A stretch of DNA of 63,868 nt, filler included, from Stramenopiles sp. TOSAG23-6 (Eukaryota), in the NCBI GenBank assembly GCA_900128565.1. It is 16 parts of 16 records of this genome, joined end to end, with 100 filler letters (N's around TTAATTAATTAA, not from the genome) between each part and the next. Parts side by side here need not be neighbours in the genome. Positions count along the whole stretch, not along the records: positions 4,028 to 7,953 come from LT637324.1; positions 8,054 to 11,977 come from LT637325.1; positions 12,078 to 15,984 come from LT637326.1; positions 16,085 to 19,989 come from LT637327.1; positions 20,090 to 23,985 come from LT637328.1; positions 24,086 to 27,981 come from LT637329.1; positions 28,082 to 31,976 come from LT637330.1; positions 32,077 to 35,968 come from LT637331.1; 8 more parts are not named here. One strand, 5' to 3'. Both the position numbers and the translations under genes were made by a program. Positions 1 through 63,868 of this stretch are shown piece after piece. How positions within the stretch are numbered: the stretch's first letter is position 1; every line of letters begins with the position of its first letter. The notes beneath the pieces were generated by a model. The model searched no databases. It was not told the origin of the DNA and saw only the letters and a list, made by a program, of their open reading frames with translations.

Positions 1-569
1 GTAGTTGGTCCCGTATGCGCGGCGCGTAAAGTCTGACAAGCTAAACTGAATCGGGTTCCACCCTTCGTCAAGGCGCATAGGCATTGTACAAATAAACGGT
101 TTCACTCGTGTCGTCGACTGATAGTTGGAGGCACGGAAACGTCTGCGTACGTTCTTGTCGTCGAGAACTTGAACTTCGAAGGTGAAGTACTTTTTTAGGT
201 TCTTGATGATCATAACCAAGAAGGGGAGCTTGATGCCCAGCGTCTTCTGCGGGTTTGCGGGGCAAGTAATAAAGTTTGTGCTTACGTTCGTTCCCATGAC
301 TTCAAGGACACTAGATTGGATATCAGAGTCGGTAATACGCTTGATATGACCATTGCGGACTGATTGAGAATTTGTGTTAGTTAGTGTTCATCGGGGGAAA
401 GGGGGGGGAAGGGGAGAAGCGCGTGGGGAATACGCTGCCCAATGGGCCGCGCGGGGGAGTCTTAGATCGCTGCTGTTTACTTACCTTTCTTGTCCCAAAT
501 TTGAAGCGGCTTGCTTCCGATACTGTAAAGGATGGATAAGAATCCCGACTGGAAAGTGTTGCGAAACAT
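1..569 (-). CDS. CFAP20: Cilia- and flagella-associated protein 20 (BUG22/GTL3), 2 exons (569-485, 359-<1), runs off window; missed by ORF track
   Basis: Manual translation [39 protein letters not shown]...[59 protein letters not shown], nearly identical to CFAP20; canonical GTAAGT...CTAAC...CAG intron at 484-360. Confidence 0.97.
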
Positions 570-2356
570 TTTATATGGGTTTCTCTCGGGTACGTAGTTT
601 TTAAATAGATGACCAACTAATATCAACTTTCTTTTGAAATGAAATTGATAATTACTATCTGGATACTTTCTTTCCTGTTTTCAGATACTTCTGTTTCTTT
701 CTGCTTTTGTATATCCGTCGTGTAACAAACCCAAAGAAGAGTCCTAAAATAAAATATACATATTCGTTTGGAATTTGTCCTCCTTGTCTTCTTGTAACAA
801 TAAGAAAAGAAGAGTTACGATTTTAGAGTGGCGAAGCGATAAGAAAAGAAACGAAGGAAGGAAAAGACAATGGTATTTCTATATTAAAATGGAATTATGT
901 TTTAGTAAAAATATTTTAATTAAAACAACGAGAGTCAAATAGAAATAAACCCATGCTATTTGTATGTAATTCCTATCTCCAATAATGAACGCAAAGAGTA
1001 AAATAAGATTTGATACAATTATTTAACAAAGGAATACAATAGAAATTAAATAATTATTTAGGACGAACAAGCCATGAAACGCCAAAAAACGATGAAATTG
1101 TTTTTTAAGTATAAATATATGTATTCTATTTAATTATCATCCTATAAAATAACGGCACATAAAGTCTCTTTCATCATTAAGGTTAAGGATAATATGAATA
1201 AAATATAGTAAATAGGAATTACATTTATAAAGTCAAAACAAATAAATAAAACTAAAACTAACTAGAATTAGTCTAATAATTCCCATATCACATACATAGT
1301 TTAAATATAGACGACTATTTATATATCCTTAATATATAAAGCAACAATATCGTTATTTCTAATTTCATTGTTGTCCTTGTTATTTCCCTATATTTGTATT
1401 ATTCAGAATTTGTATTACTCCCTATTCTCCTTTTATTAATAAATTACATAGTCACACAACACGTTATTTAACATAAAGATAGGAGAGACAAATACAACGT
1501 ATCGGTAGATGACGAACGTCTCGTTTTCTTTATCTTTCATTGACTTCTTAAACTAGTTAGTATACAACAATAGAGTACATTTCAATTTAATTATTCCTAT
1601 ATATATCAATATTACATAAAATACTGTTTTATGTCTTTTATTATCATTAATATAATATTGCATTTTTTATCTATTTATTGTATTATTCCTTTATGTCTTG
1701 GAATCCTCCTTCCTTCCTTCCTCCACCCAAACCAACCGTAAAAAAAAATTTCCCTTTTCTTTCTTTCTTTCTTTCTTTCTTCTTCGTCCATGAAACGCTG
1801 CCTCTTTGCTCTGTTATTATAGTTTAATGCTCTGTCAATAGAAATAGGCATCATAACAAAACAAATAGACGATCAAAGCACACATAATTATATTCTTATT
1901 TCATTTATTTAACATCTTTATACTTATAAATAATACTGTATTCGTTTCTTTTCCTATTTATCACTTTATTAAAATCTTTCGAAGAGGAAAGAAACAAAGA
2001 AACTCGTTTTTTAAAATATACTTATTTAGACTACAATAGATATTTCCTATATAATTATAACAATTTACATTTATTAGAAAAAAGAAGAAGAAGAGGTACC
2101 CTACGAGGACTACCAAATTGAGAAGAAGAATTTTTTATTTTGTGATTGACCCACACCCCACACTCCTCCTTCCTTCCTCCTTTTTTTATTATAATAATTA
2201 AATACTATTAATATACTACTGTACATAATAAATTAATGTGCATTGATTGATTTGTTATTATGAGAAAGAAAAAAGAGAAAGCCATTTCTCTTTTTCCCAA
2301 TTCAGTATTTCTTTATACATTTTATAGAAGGAAAGTGTGTACATACGTAAACCGCA

Positions 2357-3613
2357 ATGGAGGGGACAAGCAGTTGTAGTATTAGCAGCAGCAGTACTCC
2401 AGACGGTAAAGCGGAGGATGCGAACCAAAGTGCCCAAACAGCGCCTGCTGTCAAGGAGGAGACGGTGGGGGTCGAAGAACGACCTTTAAAACGGGGTCGA
2501 ACGGAGCCGCCGGGCGCAACTGCTGGGCCAATTCGAGAGTCTGTGGAGAGCGAGGCGCCGGCAGCACCTGCTTCGAACAGCATAGGAGCCCCGTCCGGCG
2601 ACAGTATCGAGATGACAGAGGAGGAAACTCCACCGGCCCCGTGGGTCGGCCACCAAAATGGGGTTACAGCTTGTAGATTTTCCCCCAACGGGAGGTTTTT
2701 GTGTAGCAGCGGGTTGGACAAAAAGGTAATTGTCTGGGATGTTCTTACAGGCAAACGGCTAAACGTATTGAAGAAATCGTTGGAGGATGGTGGCCACACT
2801 GCAGGAATAAGCGACGTCGCTTGGCACTGGTCGAACGACTACGTTTGCACGGCCTCCGACGACAAGACGGTAAAAGTGTGGGATTGTGCCACCGGGAAAG
2901 TGCTGATGACGCTAGGGTCATGGAACCAGTACGACGTGGTAGACTCGCACAACAGTGAAGTAGTGTGCATCGATTCGAACGTTAACGGGAACTTGATTGC
3001 GTCCGGTTCGTCGGACATGACCGTGCGGCTGTGGGATGTTCGCAGCGGCAAGTGCGTCCAAACCATTGAAGCCCACAGTGAGAAAATTTCCTCGATATCG
3101 TTCAATTGGGACGGGACGGAATTTGTTACGTCCAGCTACGATGGTATTACCCGGCTGTGGGACACGGGGACGGGGCTGTGCCTGAAGAGTATGGTGCCCC
3201 CGCCAAAGTCTCAGCTCGACAGCAGCGTTTTCAACGCAACTTGTGCGCGGTTCTCGGCGAACGGAAAGTACATTTTGTCTGGGGTCATGGATAGCAGCGT
3301 GCGGCTGTGGAACATTGGGCTTGGAAAATGCGTCCGAACGTACTCGGGGGGACATCTCAACGAAAGGTATGCCAGCACCGTCGCGTTTGACAAGCACAAG
3401 GGGGAACATGTATTTACTGGCTCGGACAATGGTGAGGTATGTGTATATAATTTACAAACGGGGGCTGTCTTTCAAAAAATAGAAAACCCCTTGCACGTTC
3501 CAATCATTGCCTTGGACACCCACCCAAGCAAGCAAATGTTCGCCTTCGGTGCATTGAAGGGAGATGCCACGCTTAGCGTCAAAAGCATGGGCCAGGCGGG
3601 AAAATACATTTAA
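2357..3613 (+). CDS. WD40-repeat protein, WDR5/SWD3-like
   Basis: About 7 GH...WD repeats (GHTAGISDVAW...SASDDKTVKVWD; SGSSDMTVRLWDVRSGKC; SSYDGITRLWDTGTGLCLKS). Confidence 0.85.
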   Translation: MEGTSSCSISSSSTPDGKAEDANQSAQTAPAVKEETVGVEERPLKRGRTEPPGATAGPIRESVESEAPAAPASNSIGAPSGDSIEMTEEETPPAPWVGHQNGVTACRFSPNGRFLCSSGLDKKVIVWDVLTGKRLNVLKKSLEDGGHTAGISDVAWHWSNDYVCTASDDKTVKVWDCATGKVLMTLGSWNQYDVVDSHNSEVVCIDSNVNGNLIASGSSDMTVRLWDVRSGKCVQTIEAHSEKISSISFNWDGTEFVTSSYDGITRLWDTGTGLCLKSMVPPPKSQLDSSVFNATCARFSANGKYILSGVMDSSVRLWNIGLGKCVRTYSGGHLNERYASTVAFDKHKGEHVFTGSDNGEVCVYNLQTGAVFQKIENPLHVPIIALDTHPSKQMFAFGALKGDATLSVKSMGQAGKYI

Positions 3614-3927
3614 CGCGGGCACGAAAAAGCACGGGCTTAATACGCCACAAATTTTTTAAGAGATTTATTAATTCTTGTGTTTATTTTTAAATTCTTAAAA
3701 CATATTAATTATAATTAATAATTTAAAGAATATACGCGTATTAAGTAGTACTGGTACACGTATATATGGCGCAAATTAAGTTAGAGTTGGGTGCTTACTT
3801 TTTCGCCGCACGCGGGGGCTTTGGAAAAGTAAGGGGCGTCCGCAAGGAGACTCTATATTGTCCGATGTTCGGGATTCTACTATTCTTCCGCTTGTCCGCG
3901 CCTCTGCTGACCTTTTCCACCTTGCAC

Positions 3928-4027
3928 NNNNNNNNNNNNNNNNNNNNNNNNNNNNNNNNNNNNNNNNNNNNTTAATTAATTAANNNNNNNNNNNNNNNNN
4001 NNNNNNNNNNNNNNNNNNNNNNNNNNN
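3928..4027. other. Artificial scaffold linker N-TTAATTAATTAA-N (six-frame stop); also at 7998, 12022, 16029, 20034, 24030, 28026, 32021, 36013, 40000, 43987, 47974, 51961, 55948, 59933
   Basis: Identical 12-mer inside N runs every ~4 kb; flanking genes are unrelated and truncated. Confidence 0.99.
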
Positions 4028-4388
4028 GTGGTGTTGGTACTGGTGGTGTTGGTACTTCTGATCCTCTTCCTTTTTCCTCTTCTGGTGGTGTTGGTACTTC
4101 AGCTCTTGCTGGTGATGGTACTCCTGCTAAAATAGATTTCGCTTTATCAACACTCTTCCTCATTTGCTGTAATACACTCCTTGCATTATGACCTTCGGTG
4201 CCCAATTGTGTTCCGGAATGAATGATTTGATCATTTAGTTGTAGAAGTTCAAAAATACTGTTCAAAAGCGACTTTGGAAAGTCAGTTGTCGAAGGTTTCT
4301 CTTCCATTTCTGGATCCATGGCGTGTACAATAAACGCTGTGTTATACAATACAACCAAGAAAAGAAAGAATACATATGTTATGTTCAT
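4028..4388 (-). CDS. Orphan secreted protein with Pro-rich EVPTPP repeats, truncated by gap
   Basis: Hydrophobic signal-like N-terminus ending VHA-M; open to scaffold end. Confidence 0.55.
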
Positions 4389-4669
4389 TGTAAAATACTT
4401 TTGTCTTTTTGGTCTTGTTTTCTGCTTATATACTTTGTATAATAAAGTATAGTACTGTATGATATATTATGGTGTTGCAAGAAAAAACAGACGAAAGGAT
4501 GTCCAAAGGGTAACGGATGTCGGTTATAATATTGAAAATCACCGGAACGACAATTGGAATTTTTCTCCGTACATCATATACAAAGAGTTGAATTTTACCC
4601 CTGGCTTGTCCTCTTTATTAGTGTTTTATAACAAAATTTAATTAGTCAGCGTATTTTATATTCTTCAAA

Positions 4670-5377
4670 ATGAAATCAAAAAGTCTCTTTTGTATATTCA
4701 CAATGTGCATCGTTTCAAATGTAAAAGCAATGTACTATTTAGCGAATGAACCACAAGTTGTACAAGCAGTAGAAAAAGATATACGAAAAAAGGCAGCACA
4801 AGCAACCGAAAACGCAATTAAAATTCAAGCATTTATTCGAGGAGTGTTAGCTAAAAGGGCAGCACAAGCAACCAAAAACGCAATTAAAATTCAAGCATTT
4901 ATTCGTGGAGTGTTAGCTAAAAGGGCAGCACGAGCTCGTAGAGGATATCAAGCTTATTTATCTTATTTGAAGCAGAAAATATTGATGGCTTTTGAAGAAG
5001 GAAAATACAATACAAAGGAACTCACTGCTTTCAAACAAGAGTATGAACAGAAGCGTAAAGAATACCAAGATAAGTGGCTATCAACAATCAACAAAGATGG
5101 AATAGACGTAGTCGACTTATTGGAAATAGAAATTTCCTGGGAGATTGAGGAATTGGAAGAGAAATTAGAGCATGAAATGAAAGAAAATCTACTACTGCAT
5201 CCTCGTGAAAGAGAGGAAAGAGAGGAAAAGTTAGCTCGTGACATGAACTTAGCGCTTCAATCATTGACAATTGAAAATATGAAAAATATACAAAAATTAA
5301 CAACTGGGGGTGTACAAAAATTGCCGGGCATAGATAAATCCAATCATAGATCTCAAAAATACTTACGTTCATACTAA
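4670..5377 (+). CDS. Signal-peptide protein with two tandem IQ motifs and coiled coil
   Basis: AIKIQAFIRGVLAKR twice, encoded by a 60-bp tandem duplication at ~4792-4930; N-terminal hydrophobic leader. Confidence 0.7.
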   Translation: MKSKSLFCIFTMCIVSNVKAMYYLANEPQVVQAVEKDIRKKAAQATENAIKIQAFIRGVLAKRAAQATKNAIKIQAFIRGVLAKRAARARRGYQAYLSYLKQKILMAFEEGKYNTKELTAFKQEYEQKRKEYQDKWLSTINKDGIDVVDLLEIEISWEIEELEEKLEHEMKENLLLHPREREEREEKLARDMNLALQSLTIENMKNIQKLTTGGVQKLPGIDKSNHRSQKYLRSY

Positions 5378-5528
5378 TAAAACTTATAAAACTTATAAAT
5401 ATAATCTTACACCATAGTAACAATTTGATTAATATATGATTTTATCATTTATAATGAAATAAAGTATGTAAATATTACAGAATTATTTGAACTCATCTAT
5501 TGTAAAAAATATTCTGAAAGATGATTAA

Positions 5529-7882
5529 TTACTTACTTCTATTTTTTTTTGTGACATTAAAGTTTTTGCTATTATTTTGTCTTTTCCTAGTTACAGGTCT
5601 TGACACTTTTGATTCAGAGTTGTGTTCTCCCTTGATAGTTGTGGATGTTTTATCAACTGCCACTGATGCAGCAGCGCTTCTTATATGCGCAGCTAAAGCA
5701 GATGTTGCACCGACTTGCATGGCATGGACCATATCTTTTTGAACAGTCGTTGCTTGTTGTGCAAGTACATTTCTAATAGCATTTGAATCCGTCGGTGAGA
5801 ATACGGAACTTGATGGTCCTAAAACATTCTCTAAGCCCATTAAAGAATATGCCGCAGCATTATGCGGAGACTCTGGACTATTTTGTATCGGAGCGGGATT
5901 GGGGTTAGGGTTTAGGGCAAGATTTTGAGGAGACGGGAAAACAAATTTTCCAATGTTTGATTGACCACTTGAAAGACCAGCGAGCATTAGAAGTGTAGCA
6001 GGTGTTAGTTGTTCATGAGGTGTTTGACTATTTATTAGATCTGAACCTTTACTTGTTGCAACACTAATATTCCGTTGATTTGTTGTGCTAGTACGATTCA
6101 CAGAATCAATATTATCAAATGTAAAAGCCCTTGGAGACTTTGGGGTTTTCGTCATTGATGTTAATTTATTGACATTTGAGTTGTTTGAATTTTTTATATT
6201 CATGGTTTCATTTGTTTCATTTCGTTTGGCAAATAGAGGACTATTAGGAGAAGATGCTAACTTGAATAATTCAGATATTTGGGCATCAATACCTTGATTC
6301 TGCCCAGATGGGTCAACTCCATATAGACTTGGAACCCCACCATTGTTATCTACCATCAAATCTTTAACAAACGCATCTAATGATAATGGAGCCGCTGGAG
6401 CATTTATCATGGGTGGTGCATCAGGCATTACAGATAAACCTTTCCGCCCTTTTTTGGTAGAATGTATTGTGAAAAATTATTGTTAAATTGGTTTTGTTAG
6501 GTACGAAACTTTCATAATAAAAAACAAAATTAAAAAAAATGGAAACGTACATAGTTTGGTGAAATTAAATTGTACCACGTTTCTGACGAAGGTAGTAACA
6601 TTTTGCTATTACTATTTAAGTTATCTGTCTCCACTTTGAGTCTATCAACAAATTTCATTTTAGAGTGTGAAGATTCGCCTTTCTTTGTCGGGGTATTACC
6701 TGAAGGTTGGGGAGGAGGCCTTCGTAAGCGTCTACCGGTAGGACTTCGTTTTGCTGATGGCGAAAAGTAATGTGAAAAATATTTTTTTTGGTGTACAAAA
6801 ATTCGTTAGGGACAAAATTTTCATAATAAAAAATTAAATTTTAAATTAAAGTGGACAACATACAAGGGTCTTACTGACGAAGCTTCAGCTCCATCTCTAT
6901 TCAAAAGCGATACAAGTAATTGTGTATGGAGTTTAGCTTTATCCATAATTTCGATATTATTCATTTTAGTTTCCTCTACATTTCCTGAAGCACCACCACC
7001 ACCACTACCACTCTTGGCAAGTTTTAACATTTCTAGAGTTTTTGCAGTAGACATTCCCTGTATAGAACTTGTTGTGCCTGTCGATATGCCGCCAGATAGA
7101 GATGGATAACCAAGTTGTTGCATCATCTTAGGACTAATTTTATCTAGTGTAGTGCCTCCCTCTATAAGTGCTTTCAACAAACTTTGACGTAGTGCCAAGG
7201 GAGACGCAGCAAGTGCATCGACAATCGAATTTTTGTTTCCATACAAATCAGTCTGGATCGTCTGAGGCCTCTTCCCGTCAATATGTTTCTTTTTTTTATT
7301 CGTTGAGTTTTTTGCTAAAATAGTAGATTGTAAGAGTTTATAACATCTATGAAATAAAGCTGAATCTGACTCTCCGACGTTGTCTAAAAGTGAAGAAAGA
7401 TTTAATGATGTTGGCATATTATGTACGGTTCGCAGTGATTTATCTAAGTCTTTCATTGTAACTTTCTTTCCCTTTTGAGCACCAATCAGTTTAATCTTTT
7501 TTGACATTTCTTTCGCTACGCGGCGCATGTTACGTCTCATGGTTGAGTACCAGTGATTCTTTATTGCGTTGTCTGTTCGCCCAGGTAAGCGTTTCGCAAT
7601 CTCCGCCCATTTATTTCCAACTTCTTTTTGACACTCATAGATTATTGCTTCTTCCTCAGGACTCCAAGCTTCACGCTTAATTGTAGGATCTAAATGGTTC
7701 AACCATCGTGTGCGACATTGTTTACCTGTACGGTTTATACCATTTCTAATAAGATTTTCTAATTCCAGTGCGACATTCGACCATTTTTTTACACCAAATT
7801 GTTTGACTAGGCGTACAATTATCTCGTCTTCTTTTCTTGACCATGCACGCCTTTCGTATCTATAGTTAGATCCTTTCATCAT
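5529..7882 (-). CDS. R2R3-Myb transcription factor, 3 exons (7882-6864, 6764-6551, 6461-5529)
   Basis: WSRKED...[14 protein letters not shown]...[23 protein letters not shown]; three ORF pieces join in frame on removing introns 6863-6765 and 6550-6462. Confidence 0.9.
6462..6550 (-). other. Non-canonical intron, GT-AT (89 nt)
   Basis: AACTAT|GTACGT...GTACCTAAC...TTTTTCACAATACAT|TCTACC; join gives [21 protein letters not shown]. Confidence 0.8.
6765..6863 (-). other. Non-canonical intron, GT-TT (99 nt), repeat family
   Basis: CCCTT|GTATGT...CCCTAAC...AAATATTTTTCACATTACTT|TTCG; join gives [10 protein letters not shown]. Confidence 0.75.
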
Positions 7883-8115
7883 TTCAGTAAATTAATAATT
7901 CCAAATATATTTTATGGGATATTTGGAATAACAATCTAGCACAATTGTTCTAANNNNNNNNNNNNNNNNNNNNNNNNNNNNNNNNNNNNNNNNNNNNTTA
8001 ATTAATTAANNNNNNNNNNNNNNNNNNNNNNNNNNNNNNNNNNNNNNNNNNNNTTTTTTTTCGTACGAAATTTTGTACCTAACGATTTTTTTTTGAAATA
8101 TTTTTCTAAATACAC

Positions 8116-8300
8116 TTATGGCTAAAGACGTTCGCATCGCAAACGCTATTCTTGACAATAACTATCCTACATGCTCAAAAATTATGAGAGAGACATTATC
8201 TTTATATGAAAAAGCTGTTATTAAACAAGGAAAACAAGCTGATTATACTGAAGTTGTGAAACTTTTGGAAGATCTTTGTAGTGGTAATAAGCTTGAGTAG
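8116..8300 (+). CDS. Last exon of a 3-hydroxyisobutyrate/6-phosphogluconate-dehydrogenase-like protein
   Basis: LMAKDVRIA...G.QADYTEVVKLLE resembles the NAD_binding_11 C-terminus; preceded by a repeat-intron 3' end. Confidence 0.65.
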
Positions 8301-8390
8301 TGTTTGAAGATTTTTTTTGTAGTAGCAAAGCATAAAATCATCAAAGCATTACATTTTATACAATACAAAAAACAATAATCAACATCAATA

Positions 8391-9392
8391 TCATTCTGAA
8401 AACTTTATTTTTCTCAAACGTCCAGTAAAAATTACACCCGAGACTGCTTTTCGTAATCGTTTTCTGGCCAACATCTTCTTCATATTATCAATTGTGCGTG
8501 GAAGAACTGGCATAGTCTCTTTCGATGCGTTCGCAATCCAGTCGTGTTCTAGTAAAGTCTTTATAGTTGGCCTACTTTTGGGGTCAATATTCAAAATAGA
8601 TTTAATAAAGCCAATTGCTGTATCTGAAACGAGATTCCAATCTTCAGGATCATATTCTACGTCACCAATTTTGATTAATTCAAATAAATCCTCATCGTTA
8701 TCGGCATAAAAAGGTGTATACCCACACAATAGTACATATGCAACGACCCCAATGCTCCAGACATCGGCTGGTTTGCCATAGTTAGGTTTATTTTTTAAAC
8801 ACTCTGGGCAAAGATACATTGGTGTGCCAGCTGCTTCGTGAACTCCACCAAATTCGTCTTTACCAACGTCAACAGCAAGACCAAAGTCTACAAGTTTTAT
8901 AGGGGAGTCTATTGGACCTTCATCTGCAACTTTATTGACTAGCATGAGATTTTCGGGTTTTAAGTCTCGGTGTACAATTCCATTTGAATGGAGGTAATTA
9001 AGAGCATGAATCATACTTAGGATAACGCTGCGCGCATCTGATTCAGTATACTTTTCTCTTGTCACAATAGAATCAAATAATTCGCCACCTTCAATGAGCT
9101 CCGTCAAANTGTAAACGGCTTTCTTTGTTTGATAGTCGTCAACATAAGAAAGAATGTTAGGATGCTCTACTCGCTTCAGAATACTAATTTCGTGGTTTAA
9201 AATCTCTACCTCTTTTTGATCGAGCCCAATAATTGAACACGCTTTGACTGCAAGAGGATGTCCATCTGCCTTCCTATGACATAAAAAGACACCACCCGAC
9301 ATACCCGTCCCTATTTTTTCTCCAATTTTGTATTTCGCCGTGAGTTCAGCAGGAAATTCCGGATCAACTTTATTTGATAAACATAATCCCAT
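8391..9392 (-). CDS. CaMK-family Ser/Thr protein kinase
   Basis: IGTGMSG, AVK, HRDLKPEN, DFG, GTPMYLCPE, DVWSIG; C-terminal ARKRLRKAV regulatory helix; MGLC N-terminus (possible acylation). Confidence 0.95.
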   Translation of the reverse strand: MGLCLSNKVDPEFPAELTAKYKIGEKIGTGMSGGVFLCHRKADGHPLAVKACSIIGLDQKEVEILNHEISILKRVEHPNILSYVDDYQTKKAVYXLTELIEGGELFDSIVTREKYTESDARSVILSMIHALNYLHSNGIVHRDLKPENLMLVNKVADEGPIDSPIKLVDFGLAVDVGKDEFGGVHEAAGTPMYLCPECLKNKPNYGKPADVWSIGVVAYVLLCGYTPFYADNDEDLFELIKIGDVEYDPEDWNLVSDTAIGFIKSILNIDPKSRPTIKTLLEHDWIANASKETMPVLPRTIDNMKKMLARKRLRKAVSGVIFTGRLRKIKFSE

Positions 9393-9649
9393 CGTGTACT
9401 TTATTGAGGGTGATTTATCAAAATCAAAACTTTTGTTTCGGTATAAAAGATATAGTGCAATATCTTATTTGGGTATCGGTACCATTGCTTGTCTACCCAC
9501 GCACGTGTCCCACGTTGAAACGTTCATAAAGATTTCGTGTATTGCTTTTTTTGGAAAAGCTTTTTTGCTTTTGGAACTTTAGGCCACTGAAATTTTCTTA
9601 CTGAAAAGAAAAAAGAATATAATAGTAGATAGATATACAATATGATACT

Positions 9650-10423
9650 TTATATTTCACTAAGAGTAGCCACTGGAAACCAAGCAGATGTCTTATCGTC
9701 GAAACGAATTTTTGCAGAGGCGTCTGAAATGTCGATTTCAACAATTTTCCCTTTACTACCCAGATTTCTTTTACGAGCTTTGCCCCCTTTAGAATTATCC
9801 CAAAATAGTGTGGATTCACCACCACTTAATCTTGTAGATTCTATACACTGATATTTAGCCCAAGTCTCGTCAGTGGTGACGATAACTTTCATCTTTTTCT
9901 TAATCTTCTTCAGAGTGAGAAATTTAAAGTTTTCTGGTGCTTCAGGTGGGACAATTTTTGAATCCTCATCTAATTTTGCAAGAAGTAATTGTCTATGCTT
10001 AGTCTCCAACTCATCTAGTTTCTCTTCAATTTCTGAAATGCGAGAAAGAGCAGCTCTTTTTTTTGAGCCCTTGAGTTCTTCAAGCTCATAAAGTTCAGAC
10101 TGGAGCTTCTCGAAAAGTTTCAAGTCCAGCAAAGTTTTCTGCACGGTTTCAATTTTTGCTTGAATATTTGTTCTACCTGTATCATCCAGGCAATCACGTA
10201 ATTCAACTTGTAATTCGTCCATTTGAAGTTGAAGCGCTACACAATCGTCTTCGTCTTCTTCTGTATCTACGGCTTCCATGTCAAGATTGTGTAATTCTTC
10301 CAAGCACTGCTGCTCTGTCACCTGCTCAAGCTTTTCCGCACTCTCTCTACCAGTCAAGTAACTTTTTTCTTGAACAAGTGCCTCAATTTGAACTTCTAGT
10401 TCTTCCTTTGGTATATTTGACAT
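9650..10423 (-). CDS. Hypothetical acidic coiled-coil protein with SH3-like C-terminus
   Basis: 257-aa ORF; GKIVEID..D.SAKIRFDD...WFP. Confidence 0.6.
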   Translation of the reverse strand: MSNIPKEELEVQIEALVQEKSYLTGRESAEKLEQVTEQQCLEELHNLDMEAVDTEEDEDDCVALQLQMDELQVELRDCLDDTGRTNIQAKIETVQKTLLDLKLFEKLQSELYELEELKGSKKRAALSRISEIEEKLDELETKHRQLLLAKLDEDSKIVPPEAPENFKFLTLKKIKKKMKVIVTTDETWAKYQCIESTRLSGGESTLFWDNSKGGKARKRNLGSKGKIVEIDISDASAKIRFDDKTSAWFPVATLSEI

Positions 10424-10646
10424 GTTTCTGATGTAAAATATACTTCAAAATGAATCTTTTTTTTAGTGTAGTATACAAGTATGGTAGACTACGACTGCTA
10501 GTGGTACCTATAATAAGTATTTTTTTTTGCACTGACTCGGCGAGAGAATTGAATTCCAACATTTCGATTTGGCTTCCAGTCAAAAAAACAAAAGTCAAAA
10601 AAAAAAGGAAAGCGACTCGTGAGTCAAAAAAACAAAAAACAAGCAG

Positions 10647-10679
<33 letters not shown>

Positions 10680-10717
10680 TCCAATTCATATAAAATGATC
10701 TGTGCTTTTTTTATCTC

Positions 10718-11020
10718 ATGATCTCCAGTTTGTCTGAAAAAATACGCAATTACGGTACTGCTGTGGCTATAGGAGTTTTCATTGGTTCGGCCTTAACTAC
10801 TGGAATTACAGCTGGAATTAGTGCTTGGTGGGCCGTCTCTAAAGGTGTGCCCGCGCTTGCTTCTAAATTGAACAAGGGGTACTCTTCAATTCTATCTGCT
10901 GTAGAGTCTGGTGCTCGCGAAGTTGCGAAAGACGTTAAACCCGCGACTGTTGATCGCGTAGAATTATTGGAAAGACGTGTGGCTGAACTTGAAAAGTATC
11001 GGAATAGTTCATTACGATAG
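10718..11020 (+). CDS. Small hypothetical membrane protein
   Basis: 100-aa ORF with hydrophobic segment and C-terminal coiled coil LERRVAELE. Confidence 0.55.
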   Translation: MISSLSEKIRNYGTAVAIGVFIGSALTTGITAGISAWWAVSKGVPALASKLNKGYSSILSAVESGAREVAKDVKPATVDRVELLERRVAELEKYRNSSLR

Positions 11021-11025
11021 CAATA

Positions 11026-11859
11026 ATGGAAAAATTAATGAAAAAAATAGGTACTCTATTCAGTGTACGTTCACAGTCAAAGCAACAGAAATTAGGAGGG
11101 GATAACGTATTAATATCACAAGCCGAAAAAGATAAAGTTTTTGAAGTAGTTGTTCATGATCCCCTTGTCATTGATCATACTTCTGCTGTTGTGTTTTTGC
11201 TCTGGTTACGCGTAAGATTTTATTATTAATTTCAAATGTATTATTCAAATGCATGATTTAGATTCAAATGCATTGTTCAAATGTATTATTAATTGTATAA
11301 AATACTAACGAATCTCAAATTTGACTTTTGTTTTCACTAGAACATGGATTATCAACAGAAGAGGCCGCGTTTTCTCGTCTTGATTCTTTTGCTGATACAT
11401 CTTGTGTAATGTCTGACTTTGCTCCTGATATAGGTAACGCTGATCTTCAATCTTCTTTTCATGCTCTAACTCAGCATCCACTTCAACTTCCTTTATCACC
11501 TTCCTTATCACAACGGAAAGGGAATACAGTTCAACTTCCTTTATCATCTTCTTTATCACAACGGAAAGGAAATACAGTTGACCCTGCACCCAATAAAATA
11601 CGAAGTATGCCTGATAATGATATATTTTCACTTGAGCGTGAAACTGTGCTTGTCTTACTACAGAGAGATACCCGGGACCAATACAGAATGTTCCAAATTA
11701 TTGAGAGATTCCTTGAAGAACCAAACTTACTTTCATCACAACTCATCTGTCAGTTAGATCCCATTACTCAAGATTTACTATTGTTGCATTATTACGAGAT
11801 TTCGTATCTTATATTACGTGAAATTGTGTGCCGAAAATTTGATAGGGAAAAGAAAGCGC
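11026..11859 (+). CDS. FIBP: FGF intracellular-binding protein (FIBP)-like, 5' part; intron 11212-11345, next donor at 11860
   Basis: EVVVHDPLVID..VFLLWLR|GLSTEEA and DTRDQYRMFQIIERFLEEP.LL..QLICQLDP..Q.LLL.HYY match FIBP as I recall it. Confidence 0.8.
11212..11345 (+). other. GT-AT intron (134 nt) that skips an upstream AG
   Basis: CGC|GTAAGA...TACTAAC...TTTTCACTAGAACAT|GGA; AG at 11339-11340 gives a frameshift, AT gives LWLRGLS. Confidence 0.75.
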
Positions 11860-12076
11860 GTACGTTTTCATTATGAATTTCAAATTTATTTTTCTTTTCG
11901 TACGAAATGTTGTACCTAACAATTTTTTTTTTTTTGAGTTTTTATTTCGATACGTTTTCATTATGAATTTCAAATTTNNNNNNNNNNNNNNNNNNNNNNN
12001 NNNNNNNNNNNNNNNNNNNNNTTAATTAATTAANNNNNNNNNNNNNNNNNNNNNNNNNNNNNNNNNNNNNNNNNNN

Positions 12077-12990
12077 NCACTATTAGATGATGATGAACTT
12101 GATTTTCGTTTTTTTCCACTACTACTACTATTTGATACTTCAGGTGGTACATTCTCATCAACAACAGTATCCTTAAATGATTCCAATGAAGCAGATAGTT
12201 TTGTCTCCTCTTCTTGAAATGATTTTGTCAACTTTTTTAAATCATTTAAAAGAGCAGTTTGTTTCTCTTGAACTTCAACAATTTTTTTATATTCATTTTC
12301 AGCATTTAGAATAGCACTGTGTATCTTTTCAATATTTTGTTTTGCAGCTTCAAGTTGTTTCTCTGCTTCGGGTAATTGTTTCTTTGCCTTTTCAATTGCA
12401 ATCTTGAAATTGTTTACTTCCTTGAGATTTTCTTCTTCTTCATCTTTAATTTTACCTTCTAAAACAATAACGGATTCTTCATTGACTTTTCTCATTTGTT
12501 TTATTTTTGAAATCTGAGAAAGCCATTTATCATTTTTCTTTTTACACACAATAGATAATGTATCCAATGCAGATTCAACATCAGTTGTAAAAGTATTAGT
12601 ATTTGTAAAAAATACTTTCAACATATTCAGACGTGACTTTTCGACACAAGCATCAGACTGTGTGACCAACTCTATCATCTGTCTAATCACTGCAATTATG
12701 CCTTTTGGAGAGGTTGGTTGGTGACATTGTCGCCACAATAGATCTATATTATTGTTATGTTTCGCTTGCTGTTCTCTCCATTCAATACACTGGGATTTAC
12801 AATTGAAGTTCGTCACAAGGTTTGTATTAGGCAACACTTCGTTTGTTAAAGGCGATGTATTTTTCGTACGAAAGTGTTGCATGATTGCCTCTCGTTCATA
12901 CGTGCGACCATCTGCAGCGAAAACTGGATCTTTGTATATATCGTGTGTTATTGGACACGTTAAATTATCAGGCACATCGTTGTTTGTCAT
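12077..12990 (-). CDS. U-box domain protein with coiled coil, 3'-truncated
   Basis: LTCPITHDIYKDPVFAADGRTYEREAI...TSPLTNEVL. Confidence 0.92.
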
Positions 12991-13223
12991 TATCTCGAAA
13001 TGAGTAAATATTATTGTACGATTTATTATATAGAGAGAGTAATCCTTTCCGTCAAAAATCGTTTTTCTCAGTGGTCAATTTTTGATGGATTTTGATGATT
13101 TTGAAATTCGAATTTTTTTTGAGTTTTATCAAAATTTTCGACAAGACTTTTGTGTTTCAAAAGATTGTGTTTCAAAAGTTTCTCCAAGCAAAACGTATTA
13201 TTATATACTGCACATAATTTCAA

Positions 13224-13649
13224 ATGACAATAACATCAATGATGATGACTCCAGGTACTGCCGCTGCTTTTCTAATTGCTCATTCACTTGTGACGAAAGT
13301 TGTAATGACAGTGGCATTTCGTCTCAAGCTAACAATGGCACCAGAGGCTGAAGCATCAAAGGTTCGCATGTCTAATTTTTTTAAAAGAACTTGGGCAGCA
13401 CAGTTGAATGAAGCTGAATACTCTGGAGTATTGATTGCTGGTTTACTGTTCCTTTCAAGTAAAAATGTAGATGCTCCAATTCTTTCCACGTTAGCATCAC
13501 TTGGTCAAGTACTTTACTTTTGGCCACGAATGTTTGCAGGTCATGTCAAAGAGGGAGGTTTCAACCCACCACCTTATGTTCCTGGAGCTCTCATGAGATA
13601 TGCGGCTTTAGGTCTTCTTTCCTGGAATATATTTAAGATTACTGCTTGA
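13224..13649 (+). CDS. MAPEG-like small membrane protein
   Basis: Several hydrophobic segments; AQLNEAEY motif. Confidence 0.6.
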   Translation: MTITSMMMTPGTAAAFLIAHSLVTKVVMTVAFRLKLTMAPEAEASKVRMSNFFKRTWAAQLNEAEYSGVLIAGLLFLSSKNVDAPILSTLASLGQVLYFWPRMFAGHVKEGGFNPPPYVPGALMRYAALGLLSWNIFKITA

Positions 13650-13806
13650 ATAAAATTCTTTATTTCATTGAATTAAAAAAAACAATGAACATTGTATTCA
13701 ATTGTAAACAATTCTTTTATTGTCATTAAAATGTTTACAATTGTGTGTTTTTGTTTCTTTACTTGTGAAAACCAAATTCAAATATTTCACATAAATAGTT
13801 TACAAT

Positions 13807-15852
13807 TTATAAACCCAACACTTTTGCTGCATCATCCAACAATTGAAACGATTTCAGATATGATTTTGATTGTTGTTGTTGAAGCATTTCTTCAACAACA
13901 CCACCAACAGCACATGATTGAACTTGTCTAACAAAAAAAATATATATATTTTTACAATTTTGAACATTTGTTAGGTATGAAATTTCGTATGAATTTTTTT
14001 TTTAAATAAATTTGAAATTCAAAATGAAAATGTACCTACAAAACTCCTGTAATTGTGACGCATATGCATCTTCATATACTTTACAACATCCTCCATGATC
14101 AGCATCATATGGTTTTTTATAGTCATAGTATGAAAAAAATATTTTTTTTTTTCAAAAAAATACGTTAGGTACAAAATTTTGTATTGATTTTTTTTTTTTT
14201 TTTNAAAAAAAAATCGTATGTACAAAATTTTGTATTAAAAAAAAAANAAATGAATGATAATCACGTACATATCCATAGACAATTCCATCTACATTGACTT
14301 GTTGTACATAACTGTCATGTGATTTATGATAATCAATTTCAACATTTGAAGTTGAATATTCAGAATCATTAGGGTTAGGGTTATTTTTGAAAAAATGTTG
14401 AATTTTTCCTTTTAAATGTATTATCGAATTATTTGTATCAAATGAACTTGATGATGTACACCATGTAATCTTTGAATTTGGAAAAAGCCAACAAAGTAAA
14501 TCAATATCATGACAATACATTGAAAAAAAAATATTTCAAATTTGAGTTTTTTTTTTTGTTAGGTACAAAATTAACTATAAAAAAAAAATTAAATTTTTGA
14601 AAATTTTGAAAATTGTGATGAAAATGTACACACGAATTCCGTAATACAAATGACATATTTGTATCAGTTGGTACAGGATCAAATGAATGAATATAAATAT
14701 TTTTGGGTGCATTCTTTGTTAAAATAGCAGCTTTTATATATACTGTAAAAAAAATATTTTTCGATTTTTTTTTGAAATTTTTTATGTTAGGTACAAAATT
14801 TCGTACGAAAAAAAAAATATAGGAAAAAAAATTTATGTTGTATGAAAAAATACATGTCGATACAATCTGAGAAATTCTTTGTCAAATCTTCGATGAAAAC
14901 CAACCATTAAAGTTAAAGGAAAATTTGTGTTTCGTATTGCTTTTTCACGTGTTTTAGCAACTAAATGAAAATTTGTTACAGGTTTTTCTACCAAAACATA
15001 AATTGTGAAAAAAAATTTCAAAAAAACAAATTTTTTTTGTTAGGTACAAAATTTCGTATGAAAAAAAAAAAGAAAAATCAATTTCAGTAACATACATGTA
15101 ATCCAGCTTCAAGACATGAAATAGCTTGTTTTTCGTGTAATGCATCAGGTGTACAGATATACACTGCATTTACATGATTTGAATTATTCTTAATGTCACC
15201 TCTACTAAGGACAGATTCTTGAAATGATGAACCAATACATTGTGAAAAATTTCAAAAAAAAAAAAAAATTAGGTACAAATTTTCATACTTAAAAAAAAAA
15301 ATTCGAAATTGAATGTTAAAAACGTATCTAGATCTTGTAAATGGTGTCAACATTTTAACTTGTTTCGATAAGTATGTTCTACTTGGCTGTTTTGGAATAG
15401 CTTGTATAAATGTTCCAAAGGTACCATTTATCATAAAGAAATATTTCAAATGTTAAAATTTGTTAGGTACAAAAAAAAAATTCAAAAAAAAATTTTGAAT
15501 TTTTTTTTTTTTTTTGAAAAAAAAAATAAATTTAAAATTCATGATGTAAACGTACTGCACCGATAGGACGAATAGGAATGGCAAGATTTTGTATTGTACT
15601 TGAATTAGTGTATTCATCACCTGTTTGATTTTCCCATTTTTTTATATTTTGATGTGTCAAATTACTCAATTTTCTTTTTTTCAAATTTTGATTTTTCAAA
15701 TTTTCATCTTTTATTTCACTGACTTTAAAACGACACGTGTCACTATATTGAAGTGGTTGAAGTGGAACAACTTCACCTAATTGTTGTGAACGTGCTGCAG
15801 ATGATGCAACATATTGAGCTAAAGCGCAATCAGAGGCTGAAATTGGCCAACT
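13807..15852 (-). CDS. Gfo/Idh/MocA (inositol-2-dehydrogenase-like) oxidoreductase, 5'-truncated, 7 complete introns (15555-15426, 15327-15235, 15095-14998, ~14853-14738, 14629-14515, 14268-14125, 14035-13928)
   Basis: Joined exons give IGA|GTFG, AVYICTPDALH...EAGLH|VLVEKP, MVGFHRRFD, NSC|CHDID; 6 of 7 introns end in AT. Confidence 0.85.
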
Positions 15853-15929
15853 ATGTTATAATATAGAAAAATATTTTTTTTTTTTTTTCAAAAATTCAAA
15901 AAAAAAATCATTAGGTAAAAAATTTCGTA

Positions 15930-15966
<37 letters not shown>

Positions 15967-16180
15967 CATTTTAAATTCATAATGNNNNNNNNNNNNNNNN
16001 NNNNNNNNNNNNNNNNNNNNNNNNNNNNTTAATTAATTAANNNNNNNNNNNNNNNNNNNNNNNNNNNNNNNNNNNNNNNNNNNNATTTTTTTTCAATTTC
16101 GAATTTATTTTTCGTACGAAATTTTGTACCTAACAAATTTTACTTTTTTTTTTTTTTTGAAATATTTTTCCAAAATACAT

Positions 16181-16458
16181 GTATGGTACAATATATGCTG
16201 AGTAGTGCACCGATGCATCATTCTTTGTTAATGTTGCGCCAAAAAAATAAAGTTGGTGCTACTGCACTTGCAATTGTACTTGAAAATAATATGGGGTATC
16301 ATATAAATGATTTGGTCATCTTTTTGATTGAAAATGGTGCAGAGGTATTGAAATGTACACATGATAGTAATCAGCAAATAATTGAAAAATATCATGAAAA
16401 ATATTGCATTTTGATGGATAAACAACGTCAAGCTTTTCGATTGACAAATAAAATATAA
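16181..16458 (+). CDS. Last exon of an ankyrin-repeat protein
   Basis: NKVGATALAI...LVIFLIENGA; preceded by repeat-intron end CCAAAATACAT. Confidence 0.65.
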
Positions 16459-17671
16459 TTGTACTTTTTTTGTACTTTTTTTGTGCTTTTTTTCTTGTAT
16501 ATTTTGAAAAAAAAATAATAACAGTAAGTAGTAATTTGTAAACTTGTAAACTGTAGAGTCTTTGGAACAATTTTAAAATTTTTATTTTATCTATCAAATC
16601 TGAAAATTAAAAATAAATTCAATACATTCAAAATTATAATCTCAAAATGCTCAAACAAAGTTTGCAAAAGCAGGTAATGCATTCCAAATCTCGCCCATTG
16701 GATCACTACCATCTATATACATACGACGACTACCATCTATATACATACTTCGTGCTCTACATAGAGCACATTTCACACTATTTTTAATTGCTACCATAAG
16801 TTCTACCGCATCCATTTTCGCTTAAATTTTAATTTGACAAGGAAATATAATTTCGATGGATTTCGTGTTTTTTTTCCCGCGTATTTATTTTCATAATTTT
16901 AAAAATTATTTCGTGTTTTTTCCCGCGAATTTCAAAAAATTTTGAAATTCAAATCCATTTTCGAATTTTGAAAACCGTATCCAAAAAGTGCGGAGCAGTA
17001 TTTTGAACTGTATAAAACTATAATTTACTTTTCGTCTCGAACTCTAAAGAAAAGGTACGTTCAATCATTCCACTCATTATTTCCCGCATCCAAACGTATA
17101 TTACACTTACCACATCATCTGAGTTTGACGATAAAAAGATTTGAAAGGTTTTATATGGATAAACCTGATACAACGTGTAGAGGGCAATCCCTTAGCGACT
17201 AATATAATATGAACTTGAACCAGAAGAAACGCATCAGAATCAAGATATTTTTGATTTTAATTGATACAAAAAGTTATACGAATCTATTTGAAAGCCATCG
17301 CTCTTGAATAATATAAATTTCTGCACCCGTACAACTTTGTCCTGTAAAAAAACTCTACTCTCATGGTCTCATGGACTTCTCTCTCTGTTGCTTTTCTTCG
17401 GTAAACTGTCTAGCGCGCAACAGCATAGAGTGCAACGCTCTCCAGCAAATCTAAATCTACGCCTGTCGCGTGGTTATGAAAATAATCGAACGTAATTTTG
17501 CTGGCGGAAACAGATTTTACTTTTTACCGTGGAATATTTCGTCAACTTTGAAATTGAGCTGTACATGCTTCCGGTGGTTTTTCTTTTCTCCAACTTTGTC
17601 CAGGATATAGTAATCACTGTCTGATGAGAGTGTGTCGTAACGATATTGTGATATAATGTTATAATATAATC

Positions 17672-17830
17672 TTGCTGTGTTGTCATGATGCTGTGTTGTT
17701 ATGATGCTGTGCTATAGTATAATATTGTTGCGTTGTTATGTTGCTGTTTTGTTATGTTGCTGTTTTGTTGTGATGCTGTGTTGTTATGATGCTGTGCAAT
17801 AATGTTGCTGTGCTATAATGCTACTGTGTC
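17672..17830. repeat. Degenerate ~16-bp tandem repeat (GCTGTGTTGTTATGAT)
   Basis: About 9 imperfect copies visible. Confidence 0.8.
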
Positions 17831-18579
17831 ATATGTAGCTTTGGAATTTGAAAAGATATATCAAAGTAAAATGAGGTTGTTCCGAAAGAAAAACGTGATT
17901 TGAAAATTCACTTGGAAGACAGCTGAAAAGTGAATTTTACTTTTTGTCTATGCTGAATAATTCTTTTCAAACAATGGAGTCTAAGAATAAGTATTAGGGT
18001 GCAGATTTTTGTATTGCTGTCTTCTACTTTAAATGCCATTGCTTCGTATTAAAATATTGCATGAGATGGCACTGTGGATTTCAGTTTCTTTGTTGGTACG
18101 ACTTTTTGTACTTTACACAAAATCGACTTCTAATTTTCTCAGGCTCCTGCAAAAACAGTGACTGCAAAAAACATACCTTTTCTAAGGAAGAGAATATGGA
18201 TATGCGTCATTTGAATAAGAATCATTCAATGCAAGATGATCCTATTTTAAAACGAAAGGATGTTTTTAAGCAAATTTTCTGATTTTGTCTGAAAAAGTGA
18301 GAATCTTTTCAATAATCGAGAATTTTCAACTCCAATTAAAACTCTTCAAACGTCTAGACAAGATATTAACAAAGATGAATTCAATGAATTCAGCAAATTA
18401 TCGGTATACGCAATATTCTATTTTACTTACATATGCAAAATTAATATATATACTCACTACAACAGAAATATGACAAACGCGAAAATGATGATCAAAGTGA
18501 TGGTATTTGCCGCACTTGCAATTACGCAATCATATTTTATATTCGTGACCAAAAATTCTATGATAATGCATCCTTTATA

Positions 18580-19989
18580 AATGTGGCAGTTTATTCATTT
18601 TAATAATTTTTGATGTATAATATGGAGTATATGATGGCATCGACTGGCACGTACTTTATGTTTCTGCCAAAGAGTATTGTATTGGTAGTTCCTTTTATTG
18701 TATAATGGTGTATTTATTTTTATTGTTTTTGATATATAATAGAGAGCATATGAAGTATTTTTACTTTATAAGAAACACTCATACCGTGTTATTTATTTCT
18801 CGTTTCCAAGAGATAATATCATATTGGTATATCTTTTTTATAGAATAATAGTTTATTTATTTTCATTTTGACTTGATATATAATATGCACTATATCATGT
18901 ACGTTGTGTTTCTAAGAAATAGTATCATATTGGTATATCTTTTTATGGAATAATAGTTTATTCATATTAATTATACTTGATATATAATATGCACTTTATG
19001 GAGTACTTTGTGTTTCTAAGAAATACTATAATATTGGTATATCTTTTTTATGGAATAATAGTTNATTCATTTTAATAANACTTGATATATAATATGCAGT
19101 ATATGGAGTACTTTGTGTTTCTATGAAATAGTATCATACTGGTCTATCTTTTTATGGAATAATAGTTTATTCATTTTAATAATACTTGATGTATAATATG
19201 TAGTGTATGACGTACTTTGTGTTTCTAAGAAATAGTATCATATTTGTATATCTTTTTATGGAATAGTAGTTTATTCATTTTAATAATATTTAAAATATAT
19301 CAAAAATACGCAATATCATCTATAAAATAACAGAAAAATAAAACAAATGAATACTCATAATTCAAACACAATATTCTTTTGTTGTAATCCTATTTTAAAT
19401 ATATCAAAAGTACTGCATATTATCTATAAAATAACAGAAAAATAAAACAAATGAATAATCATCATTCAAACACAATATTCTTTTGTTCTAGTAATATTTG
19501 AAATAAATCAAAAATACAAAATATAATGTATTATGTACCTGAAATATAAAACAAATGAATCATCATTATTAAAACACAATATTCTTTGTTGTAGTCATAT
19601 TTGAAATAAATCAAAAATATAAAATATAATGTATATAATACCTGAAAAATAAAACAAATAAATCATCATTATTCAAAAACAATATTCTTTTGTTGTAGTC
19701 ATATTTGAAATATATCAAAGGTACTCCATATAATGTATATAATAGCTGAATCATAGAACAAATGAATAATCATAATCCAATATAATATTCTTTGTTGTAT
19801 TCATATTTGAAATATATATCAAAACTACTTCATATAATCTCTAAAATAACAGAAAAAAAAACAAATGAATAATCATAATTCAAACACAATATTCTTTTGC
19901 TGGAGTAATATTTGAAATATATCAAAAATGCAGCATATAATGTATAAAATAACAGAAAAATAAAACAAATGAATAATCATAATTTAAAC
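18580..19989. repeat. Two opposed tandem arrays of a ~104-bp AT-rich unit (switch near 19290)
   Basis: GTTTATT recurs near 18852, 18956, 19061, 19164, 19269; AAACAAATGAAT recurs near 19341, 19445, 19549, 19652, 19757, 19859, 19963. Confidence 0.85.
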
Positions 19990-20120
19990 NNNNNNNNNNN
20001 NNNNNNNNNNNNNNNNNNNNNNNNNNNNNNNNNTTAATTAATTAANNNNNNNNNNNNNNNNNNNNNNNNNNNNNNNNNNNNNNNNNNNNGTCTTGTTTTG
20101 GTTGGCTACTCTATATTGGT

Positions 20121-20696
20121 TTGGACATTTTTAGACGGAGTTTTCAGTTACAAAAACTTTCATCCATGAGGAATACAATCAATACTGTTTTGAAAAAAAC
20201 CCACCAAATTAATGTAATGTTGGTAGATAAAAATATTAAAAATATATCAGAGAATTCAAAATTATCAGAGAAAAATATTAAAAATATGTCAGAGAATTCA
20301 AAATTATCAGAAAAAAATATTGAAAATATTAGTACGAATTCATCTTCCATGAGAACAGACAACCAGATTAGTACACTTGGTCAAAGTGTCAAGTCAAACA
20401 TGATTTCATTAGATTTAGAAACTCGACTGAAAAACTCAATCAAGGTCATGAGTTTATGTAGAAGTTTACTTTTTTTAATACCTTCAATTTTTTATTGTAT
20501 AAAACCAAAATCATTTCTATACAAAAGATTCAGACGTTTAATACCGGAAGTGACAATACAAGGATTTTGTATTTTAGAAGCTCTTGTAGCATACTCTTCT
20601 ATGATTTATAAATTTCCAGTAGAAAAACCTACATTTGATGCAGATATTGAAAAGATTCTCTGTGATGATGATAATAGTCACAAAAAGTTCGTCTAG
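20121..20696 (+). CDS. Hypothetical protein, probably 5'-truncated, with KNIKNISENSKLSE repeats
   Basis: ORF with internal tandem duplication. Confidence 0.45.
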   Translation: MDIFRRSFQLQKLSSMRNTINTVLKKTHQINVMLVDKNIKNISENSKLSEKNIKNMSENSKLSEKNIENISTNSSSMRTDNQISTLGQSVKSNMISLDLETRLKNSIKVMSLCRSLLFLIPSIFYCIKPKSFLYKRFRRLIPEVTIQGFCILEALVAYSSMIYKFPVEKPTFDADIEKILCDDDNSHKKFV

Positions 20697-20931
20697 ATTT
20701 TAGATTTTTGCAAAAGATGTCCTTTTTGATGATGATGATTATAGTTACAAAAAAGGTCACTTAGATTTTTGTGTATAAAGATTAGTGTGTCTTTTTTAAA
20801 ATTTAGCAAAATTTCGTTATTTTGAAAATTAATTTTGAAAATAAAAAAATGTTTTATTCCTAAACTTTTTGAAACATGTGTATATGTATTACTCAATCTA
20901 TGATAGAGGTTGAAACCTAGATCTAAAATAA

Positions 20932-22173
20932 CTACAAAAAACAATCTTGATGTTTCCTTTTTCTCGTTGCATTCACATTGATATCATCAAGTAAATTAAA
21001 ATCTTTGTAATACGTGTATTTTGGATTGTCCTTTTTCACAAAATGTATTCGAGTTTTACACAAACTAACTTTACTTTGATTTGCACCNTACCAATGTTTT
21101 ACTTTTCCTCCTTGAATGCCACGAATTAATTTGTTACCTTCACAAGCAATGTTTTCTACAGTCATGACTGGTGTCAAATTAACAACAAGAAGTTTTTCTA
21201 AAACATTTCTATATTTTTCATCGTTTGGTATTGCCCGCAAATGTTCATCAATAATTGTTTGACATTGTGTGCCAATATTCATTGTTAGAAATTCAATAAT
21301 GTTGTGCTGCTCATTTTTATCAATATNATACTTTGTTAGTAGTTTGTAACTACCCTGGCCTTTGCCAAGCACAGGGATTTCATTTGCAGTAAACATGTTA
21401 CATTGACGAAGTATTCTCAAAGTTGCCAGTCGGTAGAATGCACCATTGTACCCAGTACCTATCATTTTTAAAAATTCCATCCATGTTTCCATACTTGCAG
21501 AATTTTGAGGAATTGCATCTTTGACACTATTATTTGTCAATATATTTTGAAGAATAGCTACAACCTTTTGCTGCGATAGAGGTTGAAACCTAGATCTACC
21601 AAGTGTAATTGAATTATTTTTCAACTTACGGAGCTTACCACTTATTGTTTTCATAGGTTTTAGAGACAAGCATGATCTTTCAGGAGATGTAATCCAAAGA
21701 TTGACCACCTGTAAAAGGCCTTCTTTATCACATGTCTCTAGAATATTTCTATAATCCTGGTTCAATAACTGTCCCGTATAAAAAGGATCAAGTTGAACAA
21801 ATATTATGGCAAGACCTAATAGAAATGCTTTAGTTGCCTGATTATTATCTTTTGTATCATTTGTATTATTATTTTTTGCTTTAGTTGCCTTATTATTATT
21901 CTTGTTCAACACAATATCCGCTACAGTTGCATAATTTATAGCATTGCGATCAAGCTCAGGTATAGAATTAGCTATACGAAAACCAACCCATTTTCCCCAT
22001 AGACTAACGTCAATACAATCACCAACTGTAAGCTTAAGATTACGCAATGTCAATGCAGTGTTGAGTACAGCAAAGAGATTGAGTAACTCTTTTTTTTTGG
22101 ATTCAAAAGATTTTTTTTCTAAAACCATATCCATAATATCCCATATTGGTTTGTCTTCACCACGTGCCGTCAT
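20932..22173 (-). CDS. Intronless protein with possible aGPT-Pplase1 (HhH-glycosylase-fold, 5-hmdU-kinase helical-like) C-terminal region
   Basis: GYNGAFYRLATL...GKGQGSYKLL...VENIACEGNKL recalls the G.G.F / G.Ga..gl / E..lCE..K pattern; by eye only. Confidence 0.45.
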   Translation of the reverse strand: MTARGEDKPIWDIMDMVLEKKSFESKKKELLNLFAVLNTALTLRNLKLTVGDCIDVSLWGKWVGFRIANSIPELDRNAINYATVADIVLNKNNNKATKAKNNNTNDTKDNNQATKAFLLGLAIIFVQLDPFYTGQLLNQDYRNILETCDKEGLLQVVNLWITSPERSCLSLKPMKTISGKLRKLKNNSITLGRSRFQPLSQQKVVAILQNILTNNSVKDAIPQNSASMETWMEFLKMIGTGYNGAFYRLATLRILRQCNMFTANEIPVLGKGQGSYKLLTKYXIDKNEQHNIIEFLTMNIGTQCQTIIDEHLRAIPNDEKYRNVLEKLLVVNLTPVMTVENIACEGNKLIRGIQGGKVKHWXGANQSKVSLCKTRIHFVKKDNPKYTYYKDFNLLDDINVNATRKRKHQDCFL

Positions 22174-22566
22174 TGTCCCTTTATAAAGACAAGATATTTC
22201 GGTGGTGACTATTTTCTAAAACTATATGGTACTCGGAAAATATAGTCATCTTCTGTCAAAATTTTGATATTATTTTGATGGACCTTCAATTAAGGTACCC
22301 GGTCCACTTTCGAGAAAAGCTGTTTGAAAAACATGAAATGTTAACTATTACAACAGATGAATGAGTCTGCTGTCTGGTGAATGAGCTTTTGGTTGATCTA
22401 ATGAAGAAATCTACAAGTATAATAAAACAATAAAGACAAATACATTAGATCCAAGTTGAAATCACATCTGCAAGATTCAAAAAAATCATTAAATTTTTTT
22501 TTTCTCTGTTAAAAAAAAACCTCCTATATATACAAAACTTGCGGAAGATGATGCAAGAATGCAAGA

Positions 22567-22638
22567 ACCGATGTCGTATAGTGGTTAGTATCCCTGCCTG
22601 TCACGCAGGTGACCCGGGTTCAATTCCCGGCGTTGGCG
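22567..22638 (+). tRNA. tRNA-Asp(GTC)
   Basis: D-arm GTATAGTGGTTAGTAT, anticodon arm CCTGC-CTGTCAC-GCAGG, T-arm CCGGG-TTCAATT-CCCGG, downstream T-tract; 1:72 is A.C. Confidence 0.93.
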
Positions 22639-23296
22639 CTTCTTTTTCTTTTTCTTTGTTATTCATTTCTTTTTTTTTTCTTTTTTTTTCTTTTTTTTTG
22701 GAATTTAATGTCAGGTACCTGGTACCCATAGTTGATATATACTTTAGGCACAAAATGTAATATTATTATTGAAATGCGTACAAACACATGGTATATCTAT
22801 CTATATTATATATATAATATACTAGCTAATAATATGCTACACTGGTGGGATCTTGCGAGTGTGATCAATTCTACCATTCTCAGAGATCGCTCTACTGAAG
22901 GTACCGGGTACCTGTCACTGAATGATTCAAAAAAGGTCTCCATCAATTCAAATTCAGAGACCCTTGGTTTGGTAAATCGTCATTGTCCAAGAAGCAGTTC
23001 AAATCAGCGAATAGTAAATCTCAGGGGAAAGCGAAACGAAAAAAAGATAAGAGGAAGAGGGCGAGTCGAAAGCAAAATCGGCAGGCGAAATGAACAACAA
23101 CATTCAAGGAACCTTTACAAATAAATCCTTATTTATTCTGTTAAATATTTGTGTTATATAAGACTCAAGTACCAATTCCACATACAAGAACATACTGAAG
23201 CATAACATGCGATATCCATTATCATAGTACTCTTCGAGCGACAGGGCTGCAGATCGATTNNNNNNNNNNNNNNNNNNNNNNNNNNCCTTCTCCTTT

Positions 23297-23833
23297 TCAA
23301 TTAGCCCAGCCCGCCAAAAAGTTTTCGATTTCCTCAGTAGTGAATGATTTAGAGGACAAATCTTGCTGCTCGAGGGCTTCTGCCATGTTAATTTTCAGTT
23401 GCTCGTCATAGGCGTCGGCTGCAACTGCTTTGATTGTTGCTCGAGCCAAAGCCATGCCCTCCATTCCCTGCACTTCAACAATTGATTTATCCTTATCCCA
23501 CTTCATCAACACACGAGAGGACCACCAACGGTTCATGTCTGCCATTGCTCTGGGTTGACTGTCATATTCGTACATCTTCACGTTGCCGGTTCCTTCTTCT
23601 GTCCAAATTTGCCATTTCTCAAAATCAAACTTTTTTTTATTGTTCCACGTGGCTCCATCATATGCTTTTCCGTCACTGCTCCAGAGGAGTGTGGTGATAG
23701 CTATTGCAATCGCAGTGACCTCGATTGTGACACCAACCGGGCCTCCTAGCGTAGCTAGTAGGCCAGCCTTAACTGCTGCGTCTCCCAAGCCAACTGACGA
23801 CATGCAGGTTACAAACGTTGCTACTTCAGCCAT
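23297..23833 (-). CDS. Hypothetical protein with hydrophobic Gly/Ala-rich N-terminal segment
   Basis: 178-aa ATG-TGA ORF with higher GC than its flanks. Confidence 0.6.
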   Translation of the reverse strand: MAEVATFVTCMSSVGLGDAAVKAGLLATLGGPVGVTIEVTAIAIAITTLLWSSDGKAYDGATWNNKKKFDFEKWQIWTEEGTGNVKMYEYDSQPRAMADMNRWWSSRVLMKWDKDKSIVEVQGMEGMALARATIKAVAADAYDEQLKINMAEALEQQDLSSKSFTTEEIENFLAGWAN

Positions 23834-24149
23834 CTTTGGAATTTCTTTTTTTTCAAAATTTTTTGTGGCTACCGTACCATCATCATGACATTGTACGTAT
23901 ATACTCGGGTAGCAAATATTATTAATATCATAAAATTTCAGCCACTCGTTCCTCTCTTTTTTTCCGAAGAAAAAAAAAAGAAGCGNNNNNNNNNNNNNNN
24001 NNNNNNNNNNNNNNNNNNNNNNNNNNNNNTTAATTAATTAANNNNNNNNNNNNNNNNNNNNNNNNNNNNNNNNNNNNNNNNNNNNTACGAAATTTTGTAC
24101 CTAACAAATTTTAGTTTTTTTTTTTTGAAATATTTTTCCATTCTTACAG

Positions 24150-24912
24150 GCGTCCACTCAGAAAATTGTTTGGATTGGAATCCAACTCATTATTCTTCTA
24201 ATACATTTAATGTTTCTGTTGCGACATTAGTCGTTCTTCGAGGAAATTGTCTTTTCCGAGAAAACCCTAAACCTAATATAGAGAGTAAATGTAGTACAAG
24301 TTCAATTTCAAATTTTTCAAATGCCACCCCTCTGGAGAGAGATCATTTAGGAAATATCAGGCATAAAAATGTAAAAAATAATCGTAGAAATAGTCGAGGG
24401 GAAAATAACGAAAGAATATCGTATTTTTTTTTCAATTACGAATTTAATTTTTTTACATACGAAATTTTGTACCTAAACACAAACAAACAAAAAATATTTT
24501 TTCACAATATAGTGAAATAAATCGAGTCAAACAAAAATCAAAATGTGCCGAAGATAATAAAATATCTACACAATCGAAATATGAACAATTTAGTGAAAAT
24601 GTCGCTCAAGGTTTGTGTGCGTTCAATGATCCTCCATACCACACCACTTTTTCACGAAATTCATCAAATGCGCTTCGAGTATGTAGCTCCCCAATATCAT
24701 TCGGAGATCATGAAAAAAGTGTTTCTTTGGTGTCAAATTCACAACTGATTCTACCACCGATTCGCCGTGCTATTAGCTGTGCTACACAAATGTTTGATGC
24801 TCGAGCGTATCTGCACCAATACTCACAGCATGGTGTGGATGAAACAATGTTTGAGGAGACATTTATGGAGATGAATCAAATAGTGACTAACTATCAAAAC
24901 CTTTCAACCTAA
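24150..24912 (+). CDS. TUBD1: Delta-tubulin C-terminal exons (intron 24421-24512, GT-AG)
   Basis: VATLVVLRG...EKSVSLVSNSQ...QMFDARAYLHQYSQHGVDE..F. Confidence 0.8.
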
Positions 24913-24996
24913 AATAGAAAATTAGAATTTACTTTTAGTTATTTGTTGGAAAAAGTTATTTTTCAAAATAAACCTTGTAATTAATGTTTTCTTCAA

Positions 24997-27924
24997 CTAA
25001 ACATTTGTCATTAAATTTTTTGCTTCTTTGAAAAATTTCACAAATTCATCATCTGAACTCTCGACAACACTCATTAAACTCTGACACGCTTTTCTTAACG
25101 ACGATTCATCAGTCAAAGTTTCATTGCTGTGTGTCTTGCGCAAATCTTTCTCGAACTTTTCCGATGCCTTTTTAGCACAATCCACAACAGAATTTGGTAA
25201 TCGTGCCAATCGAGCAACATTAATACCATAACTTTTCGGACACGCGCCACTTTGTAGAGTATAAAGGAAAGTGACCCTCTGCTCTGGGTCTGCAACATCA
25301 ACATAGCTAGACATATGACCTAACTGTACACGAGGGTTGGATGTAAATCGGTCGACTAGATTATAGTAATGTGTTGAAAATAAAGTACGGCAGCACTTTT
25401 CTTGGGATAAATATTCCAACACAGCTGATGCTATAGCAGCGCCATCAAATGTGGACGTTCCACGACCTAATTCATCAATAATTAAAAGAGATTTACCTGT
25501 CGCTTGACGAAGCATTTCCGATGTTTCACTTAACTCTACAAAGAAAGTAGATTGGCCTTCCATTAATTTGTCACTTGCACCAAGTCGAGTAAATATGCGA
25601 TCCACAGGTGTCAACTCCATACTTTCTGCTGGAACATAACAACCAATTTGAGCCATAATTACTGCGATACAAGTCTGGCGAAGCAAAGTGGATTTACCAC
25701 CCATATTCGGTCCTGTCAGAAGTAAAGCAGCTGGAGATTCACCACCAAGAACTACACTATTTGGTATGAAATCACTCCCACTAAACGTCTCAACAACACA
25801 CGGATGCCAACCTTTCGTCACACGCAAAATATCTTTTGCGTCTTTTGAAGTTTTCTTAATAAAGGAAGGACGACACATAGTACCCGCTGAATTCTTTGAC
25901 ACAAGAGCTAAAGAAGAAATACAATCAAGTAATGCAATAGCTCTTGAGATTTCCTGCCATAACTTGCTATCAGAGTCGAAACGGAAGAAAAGTCTACGTG
26001 TCACATCTCGCAGCGAACTCGCCAGTCTTTCTTCGGCAATACCAAGGTCTTCAATCATACCCTCTAACTCACGTGTGCGATACCTTCGAGAACCTTTTTT
26101 CTTACTTGATACAGTATATTCATTAGGAACTTTTGNNNNNNNNNNNNNNNNNNNNNNNNNNNNNNNNNNNNNNNNNNNNNNNNNNNNNNNNNNGTTGTTA
26201 TTTTTCCCAAAGTAAATGATTCGTTGCCCTATACGTTTTTCTTGTTCTTTTTTATATTCTTCGAGTGCATTTTCAGCTTCCTTTACAGAATCTGAAGCAG
26301 CGTCATATTCTTCGTCTGTACCTGTTGGTGGAATAATTGTACCTGTCTCGAGAGCTTTTCTTTTATTTCCAATCATCACATCAAAATTTGAAAGTTTTTC
26401 TCTGATATCCGGAAATGAAACTACACCAACACCTGCAATGTTAACGCTAGAAACTTTATCAGATTCACCGGGGAGAATCGCACAAAGGAGAGGTGATTTT
26501 ATGGATGATTGATCAAATCNNNNNNNNNNNNNNNNNNNNNNNNNNNNNNNNNNNNNNNNNNNNNNNNNNNNNNNNNNNNNNNNNNATTTTCACCTTTCGC
26601 TTTCCATATATAACTTCTTCGTACATAACTGCGCGGCTTCCAGGATGGTGTTTATCTTTAACATCTTGCGGCACACCAAGTGTGTGTACATTTTGTAGTA
26701 ATCGTTCAATATCAGGTAACTGTCGAATATCCTGTATTTTGGAAAAATATTTCAAAATGTTTTTGTTAGGTACAAAAGTCTTATAAAAAAATAAATTCGA
26801 AATTGAAAAAAAATAAAACATACATTTCTCACTGCTTGCAAAGTTTCATCCAACTCCATAAGTTCTTCAATAGTATCCAAACGAAGATTGATATCTTTTA
26901 CTAACGAAAGGGGAGTACAAATCCATTGCTTTAATAGTCTACGGCCCATAGGACTAAAAGTATGATTAATAATATTAAATAAACTACCCTTAGCACGCTC
27001 CTTTACACTTCCTGTAGCGCCTTCTGCTACAAAAACTTCGAGATTTGTGAGAGTTGTCCCATCTAATGCAAGAGGAGATTCAGATGTTTCAGCGGAACTC
27101 ATTGCTTTTTCAATAGCAAGTGTGTTTTTATCCTGAACTACACTTCCTTCTTTCAGTGACTTATGATCAACAGACATCCATTCAAACCGTCTATGAGAGA
27201 CGAGATTTTTAGCCACGAAACATCTTCTAAGTAAACAGAGTGCCCCACCAAGCGCAGCTATTCCAGCAGTACCTAAAATTTCATCACTGCCATTCGCCTT
27301 CATCATTTCTTGCAACACAACTGGCCATGAATCTATCGAATCACCAAGAAAAGTTTTTTTTGATAAGAGTTCTCTAGAATATTCCGTTGCCCAACACTTA
27401 TCTTCCGCTGGTGGAAGTCGTGTGGTCAAAACCCCAGGGGCATGAACAGCAACCATTTTTTTGGTTCCAGGGCTTAACCCCTTTGACATAAAAACAATCT
27501 CACTCGGTTGAACTTGTACTAAAAGAGTGACTAGACGAGATCTTGAAACTGGATCATCCAAAAACTGTCCCATTTTAAAAATACCAGAAGCTGCATCAAT
27601 AACGACAAATCCCAACATACCTACATCTTTGTCATTTCCTATAGACCTGCCTTTTGCAGATATTCCAGACATTGCTGGTGCTGATACATCACTTTCATTA
27701 TTTGAAACATCAGATTCAAATATCGAGAGGAGAAGTTGTGGCGGATTTCCATCCTTATCAGCTTTATCGAGTACACTGAAAGTGCGAGTACCAGCGGATA
27801 ATACGGAACAAATCTCACGTTGTACGACCTTTCTCTTTGGCCCTCGACAAGTTTTGTTATACTCTTTCATTTGTTGAGGTGTTTCTGTCTGTTCTACTCG
27901 GGCTACTCGATATCCTCGACTTAC
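24997..27924 (-). CDS. MSH6: DNA mismatch repair protein MSH6, 5'-truncated; intron 26823-26732 (GT-AG) and an upstream intron end apparently at TT (27925)
   Basis: GYRVARVEQTETP, LDGTTLTNLE, LPDIERLL, LTGPNMGGKST, STFFVELSET, DELGRGTSTFDG, CPKSYG. Confidence 0.95.
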
Positions 27925-28165
27925 AAGTATTTTGGAAAAATATTTGAAAAAAAATCTAAAAAAATTTGTTAGGTACAAAATNNNNNNNNNNNNNNNNNNN
28001 NNNNNNNNNNNNNNNNNNNNNNNNNTTAATTAATTAANNNNNNNNNNNNNNNNNNNNNNNNNNNNNNNNNNNNNNNNNNNNTATTTCAAAAAAAAAAACT
28101 TAAATTTGTTAGGTACAAAATTTCGTACGAAAAAAAAATCAAATTTGAAAAAAAATTAAACATAC

Positions 28166-28894
28166 ATGTGGGGATTTGCCCTGTTCGTGACACGTGTAAA
28201 TTACCCCAAGAGCAGTTCCGACATCTACTGTAGCCAGAGCGCCAGTATTACAGTGGTGTAAAATATTTGCCCCATTTGGAACAACAGAAGCACCTAACTC
28301 ACCCATGTACTGTGAAAAAATTTGTAGAAAAAAATCGTTAGGTATGGAATTTCGTACAAAAAAAAAATTAAAATTAAATTTTATAAGGTACATGCGTCGG
28401 TTTATCTGAATATCATCATTGGCAAGTTCTTCAGCTTTTTTGTATAAACAAGTGACAAAGTCCTCTGCAGTTAATGAATGTTTGAGAGATTTCGCTAGAC
28501 GTAGCATAATGCTAGTGGCCCATGTTAAATTTACTGCAGTTGGTCGGGCAGAATCTAAGCATTTCTTTGCTGTACATAAGATATTTCGCAAGTCGTCCTG
28601 TGTCACTGTTTCGGGGTTTTGTTTAAAGCAGCTTTGGGCTGCCAATACCATACCATACGCACCAGCCACTCCAATTGCTGGTGCTCCACGAACAATCATT
28701 GTACGGATCGCAAAGGCAGTTTCTTCATATGTCGTACAGGTGAATACTTCTAGCTTGGAGGGAAGTAAAGGTTGGTTAATCAAATTCAAGCAACCTTGAC
28801 CGATAATTTTTTTTCCATCCTTGAACTCCCACCACACCGATCGCTTAGCGATTGTAGACTCCGTGAATACTGGTGATGGCTTTGAGTAATCCAT
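28166..28894 (-). CDS. MRI1: Methylthioribose-1-phosphate isomerase, 3'-truncated; intron 28391-28305
   Basis: IRTMIVRGAPAIG, SARPTAVNLTWA, HHCNTGALAT..GTALGVI. Confidence 0.95.
28305..28391 (-). other. GT-AT intron (87 nt, stop-free 3n)
   Basis: CGCAT|GTACCT...ATACCTAAC...TTTTTTCACAGTACAT|GGGT; join gives INRRMGELGA; the internal CAG is out of frame. Confidence 0.85.
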
Positions 28895-29093
28895 TTGAAA
28901 GTTTTCTCTGGATATTTCTAAAACTTTAAGTATATTTCGTTTTTTTTTGGTGTTGTGGCGTGCCACGTGGCGGCTGGCCGCGGTCAAAATTTGACAAACA
29001 TCATCATTCGAAAGTGTGGATCACACTGTTGACATCAAAATTTTTTTAGATTCTTATGAATCTTATCATTAACATTTAATTCACTTCTCCACA

Positions 29094-29546
29094 ATGTCAG
29101 TCAATGTATCATCTCTTACTAAAGATGGTTATGTTTTTCTAAATGGTAATCCATGCAAGATTACAGATGTGGTTGTTTCAAAAACAGGTAAACATGGAAA
29201 AGCAAAAACAAAGGTAAGTGGCACTGATGTTTTCACAAATAGAGATTTCACAGATATATTTCTCGCCGACACAAGATGTTCAGTACCATCTATATCTTCA
29301 AAATTATCTACACTCACTTTATCAGGATGTGATACTACATCAAATCTTGTAAATTTAATCGATTCTGCTGGAAATACTTCTATTGTAATGCTTCCACTTG
29401 AAGATACGATGCGCACAGAATTTGTTGAATTTTGTGAAAAAAATCTCGGTGGTGAAGTTAGTCTTGAGGTATTAACGGGCCCATCAGGTGAAGCAGAAGG
29501 AAGTCTTCATAAATCAATTGTTGTTAGCTTTACAAAACAAAATTAA
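29094..29546 (+). CDS. Divergent eIF5A-like protein
   Basis: L.K.GYV.LNGNPCKI.D...SKTGKHGKAK...GTDVFT. Confidence 0.85.
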   Translation: MSVNVSSLTKDGYVFLNGNPCKITDVVVSKTGKHGKAKTKVSGTDVFTNRDFTDIFLADTRCSVPSISSKLSTLTLSGCDTTSNLVNLIDSAGNTSIVMLPLEDTMRTEFVEFCEKNLGGEVSLEVLTGPSGEAEGSLHKSIVVSFTKQN

Positions 29547-30085
29547 ATCAAGTATACAACAGAATTTATTATTCGGGTACATTGTTTTTTTTTAGTTGTT
29601 TTTTAATTTCGAATTTATTTTTTTTTCGTACGAAATTTTGTACCTAACAAGTAACAAAACTTCCAGGTGAGGGGCATATTTTTGAATTTCCATACCCTTT
29701 GCTAACGTATTTTAGCAATATCATTTGGACGAGTCCAAGACTCCCAAGACTCCAAGCAAAAATATGATAATACATACTAATAAAAAAAATCAGCATCTGG
29801 TACAACAGTCGAGCAATGTCAAATTCATTACAATCTAAATACCTTGAGCAGAGACCACGTAATCTCCACGTGTCATTTTTCGATCGACTTCGTTCGGTTC
29901 GCGCGACCCATCAAAATTTGATCAAGTTGTATCGTAAATGTACCAGGGGAGGGTAGCTACCTCTGATACAGTGATTATTACTCATTTACTCTGTTTAGTA
30001 TCCTTCAAAGAAACTTGTTATTCCAGTGTATTTTTATCATTCTAGTGCGAGGTTTTAGTTTATTTGGATTTGATTAATTGCAAGC

Positions 30086-31650
30086 ATGCGAAATTCAACT
30101 GCTATAGCAGAGAAAAAAATAGCCAAACTACCATCCAGCGTGAAATCACTCTTTCAGCAAGTAGTTTGGGCAAAACAGAAGAGCTACCCTTGGTGGCCAG
30201 CATTAGTGTTAAGTCCCCTCGACCTAAAGCTTTCTTATAAACAAGGGAAAGAATATTTGAAGAAGATGAACAAGTATTATTTTGTTATGTACTACGGTGA
30301 ACGCACCACGTGTTTGATTAAACACGAGATGATAAAACCGTGGAAGATGTTGAACGCGACTGATACACTCGCTGCGTTAGAAAAAGGTAGCCCGAAATCT
30401 AAGAATTTAGCAAAACAACTAAAGGTATCAATAAAGCAAGCGTTACACGAAATGGATTTCCCTGTGAATTTGATCTCTTTTCATGCGAAACGAACCTGTA
30501 ACTATATGGCAGCTCATGCGTGGGATAGTGAACCTTTGGAAATTAGTTCTACGAATAGTGGCACGTCTTTAGAAGGTCGAGTTGTGAGTATTTTTATCTC
30601 TAACGAAGAGTATGAAGGTGGAGGGTATGATTCTCTTGGATTTGTCAAGGCTTTTGATTCCTCCAAAAAAACAGATAAATATCTAATACGATATTTTGAA
30701 CTTGGACAAGACCCAGAAGAGTGGCTCGATCTTGGGGATGCGTCTAGAAAAGTAAAATTATTTCTAGATCCAAAAAAACAACAAAAAGAGAAGAAATGCG
30801 AAACCAAACAAACCAAAACAAAACTAAATGAAACATCTTCCCCTACTAGTGAAGACTTGGGGGAGTCTTTGAAAAAAGAAACTAATAAAGAAAAACACGA
30901 AAAAACTAACGAAAAAGAAAAAAACAATGAAAAAAACACTGAAAAAAAACAATATAACTAGTCCAGTAAAGTCAAATAATGAAGCGTATAACAGAATTAT
31001 GGAACGCCGCAACTCAGCCAAAACGGCAAGTAGTAGTAGTAGTAGTAGTAGCTCAAGCTCTTCAAGTTCAAGTAGTAGCTCAAGTTCTTCAAGTTCAAGT
31101 AGCAGCTCAAGTGATGATGATGAGCCGGTGCAAAATATCTCTAAAAAAAAGAAAAAAAAGAACCCTAACCCTAACAAAAATAAAACTCCAAAGAGAGGAA
31201 AGAAAAAAAAAGTGGATGATGGTCGACCAAAGCGACCACCTTCTGCATACTTAATATTCACAAAGAAAAATCGAACTCGTATCATTGAGGAAAATGAAGG
31301 TTTGAAACCAAAAGAAGTGATGTACGTTTTCATTTTTTTATTTTTGGTTTTCATACAAAATTTCGTACGTAACCAAAAAATATTTTTTTTTTTTTTTTTT
31401 TTTTTTGGTTTTCGTAAAAAAATTTCATACTTAATGAATTTTAAATTTTTGAAATATTTTTCATCAACACATGTCAGCCTTGGGGAGTGCGTGGTCTAAA
31501 CTTACCCCTGAAGAAAAACAACCATATGAAGAAGAAGCAAATGTGGCAAAGATTCAGCACGGTGTAGATATGAAAGAATGGAAATCTAAAAAGAAATCAG
31601 ATTTATCTGCAGAGAAAACTTTAAAGAAATTAAAGGAAAAAGAAGACAAT
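30086..31650 (+). CDS. PWWP + HMG-box chromatin protein; frameshift near 30930-30960 (A-tract) and GT-AT intron 31322-31472 within the HMG box
   Basis: VVWAKQKSYPWWPA; PKRPPSAYLIF...PKEVM|SALGSAWSKLTPEEKQPYEEEA. Confidence 0.85.
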
Positions 31651-31894
31651 GTACGTTTTTTTTTTTTTTTTTTTTTGAATTTTTTTTTTTTCGTACGAAA
31701 TTTTGTACCTAACAAAATATTTTTTTTTTTTTGAAATATTTTTCCAAAATACATTGAGACTTCAATGGCTGCCTTTTCAAGCAGAAGAAAAAGAATCCAA
31801 TGGATCTGTTGATGTGACTGTAATGAAAGATCTTTTATCAACCGAACTTGAAATGTTACGACTTTCCGTAGCAAAATTATACGTTTTAAAAAAA

Positions 31895-31940
<46 letters not shown>

Positions 31941-32164
31941 TTTTCCCTAAAAAAAAAAAAAAATTTTAAAAAAAAANNNNNNNNNNNNNNNNNNNNNNNN
32001 NNNNNNNNNNNNNNNNNNNNTTAATTAATTAANNNNNNNNNNNNNNNNNNNNNNNNNNNNNNNNNNNNNNNNNNNNGTTTTCATCATGAATTTCAAATTT
32101 ATTTNTTTTCATACGNAANTTTTGTNCCNACAAATTTTTTGTGAAATATTTTTTCACATTACAT

Positions 32165-35100
32165 GATCCTAATGGTGGAACTAAAATAGGTAAATGTGTT
32201 ATTGAGTTACAGCGTCGACTTCCACTGGCACGTATTGTATATTGTTCAGCTACTGGTGTTTCAGATGTGAGTAATATGGCATTTATGAATCGTCTGGGTG
32301 TGTATGTATGTTTTATTTTTTTTTTTAACAAAAAAATTGAATTTTTTTTCGTACGAAATGTTGTACCTAACAAATTTAAGTTTTTTTTTTGAAATATTTT
32401 TGCAAAATACATGGAAAAGATACTACATTTCCAACATTTGATGACTTCAACAGTGCTTTATCTCGTAGAGGTATAGCTGCTCTAGAACTTTTAGCAATGG
32501 ATATGAAATCTTCTGGAATGTATGTTTCACGAGGTCTTGGTTTTGCATCCTGTGAATTTCGTCAAGTGGAAGCTNCTCTGTACGTGNTCAAAAATGAATT
32601 NTGTTTTTCTATCAAATTTTGTCACGATTTTTTTTTTTCACGAAAAAAAAAAAAAAAATATTTTTTCACAAAATATAACACCTGTACAAATAAAAATGTA
32701 TAATAATTGTGCTTCGCTGTGGTCTGATATAAAAACATCTATAGATAAAGCTATTTCTATAACGAAACAAAAAAAACATAGTAGAGTGTGGAATTCTTGT
32801 ACGTTTTCAAAATTGAATTTCAAATTTATTTTTCGTACGAAATTTTGAACTTTACANTTTTTTTTTTCCGTAAAAAAAAAATATTTTTTCACAATGCATA
32901 CTGGTCAAGCCATCAACGTTTTTTTAATCAACTTTGTCAAGCATTGAAGTTAGATATAGTTGTACGAGAATCATTAAATGCATTAAATAATGGCATGTCA
33001 GTTATTATAGGTCTTCAAAGTACTGGTGAATCTGGCTTGTTATATGCCTTGGAAAAAATAGAAAAAATNAATTTGAAATCGAAAGAAGAAGAAATAGCGA
33101 AATGGCGTTCACAATCTTGTTTACGTAATGTTTCTAACTCAAAAGTAAAAGATACAAAAAATAGTATACACACGAAGCAGCGGAATGTGAAACATTTATT
33201 AAAACAAGCAAAATTTTCTTCCTCTGTGAAAGTTGGTTCTTCGGGTACTTCTAATATGGTTAGTTTGTTAGAAAAATTCATTGAAGTTTATTTTCCTACT
33301 ATTACTGAAATTAGAACCAGAATTTTTCCTGGAAATGAAGAAAAAAACGTTGCAACGAAACAAATTGATCCAACTCATTATTTTGATTCTGATTCTGATT
33401 CTGAAGGAGAGTCCGATAAAGATTTAATTATAAATAGTGAAAATATTGAAAATATTGAAAATAGTTCGAGTAAGTCAAAAGATGTAGGATCATCAATGGC
33501 AAATACAATTGATATAATATCATGTAACTTAGTCGATAATGATGATGATGATGNTNTTTTACTATCAAAACATATACCTAAACAAATGCCACACGAAAGA
33601 GCACATTGTCTCCAATATCAATGGTCGGACAAACCTGCTGAATATCGTCGAGATTATATCTGTAATTCTTGTTATTGCTATGTGTGTGATATTCCAGCAA
33701 AAGAATGTAAAAAATGGTATACAATGGAACGACATTATAATGCTAGTAGTTGCACGTTTTCATTATGAATTTCAATTTTTTTTTTTTTCATATTTGTATG
33801 AAATTTTGTACCTAACGAATTTAAAATTTAAAGTATGCTTTCACAATATTTGTAGTGTCGTATGGCAAAAAAAAAGAAAGGATGCAAAAATTAAAGGTTC
33901 AACTACAACAGAGAAATTTCGTATCGAAAAATCTTTTGAATCATCCAATTTAGTAATAGATGTTAAAATACCAATGAATGCAGTTCCAGGTTCTCAATTT
34001 GATTTCTATCTTGATAAAAATATATATGAAGGAGTTGATCATTTGTCGGAAAAACAACGGAAATATAGTATCTCTGTTCCTATCTATGAAAAACCTGGAA
34101 ATATATTACGTACAAGTATCACCTATCATGTCCCAGTCACGTATCGCGTTTCAGAAGTATCTGTAGAATCATTAGTTAAAGAAAAACAATGTTTATTAGA
34201 TAGAGTAAAACAACTGTGTCTACCCCAAACTCCACTGGATAGTTTAATTAATAGACTTGGTGGACCAGATAATGTTGCTGAAATGACAGGGAGACGTCTT
34301 CGGGTAATTAACGGTGAAGTAAAAGTTAGATATGGAAGTAATTATAAAAATGGATCTCAAAGTTCTAAAGGTAATAATAAAGATTCACCAGGAGGTTCTG
34401 CTGACCAAACTAATTTGCGAGAACAACGTGAATTTATGAGTGGACAGAAAAGAGTTGCTGTTATATCCGATGCTGCAAGTACAGGAATATCACTACATGC
34501 TGCTCGTGCTTGTCTCAATCAGCAGCGACGATGTCACATTACATTGGAATTGCCTTGGTCTGCCGATAAAGCTATTCAACAATTAGGCCGGTCTCATAGA
34601 TCAAATGCAACGTCCTCTCCAATTTATACACTTGTAGTATCAAATCTCGCGGGGGAAAAACGTTTTATTTCAACTATTGCACAAAGATTAGAAGCTTTAG
34701 GAGCGATTACACGTGGTGATCGTCGAGCTTCGGGTCTTGATTTGAGTGAGTTTAATGTGGATGATTTGTATGGAAGAAATGCATTGGAGGCTTGGTATTC
34801 TGCATTAATTGATCATGGGTCTCTTCCTGTTGGTGTAAAGTGGTCAGAAGTCCAAAAGTTATGTTCAAGTTTACCTCCACCTGTATTGTCTACACAATTT
34901 ACAGGTAACACTAAAGATATTGAAAAAAATGAATGGACCCTCCATGCATTGTGCAATATTTTACGTGATAGTTTAGTCACTATGGGGGTCGCAAAGTGTT
35001 TAGATAATTTCGTGATTTCACAGAATTATTCAAAATCTGTATCAATTAGTATAGATAAAAAATATCGAAGAAATGTCAAAGTATTTTTAAATCGAATGCT

Positions 35101-35885
35101 TGGGTTGCATGTGAAATTACAGACAATCATGTTTGGTATATTTCAATTAACACTTGATGAAATTATACGACAAGCAAAAGCTGATAGTCTATATAATGAA
35201 GGTGTTGTTGATATCCAAGGCGATGCCATGGAATTGATGATTTCGGAATCTTGGGGCAAATCTAGTTGTAATTGTGAAAATAAAGGTGTAGTTTTATACC
35301 GTGATATGTATACTCATGCTGCAACAAGTGTGCGAGTCTTCCAAATTGATCGAGGTATACATTTTGGAAATGCACTAAAACTTATGGTGACATCTAGAAA
35401 TTGTCTTTCTGAAGGCATTGAAGTTGATACGAAATATTATGGTACAGGGTATATATGTAAATGGGTTATGGTTGAAAAGGAGAATGGTTGTTATGCTAAG
35501 GGTAATGGTACTTGTGCGTTCAATGATATACATGATAGAAATGATGAAAATTCAACAGCAAAACACAAGGAAAAGAAAATCTATCGTCGTTGTATTGTTC
35601 GTTTTCCTTCGACTTCTTTAGGTTCAACATACTTTCCCTATGGCAATGGACATATTAATCCAGACTTAATATATGATATTAAATCGAATAGAAATGATAC
35701 AAATAATGTAAAGAAAAACTTTTTGGCGGGTTTTTATATCAGTCGGAAACGAATTGCTGGTAGATATTTTATTGTTCTAGCAACACCAGCTGCTTCATCC
35801 AAACATAGTTCGAAAGTTTTCATTACAAGGCCTAATACTGGAACAGGAAAACATCCCAGACCTCTTAAGGCATTCCTTGAATCAT
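32165..35885 (+). CDS. Strawberry-notch (SBNO) helicase-like protein, partial; introns 32306-32412, 32580-32676, 32799-32899 (GT-AT), 33752-33851 (GC-TT), donor at 35886
   Basis: [88 protein letters not shown]. Confidence 0.95.
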
Positions 35886-36068
35886 GTACGTTTTCATTTC
35901 AATTTTGAATTTATTTTTTTCGTACGAAATTTTGTACCTAACGATTTTTTTTTTGAAATATTTTTTCANNNNNNNNNNNNNNNNNNNNNNNNNNNNNNNN
36001 NNNNNNNNNNNNTTAATTAATTAANNNNNNNNNNNNNNNNNNNNNNNNNNNNNNNNNNNNNNNNNNNN

Positions 36069-38930
36069 TTTTTTTTGTTTTTCAAGAGATAATATTATAT
36101 CCATCTTACATTGTAGTTGATCTTGGAGCATTTTCAATTTATGCTTTTTGCTCTCAATAGTATTGTTAAATTCTGCCATTTGGGTTTCTCCTCTGTTAGT
36201 ATCTAGTTGCATATTTGAAATCTTTTCTTTTTGGAATTCCGACTCATTTACTACTTCAATTAATGTTTCATTGGCTTTGGCGTTTTTAGTTCTCGCAGAA
36301 TCCAAAGTTTCAATTAAAATTCGCAGCGAACTACGGAGTGACGATTCTGTCAAGTCTTCTCTTTTTATATCCTCAGATATGTTAATGATCTCAGCCTGTA
36401 AGTTCAAGATTACTGATGGATCACTTTTATCAATCCCCAGCTTGGTGAGATTCGACGAGACATTTTCAATACTCTCTTTAAGAAATTTCAATGTTTGCTT
36501 TGAGCGTTCAACTTTCTCGGTCTTTTCTATAAGCATACTCTTTAATTGATAAATTTTATGTGTCTGAAATAATGAATTTGATTTAAATTGTTCTTCTCTC
36601 TGCTGAAAATGTTGTTTCAGATGATATATTTCCTGTTGATCCAAATCAATATTGGACTGTGTTTGAATAGCAGAGTCTTCACGTTCTTCGATATGTTGTT
36701 TCGTAATCTGGTGTTGTTGTTGTACTTTGATCAATTGAGCGTTGTGTGAGTTTATCTCTGCAGATATTTCGGTAATTAGCTGTGATTGTCTTTTGCTTTT
36801 TGTCATTACTCGTGGAATGCTTTTAGAAAATACGTTACAAGCTTTTTGTATTTTTTCTATCTCAAGTTGGTGCGTTTTTGACATAAGGCGTCGATTGTGA
36901 ATGTTTGTTTTCGTATCTACAATTTGTTCTCTCACTTTTTTGAATTTACTTTGTATTATCTTAGACATGTCTTCATTGCGTTTTTTGTTTTCTTCTAGTT
37001 TCTTTGTTTTGACCGCAATTTCTGAAAGTTCTTTGTGTGCCTCTGCAACTTCAAGCTGAGTTTTCTCCATTAATGCAGTTCTTGCTTTTACCTTTTTATC
37101 AAATAATTTCTGTTTCATTCTTAATTGCATATTAAAGTTTTCTTTGAATTTTAAAAGGTCAATTATGTCATCTTCATACTTTGTTATACTTGATTGTAAA
37201 TCACATGATTTTTGGAACATTTCATCTACTTCATCTTTAAGCTTTCTTGTACTTTCTTCGTGTTTCTGAGTCACATGCATCTTCATAAGATCCATTGATT
37301 TATTCTCCGCAAAGACCTCGTTTAATTGCGAAGTCAAACATTCAACTGTCGCCTCAAGATCGCATAATTCAGCGTTTTGATTCGTTTCAATTTTATTCAA
37401 TGCATTCATCTCGTCTCTCCATTCCTTACGTTGTAAGGATAGTTTAATGCGATGCTGCTCCCCATGCTTCTTTACCTTATCCAGCTTACGAGTGAGCAAA
37501 ACTTTTCTTTCAGTATTTTCTTTAATTTGATCTTCTACTAGACTCATCTCTGTCTTTATTTCGTGTATTGAAAACTCATCATTTATGATTCCCTGCTTGT
37601 ACATAGATATTTTCTCCTCTAGCTCTTTTATTTTTTTTTCTGTAAGGCTAATCTTACCTTTAAAGTTTGTAATTTGATGCTGCAATTCGTCACATTCTTT
37701 CTTTAATTTTGAATCATCTGCGCATTTGTCATCCAGCTTTTCAATACTTTTTTGTCTTTGCATTTGAATGATCTTAAAATTTGCAATCTTATCTTGTTCA
37801 GCTTTTATTTGTAGTTTGCATTCCATAATCTCCTCCCGCATTGAAAATATTTTTTGCATGTGGCATTCTTTGTCTGCCATCAACCTGTTTACGTTTTGCG
37901 TTTTTTCTATCACTGATGCAGAGATGTCGGCTTTTTGTTTCTGATTCTCGGCTAAGTTATTTGTTAATATTTTTATACGTTCTTTTGTAGCTTCTAACGA
38001 TGCATTTGCCTCGTCTACAAGTTGCTTCGTATTTTCGATATCTTCACATGTCTTACGCGTTGTCTCAATAAGATTTATATTCTTTGTTGAGATAATCTGT
38101 TTTTCCTTGGACCATTCACGTTTTTTCTGCAGAACATTATTTTGCATATCTTCACATACTTGCTTATCGAGTTTGAACTTTACAGTTGTATCTGCTACAT
38201 CAGATTTGAGATTAGAAATCTCTTTAAGGAGAATTTCCATTTTTGATGTCCTTGTAGCTGCATCTGATTTGAAAGTTGTTTCCTCCTCGCGGAGTTTTGC
38301 AGATAACATTGAGGCCTCTGCGTACTTCAATTTGTTCTCCTCGCTCAATTTGTCTTTTACTGATATCCCATCACGGATTTTGCGCTTCAACCCGTGAAGT
38401 TTTGTTTTTGTGATCTCCACAGCAACTTCTACGCTTTGAAGTATGTGAACTTCGTCCCTGAGATTTTTTTCTTTTTCAGAGATTTTTCGACGTGTTTTTA
38501 GAGTTTCTTTCTTTGCTTTTGAGTACTCCATATTTTTTTCTTTTATTATTCGTTTAATATTTCCTTCCAATGTTTGTAAGTTCACTAATTCTTTAGCAAG
38601 AAGAATTCTAGATTGTTTTTCTGTAATGAGCTGGTTTTCTATAAATTCAACTTCAGATTGGACTACGTTTCCTTTTTCTTCTAAAGTTTTGCATTTTATG
38701 TCACTTTGCAAAGCACTATGCTTAATGCGCCGCATAATAACATCATATGTTTTCAAATTCATATTACTTCCCGTGTCAATAACCTGTGTCGGTATTGGGC
38801 TATTGTTTGGTACGTTGAAAACATTTGTTTTTTTTGATGGAGTCGTCTTCATGTTTACACTNCATACCATGGATGGATGTTCCTTTTGTATCCTCGCCTG
38901 TTTATCTTGGTATGTTTCAAATTTACTCAT
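36069..38930 (-). CDS. Long coiled-coil protein, 3'-truncated
   Basis: More than 950 codons open, heptad K/E/Q-rich. Confidence 0.8.
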
Positions 38931-39230
38931 AGTGACAATTTACTGATATATGATCCTTGTCCTTATTTGTGGTTCCTGCGTTTAAAATTCTTCTCTTTCC
39001 TTTCTATATTATAAACATATGTAGATGGTACACATGGATTAAGGGGGGTACCGTTAGCCAAGGGGCAACAAACAAAACCGTTGTATTATTTTTAACAGCT
39101 AAAATTAACGGTCGTCGTCCGAAATCGAGGTCAGGTCAACATCAACAGTTTGGCTCTGCTGCGGTCAAAACTCAAAACAAGAACAAAAGCAAAACATCAC
39201 CAAAGAGCAACAAAAACAGTTAAAGTGAAA

Positions 39231-39740
39231 ATGCAAAGTAATGCTGAAGATGTTCGCGAATTTACAGCAGGCGCTGGTCAACCAACTCCGGATACTCCTG
39301 AATTGATGAATAAAACCGAAGTGAACTTTATCGGAAAGATGATTATTGATGAGTTACTTGAGCTTTTTTCGACTCAGTATGGAGCTAAAGAGGCAAAGTC
39401 TATCTTGTCTGGTTTTGTTCAGAATGCCAAGGAACTGCCACAAATGCCTACAAATACTAAAGAAGAACGTCTGGAACAATTGGCAGAACAAGGTGATGCT
39501 TTAGTTGACATTTATTATTATTCTCTCAACGCTGCATGTAAAAAGGGAGTTAATCTCTCCTCAATTTTCAACTGTGTCCACAAAGCAAATATGGCAAAGC
39601 GTGATCCAGCCACAGGAAAATTTCTCAAACGTGCTGATGGGAAAATTTTGAAGCCTGCTGGATGGAAAGCCCCAGATATTGCCGCAGAAATCCAAAGACA
39701 GTGTGATGAAGGGTCATTTGCAAAGCAAAACCAGTTATGA
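39231..39740 (+). CDS. MazG-like/PRA-PH family all-alpha NTP pyrophosphatase
   Basis: VREF...ELLEL...DALVDIYY...VHKANMAK...RADGKILKPAGWKAPD. Confidence 0.85.
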   Translation: MQSNAEDVREFTAGAGQPTPDTPELMNKTEVNFIGKMIIDELLELFSTQYGAKEAKSILSGFVQNAKELPQMPTNTKEERLEQLAEQGDALVDIYYYSLNAACKKGVNLSSIFNCVHKANMAKRDPATGKFLKRADGKILKPAGWKAPDIAAEIQRQCDEGSFAKQNQL

Positions 39741-39863
39741 TTATTTTTTTCTTAGGTACGAAATTCGGTACAAAAAAAAATGAAATTCATGGGTTAAGTG
39801 GTCCAAGGATCTGTGAAAGACAGATTTATCATATATACTATGAAATTGCAATGATTCCATAAT

Positions 39864-39955
39864 ATTATCTCTAATAAAAATTGACTTCAATCTATATTTT
39901 TATTATCTCTAATAAAAATTGACTTCAATCTATATTTTTATTATCTCTAATAAAA
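39864..39955. repeat. ~38-bp tandem repeat (TATTATCTCTAATAAAAATTGACTTCAATCTATATTTT), ~2.5 copies to scaffold end
   Basis: Direct inspection. Confidence 0.85.
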
Positions 39956-40139
39956 NNNNNNNNNNNNNNNNNNNNNNNNNNNNNNNNNNNNNNNNNNNNT
40001 TAATTAATTAANNNNNNNNNNNNNNNNNNNNNNNNNNNNNNNNNNNNNNNNNNNNAAAAAAAATTGTTAGGTACAAAATTTTCAAAAAAAAAAAATTCGA
40101 TTTTTTTTTTTTCGAAAACAAAAAAAAAATAAAACATAC

Positions 40140-41445
40140 ATTGATTTCAATCGTTCAATATCTTGTGCATATTCTTTTAATAATCCACGTTTTGTTAAAC
40201 GTTTATTCACTTCTGGACGATTTTTAATTGATTTTGCTTTAATTGCATATTCAAGTGTACTTAAAGTTTCATCGACTGAGAGTAGTGAAGGTGAACAGGT
40301 AGCAATATATTTTGAAAAAATATTTCAAAAAAAATCTAAAAAAATCGTTAGGTACAAAATTTACTATGAAAAAAAAAACAAATTCGAAATTTAAAAAAAA
40401 ATAAAACATACATGATACAGGCTTTTGCACGCCCACCTAATGACTCCTGTAATAATCGTGTCAATTTTGAATCACGATATGGTACATGAGGTGAATTAGA
40501 CACTAAAGCATTAATTACACGACCAAGAGTTAATAATGATTGATTGATTTTTTTAGCTTCTCTTTGTCGACTTCCCGTTGCTCCAGAACGACCAGCACAT
40601 TCTGAACCTGCTAAATCGACTAAATGTAATTTTCCAACTTTTAATAAATCTTCACCATCTGGCATTGTTTCTTTGATATGTACAGTAAGTGTAAATAGAC
40701 AATGTGATCGACTTGATTTTTCATTCATAATTGTTCCAGCCACTTTACGTTTTCTCATTGCATAACGCATGACTTTATATAAAGCATCGGGCGATTGAAC
40801 ATGAACTTCTTCGAGGTTTTGACAAAAGATTCCTTTACGTTTATCATCGACAATACGAAGACGTGGAGCTGCAGAAGCTTCAACGGGTTCAGAATCAGGG
40901 TCATTTGTCGCTTCACAATTAGCAACTCCTTGTAACAAATCTTCTAAAACTTCATTATAAAGTTCTAAATAAGACACTTTAATTGTATACTCTGCATTCT
41001 TTGCTTCAAGTTGTTCAAAAATGCTAGTTACACAACGAGGAATTACACCCCAATTATCACGGGATTCCATATCACCTTCCATTGTGAAAGTTTTACCTGT
41101 ACCTGTTTGACCATAGGCGAAAACAGTACAGTTAAAACCATCGAGAACTTCTTCAACTAGAGGTTGTACAGTCTGTTCATACACTTCCTTTTGCGTTGCA
41201 TATTGACCAAAGACATTATCATATTTATAACGCTTTGTATGAGTGCCTTCGGAAGACTCGTCTTTACCATTCTTTTTCCGGCGTTTTAATTGCACGGATA
41301 TAAGACTCCGAGAACTGTCAGCGCTAACTGAAGAAACAGTACACGTACTCTCTTCTTTGTCATTGAGAGGGCGAACCCGAACAACAACTTTTACATTTAC
41401 TGCTTTTGCATTAGAATTTTCAGACTGACTTGAAGATGTCGTCAT
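40140..41445 (-). CDS. Kinesin-5 (BimC/Eg5-like) motor, 3'-truncated; GT-AT intron 40411-40305
   Basis: [61 protein letters not shown]...ETLSTLEYA. Confidence 0.95.
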
Positions 41446-41787
41446 TTCTATTTAGATTACACAACAAATAGAATAGTGTCCTCAAGAGAAAATCTAATCC
41501 CTCGTAAAATATGAGCTAGATAAACAGATTTGTTTTAGTCGAATTGAATTGATGTTTCGTTTTCAAACACCATTCGAAAAAAAAACTTTTTCAAAAATCG
41601 AAAAAAAAAAACACAAGGATTTCGTGTTTGCTTTGCGATTGATGTCAGTCAGAGATCTGTCAGTACGAAGTCGAAAACACACAACAACACAACAACACAC
41701 ACACAAAAGTAAAAATACAGTGTACTAATTACACGCTGCGATTGATATAGAAAGTGTATGATACATTTAGATATTTATATTTAAGCT

Positions 41788-43614
41788 ATGATAGTGTTAC
41801 CTGGAGTATTTCGAAGTTTTGCTCCGTATAATTCGGGAAGAAATTGTATGGGTGTTCGTTTAAATGTATTGGCTCAAACGTTTTCGACACGCACCACAAC
41901 TCCACTGAATAGTACTGTCCGTGTCCGTTTTGCTCCGAGTCCTACGGGTTCTCTCCATATTGGTGGACTTCGTACTGCCTTATATAATTACCTCTTTGCA
42001 CGACGATCAAATGGAGCTTTTATTCTTCGTATTGAAGACACAGACACAAAGCGTACTTTGAAAGGATCAGCCTCTAACTTGATGCGTATGTTAAAGTGGT
42101 GTGGTTGTGTTTATGATGAAGGTCCAGATGTTGGTGGTTCATATGGACCATATAGACAATCTGAACGACTTCATCTATATCAAGAAACTGCTGATAATTT
42201 ATTGAAATCAGGACATGCATATCGTTGTTTCTCGAAAACAACAGAAACTCATGGACCTTTACCATTAGCTGAAGAGAATGAACGCTTAGCTTCTGGTGAA
42301 CCATATACAGTCCGTCTTGTAGTACCACGTGGAGAAGAAAAAACAAACACTGAATTACAACAAAACCAAACAAATGATATATTGCAGAAGCAATCGAATA
42401 ATGAATTAGAATCAAATTCTGGATTTACAACTTTTATAGATCAGTTGAGAGGTGAAATTTCTGTTCCGAATGACACAATCAATGCTCAAATTCTTTTGAA
42501 ATCAGATGGCTGGCCTACATATCATCTAGCTTCTGTTGTCGACGATCATAAAATGAAAATCACACATGTCATTCGTGGTGAGGAATGGCTTTCTTCAACA
42601 CCAAAACATATATTATTATATCGTGCTTTACAGTGGCCGGTCCCAGAATTTATTCATCTTCCACTTTTGTTAAATAAAGATAAATCAAAAATATCAAAAC
42701 GTCAGAAACATGCTGGAGTAGATTGGTATCAGTCTCAAGGGTATATGCCAACTGCTTTAATTAATTTTGTTGCACTTATGGGTTGGTCTCCAAGTTGTCT
42801 AGATGTAAATAATTTAAGTACAAAAAATATAGACAATATAAAAAAAACAGAAAAAAAAAAAAAAACAGAAAATATAGATAATACAGAAGTATGTACAATG
42901 AAAACTCTTCAACAGACTTTTGATATATCTAAAGCTCAAACATCAGCAGCCATTGTAAATACAGATAAACTTGATTGGTTGGATAAACAACATACATTAT
43001 TAGCCATTCAATCATCTACAACATCATCAACAAAAGAGATTCAAATGGTAATGAATATAATTTCTTTACAATTTCAAAATATTTCTTGGAAAAATGAGAT
43101 TGAGAAAAATAATGCATTCAATTTAGCTTGTGATGTTGAATATATTTCAAGTATTATAAAACTTATGAATGGTCGTACTGCTACAAGACAAATATTTATA
43201 GATGGTGCATTAGGTGGTTGTTTATACTTTTTTTCTGATCCTTTATTTGACTTGAATGAAACTTTTAAAAACAAATCAAACAAAACACAAGATAAACTGA
43301 ATTGTAATGATGAATTATATGAAACAATATCAAATAATTATAATAATTCTTGGACATCAAATTCTACAAATATTATGTCAAATTTATATAACAATTTATA
43401 TAGAATTGATTCAAAAGATTGGACAATAGAAAATATTCAAAATACAATAAAAATAGAAGCAAAACATAATAAATTAAAAATTGGACAAGTCATGAAACCA
43501 TTACGATTTGCTATTTCTGGAGCAGTTGTTGGAGCACCTTTAGCAAATTCTATTTCTTTATTAGGACGTACAACTGTACTGAGAAGACTTCAATACGCTA
43601 TTGATGTATGCTAA
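41788..43614 (+). CDS. EARS2: Glutamyl-tRNA synthetase, mitochondrial/bacterial type
   Basis: RFAPSPTGSLHIGG, LRIEDTD, GPYRQSER, ITHVIRGEEW, KISKR; N-terminal presequence-like extension. Confidence 0.93.
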   Translation: MIVLPGVFRSFAPYNSGRNCMGVRLNVLAQTFSTRTTTPLNSTVRVRFAPSPTGSLHIGGLRTALYNYLFARRSNGAFILRIEDTDTKRTLKGSASNLMRMLKWCGCVYDEGPDVGGSYGPYRQSERLHLYQETADNLLKSGHAYRCFSKTTETHGPLPLAEENERLASGEPYTVRLVVPRGEEKTNTELQQNQTNDILQKQSNNELESNSGFTTFIDQLRGEISVPNDTINAQILLKSDGWPTYHLASVVDDHKMKITHVIRGEEWLSSTPKHILLYRALQWPVPEFIHLPLLLNKDKSKISKRQKHAGVDWYQSQGYMPTALINFVALMGWSPSCLDVNNLSTKNIDNIKKTEKKKKTENIDNTEVCTMKTLQQTFDISKAQTSAAIVNTDKLDWLDKQHTLLAIQSSTTSSTKEIQMVMNIISLQFQNISWKNEIEKNNAFNLACDVEYISSIIKLMNGRTATRQIFIDGALGGCLYFFSDPLFDLNETFKNKSNKTQDKLNCNDELYETISNNYNNSWTSNSTNIMSNLYNNLYRIDSKDWTIENIQNTIKIEAKHNKLKIGQVMKPLRFAISGAVVGAPLANSISLLGRTTVLRRLQYAIDVC

Positions 43615-43743
43615 TAACAGGTATAATTGATAAAATAATTTGAATTTTATTGTATATAACCATGTACTAGATGAATGGAAACCAAAAATAAAACACACAA
43701 ATGTAATAATTTAGTTTGTTATTGACTTTAACTTTTGATCTTA

Positions 43744-43941
43744 CTAATATGGTTCTAAACTGCGAATTAATCTAGCTGGTATTGTAACAATTGCTGAGTT
43801 ACATCCTTCGAAAACACTCCCACCAATCTCAGTGACACTATTTGGAATTGTTATAGAATTTAGTGATTTACATCCATTGAAAGCATAATCACCAATACTA
43901 GTTACACTATTCGGAATTGTTATAGACTTGTCCAATTTTTA
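43744..43941 (-). CDS. BspA-type leucine-rich repeat protein, C-terminal fragment
   Basis: [22 protein letters not shown] repeats. Confidence 0.85.
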
Positions 43942-44043
43942 ANNNNNNNNNNNNNNNNNNNNNNNNNNNNNNNNNNNNNNNNNNNNTTAATTAATTAANN
44001 NNNNNNNNNNNNNNNNNNNNNNNNNNNNNNNNNNNNNNNNNNA

Positions 44044-45790
44044 TAAGAACTTTTTCATGATTATCATCTTCAACTGTATTGATTTTACAGCTTATATTAT
44101 ATGGATATAATTCACTGCCATTGATATGTTTTTCAACAATGAATTGGCATTTATCGCAAGTGTATTCGCTACTGTCTTCAGGACAAATATCACGAAGTTT
44201 ATTTCGTATAGTTTCGCCCATAATCAACTTGTTTGTAATGGCAATTAAACGATTTTCTAGTGAAGAATCATCAATATACTCCGACTTATTATGGGCAGAA
44301 TAATACAAGTAATGTTCAAATTTCCGAAGTAATTTCAGACGCAGTAGCTTTTTGTCTTCATTAGTAAAAGAACCAAAATTTTTCAGACGAAGATATTGCA
44401 GAATTCTCTTGTTTATCTCTACAGAAGACAAAATATTCCTAATTTTCCTCAACATATTCATACGATCCTTTGTTGGTTCAGGTTTATGCCGTTTATGCCA
44501 TGGAAGCTTTGGTCTATCGGGGAGATTAGCTAATTTAGTAATCCTGTTTGTGGACACGTCACGTGAAAAATTTACTATTTCTCGTTTATATCCTGTAAAT
44601 CCAGTTGAAGTAAACTTGCTACGGTCCATAATCAAGTTGAAATTTGGATCATCCAATTTTTTTACTATGTTCTCCGGGACTTCTCCATTTAGTTTAGTAT
44701 CGTATATTAATACAGATTCTAAATGAAGGAGATTTCCAATAGCTGATATGTCACCGATGAACTGATTCTCATTAAGATAAAGATATCTTAAGTTTGTAAG
44801 ATTTCCAATAGGTGTTATGACACCGTTGAACAGATTCTGGCTTAAATTGAGATACACCAATTGTTTCAAATCTTTCAGTGCTGCTATGCCGCCCCTGAAC
44901 AGATTATTGCTCAAATCGAGATATGTCAATTGTTTCAAGTCTTTCAGTGGTTCAATTGATCCAGAAAATTGATTGTCATGAATATGTAGATCCACTAAGT
45001 CGGTAAGATTTCCAATAGCTGATATGTCACCAATGAACTGATTATTTTCAAGATAAAGATATCTTAACTTTGAAAGATTTGTGAAATCTCCAAGTTCACC
45101 AGAAAGTTGATTGTGCGATAAATTCAAATATTCAAGGTTTTGAGGGAGAATATCAAGATTAGTTAGTGAACCAATCAAGCCCATGTTTGGCATATGTAGT
45201 ATTAGAGAGCCAGGAGACACAAATTTTCCAGTCTTCGTTGCGTATTTTTCAATATTTTCTAAAACACAATCAATTGTAGAAATTATGGTATTATCTCGAA
45301 CATGACAGGGGTCTTTCTCTTTGACAGCTTTCAATGCAGCGGCTTCTTCAGCAGCTTTCTCTTCGGCCGCTTTCAATGCAGCAAATGCTTCAGCAGCTTT
45401 CTCTTCGGCAGCTTTCACTGCAGCAAATGCATCAGCAAATTCCTCGTCGATAGCTTTTAATGCAACGGCTTCTTCAGCAGCTTTCTCTTCGGCAGCTTTC
45501 AACGCAACGGCTTCTTCAGCAGCTTTCTCTTCGGCTTCCACCGATCCTTTGAGAAGTTTTTCTTCTGCTTCGATAACCAATGGTAGCTGATTCGAATACT
45601 CAACCTCTTGACGACCAGCTTCCTTCAATATTGCCCAAATACTATCCTTGAGGTATTGACCCCCGTGTCTTGCGTGATATTTGAGGTTTGGGAGGAGGGC
45701 ACTCCTACGATGTACTTCTGCACCAGTTGCCGCTAATATATGTGCATAAAAGCACAACATTGCAATGAATGTTGATGTAGTACATTTCAT
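44044..45790 (-). CDS. Secreted LRR protein with KAAEE helical repeats and a KIX-like C-terminal segment, 3'-truncated
   Basis: Signal peptide; LxxLxLxxNxFxG repeats; FEHYLYYSA...EYID.SSLENRL. Confidence 0.85.
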
Positions 45791-46022
45791 TATAGAGCGA
45801 TAGAGCACTTCTAAAAGTTTTCTTTCTTTAGCTTATGGGATGAGTTCCTCTTGGTGGCAGTTCCTGGATCAGCTGACTGTATCATTTTGGACATAAAAAA
45901 CAAGATTTCGTGTGTTCGAACTTCCTGTTGGTTTATTAGGTTTACCAAATATATTCAGCGCAAGGCAAACTGAGTCTGAGACTTCCAAACCACAGAGACT
46001 TACTTTGAATACTAAAAACAAA

Positions 46023-46513
46023 ATGAAAAATCAATCATGTGTAGTCATTACAATGCTTTTAAGTGTACTATACACAGCGCAAAGTAGACCTATCTACTCA
46101 TACCCTTCTGACGGTATCTGCAAGGCCAAATATCGTGGAAGAACTGTAAAAAGTGTAAACAAACGGGTCCGGATCCCTGGAATCCCAAACTTACCATAAA
46201 ATGTCTCTCATGTAAGTCTGGTTACTCCTTTAAATCTGGACATTGCAAAAAGAACAAAAAGAACAGTACACCTTTGTGGATGATCCTTATGGGTGTTGCA
46301 ATTGGTGGTTGCTTTTTGGTTGGTGGTTTTTGGTTGTATCGTCGTAGACGTCAGAGGAATTCACCTCCTCCTCGTTCTTTCGCACAACAGCCACAGCAGT
46401 CAATATGCGTCGCAAAACAGCAGCCAATTCACATTGTACAAAAGCCTACCATCGTTCAACAACCTGCAATACATGTTGTGCAACCGACACCCGTGGTCTG
46501 TGTGGCACCATAG
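46023..46513 (+). pseudogene. Cys-rich (CxxC) type-I membrane protein split across three frames
   Basis: Signal peptide, NCKKC, KCLSCKSGY..C, TM helix + RRRR; needs about two frameshifts (decay or sequencing error). Confidence 0.5.
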
Positions 46514-47034
46514 AGACGTTTATACCAAAAAGTATAAAAAAACGTGTGAAATCTTAAAAACATTTATGCGCAATTGCTCCGCTATGAAAAATGGAATCTG
46601 TTTTTCGATCTTTTTGATTTTTGAGACATTTCTTTGAGTGTGTCTGAGTGTTAAATATAATATAAAAACCATTTTGGAACAAAGCTGTTATTGATACACA
46701 AAATTCCATTCCAACCATGTACTCCATGTTATCAATTTTCAGAAATGATAAAACCAAACAAATTATTGATATACGTACAAGATTATTGACAATATGAATA
46801 AAGAATAATTTTCATTGAAATAAAAAATTTTATGATGGGAATTATACCCAGTATATAATATATACAAAGCTAACAACTACTAATTACAGAATATCAGCTT
46901 CATTTGTTTCTGTAGTACTTCATCCTACTAGTAAACACAAAATTTAGTCACACATTTGGATCACATGTAGTGATTGACGTATTAATAGTATTAATAGATT
47001 CCGTAGCAATTTTTGTACCTAATTTAAATTTTCA

Positions 47035-47068
47035 TTAGGGTTTTAGGGTTTTAGGGTTTTTTAGGGTT
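47035..47068 (+). repeat. Interstitial telomere-like (TTTTAGGG)n, ~4 copies
   Basis: TTAGGGTTTTAGGGTTTTAGGGTTTTTTAGGG. Confidence 0.65.
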
Positions 47069-47069
47069 C

Positions 47070-47866
47070 CTACTCTACTAAAGCTGACACATTTGGATCA
47101 CGTGACAAAGCTTCGCCCATTTTAGCAAATCCACTTCTTCTTAATAATTGTGAAAATTTTTGACCTACATCAGCTGCTTGATTGGATGCTCCATTATACA
47201 CAACAGCTCCTGAAATAATATCATCCACTTCTGAATCATGAACTGAACCAATCGTATCAACAAATTCACTAAATGTGACAACACCTGTATTTGATGTGTC
47301 TGCTTCAAAAACCATTTCAGCAGCTTCATCATATGTCATCGGAATCCCAAGATCAAACATGACTGTAAGAATTCCATCAATATCAATTGTTGAATTAATA
47401 CTTACAACGCCATGAGTTGGCTCTGCAAATTTGCCAAAATCACGTTCAACTTGTTCTTCTAATTCTTCTTTCTTTAAAAATCGTGACATCATAGAAACAA
47501 AATTACTAAAGTCAATATGGCCTTTACTATCAACATCCCATTTTCTAACTAAAGCTTGTAACTCTAGAGGCGTTTCTGGGTGTCCGACGCTAGTCATTAA
47601 TGACGATAAACTCTGGGCTGTTAATGCCCCATCATCAGCAAATTTAGTAAATACTTTATATAGATATGTCATTTGTCCATTGCTTAAAGGTTGAAGTTCC
47701 AACAGCTCAAGAATACTAATAAATTGTTTCTCGTTGACCAACAATTCACTTCTACCACTCGATATTCCACAAAATTCATTTTGTTTTTTAACATTATTAT
47801 GTAGCCATGACATGACCTGCATCATTTCATCGTCTGTAGCAAAGGTACCAAGATCCATCAAAGCAG
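47070..47866 (-). CDS. Last exon of an EF-hand (calmodulin-like domain) protein
   Basis: DVDSKGHIDFSNF, DTSNTGVVTFSEF; preceded by intron end CCAAAACACAT. Confidence 0.8.
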
Positions 47867-48029
47867 ATGTGTTTTGGAAAAATATTTCAAAAAAAAATCG
47901 TTAGGTACAAAATTTTTATAAAAAAAAAANNNNNNNNNNNNNNNNNNNNNNNNNNNNNNNNNNNNNNNNNNNNTTAATTAATTAANNNNNNNNNNNNNNN
48001 NNNNNNNNNNNNNNNNNNNNNNNNNNNNN

Positions 48030-48531
48030 TGCGAATAGCAAAGGGACAGGAGCTATGACTGATTCTACTCCACAGCAATTGAGCCCGACTCTGGTTGTAC
48101 CAGGTAAACCAACTAATATAAATATTAGTAGTTCTTCCAGTGGAACAATTACTGTTACTTGGGATGCACCTGTGATACCTCATCATGGAGAAGCATGTGC
48201 GGGAACAGATGCTGCACCAGAACCTTGTCCATCAGGTATGGGTCGTGGTACTGAGGCAGATGGTGGTTCAAAGATTAATTATTACAACATTGAGTGGAAT
48301 AAGAGTGAAAACTTTGATTCTTCACATAGTGGTGAACATCAGTATGCTGCATCAGACCAAATTGGAGCTTATAATAGTTACTCAATTACAGGCTTGGATG
48401 TAGGTTCTACGTACTATGTCAGAGTACGCGCAGACAATGCGAATGGCAATGGACAATACTGTGAAAACTTGCCCGACGCTACTCATACTGCTTTATGCAC
48501 AGGTAATCAGCTGAGCGTAGTAGTGGTATAG
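48030..48531 (+). CDS. C-terminal fibronectin type III domain of a larger protein
   Basis: PGKPTNI...ITVTWDAP...DGGSKINYYNIEW...YSITGLDVGSTYYVRVRADN..G. Confidence 0.85.
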
Positions 48532-49148
48532 TGATTAGGGAAAACAAAAAAAAACAAATGAAAAAATGAAAAAAAATGAAAAAAAATGAAAAAAAATGAA
48601 AAGAAAACGAAGTAAATCGGGTGAGATTACAATCCTAAAAGGAAAGTTTCTTACCAACCAGCAACAAAATCAATACTTATAACAACAACCATACACAATA
48701 AAAATAACCAAGACAACTGTTTTGGTTATATACCAATAACCCCCAATAAATACTAAAAAAAGCCATAGATTTTTATTAATCAGATTATGGTAAAACACAC
48801 AAGGCAAGAAGTCCTTGGAAACAACAAAATTATTACGAGCAACGCATTATGTATGCATCAAGGGAGGTCTTATACGCATATAGGATCATGCATCATCACG
48901 CGTAAAACACTTATGTATGTTTTTATCATTTCATCATATTATGGAACAAGTTGGGGCTTGAACTATGATTCAAATGATGTAAGAAAAAAAAACGTGCATT
49001 AGGAAGAAAAAAAAAACTAGAAATAGAATTTAGAATTTTATAGTTTTATAGAAAAATTCGCCATATTTAAAATTATTGTCGTTGAATTGAAGAATGCAAA
49101 AAAATAAATATGCCATATTTTTATTTCATCTTTATTTATAATTTATTA

Positions 49149-51135
49149 CTACTGTCCAGGGACAGGAACTTTTCGCTTCTTTTTACGTTTCTTCTTCTGT
49201 TTTTTTTTGGATTTATTGTCTTCTAGTTTGTTTTGTTGTTTCTTTCTCGACGAAAAAGACATAACTGTATCAATGATTTTGCGTTTCTTTGGGGGTAATG
49301 GCACAACCGATGTTTTCTCTTCATCCGTAATTTGAGTACATGTCTCCATTTTGATTTGACTTTGTTTTTTTGCTTCTCTGTTGATTTGGGTTTGATNNNN
49401 NNNNNNNNNNNNNNNNNNNNNNNNNNNNNNNNNNNNNNNNNNNNNNNNNNGCTTCTTCACATATTTTTGCGTCTGTTTCGCCTTTCTTCTCGGCATCACA
49501 CAAATCACGCCCTTCGCATCTTCGAACAAATAGCGAGACGAAAAAACCATTCATTTTATCTTCAGATGGATCTACTCTAACAACTTTTGCAGCATCTGAA
49601 GGGGAAAGACCCTCGCCACGCCAACCACGCCGGTGCCAACCTGGTAAAGCTGTTGATAACTCCCACCCAGCCCCTGCACCCCCAATTACACCCTGCGAGA
49701 CAGACCACTCGAGTGCAGCAGCTACAACAGCTTCGTTTTCAGTAGCAAGGACCGAGCATGTTGAATATGTAAGACGCCTTGCATGAGGAAACGTAAAAGC
49801 GTGTTTGATAGCACTCAATTGGAAACTTGAGAGTTTAGCAGCTCGGTTACGAAGCTGTTCAGAGATATGTACATTTCGTCGTTGAATGTTTGATATATCA
49901 GGAGATTTGTATACACCAAGCATGGTGGTGGTACCAGTTACATCATTATAATAAGTATTTGCCGATCTCCTCCTAGAGCTAGTTGGTGTAGTATTTGAAT
50001 ATCCATCTATAATATGATGCTGTGGCATGCCTGTTCCAGAACACGAGGGATCTAAAAGAATAGCTCTAACATTCTGATATTTTTCATCTTTGGGATCAAT
50101 TTGCAAAAAATCTGCAAGGTGAGGTTTAACGACATTATTCGCCCCAGCTTCTAGCATCCGACGCTCGAGTAAAGCTAGACGTTTCTCAGATTTATCAAAT
50201 GCAAAAATTTTGCTTGCTTCGCTGTAAACCCTAGATGGTGTCGTTGACGGGATGTCCGATTTACCAATACAAATGCCAAAACCAGATGAAATTTGTGCAG
50301 CCGCATGACTTGTTTTGTTTCCAGGAGCAGCGCAACAATCAATAATATCGCAAACTGTAGACGGTTCATTTTGTAAGTCGAGAGTTGCTCCTATCTGTCC
50401 TAGTAAGATAAAGGCTGGAAAACAACTGGCTTTATCCTGTAATATGAGCTTTCCTGTTAAAACTAAAGGATGGTCATGCAAATCAGTGTTTGCAGGTAAC
50501 ATCAACAACCCAGGAATAACAGTGTCTTCAATAGCTTTATGACCACCGTTTTCTCGTAGAGATTTAATAGCTATTTCTACAGTGCATTGTAAAGAATTTA
50601 CCCGTGCAAATCTGAGTAGTTCTGGTCTACTAGTACGACGCAAATGTNNNNNNNNNNNNNNNNNNNNNNNNNNNAGAAGCAACTCATTCAATTTTCGTTG
50701 TCGAGATTGTTCATTTTTCTTTTCTACAGCATGATCATCGTGTGTATTGTCAGTAGGATTTTCGTGTTTATTGTCAGTAACAAGGTTTTTTTCCTTACGC
50801 AAAGAATTAAGAGCAACTCGAAGTGCTGATTCATGTTTACGAAGCATCCGTTTTACCGCACCACCCCCACGAACACCTTGACCCAAAAGAAAGTCATACA
50901 TCATCACAAGAAGCACACCACGACAACGCACTGCAGTATCCCACTGCTTTTTACTAACACCACTTCTTTTCATGATCTCTTCGAGTACTCCTCTAAAACG
51001 GAGAGTTTCACTAACTAGAGCAAACATTTGTGGCTTGTTACGAACTCTAGTACTTAATGTCAAGTTCTTCACACTACCTCGCCGGTTCATTACATCATTG
51101 ACAATTCCCCCTGCCTGAGTATACACTCGAGACAT
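49149..51135 (-). CDS. NSUN5: 25S/28S rRNA m5C methyltransferase NSUN5/Rcm1 (gapped)
   Basis: LHDHPL..GKLILQDKASCFPA, DCCAAPGNKTSH, ILLDPSCSG, YSTCS...ENE.VV. Confidence 0.92.
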
Positions 51136-51407
51136 TTTGCTAAATGCAAAACTTGAATGAAAGTATATTGTGTAGGTAGTCCTAGCTGGAGACATATGGA
51201 AGTAAACAAACCGACAATTTGAACTGAATCTCTATTTATTTGGAACATGACGATGACGACACGAAAAAATGTTCAGCTGCTGTTGTGTTCACGATTTTTC
51301 CAAACTGGTCAATTTCATTTTTTATTTGCTGCTCACCAACCAGTATACTGTAGTACCAATCAAGTCCTTAGCGAAGCAACCAGGATTTAAACTCACCTCT
51401 TTTTGCA

Positions 51408-51897
51408 ATGTCTGCTGGCTACTTAGGCAAATTAAAGTCACTAGCCGGACAGGTTGCTGATGTGGCAGGGCAGCATCTCGCTGTGGCTGGNNCAGGTTGC
51501 AGGTGATGTAGCTGACCGTGTTGTTGGTGGTAGTGTTCTTGCTCGTGCGACTGATTCTTCTGACGAGCCAACTCCCGGTTATCTTTTCGGTGAAATTTCA
51601 AAAATGACGCATGGTACTGCTGTACAATGTGACAAGGTTTCTGATTACCTTATAGCTCAACTTCGATCAAACAGTGTGATCAAGAAACGTAAAGTGTTGA
51701 TCATTTACAAGCATATAGCAAAAACCGCATCCCCTCGTTTTAAACGCAATCTCCAGATGAGGACTGCAGAAGTAAAGCGTTGCTTACATTTCAAAGGACC
51801 TCTTCATGACACGAAAGGCGATCGACCTAATGCTGCTGTTCGTGCAGCTGCAAAAGCAGCATTGGAAAGTCACACAGAAAATATCAACAGTCTATAG
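51408..51897 (+). CDS. ENTH/VHS-domain protein, tepsin (AP-4 accessory)-like N-terminus
   Basis: ATDSSDEPTPGYLFGEI...K.KVL.I.KH...F.GPLH..KGD.PN..VR.AAK. Confidence 0.8.
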
Positions 51898-52081
51898 ACT
51901 ATGGAAGATGTAGGGANNNNNNNNNNNNNNNNNNNNNNNNNNNNNNNNNNNNNNNNNNNNTTAATTAATTAANNNNNNNNNNNNNNNNNNNNNNNNNNNN
52001 NNNNNNNNNNNNNNNNTAGGTACAAAATTTCGTACGAAAAAAAAAATTCAATTTCAAATTTAAAAAAAAAATAAAACATAC

Positions 52082-53885
52082 ATATGCAATAGTCACAAAT
52101 AAAGGAAATAATTCAGATAAGGCCATCCAAAATAAATCTTGATCATATGCAATTGTTGGCATTCCTAAAAAGCCCCGAATATCCATGACTCCTGCTCCTG
52201 TATATGAAATTCCTAAAAAAGTCGATTCTGGAAAATTTTCAATTTTGTTTTGTTCTACAATCCAATTATCAATTACAGCTTGTAGGGTAACAAAACCACT
52301 ACGGAGATAATCATTAACATACCCTGTTCTCCCTTTCTTTCCATCATGTATTGTGAAAAAAACACGAAATTAAAAAAAAAAAAAAAAATCGTTAGGTAAA
52401 AAATTTTTTTACCAAAAAAAAAAAAAATCAAAATTGAAAAAAAAATAAAACATACATTGAGGTCCAGCGGAATGAAAAATAACTGCAGCACCAATAACTT
52501 GTCCACTATACCTGTACCCAGGTGATTGTACAAAATGATCCCTGTAGTGTGAAAAACAAAAATAGGAAAAAGTTGTTTGGTACAAATTTTCGTATGAAAC
52601 CAAAAAAAAAAAAAATTCTATAAAAAATTTCTATAAAAAAATTATTTTTTTCTTAGGTACAAATTTTCGTATGAAAAAAACATTCTATAAAAAAAAAACA
52701 TACATGTCTTCCTCTGTCCACAATCCCTCTGCTGGGAAATTCTTACCACTTTCAAAGTCATCATCAGAGAAATCATCAGGATGTTTTAAATCTCTATATG
52801 TTACTTTTATATCCAATGCTTCTCTAAATGATGAATAGTCAGGTAAGCTTTGTAATAAATTATTGTAAAATGTCTTAGCAGCCAGTTTTGTTCCATCATC
52901 TGCAGATTTTGGTGTTGTGATGAGCAATTTTTGTACTGGACATAATTTTTTGATTAATTTTGCTATATTCATTATATTTTTAGCTTTTGTAAAATCAATC
53001 TCGATTAGTCTTTGTACTAATTCGCGTTGTAAACATTGTACATGAAAGTTAGCTCCCCCATTATGTAAAAACAAACTTCCCCAACATATATTGTGAAAAA
53101 ATATATATTTTTTTTTTTTAAATTTGTTAGGTACGAAATTTCGTACAAAAAAAAAAAAAAAAAAAAAAAAAAAACATACCTCTAGGACGCAAGTCTGCTT
53201 TATTTTCTAGCCGATTTTGAAAATGAGAGACTTGATTTCGAATATTATCAATACCATACACGGAACAACGTGGATCGCCTGGGAAAAGAGGTGGGAATGT
53301 CTTTGATAATGATGTAGAAATTTTTGCGATTGTATCAAAGCCAAGAGATTCAATTAGTTTTGATCCTTGTACTGTCGTCTTTGCACGTTTAAGAAACTCA
53401 GCTTGTTGTTCTGGCGGCAAATCATCCCAACCTCGAAGTCTTGTACCATTGAGAGTGATATCAATATATTCCTGAAGGAGTTGAGTGGCAACATCTTTTA
53501 ATTTTGGGTTATCTTCGACTATTAAACAAACGTCACAACAGAGTAAGTTACGCTGCTCGAAATCAGCGAGTGGTGGTATATCTGAGCTCAGAGCTGACAC
53601 ATTTCGAACAGCATCTCTATGTTTCACATGGATCAAATCACGTAGAGAAACAAGTACCATGAGCAAAATAGGCATTGCAAGTATTTCTGATAGAGCAAGA
53701 GGCCAACGACGCTTTTTTAGTTTGCAATTTTTCCAAAACATTAAGGAAACATTACGACGAGAGCACCCACAGAATGAGTAGCAACGACAGTCATCCGACA
53801 AGTCATTTCTATACCAGGCGGACTTCCGCCGTTGCGCAAACGGTCTCATTGACTCGTCATGCTCATCCATATCATTTAAATCCAT
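52082..53885 (-). CDS. ABC transporter subfamily A, N-terminal part; introns 53179-53086 (GT-AT), 52703-52542 (GT-AG), 52455-52346 (phase mismatch, exon probably lost), donor at 52081
   Basis: LMFWKNCKLKKRRW...EI..P; YLRSGFVTLQAVID. Confidence 0.85.
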
Positions 53886-54394
53886 CAATGATGATGTATA
53901 GAGATTTCATTACAAGTTGTAGCAAACACAATGTTGTTTCTAGTTGGACTATATGATATGAGATGATGGATATATAGGTAGTAAGGCCAATATATAGATA
54001 CGATGTGTTCCATCAGCCATTCAAATCAAATTCGAGTCAAAAATTTTTGAAAAAAAAATTTAATCTATTTTTGACAGCTGCGGCATAGCATATAATAAAC
54101 ACGAAATAAATATAAAACAGTTTCATTTTTTCCGGATTCATTCAGCGAGAAAGCCGCCGATTTGGGATTATTGACCTCCTGAAGACAAATTCTGGAATGT
54201 GGAAGAATTAATTTTTTAGAATATTGTGTTGCAATGTTGCACCAGATGACATTGTCACAAATGAATCACATATATTGCTATTCATCGTATTAATATATAC
54301 GTACCATATTGAACACTGATATTGATTAGTGTGTCAAAAGCTTCCTATCGTTGATTGAAGCAATAGTTGATTGAAGCAATAGTTGATTGAAGCA

Positions 54395-55644
54395 ATGGAA
54401 GAGGAATGCACTGTATGTCGTAGTACATCCTTTTACGAAAATGAGATTGGAGAGCTTGTTTGCAATGAGTGTCAGTCTGTCTCTTTGCAAGTATCTCAGG
54501 CCAATGTTGAAGTCGAACTCGATTTAGGAAACATTGGTCGTCAAGGTCCTTTTGGTGTTGGTATTTTATCTGCTAAAGGGAAATCGGAAGCGAAACGAAG
54601 AAGAGATGAAAGTGGAACAAATCGAAAAGAAAGTTGTTCATTGACTGCCAAAGCCTGTCTAGAATCATTCCAATGGTTACTACATCAGCAAGCATTACAT
54701 CTCACTACTCAAAAAGGTTGTCATTCACGCCTTGTACCTACAATGAAACAGCTTTGGTTAAGGTATGTACGATTTTTGTTCCATCCCAGTCTTGCACATA
54801 AAAGTTGTACAACATCAAATACGTCTAGTACTCAGAGGAGTGGTGTATCTACACACCAACAACAAACAGATCCATCTTCTTTCCTTGATAATCTATCATG
54901 GTTGACTCAAAATGATGATGTTGTATCAAATTCTCAATCATCACAATTATCAAGTCATGTAAATGTTTCTTCTTCAAAGCATCAGTTACCTCATACCACT
55001 AACCCTAATTCCAACCCTAATTCCAACATGAGACAAATTGAAAGAAAAATTCTTTCTTGGTTTTCTGGTCAGTTTAAAAAAAATAGTAATAACACAAAAT
55101 GTGGAAAAGAAAAATCGAGGTGTAATGATCGTGTACGTTTTCATTATGAATTTCAAATTTATTTTTTTTTTTTTTGGTTTTCGTACGAAATTTCGTACCT
55201 AACATTTTTTTTTTTTTTGAGTTTTTTTTTCGATACGTTTTCATTATGAATTTCAAATTTATTTTTTTTTTTTTGGTTTTNNNNNNNNNNNNNNNNNNNN
55301 NNNNNNNNNNNNNNNNNNNNNNNNNNNNNNNNNNNNNNNNNNNNNNNNNNNNNNNNNNNNNNNNNNNNNNNNNNNNNNNNNNNNNNNNNNNNNNNNNNNN
55401 NNNNNNNNNNNNNNNNNNNNNNNNNNNNNNNNNNNNNNNNNNNNNNNNNNNNNNNNNNNNNAATTGAATTTTTTTTTTTTTTTTTTTTTTTTCGTAAAAA
55501 AAATCATAATTTTTTTTTAACCAATTTGATTTTTTTTTTTTTTTTTCACAATACATATTATGGCTGCACAAATATGTCGCTGGGCAAGGTCTGGTTCTAT
55601 ACCATTTTTATACGAGAATACATTTCGATGTATGCCGAAAAAAT
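54395..55644 (+). CDS. TAF1B/Rrn7-like Pol I initiation factor, fragmentary
   Basis: N-terminal CxxC...G.LVCxxC zinc ribbon; FQWLL..QA...KQLWLRY; later exon IMAAQICRWARSGSIPF. Confidence 0.7.
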
Positions 55645-56058
55645 GTATGTTTTTTTTTTTTTTTTTANNNNNNNNNNNNNNNNNNNNNNNNNNNNNNAAT
55701 TGAATTTTTTTTTTTTTTTTTTTTTTTTCGTAAAAAAAATCATAATTTTTTTTTAACCAATTTGATTTTTTTTTTTTTTTTTCACAATACATATTATGGC
55801 TGCACAAATATGTCGCTGGGCAAGGTCTGGTTCTATACCATTTTTATACGAGAATACATTTCGATGTATGCCGAAAAAATGTATGTTTTTTTTTTTTTTT
55901 TTANNNNNNNNNNNNNNNNNNNNNNNNNNNNNNNNNNNNNNNNNNNNTTAATTAATTAANNNNNNNNNNNNNNNNNNNNNNNNNNNNNNNNNNNNNNNNN
56001 NNNGTACGAAATTTTGTACCTAACAAAAAACATTTTGAAATATTTTTCCAAAATACAT

Positions 56059-56286
56059 AAAGGAATGCTGAAGGATTTCAATTATGCTTTGGTATGGGGA
56101 CAAAGTACAAAGTACGCAATGCAGCGCTGTGGTCTAAAACATATTCTTCAAGATGAGGATGTCATTCAAGTAGTCAAACGGACAAATCAACAGCAGAGGC
56201 GTACGAAAGACTACGCGTCTCAATGTCAACAAGTCTACGACGACTACAAGGCAAAGAGAAAGAGTAAAAAACCCCTCAAGACATAA
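56059..56286 (+). CDS. DRG2: C-terminal (TGS) exon of DRG2, inverted relative to its N-terminus
   Basis: KGMLKDFNYALVWGQSTKY..QRCGLKHILQDEDVIQVVK; preceded by intron end CCAAAATACAT. Confidence 0.88.
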   Translation, partial: KGMLKDFNYALVWGQSTKYAMQRCGLKHILQDEDVIQVVKRTNQQQRRTKDYASQCQQVYDDYKAKRKSKKPLKT

Positions 56287-56487
56287 TTTTAATCATTTTA
56301 AAAAGTTTGTAGTAAATAAAAATTAGAAATTTCGATCATTCTCATTTATTATTATTATACGCTAAAATTTGTAATGACCATTCATAGAAATGTTGAAAGT
56401 GTGATCAAGTACCACATTGTTCACCATTATTTTGGTGTGATTATTATTATATTTCTATAGTTTTCGTTTATATTATTACCACCTTAA

Positions 56488-57410
56488 TTAACCACTTTGA
56501 CGACTACAACGTTTGTGGTTTTTCGATTTTATATTTTTCTTCGATTTTTTTTTTGTTTTAACTTCTGCATTACTATTATATACTTGATTGTTCTCGACAG
56601 TAGTTGCAGGTCTTTTATTCCATTGATCACGATTATTTTGCTCATTATCATAATCCACTTCACTACTAAAACTAATGCGTCTTTCACGAAACACCCTCTT
56701 TTTGTTATCATCATCAACTTTCAATATAGATATGACTTTTTGTTCCTTACTTTGAAAACTTTGTTTTGGCCTTTTACCTTGTACGATATCTGACCAATTA
56801 TGAAGAGGAAAGACAATAGACTTTGTCGAGTCATTCGTTTCAAGACGAGCAATAAATGGAGTGAGCGATGATGATTGACTTCCATTGTTTTGTTTGTTTT
56901 GTTTGTTTTGTTTCTTTCGATCAGAGATGCAGTTTTTCTTTTTATTTTCATTAGCATTTTTTTCATCATTCAAAAATTTCATTTCAGATCTCTTTCGTTT
57001 CGTACCAGTTGTTGGTCTCTCCTTTATTGTCTGTTTTGTATGGCGTGCAGGTGTCATGATTGATCGCCTATCCTCTTTATTTTCAAAACTTGGCCAAGAT
57101 TCTTTTATTATTTGTGTCTGAGGTGTAATTAATCCAACATCATTCTGATCAGAGTTATTTTGTATATTAATATCAATCATTAATTTAATTGAAGAATTAT
57201 TCGCATTTTCATCACCATCACATTTTGATTCTTTGTTCATTATTTTACTATCTTGATTTCCATTTTGATTTGCATCAACTTTTTGTAAATCATTAAGAAA
57301 CTGTGACTGTAACTGTTGCTTCCTACGTTCTCTTGCAGCTAGATCTTGAAGTGCTATTATATGCATTGCTAGTCTATTTGTAAAAGTACGACATTCTAGC
57401 AAGTCAACGG
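56488..57410 (-). CDS. Low-complexity C-terminus of an unrelated gene, fused in frame to DRG2 by a chimeric junction
   Basis: Abrupt loss of DRG similarity after HGTTI. Confidence 0.55.
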
Positions 57411-57414
57411 GATC

Positions 57415-58386
57415 TATTGTAGTACCATGTCGCCAATTACTCAATACAACAGGTTCTTCAAGATCTGGTGCCTGTCCACGCTTCTTGGTATAAATGCGGA
57501 CAAGGCCCATTTCGTACCACATGCGTTCCAACAAGCGATCCATATTCAATTTCAAACTAACACTACAAACAACACTATAGTCAGTACGAGCAAGTCTGTC
57601 ACAATCCTCGATACTTACTAAATCACACTTATTCCATACGTGAATACATCGACAATATTTTCTATTACCTTCAATAACATCAATCAATTCATCTGGACTA
57701 TAGTCACCTCTAAATAACACTTCTGCATTATGAATTTTATACTCATGAAGAATTTGTTTCACTGCCTTAGCTGGATTATCTCCAAATTTTGTCAACTTGA
57801 CAACAGTATTAAACTTTACTCCACCATCCATTTTTTTCTTGAATGCTATATTCGGGGGTGTCTTATTCAGCCTCAAACCAACAGTTTCAAGTTCTGTGCG
57901 CAAAATTTCTAAATGGTTCTTTTTTCCTTCGTTTGCTGCGTCTAAAACAATCAATATTAAATCTGCAGATTTTGCGACTGCAATTACCTCCCGTCCACGC
58001 CCTTTGCCATGTGACGCACCTTCAATAATACCTGGTAGATCCAATAATTGAATCTTCACACCTTTGTAGAATATATTGCCAGGAATACAGGTCAGTGTGG
58101 TGAACTCGTATGCAGCCTGTTCACTTTTGGTGTCTGTAAGGGTTGACAAAAGGGTTGATTTTCCTACTGAAGGGAAACCTATCAATGCAACTCGTGCATC
58201 CCCAGATTTAGCTACAGCAAAACCTTCGCCTCCACCACTACCAGGAGCAACTTTTGGTGTAAGTAGTTCTGTTCGGAGCTTTGCCAACTTTGCCTTGAGA
58301 GAGCAAAGGTGAGACATTGTAGCTTTATTCTTTTGTGTTCGTCTCATTTCAAGCTCAATGGCTTCGATTTTCTCCAAGATTCCCAT
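57415..58386 (-). CDS. DRG2: Developmentally regulated GTP-binding protein 2, N-terminal part
   Basis: MGILEKI..IE.EM.RTQKNKAT, GFPSVGKST, YEFTTLTCIPG, DLPGIIEGA..GKGRGR, NKCD. Confidence 0.95.
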
Positions 58387-58786
58387 AATGAAAATTTATA
58401 TGTTATGATGATATGTTAGTATANCTTAAGCTCTATTTTAACTAGTTTCCAGGTAATACTTGAGTTTTACACAATCACTGTAATAATGTTAAATCGATAC
58501 TTCACGTCTACTTGGTCAATGACGACGACGAACCACTGGCCAATCTATGACCGCTCTGACTGCTGACTGGCAGACTCTTGCACACGAAATCGAAGAAAAC
58601 AATGAAGCAGTCGCGTAGAATTTGAAATTCTGTTCCTGTGTCTGAAATTCTCTCTCTCTCTCTCTGATCATACTTACTATATAGTACAGATTTCAGATTA
58701 TATATAGCAAGCAACTGTACATATATTTGTGTTTCAAATTCACAACTATCATAGAAAGTATATTTGATATTCAAAGCTTCTCTCAC

Positions 58787-59629
58787 ATGATGAAGAATTA
58801 CAGAAATTTTGAGACTGTGATTATTGTACTATTTGTATCATACGTAGAAAAATCAACTGCAATTGCTCAATTTGTAAACAACGCAACAAAAAGTTATCCC
58901 GAGATCAAACCAAACGTCACTGCTTCAAATACATACACATGGAACACATCGGCTGATAACACATTGTCGAAGATTATGGCTATAAGAGAAAAACAGAGAG
59001 AAAGAAAGGAACAAATCATTAATTTGGCCCACAAACTTGGACTTGGTGAAAGAGGTCCATTGACACACGAAAAACTGCAAAACTACAAGGAAAAACGTGA
59101 AGAAATGTTAAAAACACAAGGAAACAGAGCTCCATTTCTACCCATTCCTTTTCCTGATATCAATGGGCGTATAACATGGAAAGAAAAAGAAAATTATAAA
59201 GCTAAAGAAGCAAAAGATAACGAAATTTTGAAGAAATTGTATAAAAAATTAAAGTTTGAAAAAGAAATGGAGAAAACAAAGACGACTGGAAGCTCGCGAA
59301 ACCTTTTAACTACCCGTTTTACAGGGCAAGGTCTATCCGATGTCGCTGAAAAAAGCATGAATGTAAACACGGTGGCACAGAAGGAAAACTGTGTTGGCTG
59401 TCGTTTTGTTTGGAATAAAGTTCACGGTGGACTTGATCAAAGTGCAGGTTATGACAAAGTAAAGAATGCTTTTGAAAGAGCTTGTATGAATATGCCTGAT
59501 GTTTTTTATGATACATGTGATATTATGTATGACCAGGAAGATTATATGGTTCAAGATTATCTAAGAAATTTGTCATTTAATGATATGTGTGTACAAGCTG
59601 GAATCTGTTGGTTGTTGCTTGTTATGTAA
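58787..59629 (+). CDS. Secreted protein with C-terminal saposin-B-like domain
   Basis: Signal-like N-terminus; CVGC...C..MP..FYDTC...C..AGIC six-Cys pattern. Confidence 0.75.
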   Translation: MMKNYRNFETVIIVLFVSYVEKSTAIAQFVNNATKSYPEIKPNVTASNTYTWNTSADNTLSKIMAIREKQRERKEQIINLAHKLGLGERGPLTHEKLQNYKEKREEMLKTQGNRAPFLPIPFPDINGRITWKEKENYKAKEAKDNEILKKLYKKLKFEKEMEKTKTTGSSRNLLTTRFTGQGLSDVAEKSMNVNTVAQKENCVGCRFVWNKVHGGLDQSAGYDKVKNAFERACMNMPDVFYDTCDIMYDQEDYMVQDYLRNLSFNDMCVQAGICWLLLVM

Positions 59630-59988
59630 GAGGAGAAAATATTGAGTACTCCAAAATGTGAAATATATATAATTTAACGAAGAATAAATGAAAATTTTAT
59701 GACTTTATCATAATGCACTTGTTTTATTTAGAATTAATAATAATGTTCGAATTTCCTTATCATTCCAGTATCTTCTAATTTTACAGAGTCCATTAGAACA
59801 TTGGTAAAGTAAAATTGAAACGAAGCCAACAAAAAAAGAATTAGCTCACCAAGCAGGCTTCCAAACGGGTCCCCCACGATCGTACTAGNNNNNNNNNNNN
59901 NNNNNNNNNNNNNNNNNNNNNNNNNNNNNNNNTTAATTAATTAANNNNNNNNNNNNNNNNNNNNNNNNNNNNNNNNNNNNNNNNNNNN

Positions 59989-60022
<34 letters not shown>

Positions 60023-60098
60023 GATAATAAAAAAACTGTTAGGTACAAAATTTCGTACGAAAAAAAAATTCAAAAAAAAAAATTAATTTTGGAAACAA

Positions 60099-60575
60099 AC
60101 TTTGTTTTGATGTCCATCCCAAAGTGAATGCATTCATTTGGTCCACATTAGCAGTCATTGAAATCCAATTTTGATCATCTGTTGCAGTGTTTGGTTCACC
60201 ATCTTTTGATAGGTGAAATAAATTTTTATTTTCCATTGCATAATTCATTTTATCGGAACAAAGCACAGAATTGTCCAAAACATAATCTAAATTATCAACA
60301 TTGCTAAATACACCAATAGAAAGATTCTTATATTGTGCAGGTGCTTGAATAATTAAATCTGCAAAACCGATTTTACCACTACCAGGTGGAACATATGCAA
60401 ATTTACCTAAAACACGAAAGCAATCAGATGGTCCTGAGCCATATATTTGAATATTTTCAGGTTCAATGATAATCGAATGTACTGCATCTATAGAAAAAAA
60501 AAGAGCATACAAGATGAAATATGTCGTTAATTTGTGTTTCTTTTTACCATGACCAAGTAAAGCTATGTTTTGCAT
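60099..60575 (-). CDS. First exon of a secreted/membrane protein, possibly GPR180/TMEM145-like (mirror copy 63282-63758)
   Basis: Signal peptide; FRVLGKFAY; ends at a repeat-intron copy. Confidence 0.5.
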
Positions 60576-60965
60576 ATCGAAGTATTGTGATTACAATAGT
60601 CTTCTCTGGATCAAATCTAAATAGTTTGATAGTACTATGTAAAGGTTGGTAATAGTTGTAGTTGTAGTTATAGTTGTAGTAGTATTAAAAACTATACTAG
60701 TATATAGATTGAAGTAGTATGTGAATAAAGTAACCGTCGGTCCGTTTTTTTAAAAGTTTTTTGTAAACAAAGTATAAGCTAGGGTTAGGGTTTTTGTTGT
60801 ATGACTGACTGTTTGATTATTCGAGAGAGCATTTCGAGAGATTGTGAAAAACGTTGTTATTCCATTGTTTTCACATACGTACTACTACGTATTCATATGA
60901 ATCGTATCTACATGTAACACTAGTGTAATTGTAAATATTTCATTGTATTGTGTATTTGATAGAAA

Positions 60966-61756
60966 ATGTCATCATCATCGGTACTTGAGGAAAATAAAAA
61001 ATTCTCTGTCAAAGAATTGAAAGCAATCATTGTTTCTCATGGTTTTTCATATACTGATTGCATAACAAAGAGTGATTTGTTGGAAAGAGCCACAGAAGCT
61101 CAACGTAATCCACAGAAAGAAACAAAAACAGCAAGTATTCCAACAGTCCAAACGTTTCATCAAAGTCAACAAAAGATTGGAGTGTTTGACTGTGAAGTTG
61201 TAAATACATGTTCTGGAGATGAATGCGACTTTGCCATTGTCTTTTTTCATGGATACAACGCTTCCGCTGCCAACTTTGCACCTTTAGCCAAAACACTTGG
61301 GAAACATCCCATATTATCACATAGAGCTCAACGCATTCGCTGGATTTTCCCTCAAGCGAGTCCAAAACCTGAATGGTGGCCGCTTAATTTGATGGAATGG
61401 CAAATGGCCATGCTTGTAGGTTTTTTTTTTTTTTTCATTTGTTAGGTACAAAATTTCGTACGAAAAAAAAATTTTTCATTTTTTTTTTTGTATACAATTT
61501 CATACTTAACCACTAAAATTTTTTTTTTTTTTTTTTGAAAAATACAGTCAGGTACTGATGCCGTAGGTAAACTTCTACGAACAACTCCTGAAGGATTTCG
61601 TGTTGCATCAACAAAAAGTTGTCAATTTATTTCGGATGTAGCACAATATTTAAAAATACCTGTATCCAAAATTATTATTGGAGGGTTTAGTCAAGGAGCA
61701 ATGATGTCAGTTGAAACAGCTTTGTCTCATACTGAACAATGTTTAGCTTTATTAGT
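60966..61756 (+). CDS. Phospholipase/carboxylesterase (acyl-protein thioesterase-like) with N-terminal SAP-like motif; intron 61416-61547 (GT-AG); mirror copy 62101-62891
   Basis: SVKELK.I...G..Y..C..K.DL; IVFFHGY, WIFPQA, WWPL, IIIGGFSQGAM. Confidence 0.88.
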
Positions 61757-63834
61757 GTATGTTTTTTTTTTTTGAAAAAAAAAAAAAAAAAAAAAAATTT
61801 NAAAATTTTTTTTTCGTAGTAATTTTTNTACCTAAAAAAAAAAAATTAATTTTTCAAAAAAAAAAAAAAAAAATTTCAAAATGTTTTTTTTCGTAGAAAC
61901 TTTTGTACCTAAGAAAAAAAAAAAAATTAATTTTTTTTTTTTTCTTAGGTACAAAAGTTTCTACGAAAAAAAACATTTTGAAATTTTTTTTTTTTTTTTT
62001 TGAAAAATTAATTTTTTTTTTTTAGGTANAAAAATTACTACGAAAAAAAAATTTTNAAATTTTTTTTTTTTTTTTTTTTTTTCAAAAAAAAAAAACATAC
62101 ACTAATAAAGCTAAACATTGTTCAGTATGAGACAAAGCTGTTTCAACTGACATCATTGCTCCTTGACTAAACCCTCCAATAATAATTTTGGATACAGGTA
62201 TTTTTAAATATTGTGCTACATCCGAAATAAATTGACAACTTTTTGTTGATGCAACACGAAATCCTTCAGGAGTTGTTCGTAGAAGTTTACCTACGGCATC
62301 AGTACCTGACTGTATTTTTCAAAAAAAAAAAAAAAAAATTTTAGTGGTTAAGTATGAAATTGTATACAAAAAAAAAAATGAAAAATTTTTTTTTCGTACG
62401 AAATTTTGTACCTAACAAATGAAAAAAAAAAAAAAACCTACAAGCATGGCCATTTGCCATTCCATCAAATTAAGCGGCCACCATTCAGGTTTTGGACTCG
62501 CTTGAGGGAAAATCCAGCGAATGCGTTGAGCTCTATGTGATAATATGGGATGTTTCCCAAGTGTTTTGGCTAAAGGTGCAAAGTTGGCAGCGGAAGCGTT
62601 GTATCCATGAAAAAAGACAATGGCAAAGTCGCATTCATCTCCAGAACATGTATTTACAACTTCACAGTCAAACACTCCAATCTTTTGTTGACTTTGATGA
62701 AACGTTTGGACTGTTGGAATACTTGCTGTTTTTGTTTCTTTCTGTGGATTACGTTGAGCTTCTGTGGCTCTTTCCAACAAATCACTCTTTGTTATGCAAT
62801 CAGTATATGAAAAACCATGAGAAACAATGATTGCTTTCAATTCTTTGACAGAGAATTTTTTATTTTCCTCAAGTACCGATGATGATGACATTTTCTATCA
62901 AATACACAATACAATGAAATATTTACAATTACACTAGTGTTACATGTAGATACGATTCATATGAATACGTAGTAGTACGTATGTGAAAACAATGGAATAA
63001 CAACGTTTTTCACAATCTCTCGAAATGCTCTCTCGAATAATCAAACAGTCAGTCATACAACAAAAACCCTAACCCTAGCTTATACTTTGTTTACAAAAAA
63101 CTTTTAAAAAAACGGACCGACGGTTACTTTATTCACATACTACTTCAATCTATATACTAGTATAGTTTTTAATACTACTACAACTATAACTACAACTACA
63201 ACTATTACCAACCTTTACATAGTACTATCAAACTATTTAGATTTGATCCAGAGAAGACTATTGTAATCACAATACTTCGATATGCAAAACATAGCTTTAC
63301 TTGGTCATGGTAAAAAGAAACACAAATTAACGACATATTTCATCTTGTATGCTCTTTTTTTTTCTATAGATGCAGTACATTCGATTATCATTGAACCTGA
63401 AAATATTCAAATATATGGCTCAGGACCATCTGATTGCTTTCGTGTTTTAGGTAAATTTGCATATGTTCCACCTGGTAGTGGTAAAATCGGTTTTGCAGAT
63501 TTAATTATTCAAGCACCTGCACAATATAAGAATCTTTCTATTGGTGTATTTAGCAATGTTGATAATTTAGATTATGTTTTGGACAATTCTGTGCTTTGTT
63601 CCGATAAAATGAATTATGCAATGGAAAATAAAAATTTATTTCACCTATCAAAAGATGGTGAACCAAACACTGCAACAGATGATCAAAATTGGATTTCAAT
63701 GACTGCTAATGTGGACCAAATGAATGCATTCACTTTGGGATGGACATCAAAACAAAGTTTGTTTCCAAAATTAATTTTTTTTTTTGAATTTTTTTTTCGT
63801 ACGAAATTTTGTACCTAACAGTTTTTTTATTATC

Positions 63835-63868
<34 letters not shown>

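Follow-up and report, generated by a model that had tools for sequence, protein, structure and literature searches.

AG is the almost universal end of introns, AT-AC is an established compatible pair, and the branch motif of U12-type introns usually lies about 10-20 nt from the 3' end. U2-type AT-AC introns, which the major spliceosome processes although their ends are not GT-AG, were reportedly described by Wu and Krainer and by Dietrich et al. in 1997, and the introners of Micromonas and Aureococcus are said to have been described by Huff et al. in 2016. The latter are presented as short non-autonomous DNA elements that carry one splice site, the other being supplied by a 3-nt target-site duplication, and that give canonical GT/GC-AG introns (PMC11282704). 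The introns of Fritillaria borealis are described as MITE-derived, with inverted termini, target duplications, a 3' end set by the insertion site and a 5' end other than GT (AG-AC, AG-AT), in a host with duplicated, divergent U2AF subunits (PMC11282704; PMC13326754); an AT 3' end, in the pair AG-AT, is common there (PMC11282704). The introners of the marine protist Amoebophrya are repeated intronic elements with border-spanning short direct repeats, complementary termini and non-GT-AG ends; their inverted repeats of 8-20 nt form hairpins, no pair of ends dominates, and U1 snRNA is reported as not found (Farhat et al. 2021, PMC7789003). GT-AT and AT-AT are on record in Physarum as rare variants of U12-type introns (bioRxiv 10.1101/2020.10.12.336362).

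The host of the DNA analysed here is a MAST-3-like stramenopile. The window, which is the whole stretch of 63,868 nt, consists of 16 unrelated contigs sorted by size, from 3927 down to 3880 nt, with N-TTAATTAATTAA-N linkers between them, so that the span 5529-61547 given in the initial annotation does not form a single locus. The same annotation held that introns in this genome mostly end in AT; the AT ends stand, and the genome-wide scope is drawn from one family on 16 unrelated contigs. An Rfam search of the window gave a tRNA as its sole match.

The insert family and its ends

All the intron cases of the initial annotation belong to a single introner-like family, which it overlooked along with an apparent 2-nt flank duplication and the ambiguity of boundaries. 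The inserts are copies of one repeat, each about 90-160 nt long, that begin with GTATGT or GTACGT and continue through a TTGTACCTAAC core and a T-rich tail to a terminal dinucleotide. Allowing at most one mismatch, the core occurs 38 times against 1.1 expected, a number reached in none of 100 shuffles, and an nhmmer family search returned 39 of 64 matches at E < 1e-3, spread over 13 of the 16 contigs. As with introners, there are many near-identical copies in unrelated genes, and copies within genes are in sense orientation, as had been claimed for coding regions (25 of 25 copies within ten Pfam-named genes); at the level of sequence, both the family and its orientation are established. Assembly breaks, seen as contig ends, fall within copies of the family. 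The copies are as follows, with a slash marking the junction in the product.

6462..6550, minus strand: insert in a Myb-domain gene, GT..AT, AT before; phase 0, 85 + 310 open codons
6765..6863, minus strand: insert in the Myb-domain gene, GT..TT, TT before; phase 2, 342 + 77 open codons
13928..14035, minus strand: last insert of a Gfo/Idh-like gene, GT..AG, AG before; the product then reaches the shared C-terminus of its homologues
14125..14268, minus strand: Gfo/Idh-like insert, GT..AT within a 3-nt TAT repeat; the YGY/DY junction fits homologues
14515..14629, minus strand: Gfo/Idh-like insert, GT..AT (or TG..TA), GT before; NSC/CHD
14743..14853, minus strand: Gfo/Idh-like insert, AG end; GT-AG removal leaves the frame one base out
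14998..15095, minus strand: Gfo/Idh-like insert, GT..AT, AT before; EAGLH/VLVEKP gapless against 6 homologues
15235..15327, minus strand: Gfo/Idh-like insert, ATACGT start and AT end (AT-AT); no border repeat
15426..15555, minus strand: Gfo/Idh-like insert, GT..AT (or TA..TG), CA before; RPIGA/GTFG aligns with two homologues
24421..24512, plus strand: insert in an unnamed gene, GT..AG; 111 + 132 open codons
26732..26823, minus strand: MSH6-like insert, GT..AG, AT before; phase 0, 386 + 48 open codons
28305..28391, minus strand: insert in an MRI1/IF-2B-family gene, GT..AT, AT before
31322..31472, plus strand: insert in an HMG-box gene, GT..AT, AT before; two cores
31651..31754, plus strand: insert at a putative junction, GT..AT, directly 5' of a TGA in the exon frame
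32306..32412, plus strand: SBNO-like insert, GT..AT; Pfam AAA_34 breaks off at 240 and picks up again at 241 across the junction
32799..32899, plus strand: insert at a putative junction, GT..AT, TT before; N's upstream
33752..33851, plus strand: insert, GC..TT, TT before; phase 1, 64 + 684 open codons
40305..40411, minus strand: insert in a kinesin-5 motor, GT..AT, AT before
52346..52455, minus strand: insert in an orphan gene, GT..AT; 54 + 109 open codons
52542..52703, minus strand: two-core insert, GT..AG, AT before; 167 + 43 open codons
53086..53179, minus strand: insert, GT..AT, AG before; phase 1, 242 + 132 open codons
28082..28165, 27925-27981, 40056-40139, 47867-47929 and 52017-52081, minus strand: copies cut by contig ends
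8054-8115, 16085-16180, 24086-24149, 32077-32164, 35886-35968 and 56004-56058, plus strand: further copies cut by contig ends (about ten such copies over both strands)

At the 25 visible 5' ends the dinucleotide is GT in 23, GC in one and AT in one, and the donor reads GTATGT in 11 and GTACGT in 7. In the 19 copies with a correctly set tail, a CCTAAC motif, which is a motif only and not a mapped branch, stands 33-47 nt before the 3' end, outside the range usual for U12-type introns, and the insert alignment places a T-run ahead of that end. The inserts thus have the donor and branch motif of a major (U2-type) intron but not its AG 3' end, a combination that the initial annotation had proposed and that most copies bear out. 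The 3' dinucleotide is AT in 18, TT in 3, AG in 6 and unclear in one of 28 visible ends (the tabulated copies, three of them with hand-corrected tails, and two copies added); the initial annotation had counted 15 AT, 2 TT and 5 AG among 22. The pair GT..AT is found in 13 of the 21 complete copies.

The two bases preceding the insert are the same as its last two in 12 of the 21 complete copies (AT/AT in 9, TT/TT in 2 and AG/AG in 1), and in 11 of 16 non-AG copies; for TT ends against TT flanks, a hand calculation from copy counts gives p of about 0.03. Because of this repetition the AT has the look of a duplicated target site, and for many boundaries two or three placements are equivalent. An empty insertion site was not found, and the duplication is deduced from the flank match. 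Further UAU or CAU triplets occur on the way from the branch motif to the proposed cut, and the 3' site can therefore not be specified by AT alone.

Exact removal and the positions of the cuts

Reading through any of the inserts leads to a stop within 3 to 84 codons. With the exact cut, 14 of 15 non-AG copies have at least 40 open codons to either side, a figure that falls to 1 of 15 when the 3' cut is displaced by +1 and to 2 of 15 at +2. Phases chain correctly from 6765..6863 to the next insert through a 214-nt exon, and from 33752..33851 to both neighbouring inserts. Exons had been joined by hand in the initial annotation; two exon links, 14853-14743 and 52703/52455, are each one base off. 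In the first of these the exact cut leaves 17 and 20 open codons, and the frame holds only if 110 or 113 nt are removed; in the second, the phase of 52346..52455 disagrees by one base with that of the upstream insert 52542..52703.

Pfam profiles run on without a gap at all four testable junctions. In the kinesin-5 motor the Kinesin profile extends to 300, the split codon supplies 301 and the match resumes at 302; no gap column appears at this junction against 119 homologues, in 112 of which the isoleucine of the split codon is also isoleucine. IF-2B runs to position 94 and resumes at 98 across 28305..28391, with three residues in between, and HMG_box covers 1-31 before and 34-69 after 31322..31472, with two residues in between. 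MutS domains flank 26732..26823 on both sides, and the Myb match lies upstream of 6462..6550. No homologue was found for the gene holding 53086..53179.

The Gfo/Idh-like gene, minus its seven inserts (14743..14853 being taken as 110 nt), yields a 416-aa product with no stop that is 38-47% identical to six independent homologues over 238-348 columns. The exon upstream of 14998..15095 breaks off at position 88 of the 120 positions of Pfam GFO_IDH_MocA, and at 14125..14268 a cut 3 nt earlier would insert a residue found in no homologue. The five junctions quoted in the initial annotation are present in the sequence as described, and one of them, NSC/CHDID, is confirmed by homologues: of eight, five have C at the junction, two have V and one has M, whereas a shift of -2 gives Y, which none has. 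At 15426..15555 the same shift gives D where the two homologues have S or A, and at 15235..15327 TRS-S-G is obtained only with the unshifted cut, the homologues having S in five of five and the other shifts from -3 to +3 giving I or R. Homologues allow the unshifted cut alone at 15327-15235, and an AT-AT intron is pinned there. Sense-only orientation, restored frames and junctions inside conserved motifs support the view that the inserts behave as introns, and comparison of the coding sequences establishes the need for exact removal and the cut positions at several junctions.

Origin of the inserts and agent of removal

The explanation that we think fairly likely as a whole is that of introner insertion followed by exact removal, probably by the major spliceosome, with AT as the 3' splice site. 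In a marine stramenopile of MAST-3 type, AT-rich and otherwise poor in introns, many genes would have received young, very abundant, short and non-autonomous transposon-like elements, an origin with which the complementarity of their termini, over about 7 nt, would agree. Every copy would bring a yeast-like donor (GTATGT or GTACGT), a T-rich tract and, 33-47 nt short of the end, a branch-like motif, UACCUAAC. The excised stretch would close with the same two bases that stand ahead of the element, mostly AT, sometimes TT and once AG, and by its look this terminal dinucleotide would be a 2-bp target-site duplication. The element and one copy of the dinucleotide would then be cut exactly from the pre-mRNA, most likely by the major spliceosome, acting before the G of GTAYGT and after the duplicated dinucleotide; the resulting 3' splice site would be AT, with U as its last base, rather than AG, and the few AG-ending copies may have arisen by a T to G change. 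We infer that the elements began as transposons, that the spliceosome removes them and that it tolerates U at the 3' end; a changed spliceosome is plausible. There is a bolder version, on which we are nearly evenly divided but lean slightly against: the major spliceosome would routinely finish splicing after U and not G, and a transposon that duplicates 2 bp of AT could therefore have seeded thousands of GT-AT introns, with occasional AT-AT and GT-TT. A pairing of the first base (G or A) with the terminal U could stand in for the canonical G-G contact, and the 3' splice-site rule would have changed naturally and genome-wide while the 5' rule stayed intact.

It is unlikely that the inserts are introns of the minor (U12-type) spliceosome, a machinery that tolerates GT-AT and AT-AT. 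[quoted passage not shown] However, the ATCC of an RTATCCTT-type 5' end is found in none of 25 copies, the CCTAAC motif lies well outside the 9-12 nt from the 3' end given for Physarum (bioRxiv 10.1101/2020.10.12.336362), and a T-rich tract precedes that end.

Structure-guided, non-spliceosomal removal, the mechanism suggested for the non-conventional introns of euglenids and for the introners of Amoebophrya, is in our view quite unlikely. The inserts resemble Amoebophrya introners in their short direct border repeats and complementary termini, and their end dinucleotide varies (AT, TT, AG). Over the seven terminal positions 81% of cells show complementarity, compared with 28-66% after sliding, in inverted termini of only about 7 nt; this complementarity shows no compensatory change or covariation and is not above that of shuffles. 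RNAalifold found no consensus pair in 13 copies, and the donor and branch motifs that are conserved are of spliceosomal type.

Cuts placed two bases upstream would make the inserts AT-AC introns, with the 5' end drawn from the duplicated AT and the 3' end from the terminal AC of the element. The same mRNA results in 6 of 14 complete AT-ending copies, but the remaining eight become AT-AT, AT-TT, GT-GT and so on, variable bases (AG, GT, CA, TT) would have to form the 5' splice site, and GTAYGT would be two bases out of register. At 14629-14515, 15555-15426 and 15327-15235 this reading is ruled out by the homologues, none of which has the residue it gives, and we consider it very unlikely overall.

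Just as slight is the prospect that the inserts are kept, or imprecisely removed, in genes that are decaying or low-yield. In two RNA-library runs of one sample, the sole contigs that reach any junction start in exon 1 of the HMG gene and continue into the insert at 31322..31472, X7 record 22 for 46 nt and X8 record 30 for 21 nt. Both libraries look DNA-like: their proportion of introner to other sequence is about that of the DNA run, and a poly-A library holds about 85-fold less introner sequence, depths being a poor measure in either case. No spliced RNA was found, with no exon-exon joint among the 15 of 37 joints listed, and a search for transcript-derived protein found none. The two one-base frame conflicts also speak for this reading. 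Against it are the uniformly sense orientation, the intact frames and the conserved motifs exactly rebuilt in kinesin-5, MRI1, HMG, SBNO and the Gfo/Idh-like gene; in the MRI1-family gene, moreover, three of four differences from a second population are synonymous, although the numbers are small.

That the AT ends are errors of single-cell assembly is scarcely credible, in spite of the N's, the frame conflicts and the chimeric last contig, a perfect palindrome, given that AT is common to 18 separate copies and that the independent metagenome contig X3 record 10, spanning 28142-28350, has no difference listed at the AT end at 28305-28306. An independent metagenome assembly contains 72% of the sequence words.

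Comparison with described systems

The likeness to Amoebophrya lies in a marine protist host, repeated intronic elements, short direct repeats that span the borders, complementary termini and ends other than GT-AG, and standard gene prediction fails in both (PMC7789003). In contrast, the inserts have a constant GTAYGT, keep CTAAC, show one dominant pair, with AT as the prevailing 3' end, and lack hairpin-forming inverted repeats of 8-20 nt or any predicted hairpin, in a stramenopile host. With the MITE-derived introns of Fritillaria they share a putative transposon origin, apparent inverted termini and target duplications, a frequent AT 3' end and the apparent setting of that end by the insertion site, but not the non-GT 5' end (PMC11282704; PMC13326754). 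They resemble in form the short DNA elements of Micromonas and Aureococcus, from which they differ in an apparent duplication of 2 nt that gives AT (PMC11282704). [quoted passage not shown] As for U2-type AT-AC introns, six copies could be so read, and homologues exclude it at three junctions.

Gene callers bound to GT-AG mis-build the interrupted genes, as illustrated by the existing kinesin gene model P0001 at the kinesin-5 locus, which reads into two inserts and omits conserved residues; this may bias gene counts and 'pseudogene' calls in single-cell genomes of this sort. Should the proposed cuts be right, these would be transposon-made introns whose 3' end is a target duplication, and 3' splice-site choice, an old open question, would be isolated as the single altered step. 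The host would then join the lineages with mass non-canonical introns, and would be the first found in which textbook donor and branch signals are combined with a last base of U.

The repeat family and its anatomy

The five intron junctions quoted in the initial annotation are all present in the sequence, and the 'introns' that they delimit are copies of one repeat family. Its core, TTGTACCTAAC, occurs 38 times with at most one mismatch, where 1.1 occurrences are expected and none of 100 shuffles reaches 38. A profile made from nine copies, which as seeds match by construction, gives 64 hits in the window with nhmmer at E <=1 and 39 with E <1e-3; each copy in the palindromic last contig (see below) enters the raw motif counts twice. 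Contig ends truncate ten copies, indicating that the assembler broke inside the repeat. From 5' to 3', a copy is composed of a GTATGT or GTACGT start, T-runs, (CGTACGAAATT)TTGTACCTAAC, A/T runs, the tail ATTTTT(C)CA(C/A)AATAC, and a final two bases.

The initial annotation had reported that 15, 2 and 5 of 22 introns end in AT, TT and AG respectively, and our own tally bears this out, with AT at 18, TT at 3 and AG at 6 of 28 visible 3' ends and one end unclear; tail-finding by regular expression had mis-set several ends in this tally, and three tails were corrected by hand and two copies added. The copy with the unclear end stops at 8115, directly upstream of an ATG. At the 25 visible 5' ends the dinucleotide is GT in 23, GC in one and AT in one. 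Almost no introns were seen outside the repeat family, and genes for a kinase, GluRS, a WD40 protein, NSUN5, DRG and a 957-aa coiled-coil protein each occupy a single frame. The TUBD1, ABCA and esterase genes named in the initial annotation were not located in the window.

A 22-nt core had no matches in JGI metagenome contigs. A 17-nt core had six in IMG/VR, just two of them with weak nhmmer hits (E about 0.004), and one IMG/VR locus (L001) considered as a copy of the element was rejected on inspection. A variant of the element is found at two sites:

11860-11977 (+), variant element
55148-55280 (+), variant element

Both have the form GTACGTTTTCATTATGAATTTC.. core ..GAGTTTTT..TTTCGA, are directly followed by a second 5' end lacking its G, and lie at contig ends; they are tandem or composite copies ending in assembly gaps.

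Removal of the inserts and the position of the cuts

All 25 copies within ten Pfam-named genes are in the sense orientation, for which the chance probability is 2^-25.

Sense copies per gene
Myb, 2
FIBP, 1
Gfo/Idh-like, 7
MSH6, 2
MRI1/IF-2B, 2
HMG, 2
SBNO, 5
Kinesin, 2
EF-hand, 1
Rrn7-like, 1

If the inserts were not removed at all, reading on through any one of them would run into a stop codon after 3 to 84 codons. When they are excised exactly, 14 of 15 non-AG copies have 40 or more open codons on either side, whereas this holds for only one and two of the 15 when the 3' cut is displaced by +1 and +2 respectively. Pfam profiles continue without a gap across all four testable non-AG junctions.

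Profile positions at the junctions
Kinesin, 300, split codon, 302
HMG_box, 31, two residues, 34
IF-2B, 94, three residues, 98
AAA_34, 240 directly to 241

An alignment with 119 homologues has no gap column in the region of the kinesin junction, and the isoleucine encoded by the split codon is also isoleucine in 112 of them. Taking the 16 complete non-AG junctions together, nine are supported by outside homology and five by open frames only, the remaining two being beyond the test. The inserts must be removed exactly.

The register of the cuts requires closer attention, since in 12 of 21 complete copies the two bases preceding the insert are the same as its last two (AT/AT in nine, TT/TT in two and AG/AG in one), a repetition that, in sequence, looks like a 2-bp target-site duplication. 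With such a border repeat, cuts at GT..AT, TG..CA or AT..AC give identical mRNA, and the label 'GT-AT' is thus not forced by the sequence. An alternative is an AT-AC register, in which both cuts lie two bases upstream, and it is possible in six of the 14 complete AT-ending copies. Three inserts in the Gfo/Idh-like gene speak against it:

15327-15235 (-), insert without a border repeat
14629-14515 (-), insert with C at its junction
15555-15426 (-), insert whose 3' end is set at 15426 by homologues

At the first, the unshifted cut alone gives TRSSG, with S in five of five homologues, while every other shift from -3 to +3 gives I or R; as predicted from these homologues, this insert is an AT-AT intron. 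The unshifted cut at the second gives C, the residue of five of eight homologues (V in two, M in one), but a shift of -2 gives Y, which none of the eight has, and at the third the same shift gives D against S or A in homologues. Furthermore, the final AT persists in copies whose preceding AC has become AT, TT, GT or GC, and the bases ahead of the insert vary (AG, GT, CA, TC, TT), as is allowed for exon bases. Given the homologues at unequal flanks, the persisting final AT and the variable preceding bases, a cut before GTAYGT and after the last dinucleotide is the best reading. Removal of 14853-14743 as a GT-AG intron breaks the frame by one base, and an orphan gene on contig 14 carries two inserts, at 52703 and 52455, whose cuts in the standard register are mutually incompatible.

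Two genes and a repeated hexamer were also considered:

13810-15855 (-), Gfo/Idh-like gene
40121-41445 (-), kinesin gene
14369-14380 (-), exact (CCCTAA)2 in a coding exon
31163-31174 (+), exact (CCCTAA)2 in a coding exon

One exon of the Gfo/Idh-like gene had nine hits in a 50%-identity protein library, and removal of all seven inserts yields a stop-free product of 416 residues that shares its C-terminus with six homologues and is 38-47% identical to them over 238-348 columns. Judged by alignment, the gene seems to form the latter half of a protein with two domains: the ORF upstream matches the central part of P0129, a homologue of 620 aa with an additional Gfo/Idh domain in front. A protein search with a Gfo/Idh-like exon found no transcript-derived product among the longer proteins. 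The existing public model of the kinesin gene, P0001, reads into two inserts (one as ..KSMYVLFFF) and leaves out the conserved IATCSP stretch; gene callers bound to GT-AG fail on this genome. Apart from this mis-built model, no near-identical protein to the kinesin exon was found in the protein search, the orphan exon 53181-53906 matched no transcript-derived protein, and a PDB sequence search with two exons gave no hits. The (CCCTAA)2 stretches lie on the sense strand and encode NPNPN; that in the Gfo/Idh-like gene is an insertion relative to all eight homologues, and the motif may be a telomere-repeat scar within genes. There is also a TTTTAGGG-like run near 47030-47070.

Putative agent of removal, sequencing reads and host

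The conserved parts of the inserts are GUAUGU/GUACGU, UACCUAAC at 33-47 nt from the end, and a U-rich tract. These are, as far as sequence can indicate, what a yeast-like major spliceosome reads, and on this basis the major spliceosome is the putative agent, which would excise the inserts at a 3' site ending in U; this U-ending step is one that we infer. Further YAU triplets lie upstream of the proposed 3' cut, which means that recognition of the site must draw on the conserved tail as well. Removal by a U12-type spliceosome was considered as a rival, GT-AT and AT-AT being recorded as rare U12-type variants in Physarum (bioRxiv 10.1101/2020.10.12.336362). Removal guided by RNA structure was also considered: over the seven terminal positions 81% of cells show complementarity, as against 28-66% when slid, yet there is no covariation and RNAalifold finds 0 consensus pairs, leaving a helix joining the insert ends unsupported. 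Terminal complementarity of this kind fits a DNA element with short inverted termini. Three further rivals were weighed: the AT-AC register, inserts that stay in the transcript, and assembly error.

Part of 32000-41500 is contained in 13 public runs.

Share of words by type of run
'Organism A' runs (two), 0.90 and 0.89
Seawater metagenomes, up to 0.72
RNA libraries (five), 0.06-0.19

Reads from one DNA run and three RNA runs were compared with a single N-free contig (28082-31976). RNA cover there is next to none on HMG exon 2 and most exons and is too thin to test splicing; no exon-exon joint was present among the 15 of 37 joints listed. The joints listed in X3, an independent seawater metagenome DNA run, link different copies of the element and are repeat artefacts. 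Just two RNA-library contigs reach a junction, and both continue past the end of HMG exon 1 into the adjoining insert: X7 record 22 stops at 31368 and X8 record 30 at 31343. The two runs stem from a single sample, and such contigs are what one would expect of RNA that is unspliced or of DNA carried over. Relative to the DNA run, two 'RNA-Seq other' libraries contain insert and other bins in similar proportion (0.7 and 0.3) and in a poly-A library insert bins are scarcer than other bins by a factor of about 85, a comparison that is only a rough guide since contig depth is unsuited to ranking. Summed contig depth on the core (28082-28211, 29512-29771 and 31332-31461) reaches some 13,000 in two RNA-type libraries and some 72,800 in X3, with exons in single figures, and the family, or its relatives, must thus be very abundant in these samples.

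Assembly error, the weakest of the rivals, is countered by X3 record 10, an independent metagenome contig that spans 28142-28350 with no difference listed at 28305-28306, so that the AT end there cannot be put down to a fault in this assembly. The MRI1-family gene has four coding differences from X3, three of them synonymous, although these numbers are small. Population indels between the window and X3 concentrate in non-coding 29881-29967, and 29601-29645 has 45 letters in the window and four in X3 record 11, a length variant of another population within one insert.

The window is made of 16 size-ordered contigs, from 3927 down to 3880 nt, with N44-TTAATTAATTAA-N44 linkers between them (3928-4027, 7954-8053 etc.); no gene can therefore span a linker, and genes on either side are not genomic neighbours. 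GC content is 27-39%.

22567-22638 (+), tRNA gene, the sole Rfam match in the window
59989-61928 and 61929-63868, arms of the last contig (59989-63868)

No snRNA was found in the window with Rfam. The arms, 1940 nt each, are 100% complementary without a spacer, and this perfect palindrome probably arose as a chimera during amplification or assembly. The closest protein with a name comes from EukProt, a gene model carrying the label GSMAST32; its residues 269-319 are 100% identical to the product of 40273-40121, pointing to a host of MAST-3 type, a marine stramenopile.

Comparison with known systems

In 2016 Huff et al. reportedly described introners with canonical ends that derive one of their splice sites from a target duplication. 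Our literature searches found no use of the phrase 'GT-AT introns', no pairing of introners with a marine stramenopile and no description of the present system, although supplements may hold splice-site tables. In the text accessible to us, a paper on MAST single-cell genomes uses 'intron' twice and 'splice' nowhere and gives few genes for its two MAST-3 assemblies, and the available part of a 2026 preprint with further MAST-3 genomes makes no mention of splice sites. An introner survey retained families with odd splice sites only if they were RNA-backed.

Among described systems, the introners of Amoebophrya carry 3-5-nt direct repeats and 8-20-nt inverted repeats, with no end pair prevailing (PMC7789003), the MITE-derived introns of Fritillaria are mainly AG-AC and AG-AT (PMC11282704; abstract, PMC13326754), and introners that borrow one splice site from the target duplication yet remain canonical are known (PMC11282704). 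Together with the U12-type variants of Physarum, these are the closest known systems to the inserts analysed here.

What the first reader, a model, noticed from the sequence alone, without database searches (positions are those of the whole stretch)
6462..61930. The introns are one repeat family with introner/MITE hallmarks
Seen: well over 30 full or partial copies in unrelated genes share GTAYGTTTT(CATTATGAATTTCAAATTT)...TTTCGTACGAAA-TTTTGTACCTAAC...GAAATATTTTT-CMMAATAY. They contain a perfect 12-bp palindrome (TTTCGTACGAAA) and short terminal inverted repeats (GTAT.TTTT / AAAATAC). In 11 of 22 complete introns the last two exon bases equal the last two intron bases (8 AT/AT, 2 TT/TT, 1 AG/AG), and both TT-ending introns follow exon TT. 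Established: introners are non-autonomous DNA transposons that take one splice site from their target-site duplication. Inference: here a 2-bp TSD, mostly AT, becomes the acceptor, so insertion leaves the protein unchanged. No transposase is visible in this window. Many scaffolds break at these copies.
Basis: partly seen in the sequence, partly recalled or inferred. Interest (0 to 1): 0.88.

Follow-up and report, generated by a model that had tools for sequence, protein, structure and literature searches.

The report
Mobile intron family ending in AT
About forty short introns in unrelated genes of an uncultured marine protist are copies of one repeated element, and most of them end in AT instead of the near-universal AG, which explains why published gene models for this organism are broken.

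Summary
The window is 16 contigs of about 3.9 kb from an AT-rich eukaryote. A source's own protein name points to a MAST-3-like stramenopile. About 40 loci carry one roughly 100-nt intron family: GTAYGTTTT, then TTTCGTACGAAATTTTGTACCTAAC, a T-run, then ATATTTTTTCACAATAC plus 2 nt.

Cutting from GT to two bases past ATAY restores the proteins:
- Seven introns removed from one oxidoreductase gene give one open frame, and a homologue aligns with no gap at any junction.
- Four other junctions are exact in Pfam profile coordinates.
- 59 of 60 kinesin-5 homologues show no gap at the kinesin junction.

The intron's last two bases are AT in 19 of 29 ends, AG in 6, TT in 3 and AC in 1. The base before them is a pyrimidine in 28 of 29.

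Two linked subfamilies, internal module duplications, one inverted module and 15 of 32 contig ends inside copies point to a mobile repeat rather than shared splice signals.

Exon and intron end bases match in 13 of 22 introns against 9.1 by chance (P = 0.025, or 0.095 after dropping two). Three homologue-checked junctions do not match. The inverted termini are about 4 nt. No transposase was seen, and no RNA evidence of splicing was obtained.

Verdict: a new variant of introner with a non-AG acceptor.

The parts
6462..6550 (-). complete copy, exon AT / intron end AT, in Myb-domain gene
   Evidence: frames join across it
6765..6863 (-). complete copy, exon TT / intron end TT
8054..8115 (+). 3' part of a copy (5' part lost in the contig gap); AC at the +2 position; lies just upstream of an ATG
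11860..11977 (+). copy followed head-to-tail by a second copy joined at ..GATAC|GTTTTCATT; cut by the contig end
13928..14035 (-). complete copy with AG end (exon AG), last intron of the oxidoreductase gene
14125..14268 (-). complete copy with duplicated central module; ends ..CATACTAT
   Evidence: the homologue fits this end, not ..CATAC
14515..14629 (-). complete copy, exon GT / intron end AT (no match)
14738..14853 (-). complete copy, AT/AT
14998..15095 (-). complete copy, AT/AT, splits ..LEAGLH|VLVEKP..
15235..15327 (-). complete copy starting ATACGT (A at +1), ending AT; exon AG (no match)
15426..15555 (-). complete copy, exon CA / intron end AT (no match), splits the GxGxxG motif
15858..15984 (-). 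3' part of a copy at the contig end; 3' boundary not fixed
16085..16180 (+). 3' part of a copy at the contig start, ends AT
24086..24149 (+). 3' part of a copy at the contig start, ends AG
24421..24512 (+). complete copy, GTATTT..ATAG, exon TC; probably a 5'-UTR intron
26732..26823 (-). complete copy in MutS homologue, exon AT / intron end AG
27925..27981 (-). 3' part of a copy at the contig end, TT at the +2 position
28083..28165 (-). 5' part of a copy (exon AT), cut by the contig start
28305..28391 (-). complete copy, AT/AT, in IF-2B/MtnA-like gene
   Evidence: profile 94-95 | 96 | 97-98
29577..29666 (+). copy without the 3' block, GT..AG, 30 nt after the stop codon of a gene that looks like eIF5A to me (recalled); 3'-UTR position
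31322..31472 (+). complete copy with duplicated central module, AT/AT, inside an HMG box
   Evidence: profile 31 | 32 | 33-34
31651..31754 (+). complete copy, AT/AT; the stop codon TGA follows the junction directly
32077..32164 (+). 3' part of a copy at the contig start, ends AT (Strawberry-notch gene)
32306..32412 (+). complete copy, AT/AT, Strawberry-notch gene
   Evidence: AAA_34 profile 240 | 241
32799..32899 (+). complete copy, exon TT / intron end AT (no match)
33752..33851 (+). complete copy starting GCACGT, exon TT / intron end TT
35886..35968 (+). 5' part of a copy (exon AT), cut by the contig end
39743..39788 (-). fragment holding the central module only, beyond the end of a + strand gene; not a functional intron
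40057..40139 (-). 5' part of a copy (exon AT) in the kinesin gene, cut by the contig start
40305..40411 (-). complete copy, AT/AT, inside the kinesin motor domain
   Evidence: profile 300 | 301 | 302; 59 of 60 homologues ungapped
47867..47929 (-). 3' part of a copy at the contig end, ends AT
52017..52081 (-). 5' part of a copy (exon AT), cut by the contig start
52346..52455 (-). complete copy; 3' end is either ..ATACAT or ..ATAC (unresolved)
52542..52703 (-). complete copy with duplicated central module; 3' end is either ..CTACAG or ..CTAC (unresolved)
53086..53179 (-). complete copy closest to the consensus (0.95), exon AG / intron end AT (no match)
55133..55280 (+). copy followed head-to-tail by a second copy, as at 11860; runs into an N gap
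56004..56058 (+). 3' part of a copy at the contig start, ends AT
60029..60100 (-). 5' part of a copy starting GTTTGT (exon AA); mirrored at about 63757-63828
61416..61547 (+). GT..AG intron of an esterase-like gene; it holds one central module in reverse orientation, then one in sense orientation, then the family 3' block; mirrored in the duplicated half
   Evidence: read directly from the sequence
61757..61930 (+). 5' part of a copy (GTATGTTTT, exon GT) running into the centre of the inverted duplication

Best explanation
This is a high-copy family of short spliceosomal introns, 87-162 nt long, that spread as a mobile element. It is an 'introner-like' element in an AT-rich marine stramenopile.

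Each copy carries a full set of splice signals:
- a yeast-like donor, GTAYGT;
- a branch block, GTACCTAAC, 34-50 nt from the 3' end;
- a T-rich tract;
- a conserved 3' block, ..TTTTCACAATAY-AT.

Shown: the cell must remove the stretch from the G of GT to two bases past ATAY. Only that cut restores open frames and conserved protein motifs.

The acceptor therefore reads pyrimidine-A-T in most copies, and pyrimidine-A-G in a minority. It is canonical YAG with the last base changed.

Inferred: the major (U2-type) spliceosome of this organism accepts U as the last intron base. A likely means is a G(+1)-U(-1) wobble in place of the usual G-G contact. The single copy that starts with A would then form A-U.

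Inferred: copies entered genes at the DNA level, preferentially just behind AT. A duplication or microhomology of at most 2 nt may be involved, but it is not what creates the acceptor. No autonomous partner is visible here.
For: Family by descent:
- About 40 loci.
- Mean pairwise identity is 0.70, and identity to the consensus is 0.69-0.95, over about 90 aligned columns that include non-signal blocks.
- There are two subfamilies with linked differences. C at +4 goes with CAT at +9-14 in 9 of 15 copies, against 1 of 15 for T at +4 (Fisher P=0.005).
- Central modules are duplicated at 14268, 31322 and 52703. Head-to-tail pairs occur at 11860 and 55133.
- 15 of 32 contig ends lie in copies.
- The repeat parts recruit hundreds to thousands of contigs in four independent environmental runs.

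Boundaries:
- Removing 7 introns gives one ORF with 0 internal stops, against 22 and 49 stops in the other frames.
- Homologue P0245 aligns across all 7 junctions with no gap at any junction.
- Pfam coordinates are continuous at 40411, 31322, 28391 and 32306.
- 59 of 60 kinesin-5 homologues are ungapped within 6 columns of the junction. The junction codon is Ile in the model and in 29 of the 30 homologues displayed.

Termini:
- The last two bases are AT in 19, AG in 6, TT in 3 and AC in 1 of 29 ends.
- The -3 base is a pyrimidine in 28 of 29.
- The first base of the next exon is G in 16 of 29.
- The exon end is AT in 16 of 30, against a background of 0.097 (P=2.5e-9). All.

DNA-level events: one module lies in reverse orientation inside intron 61416-61547, and a signal-less fragment lies at 39743-39788.
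Against: - There is no RNA proof of splicing. No spliced joint appeared in the two RNA runs. Two RNA-library contigs (X6 record 14 and X9 record 29) run unspliced from the exon into intron 31322. These could be pre-mRNA or carried-over DNA.
- The register cannot be fixed from DNA where exon and intron ends are alike. At three non-matching junctions, the homologue residue favours the GT register once, the shifted register once, and neither once.
- One of introns 52455 and 52703 must end in ..TAC, not at the expected place, or the contig has an indel.
- Every copy that is a usable intron lies in the sense orientation. That also fits RNA-mediated spread.
- Inverted termini of about 4 nt and weak end pairing are poor transposon credentials.
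- The excess of exon/intron end matches is what a real 2-bp duplication would give.
Confidence: 0.5

Rival explanations
1. The family is a non-autonomous cut-and-paste DNA transposon that makes a 2-bp target-site duplication, mostly AT. The downstream copy of the duplication serves as the acceptor, so splicing restores the original message exactly.
For: - Exon and intron end bases match in 13 of 22 introns against 9.13 in shuffles (P=0.025). Both complete TT-ending introns follow exon TT, and there is one AG/AG pair.
- Exon-end AT occurs in 16 of 30.
- Of the 6 copies closest to the consensus, 5 match. Of the other 10 single-module copies, 5 match (my tally).
- Copies differ from the consensus by about 20%. 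Decay of an old duplication could therefore account for many mismatches.
- A passage in PMC4122938 says ISL2EU elements make 2-bp duplications, typically AT.
Against: - 9 of 22 do not match, including the copy closest to the consensus (53179, AG/AT).
- Three mismatched junctions are confirmed by a homologue.
- P rises to 0.095 when two weak members are dropped.
- AT sits inside a conserved 3' block with a pyrimidine at -3 in 28 of 29 ends. A random target copy would not look like that.
- The inverted termini are only about 4 nt.
- No THAP/DDE or YqaJ ORF appeared in the 30 ORFs scanned.
Confidence: 0.2
2. The family spreads through RNA. Excised introns reverse-splice into other transcripts behind AT, are reverse-transcribed, and are recombined into the genome. 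No duplication is made, and the AT end is simply the intron's own end.
For: - Copy boundaries coincide with splice boundaries.
- All usable copies lie in the sense orientation in transcribed regions, including UTR positions.
- There are no convincing inverted termini.
- 9 of 22 ends do not match.
Against: - A reverse-oriented module lies inside intron 61416-61547.
- A fragment without splice sites lies beyond a gene end.
- Head-to-tail pairs are joined at ..ATAC|GTTTT.
- Both complete TT-ending introns follow exon TT, and the subset of introns not ending in AT matches the exon more often than shuffles (P=0.048). This model does not predict that.
Confidence: 0.12
3. The family is removed by a divergent minor (U12-type) spliceosome. 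That machinery tolerates non-AG ends. The case would then parallel the expansion of U12-type introns in Physarum.
For: - The donor is conserved out to +9. The branch block GTACCTAAC shares 6 of 9 positions with TTCCTTAAC (my comparison; the U12 consensus is as quoted in the passages).
- The family shows GT-AT ends and one AT-AT pair.
- In Physarum, GT-AT makes up 17% and AT-AT 8% of non-canonical U12-type boundaries, and a transposon origin with a TA direct repeat was proposed.
Against: - The donor matches GTATGT, not RTATCCTT. It degenerates freely at +3 to +6: GTATTT, GTACAT, GTACCT, GTTTGT, GTAGGT.
- The branch block lies 34-50 nt from the 3' end, with a long T tract in between. Both features are U2-like.
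- No snRNA gene lies in the window to test this.
Confidence: 0.08
4. These are old introns at ancestral positions. They look alike only because this organism's spliceosome demands long, strict signals.
For: The three best-conserved blocks sit at the donor, the branch site and the acceptor.
Against: - Non-signal modules are shared (CATTATGAATTTCAAATTT or TTCAATTTCGAATTT), with linked subfamily differences.
- Introns with other sequences exist in the same contigs. One example is the canonical-looking GTAAGA..TACTAAC..AG at about 11212-11340, whose exact ends I could not fix.
- Assemblies break at the copies.
- The nearest homologues, called as single ORFs, run through the positions: P0245 across 7 positions and P0126-P0128 across the kinesin position. 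This is weak evidence, because the gene callers and the kind of source are unknown.
Confidence: 0.05

Closest known systems
Introners of Micromonas and Aureococcus, and the wider set surveyed in PMC9860276 and PMC12130899
   Same: One short element is repeated as introns in many unrelated genes. It carries splice signals, is non-autonomous, and occurs in a marine protist.
   Different: Per the passage in PMC7789003, the Aureococcus elements always show direct repeats and terminal inverted repeats of constant length, with canonical splice motifs. Here the acceptor is mostly AT, the inverted termini are about 4 nt, and a duplication is unproven. The curation passage seen in the later survey (PMC12130899) starts from annotated introns and treats unfamiliar splice sites with suspicion, so a GT-AT family in a poorly annotated assembly would probably be missed. 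That last point is my inference.
Non-canonical introns of Fritillaria borealis (Introduction of 10.1101/2025.08.15.670264)
   Same: Non-GT/AG splice sites belong to the ends of non-autonomous transposon-like 'introners' and are removed by the U2-type spliceosome.
   Different: In Fritillaria fewer than 10% of introns keep GT/AG, and both ends deviate. Here the donor stays GT in 28 of 30 copies and only the last base of the acceptor changes. The host is a protist, not a tunicate.
Introner elements of Amoebophrya (PMC7789003, passages)
   Same: Repeated non-canonical introns in a marine protist with MITE-like traits and no transposase nearby.
   Different: The Amoebophrya elements have 8-20 nt inverted repeats that form hairpins, 3-5 nt direct repeats over the boundaries, and no fixed terminal dinucleotides. 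Here there is a strict GTAYGT donor, a defined YAT end, weak pairing and at most a 2-nt repeat.
Physarum U12-type intron expansion (10.1101/2020.10.12.336362, passages)
   Same: Mass gain of introns with extended conserved ends that form short inverted repeats, flanked by a dinucleotide direct repeat. GT-AT and AT-AT boundaries occur there.
   Different: Those are U12-type introns, with an RTATCTT donor and a TTTGA branch site 10-12 nt from the end. Here the signals are U2-like and the branch block lies 34-50 nt from the end.
Introner-like elements of fungi
   Same: Intron families that carry all splice signals without clear duplications or inverted termini, and whose mechanism of spread is unknown.
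   Different: As I recall them, those have GT-AG ends and stable predicted folds. Here the ends are mostly GT-AT, and folds are not stable: z scores were -1.9 to +0.8 for 5 of 6 copies and -4.1 for one.
ISL2EU / PHIS DNA transposons (PMC4122938, passage)
   Same: The only superfamily I found in print with a 2-bp duplication that is typically AT, and with a preference for AT-rich targets.
   Different: Membership would need the THAP-DDE transposase, a YqaJ ORF or matching termini. None is visible in the window, and the termini could not be compared.

Membership tests
Introner (transposon-derived intron family) | Many sequence-similar introns in unrelated genes | tested here: met
   About 40 loci in genes for Myb, oxidoreductase, MutS, IF-2B, HMG, Strawberry notch, kinesin and others. 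Subfamily linkage P=0.005.
Introner (transposon-derived intron family) | Removal restores the coding sequence | tested here: met
   Met at the protein level only. No spliced RNA was seen.
Introner (transposon-derived intron family) | Target-site duplication | tested here: inconclusive
   13 of 22 against 9.13 expected, P=0.025. 12 of 20, P=0.095, after dropping two.
Introner (transposon-derived intron family) | Recent gain: positions absent in orthologues or polymorphic | tested here: inconclusive
   Homologues called as single ORFs lack them, but their source type is unknown. In run X3, three of the four complete introns in the laid stretch show copy sequence joined to the flanking exon at the same place (28391, 29577, 31322), as does the partial copy at 28165; 31651 had no cover. 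No empty site was seen.
MITE | Terminal inverted repeats of about 10 bp or more | tested here: not met
   Only GTAY/RTAC is constant. End-to-end duplex energy is -2.1 against -0.94 kcal/mol for shuffles.
MITE | Related autonomous element with a transposase | not testable with these tools
   No whole genome is held. None was found in 30 window ORFs. The metagenome and viral scans found no copies.
ISL2EU superfamily | 2-bp duplication, typically AT | tested here: inconclusive
ISL2EU superfamily | THAP-DDE transposase and YqaJ ORF | tested here: not met
   Absent from the window's 30 scanned ORFs. The rest of the genome was not available.
U2-type GT-AG intron | GT (or GC) donor with a GTAYGT-like consensus | tested here: met
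   28 of 30 copies start GT, one starts GC and one starts AT.
U2-type GT-AG intron | AG acceptor | tested here: not met
   AG in 6 of 29 ends; AT in 19, TT in 3, AC in 1.
U12-type intron | RTATCCTT donor | tested here: not met
   The donor is GTAYGTTTT with free variation at +3 to +6.
U12-type intron | TTCCTTAAC-like branch site close to the 3' end | tested here: not met
   The branch block lies 34-50 nt from the end in 20 of 22 introns. The others are at 20 and 112 nt.
Amoebophrya-type non-canonical introner | 8-20 nt inverted repeat forming a hairpin, plus 3-5 nt direct repeats | tested here: not met
   (no excess at 3 or 4 nt).

The most novel reading that the evidence does not exclude
This stramenopile lineage has a major spliceosome that routinely uses pyrimidine-A-U as the 3' splice site. 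One introner family with that ending has colonised genes at about one copy per 1.5 kb, so most introns of the genome would be GT-AT. That would be a GT-AT-dominant intron set in a free-living protist. First and last intron bases would pair as G-U, or as A-U in the one AT-AT copy.
Probability: 0.4. Interest if true: 0.8.

Novelty: new variant of a known kind. Interest (0 to 1): 0.62.

Why it matters
Introners are the best-documented source of new introns. Almost all described families obey GT-AG, and the few exceptions (Fritillaria, Amoebophrya) lose both consensus ends.

A family that keeps a textbook donor and branch site but changes only the last acceptor base would give a clean natural experiment. 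It would show how the second catalytic step recognises the 3' splice site.

There is also a practical result. The published gene models of this assembly mis-handle these introns:
- The kinesin model reads into the intron and drops the conserved [11 protein letters not shown] stretch.
- The GluRS model carries five spurious in-frame gaps.

Protein sets derived from such assemblies are therefore corrupted wherever the family sits.

Tried and rejected
Paper supplements were not opened. The introner surveys list their species only there, so I cannot say whether this lineage was screened.
- Metagenome scan for the core 22-mer: 3 loci. None is a family copy by the profile, with GC of 0.28-0.50. That used the only scan. 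The viral scan found 0.
The second, on 28082-31976, gave no spliced joints in the RNA runs and no precise deletion of any copy in the DNA runs. Contigs break at the repeat, so absence means nothing. Summed depth over the repeat parts (13,000-72,000 against about 7) is not a copy number, by the tool's own caveat. X3 record 3 replaces 29601-29645 with 4 letters inside the 3'-UTR copy. This may be a real indel or a repeat-induced join.
- Representative search with the exon after 52455: 3 hits, only P0123 relevant. It favours 52455 ending in ..ATAC by 8 score units only. Pfam found nothing for that gene, so the 'ABCA-like' label I had in mind is recalled, not shown.
- Homologue search with a 48-aa oxidoreductase exon: one hit only, P0245.
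- Pfam on short exons: 8 of the 20 fragments had no hit. The junctions at 26823, 32799 and 33752 therefore rest on frame continuity alone.
- A scan for other GT-AG introns gave few candidates. My attempt to fix the ends of the one at about 11212-11340 failed on frame.
- A TA-target (Tc1/mariner-like) reading of the termini was rejected, because the G..C bases outside the TA are removed with the intron.
- A DNA-excision (ciliate IES-like) reading was rejected, because the copies carry donor, branch and T-tract signals and are present in environmental DNA and RNA libraries.

Full report
WHAT THE WINDOW IS

The 63,868 bases are 16 contigs of about 3.9 kb each, joined by N44-TTAATTAATTAA-N44 linkers. 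GC content is 24-45% in 2-kb windows and mostly near 33%. The sequence is eukaryotic and gene-dense.

- Genes recognised by Pfam: protein kinase, Myb, MutS, Strawberry notch, kinesin, mitochondrial-type GluRS, LRR, WD40, U-box, PWWP, NSUN5, an OBG-type GTPase and others.
- RNA genes: one tRNA-Asp and no other Rfam family.
- Whole genome: none is held.
- Likely organism: the best database match of the GluRS ORF is identical in blocks, and its source calls it 'GSMAST32.ASY1.ANO1.1058.1'. That hints at a MAST-3-like marine stramenopile. I take the lineage only as a lead.

THE OBSERVATION

A profile from 11 full copies finds 48 hits. After removing mirror hits from the inverted duplication that makes up the last contig, and one reverse-strand echo, about 40 loci remain. 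The alignment of 16 single-module copies gives this consensus:

(AT)GTAYGTTTT - variable T-rich part with AATTTCGAATTT or CATTATGAATTTCAAATTT - TTTTCGTACGAAATTTTGTACCTAAC - A/T runs - (TTGAA)ATATTTTTTCACAATAC-AT

- Identity: mean pairwise identity is 0.70, and identity to the consensus is 0.69-0.95.
- Palindrome: it has 24 hits with at most 1 mismatch against 0.39 expected. One exact hit, at 12862, is simply the codons F-R-T-K of a U-box exon.
- Contig ends: 15 of 32 fall in or within 45 nt of a copy.
- Environmental runs: the repeat parts attract hundreds to thousands of contigs in each of four runs, while the unique parts have single-digit depth.

ARE THEY INTRONS, AND WHERE EXACTLY ARE THE ENDS?

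I fixed 22 complete copies by coordinates. With the 5' end at the G of GTAYGT and the 3' end two bases past the ATAY motif, the flanking frames join.

Oxidoreductase gene (15855 to 13810, minus strand). This is the strongest case.
- Removing seven successive copies yields one frame with no internal stop. The other two frames have 22 and 49 stops.
- The only homologue I could fetch, P0245, aligns from the N-terminal extension to the C-terminus with no gap at any of the seven junctions.
- The junctions covered include RPIGA|GTFG (GxGxxG), AGLH|VLVEKP, NSC|CHDID and VYGY|DYKK.

Pfam profile coordinates are continuous across four more junctions:
- Kinesin: 300, split codon, 302.
- HMG box: 31, split codon, 33-34.
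- IF-2B: 94-95, split codon, 97-98.
- AAA_34: 240, then 241.

Kinesin-5 homologues: in an alignment with 60 of them, 59 have no gap within six columns of the junction. The split codon ATT gives Ile, as do 29 of the 30 homologues displayed.

None of these introns has an in-frame AG that would keep the conserved residues.

Termini over 29 3' ends and 30 5' ends, which include the 7 partial 3' ends and 8 partial 5' ends:
- Last two intron bases: AT 19, AG 6, TT 3, AC 1.
- Base at -3: pyrimidine in 28 of 29.
- First base of the next exon: G in 16 of 29.
- First two intron bases: GT in 28 of 30; one copy starts GC and one starts AT.
- Lengths of the 22 complete introns: 87-162 nt.
- Distance from branch block to 3' end: 34-50 nt in 20 of 22.

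The acceptor thus looks like canonical YAG|G with its last base changed to T.

WHAT IS NOT SHOWN

There is no RNA evidence.
- The two RNA runs gave no spliced joints.
- Two RNA-library contigs run unspliced from the exon into intron 31322.
- Contigs cannot show absence, and DNA carry-over is possible. Still, splicing rests on protein-level inference.

The register is inherently ambiguous where exon and intron end alike. GT..AT, TG..CA and AT..AC would all give the same message.
- I prefer the GT register for two reasons. GT is nearly invariant, with one classical GC variant. The two exon bases before it vary: AT in 16 of 30, with eight other dinucleotides in the rest.
- At the three non-matching oxidoreductase junctions, the homologue's residue favours the GT register once (S against I), the shifted register once (N is closer to D than to A), and neither once.

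One pair does not fit, 52703 and 52455.
- The frames close only if one of the two introns ends right after ..TAC.
- A single distant fragment, P0123, favours 52455 by 8 score units.
- An assembly indel is an equally good explanation.

FAMILY BY DESCENT OR SHARED SIGNALS?

The evidence favours descent.
- Similarity extends into blocks with no known splicing role.
- Those blocks define two subfamilies with linked states. GTAC goes with ..CAT(Y)ATGAATTTCAAATTT, and GTAT goes with ..ATTTTTTTTT(C)AATTTYGAATTT. The linkage is 9 of 15 against 1 of 15, P=0.005.
- Central modules are duplicated in three copies.
- Two loci carry the same head-to-tail dimer, joined at ..GATAC|GTTTTCATT.
- One intron (61416-61547) holds a module in reverse orientation next to a sense module.
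- A fragment without splice sites lies beyond a gene end.
- One copy sits in a 3' UTR, 30 nt after the stop codon of a gene that looks like eIF5A to me.

THE PROPOSED TARGET-SITE DUPLICATION

- The exon's last two bases equal the intron's last two in 13 of 22 introns. Shuffled pairs give 9.13, P=0.025.
- Without the two AG-ending members that have weak 3' motifs, the count is 12 of 20, P=0.095.
- There is no excess at 3 or 4 nt.
- The signal comes mostly from two TT/TT pairs and one AG/AG pair.
- Against it: 9 of 22 do not match. These include the copy closest to the consensus (53179, AG/AT) and three junctions confirmed by the homologue (CA/AT, AG/AT, GT/AT).
- Copies differ from the consensus by about 20%, so an old, decayed duplication cannot be excluded.
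- The AT end sits in a conserved block with a pyrimidine before it, as an element-borne acceptor would.
- Exon-end AT is clearly preferred (16 of 30 against a background of 0.097, P=2.5e-9). This could be insertion preference, microhomology or donor context.
- The inverted termini are about 4 nt. End-to-end pairing is weak (-2.1 against -0.94 kcal/mol). Whole-intron folds are unremarkable: z scores of -1.9 to +0.8 for 5 of 6 copies and -4.1 for one.
- No transposase domain appears in the 30 ORFs scanned.

MECHANISM I COMMIT TO

The family is a mobile intron that brings its own donor, branch site, T tract and YAT acceptor.
- It is removed by the U2-type spliceosome from GT to AT.
- U at the last position is probably tolerated through a G(+1)-U(-1) wobble. 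The one copy starting with A (15327) ends in T, which would give A-U. This rests on a single copy, and a sequencing error is not excluded.
- Spread is more likely at the DNA level, given the inverted module, the fragment and the dimers. Insertion is preferentially behind AT.
- The alternatives are listed as rivals with my odds: strict duplication-derived acceptor, RNA-mediated spread, U12-type splicing, and old introns with strict signals.

COMPARISON WITH WHAT IS KNOWN

- Introners are established in many lineages. I saw passages of PMC9860276 and PMC12130899. Neither main text contains 'MAST' or 'stramenopile'.
- Non-canonical splice sites that are the ends of transposon-like introners are described for Fritillaria borealis (Introduction read) and Amoebophrya (passages). 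In both, the two ends deviate or are undefined.
- Physarum's U12-type expansion shows GT-AT boundaries and a proposed TA-flanked transposon origin (passages).
- ISL2EU transposons make 2-bp duplications, typically AT (passage).

Search for this family in print:
- I found no description of this family or of GT-AT-dominant introns.
- One paper on MAST single-cell genomes mentions introns only in its methods.
- An Incisomonas genome paper does not mention introns at all.
- The library lacks most subscription journals, and supplements were closed. 'Not in print' is therefore a weak statement.

VERDICT

The feature is real and strongly supported. It is a new variant of a known kind: an introner-like family whose copies mostly end in AT.

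A practical consequence: the existing gene models are wrong at these sites. The kinesin model reads into the intron and loses [11 protein letters not shown]. The GluRS model has five spurious in-frame gaps.

Noticed in passing
window 1-63868: The window is not one locus. It is 16 contigs of nearly equal length (about 3.9 kb), concatenated with N44-TTAATTAATTAA-N44 linkers. Neighbouring genes across linkers are not neighbours in the genome.
   Followed up: yes
59989-63868: The last contig is an inverted duplication of itself, with its centre near 61930 inside a family copy. The flanks at 60029/63828 and 61437/62420 are mirror images. It looks like a chimera from whole-genome amplification, or a natural hairpin at the repeat.
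   Followed up: partly
41785-43614 (+) and 40140-41451 (-): Database gene models named GSMAST32...1058.1 and ...1057.1 are identical to the window in blocks but are mis-built. The GluRS model has five in-frame gaps inside one uninterrupted ORF. The kinesin model drops conserved motor motifs and reads into two family introns.
   Followed up: yes
about 47040-47075 (+); also 60790-60805 and 14365-14380: Short runs of TTTTAGGG/TTTAGGG-like telomere-type repeats lie inside contigs. The one at 14365-14380 is coding (NPNPN).
   Followed up: no
29601-29645: In seawater DNA run X3, one contig (record 3) replaces these 45 bases of the 3'-UTR copy with 4 letters. This is either an indel polymorphism inside a copy or a repeat-induced join.
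   Followed up: no
360-484 (-), first contig: A candidate GT-AG intron that is GC- and C-rich (GTAAGTAA...CACTAACTAAC...CAG), unlike the family. The first contig also holds a 45% GC stretch with a WD40 gene. It may be a different compositional class or a different organism.
   Followed up: no
about 11204-11340 (+): A non-family intron-like stretch with TACTAAC and a terminal AG, holding three copies of TTCAAATGYATT. I could not fix its 5' end by frame.
   Followed up: partly
39870-39955 (-): About three tandem copies of a roughly 37-nt unit (TTTTATTAGAGATAATAAAAATATAGATTGAAGTCAA) at a contig end.
   Followed up: no
32575-32660 (+): A further short interruption in the Strawberry-notch gene starts GTACGTG and looks like a degenerate family member. 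It is peppered with Ns and was not picked up by the profile.
   Followed up: no
55462-55903: Two near-identical stretches of about 200 nt, separated by an N gap, are rich in T-runs and end in ..ATGTATGTTTTTTTT (the 5' end of a copy). This is probably scaffolding through the repeat.
   Followed up: no
10655-10690: A (CT)n microsatellite of about 30 nt lies upstream of a small gene.
   Followed up: no

What the first reader, a model, noticed from the sequence alone, without database searches (positions are those of the whole stretch)
11212..11345. A nearer AG is bypassed in favour of AT (FIBP intron; also MRI1 and Gfo)
Seen: this intron has a textbook GTAAGA donor, TACTAAC branch point and ...CACTAG, and it lacks the CGTACG core. 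Splicing at the AG frameshifts. Splicing 5 nt later at AACAT| gives LWLRGLSTEEA, which aligns without gaps to FIBP LWLDGYSVTDA as I recall it. The CAG in TCACAGTACAT (28305-28312) and in TACAGTATAT (~14738-14745) is likewise out of frame. Inference: the rule 'first AG after the branch point' is broken, so AT use is a property of the splicing machinery and not only of young repeats.
Basis: partly seen in the sequence, partly recalled or inferred. Interest (0 to 1): 0.82.

Follow-up and report, generated by a model that had tools for sequence, protein, structure and literature searches.

The report
Intron ends at AT, skipping AG
In the FIBP gene of an unidentified marine eukaryote, an intron that is a worn copy of a transposon-like intron family must be cut at an AT five bases past a normal-looking AG to keep the protein intact, a kind of splicing already described in larvacean tunicates, but no RNA read here shows the junction.

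Summary
The sequence facts hold. The intron starts GTAAGA at 11212, has TACTAAC at 11303, a TAG ending at 11340 and a CAT ending at 11345. It contains no CGTACG.

With the GT donor, the AG acceptor gives a stop after 22 codons. The AT acceptor gives LWLR|GLSTEEA. This was the best of 369 in-frame donor/acceptor pairs against a profile of 42 FIBP homologues, at 120.5 bits. The GC(11210)–AG alternative scored 113.5 bits.

The MRI1 and Gfo cases also hold.

The inference "not only young repeats" is weakened. The first 34 bases of the FIBP intron match the start of the window's intron-repeat family at 28 of 34 positions, in the same register. Its end resembles the family's …TTTTCACAATACAT| end. 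It is a decayed family member, not an independent intron.

In 17 of 27 family copies the 3′ end is AT.

Direct RNA proof is missing, because no contig bridges the intron.

Transposon-derived introns with 3′AT ends (YAY as the last three bases) are published for Fritillaria larvaceans (PMC13326754). This is therefore a moderately interesting new member of a known kind.

The parts
11026..11211 (+). FIBP exon 1 (62 codons, ends ...DPLVIDHTSAVVFLLWLR)
   Evidence: Translation. On its own it scores 13.6 bits against the profile of 42 homologues, aligned to the N-terminal motif.
11212..11345 (+). FIBP intron 1, 134 nt, GT...AT; a decayed copy of the window's intron-repeat family
11212..11217 (+). 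5' splice site GTAAGA, in the same register as the family's GTAYGT
   Evidence: 28 of 34 ungapped matches to the family start at 11860.
11218..11242 (+). Stretch homologous to the family's 5' 25-mer (3 mismatches)
   Evidence: 9 matches in the window against 0.00 expected in 100 shuffles. This one lies at +6 from the GT, as in family copies.
11231..11287 (+). Four loosely tandem TTCAAATG(Y)ATT units (starts 11231, 11244, 11263, 11276), an internal expansion of a family motif
   Evidence: Read by eye. No repeat tool was run on it.
11303..11309 (+). Branch-point-like TACTAAC (the family has TACCTAAC); the putative branch A at 11308 is 33 nt before 11341 and 38 nt before 11346
11338..11340 (+). 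TAG that is not the productive acceptor
   Evidence: frameshift and a stop after 22 codons with the GT donor.
11343..11345 (+). CAT, the inferred 3' splice site (a YAY triplet as the last three intron bases)
   Evidence: It is the best of the 34 candidate ends 11322-11355 against a 14-nt weight matrix of 16 family ends (-1.4 against -16.8 bits for the TAG), though weak in absolute terms.
11346..11859 (+). FIBP exon 2
   Evidence: Seawater RNA contigs cover 11342-11492, 11354-11588 and 11355-11611.
11860..11977 (+). FIBP intron 2: a young family copy with the CGTACG core, followed by a second partial copy and cut by the end of the piece
   Evidence: (E=1.9e-10).
28305..28391 (-). MRI1 intron, 87 nt, GT...CAT, a family copy; the CAG at 28312-28310 is bypassed
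   Evidence: chain residues 9-136 and 136-183 of 1t5o_A flank a 29-codon insert; E=9.1e-11.
14738..14853 (-). Gfo/Idh/MocA-like gene intron, 116 nt, GT...TAT, a family copy; the CAG at 14745-14743 is bypassed
   Evidence: 409-codon against 224-codon open frame; a neighbouring exon hits PF01408, E=8.1e-5, 23.7 bits, just under the cut-off of 24.
26732..26823 (-). Family copy in a MutS/MSH6-like gene whose last base is G, not T (…AATACAG|), at the family's terminal position
   Evidence: The junction reads ...AVRN|DIRQLPDIERLL. That this is a MutS motif is recalled, not tested.

Best explanation
FIBP intron 1 (11212-11345) is an old, mutated copy of a short (about 90-120 nt) transposon-like intron family, an 'introner', that litters this genome.

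The family supplies its own splicing signals:
- a GTAYGT 5' splice site;
- a (TAC)CTAAC branch site;
- a T-rich tract;
- a fixed end, ...TTTTCACAATACAT| or ...CCAAAATACAT|.

The final AT of that end matches the AT that usually precedes the element in the exon. Removing the element plus one AT therefore restores the reading frame.

The spliceosome of this organism accepts A-T at the last two positions, and at the same position also A-G and perhaps A-C. In the FIBP copy, base changes and a one-base insertion turned ...CACAATACAT into ...CACTAGAACAT. This created a TAG five bases upstream of the inherited end. Productive splicing still uses the inherited CAT|.

Shown: the sequence anatomy, the family relationship, and the frame and homology requirement for AT in three genes.

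Inferred: that the cell really splices there, and how exclusively. Which factor reads the AT is unknown. A U2AF-type reader would be an analogy to Fritillaria and was not tested.
For: **The AT junction fits FIBP homologues best.**
- With the GT donor, only the AT acceptor joins the exon 1 frame (...LWLR) to the exon 2 frame that carries Pfam FIBP (E=1.3e-15). The AG acceptor stops after 22 codons.
- Against a profile of 42 FIBP homologues (from 72 phmmer hits), the GT..AT product scores 120.5 bits. That ties with two non-GT shifts of the same 134-nt deletion as the best of 369 in-frame, stop-free donor/acceptor pairs.
- GC(11210)..AG(11340) scores 113.5 bits.
- Joining the exons adds about 16 bits over the exons scored apart (120.5 against 90.6 + 13.6).

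**The donor register is fixed by family homology.**
- The 25-mer at +6 has 3 mismatches. There are 9 such hits in the window against 0.00 expected.
- The intron start matches the family start at 28 of 34 positions. All 15 window positions with 24 or more matches are family intron starts.

**The family ends in AT.**
- Of 27 copies that reach the model's 3' end, 17 end AT, 3 end AG, 1 ends AC and 2 end TT; 4 are ambiguous or unreadable.

**AT ends are needed in other genes.**
- MRI1: an exact 87-nt insert relative to 1t5o_A.
- Gfo: seven consecutive introns give a 409-codon frame only with non-AG ends. Six of the seven end AT.
- In 6 of the 7 copies where a single phase stays open near the intron's end, the YAT| end is in frame.

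**RNA structure.** No stable fold hides the AGs (z = 0.38, 1.12, -0.14).

**Precedent.** 3'AT ends with a YAY triplet, and an introner origin, are published for Fritillariid larvaceans (PMC13326754, section 21 and the first of two parts of the discussion, section 26, read; review PMC11282704, passages).
Against: - No RNA contig or read bridges the intron.
- The one contig that reaches the junction (run X2, 151 nt, starting at 11342) carries ACAT in front of GGATT. Its only 2 differences lie at 11372 and 11462. It therefore comes from unspliced RNA or DNA, or from an AG-spliced molecule, and not from an AT-spliced one.
- Family profile HMMs do not pick up the FIBP intron. It is absent from 80 hits at E<=10 with the 12-copy model. 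With the 6-copy subfamily model the best hit is E=0.72, over 11304-11337 only.
- The CAT end scores -1.4 bits on the family end matrix. It is the best of the 34 ends tested but not a positive match.
- The 7-bit homology margin over GC-AG is moderate, and one-residue insertions do occur in real proteins.
- One family copy (31651-31754) puts a TGA at the junction when spliced GT..AT.
Confidence: 0.7

Rival explanations
1. Canonical-style rescue. The donor is the GC at 11210 and the acceptor is the TAG at 11340. This is a 131-nt GC-AG intron and gives ...LWL-QH-GLSTEEA, one residue longer.
For: - It is in frame and stop-free, and still scores 113.5 bits.
- AG is the universal acceptor.
- The X2 contig shows ACAT attached to exon 2, as this model predicts.
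Against: - It scores 7.0 bits below the AT product and puts an insertion into the W-L-x-G motif of the profile.
- The donor context TAC|GCGTAA is poor. CGC|GTAAGA sits exactly where the family's GTAYGT sits relative to the conserved 25-mer.
- At least two other genes in the window need AT ends that no alternative GT or GC donor rescues.
Confidence: 0.08
2. Both acceptors are used. The TAG at 11340 competes with the CAT at 11345, 5 nt away. A share of transcripts is AG-spliced, frameshifted and presumably degraded. Only the AT form is productive. This does not exclude the best explanation.
For: - The X2 contig starts at 11342 with ACAT, which is compatible with an AG-spliced molecule.
- The same family position accepts G as well as T (3 of 27 copies end AG), so AG is recognisable to this machinery.
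- No RNA structure hides the TAG.
Against: - The same contig is equally explained by unspliced RNA or DNA.
- X1 and X2 hold hundreds of contigs of intron-family sequence (640 and 548 laid; depth 13865 in bin 8054-8184). Intronic or genomic sequence is therefore plentiful in those libraries.
- No joint at 11340 was listed.
Confidence: 0.25
3. Artefact. A one-base assembly error near 11341-11345, or a decaying pseudogene, makes a normal AG intron look out of frame.
For: The window is a draft with many single Ns and short N runs.
Against: - Independent seawater RNA contigs from two studies match 11342-11611 with only two substitutions and no indel (tables 3, 4, 8).
- Both exons keep long open frames with FIBP homology.
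- The same AT-end pattern recurs in 17 of 27 family copies and in two other genes checked by homology or frame.
Confidence: 0.04

Closest known systems
Non-canonical, transposon-derived introns of Fritillariid larvacean tunicates (Henriet et al. 2019, not held here; Soo et al. 2026, PMC13326754)
   Same: - Short introns descended from mobile elements.
- The 3' end is most often AT: 44% of F. pellucida and 34% of F. borealis introns.
- A YAY triplet forms the last three intron bases, and often a YAY stands just before the 5' splice site. Here CAT|GT...CAT| in MRI1 and ...CAT| in FIBP.
- A T-rich tract is kept.
- AG, AT and AC ends coexist.
   Different: - Here the 5' end is a canonical GTAYGT or GTAAGA, not the AG of the main F. 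borealis classes.
- FIBP has CGC, not YAY, before its 5' site.
- The organism is not identified. Weak hints point to a protist: the best FIBP relative comes from the EukProt collection, and the protein-atlas neighbours are diatom and plant clusters.
- The text I read says nothing about an upstream AG being bypassed. Figures, supplements and the 2019 paper could not be seen.
Introners of marine protists and others (Huff et al. 2016, seen only as a reference entry; Gozashti et al. 2022, PMC9860276; 2025, PMC12130899)
   Same: - Many near-identical short introns in unrelated genes.
- The element carries some splice signals and borrows others from the flanking duplicated bases, so that excision restores the frame (passages).
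   Different: - Those surveys started from annotated introns and treat AG and AC as the 3' ends (passages).
- An AT-ending family would probably be missed by them.
- I found no paper that pairs 'introners' with 'GT-AT' (0 papers).
U12-type (minor) AT-AC introns
   Same: Non-AG 3' ends; a strongly conserved branch-site box ending in TAAC.
   Different: The 5' site here is GTAAGA or GTAYGT, not (A/G)TATCCTT. The branch box lies 31-50 nt from the 3' end, not about 10-20 nt. Those U12 consensus values are recalled..
Amoebophrya non-canonical introners (Farhat et al. 2021, PMC7789003; search listing and a passage in the review PMC11282704 only)
   Same: A marine eukaryote with repeat-derived introns that break the GT-AG rule.
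   Different: Its boundaries are described as highly variable, with 3-5 nt duplications. Here there is one fixed GT...YAT pattern.

Membership tests
The window's intron-repeat (introner) family: is FIBP intron 1 a member? | 5' arm GTAYGTTTTCATTATGAATTTCAAATTTATT in register with the splice site | tested here: met
   28 of 34 ungapped matches. The 25-mer has 3 mismatches at +6 from the GT; 9 hits in the window against 0.00 expected.
The window's intron-repeat (introner) family: is FIBP intron 1 a member? | Palindromic core TTTCGTACGAAA followed by TTTTGTACCTAAC | tested here: not met
   No CGTACG in 11212-11345. Only a degraded TTGTATAAAATACTAAC aligns there.
The window's intron-repeat (introner) family: is FIBP intron 1 a member? 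| Significant match to a profile of the whole element | tested here: not met
   Absent from nhmmer hits at E<=10 with the 12-copy model. E=0.72 over 11304-11337 with the 6-copy subfamily model, and E=1.9 with the 17-copy model.
The window's intron-repeat (introner) family: is FIBP intron 1 a member? | 3' end ...TTTTCAC A(A/G)T AYAT| | tested here: inconclusive
   TTTTCACTAGAACAT| needs a one-base gap. It is the best of the 34 ends tested but scores -1.4 bits.
Introner (transposon-derived intron family) as a class | Many similar copies inside unrelated genes that carry their own splice signals | tested here: met
   45 nhmmer hits at E<=0.001 in 64 kb, of which 12 are training copies and several are mirror copies in the palindromic last piece. 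Copies lie in the FIBP, MRI1, Gfo-like, MutS-like and other genes.
Introner (transposon-derived intron family) as a class | Terminal inverted repeats and/or target-site duplication | tested here: inconclusive
   By eye: GTATGTTTT at the start against AAAATAC at the end, and AT on both sides. The base before each AT does not match between the two sides, so a duplication longer than 2 bp is not supported. No statistical test was run.
Fritillariid YAY-type non-canonical introns | YAY triplet as the last three intron bases | tested here: met
   CAT at 11343-11345. The 17 AT-ending family copies end CAT, TAT or, in one case, AAT.
Fritillariid YAY-type non-canonical introns | YAY triplet just upstream of the 5' splice site (described as frequent, not obligatory) | tested here: not met
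   FIBP has CGC before the GT. MRI1 has CAT, and many family copies have NAT.
Fritillariid YAY-type non-canonical introns | The host is a Fritillariid larvacean with duplicated or chimeric U2AF genes | not testable with these tools
   No genome is held for the window. The taxon hints are weak and point elsewhere.
U12-type intron | (A/G)TATCCTT 5' site and a TCCTTAAC box 10-20 nt from the 3' end (recalled consensus) | tested here: not met
   GTAAGA at the 5' end; TACTAAC lies 36 nt before the last intron base.
FIBP protein family (PF05427) | Pfam match above the gathering score | tested here: met
   58.1 bits against a cut-off of 21, on exon 2 residues 99-170. 72 phmmer relatives at E<=0.001.

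The most novel reading that the evidence does not exclude
An unidentified marine eukaryote, possibly a protist rather than a larvacean, has a major spliceosome that sets the 3' cut by a transposon-borne end motif (…CA[A/G]NAYA followed by T, G or C) at about 31-50 nt from a CTAAC branch site. It would do this instead of taking the first AG, and it would ignore a good YAG five bases upstream. If the host is not a Fritillariid, this would be an independent, convergent origin of AT-ending splicing, driven by an introner invasion that annotation-based surveys would probably miss.
Probability: 0.3. Interest if true: 0.75.

Novelty: new member of a known kind. Interest (0 to 1): 0.42.

Why it matters
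If RNA confirms it, three genes in one 64-kb sample show that a usable YAG inside the normal acceptor zone loses to an AT. That would be a clean natural test case for how the second step of splicing chooses its site in organisms that have relaxed the AG rule.

It also matters in practice. Gene finders that insist on AG will frameshift or truncate most genes of this genome. The closest FIBP relative in the protein library lacks its N-terminal motif, which may or may not be such an error.

The decayed FIBP copy shows which parts of the element stay conserved once the repeat core has eroded: the 5' site, CTAAC, the T-tract, TTTTCAC and the final CAT. These parts are candidates for the real signals.

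Tried and rejected
**RNA evidence**
- The look-up of sequencing runs gave only seawater metatranscriptome contigs with word shares of 0.05-0.16.
The repeat on 8054-11977 laid 4 runs, but nothing covers 11212-11341 apart from cross-mapping repeat contigs, and no joint at the intron was listed. I draw no conclusion from the uncovered part.
- Protein word searches for a transcript-derived FIBP found nothing at near, longer or shorter lengths. The shorter search was restricted to residues 1-60 of exon 2. The longer search also missed P0002, which exists, so these blanks are weak.
- A metagenome contig scan found 144 pattern matches, none of them a relative. An earlier attempt found the machine busy.

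**Family membership and mechanism**
- Profile HMMs of the intron family did not detect the FIBP intron. I rely instead on the anchored 5' match.
- Hiding of the AG by RNA structure is rejected: the folds are no better than shuffles.
- A simple 75-nt flank frame test was uninformative for 7 of 14 copies, where two phases stayed open. It was replaced by the whole-gene test and the PDB alignment.

**Identifying the organism**
- No whole genome is held.
- Rfam found only one tRNA.
- A DRG protein search timed out.
- The protein-atlas neighbours (diatom-rich and plant-rich clusters) and the EukProt origin of the best FIBP relative are hints only.

**Literature and other tools**
- The 2019 Current Biology paper on F. 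borealis is not held.
- Supplements and figures could not be seen. They may already show GT/AT classes, the element family or AG bypass.

Full report
**What the window is.**
The 63,868 bases are 16 pieces of about 3.9 kb, joined by N44-TTAATTAATTAA-N44 spacers. The FIBP piece is 8054-11977, and the gene is cut off at its end. GC content is mostly about 24-39% per 2-kb window, with one window at 45%. No whole genome is held.

**The observation.**
- Exon 1 (11026-11211) reads ...HDPLVIDHTSAVVFLLWLR.
- The intron opens with GTAAGA at 11212. It has TACTAAC at 11303, a TAG ending at 11340 and a CAT ending at 11345, and it contains no CGTACG.
- Exon 2 from 11346 reads GLSTEEAAF... and is open to 11873. 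It carries Pfam FIBP (58.1 bits, E=1.3e-15).
- Reading from 11341 gives a stop after 22 codons.

All statements of fact in the finding are correct.

**Which junction is real?**
A phmmer scan of 1.84 billion representative proteins gave 72 relatives at E<=0.001. Of these, 42 carry an N-terminal motif of the form DP..(I/V)D....(F/Y)..W(L/V)xG(L/Y/H/K)(S/T)..EA. I picked them with a regular expression, so the spacing in that set is partly by construction.

I built a profile from the 42. I then scored all 369 in-frame, stop-free products obtainable with donors at 11196-11225 and acceptors at 11318-11365.
- The 134-nt deletion that yields LWLR|GLSTEEA is best, at 120.5 bits. Of the three equivalent cuts that give this protein, only 11212..11345 starts with GT.
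- The joined product scores about 16 bits more than the two exons scored apart, because the motif spans the junction. The profile consensus there is lWldGlseeea.

Homology therefore favours AT by 7 bits, which is moderate and not overwhelming.

**The donor is fixed independently.**
The window is full of one short intron family. Its layout is:

(N)AT|GTAYGTTTT(CATTATGAATTTCAAATTTATT)T-run TTTCGTACGAAATTTTGTACCTAAC T-run GAAATATTTTTCCAAAATACAT| (or TTTTTCACAATACAT|)

- A 12-copy profile finds 45 places at E<=0.001 in 64 kb.
- The family's 5' 25-mer, with up to 3 mismatches, occurs 9 times against 0.00 expected. One occurrence is 11218-11242, at +6 from the FIBP GT, as in true copies.
- The first 34 bases of the FIBP intron match the copy at 11860 at 28 of 34 positions, ungapped.
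- Across all 127,670 positions on both strands, every one of the 15 positions with 24 or more matches is a family intron start.
- Further in, TTGTATAAAATACTAACGAAT lines up with TTCGTACGAAATTTTGTACCTAACGAT. CTCAAATTTGA...TTTTCACTAGAACAT| lines up with ...TTTGAAAT...TTTTCACAATACAT|.

So the FIBP intron is a decayed family member. The palindromic core is eroded, a TTCAAATGYATT unit is expanded to four copies (by eye), and one base is inserted near the end.

Against this, whole-element profiles do not recover it. Its CAT end scores only -1.4 bits on a matrix of 16 family ends. That is still the best of the 34 ends tested, against -16.8 for the TAG.

**AT ends elsewhere.**
- Of 27 family copies that reach the 3' end of the model, 17 end AT, 3 end AG, 1 ends AC and 2 end TT; 4 are ambiguous or unreadable. 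Twelve of the 27 were training copies.
- MRI1: the intron is 87 nt and in frame, so the read-through ORF could be aligned to PDB chain 1t5o_A. Query residues 33-168 match chain 9-136, and query 197-244 match chain 136-183. Exactly 29 codons are extra, which is the GT(28391)...CAT(28305) intron. The CAG ending at 28310 would remove 82 nt. A CG...AG cut of the same length also fits the protein length but has no plausible donor.
- Gfo-like gene: removing seven consecutive family introns gives a 409-codon frame out of 445 codons. Six of the seven end AT and one ends TAG. Taking the CAG at 14743 instead of the TAT at 14738 drops the longest frame to 224 codons. One exon hits PF01408 at E=8.1e-5, at 23.7 bits against a cut-off of 24.
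- In the 75-nt flank test, the YAT| end was in frame in 6 of the 7 copies with a single open phase. The exception, 31651-31754, makes a TGA at the junction. Seven further copies were uninformative.

Only 2 of the 17 AT-ending copies have an AG within 10 nt of the end. These are the MRI1 and Gfo-like copies. In both, the family's CACAAT has become CACAGT or TACAGT, so these AGs are secondary mutations.

**RNA.**
Only seawater metatranscriptome contigs were offered. Contigs from two studies match exon 2 with two substitutions: 11354-11588 in X1 and 11355-11611 in X3. The substitutions are 11372 T>G (Phe to Leu) and 11462 T>C (silent). The organism or a close strain is therefore in those samples and exon 2 sequence is present in the RNA libraries, which may also contain DNA.

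Nothing bridges the intron. One 151-nt X2 contig starts at 11342 with ACAT intact. It stems from unspliced RNA or DNA, or from an AG-spliced molecule. Intron-family sequence is very abundant in X1 and X2 (640 and 548 contigs laid), so unspliced or genomic material is present there. The question of actual usage stays open.

**Mechanism.**
Shown:
- The element brings a 5' site, a CTAAC box and a T-tract.
- Its end is fixed 31-50 nt after the branch A.
- The last base can be T, G or C at the same position.
- An AT usually stands before the element in the exon, so removing the element plus one AT restores the frame.

Inferred:
- The spliceosome reads the end by context and position and tolerates T at -1.
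- In FIBP the derived TAG, 33 nt from the branch A, loses to the inherited CAT at 38 nt.
- No RNA fold explains the bypass.

From recalled work on mammalian acceptor choice, acceptors less than about 6 nt apart compete rather than being taken in order. The bypass therefore needs no new scanning rule. It needs only that AT be a competent acceptor here.

**Comparison with what is known.**
Soo et al. 2026 (PMC13326754; section 21 and the first of two parts of the discussion, section 26, read) report the following for Fritillariid larvaceans:
- 3'AT is the commonest end (44% in F. pellucida, 34% in F. borealis).
- A YAY triplet forms the last three intron bases.
- An introner origin is proposed.
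- Diverged U2AF paralogues bind non-canonical 3' ends.

A review (PMC11282704, passages) states that the exonic triplet before the element formed the 3' site. The present family fits this logic, with a canonical GT start.

Whether the host is a Fritillariid cannot be told. The best FIBP relative (P0002, 65% identity over 75 residues) comes from the EukProt collection, and another relative is from Mallomonas. The protein-atlas neighbours of two conserved proteins are diatom- and plant-rich clusters.

Large introner surveys assume AG or AC ends (PMC12130899, passages). No held paper pairs 'introners' with 'GT-AT'. The 9 papers that hold 'GT-AT', 'introns' and 'transposable' and the 15 listed of 23, by their titles and the starts of their abstracts, do not describe such a family.

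**Verdict.**
- The AT junction is well supported by homology and by family anatomy, but is not seen in RNA.
- The claim that this intron shows AT use outside the repeats is not supported, because it is one of the repeats.
- I file it as a new member of a known kind, with moderate interest.

Noticed in passing
window 1-63868: The window is not one locus. It is 16 pieces of about 3.9 kb joined by N44-TTAATTAATTAA-N44 spacers, so genes at piece ends (such as FIBP at 11977) are cut artificially.
   Followed up: yes
15235-15327 (-); also 11950 and 55233 (+): One family intron in the Gfo-like gene starts ATACGT, not GTACGT, and still has to be removed at exactly that base to keep the 409-codon frame. 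It is a candidate AT...AT intron. Two further ATACGT-starting copies sit directly behind a first copy, in tandem.
   Followed up: partly
26732, 24512, 52542 (AG); 8115 (AC); 6765, 27925 (TT): At the family's terminal position the last base is G in 3 copies and C in 1. Two copies end CTT. Whether the TT copies are spliced at all is unknown.
   Followed up: partly
31651-31754 (+): Splicing this copy GT...CAT puts AAT|TGA at the junction, and an ATG-led open frame starts 12 nt downstream. Either the stop codon is completed by splicing, or the element lies between two genes.
   Followed up: no
about 60036-63821: Family hits come in mirror pairs whose coordinates always sum to 123857 (for example 61471/62386, 60073/63784, 61975/61882). 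Most of the last piece is therefore a perfect palindrome centred near 61928. This may be an assembly artefact or a real inverted duplication.
   Followed up: partly
8054-8184 and 11853-11977: In seawater RNA runs X1 and X2 the intron-family sequence has summed contig depths of 13865 and 304, with hundreds of contigs carrying different flanks. Intron or genomic copies of this family are abundant in those samples.
   Followed up: no
about 47030-47065 (+): A short internal run of TTTTAGGG-like units (…TTAGGGTTTTAGGGTTTTAGGGTTTTTTAGGG…) lies next to a family-like TACCTAAT.
   Followed up: no
P0002 (closest FIBP relative, 652 aa): It lacks the N-terminal DP..ID...WLxG motif that 42 other relatives have. 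Its gene model may have missed a first exon, conceivably for the same splice-site reason. This was not tested.
   Followed up: no
11372 and 11462: All three runs with contigs covering FIBP exon 2 (X1, X2, X3) share two differences from the window: T>G (Phe to Leu) and T>C (silent). This points to a closely related strain in the sea samples.
   Followed up: partly
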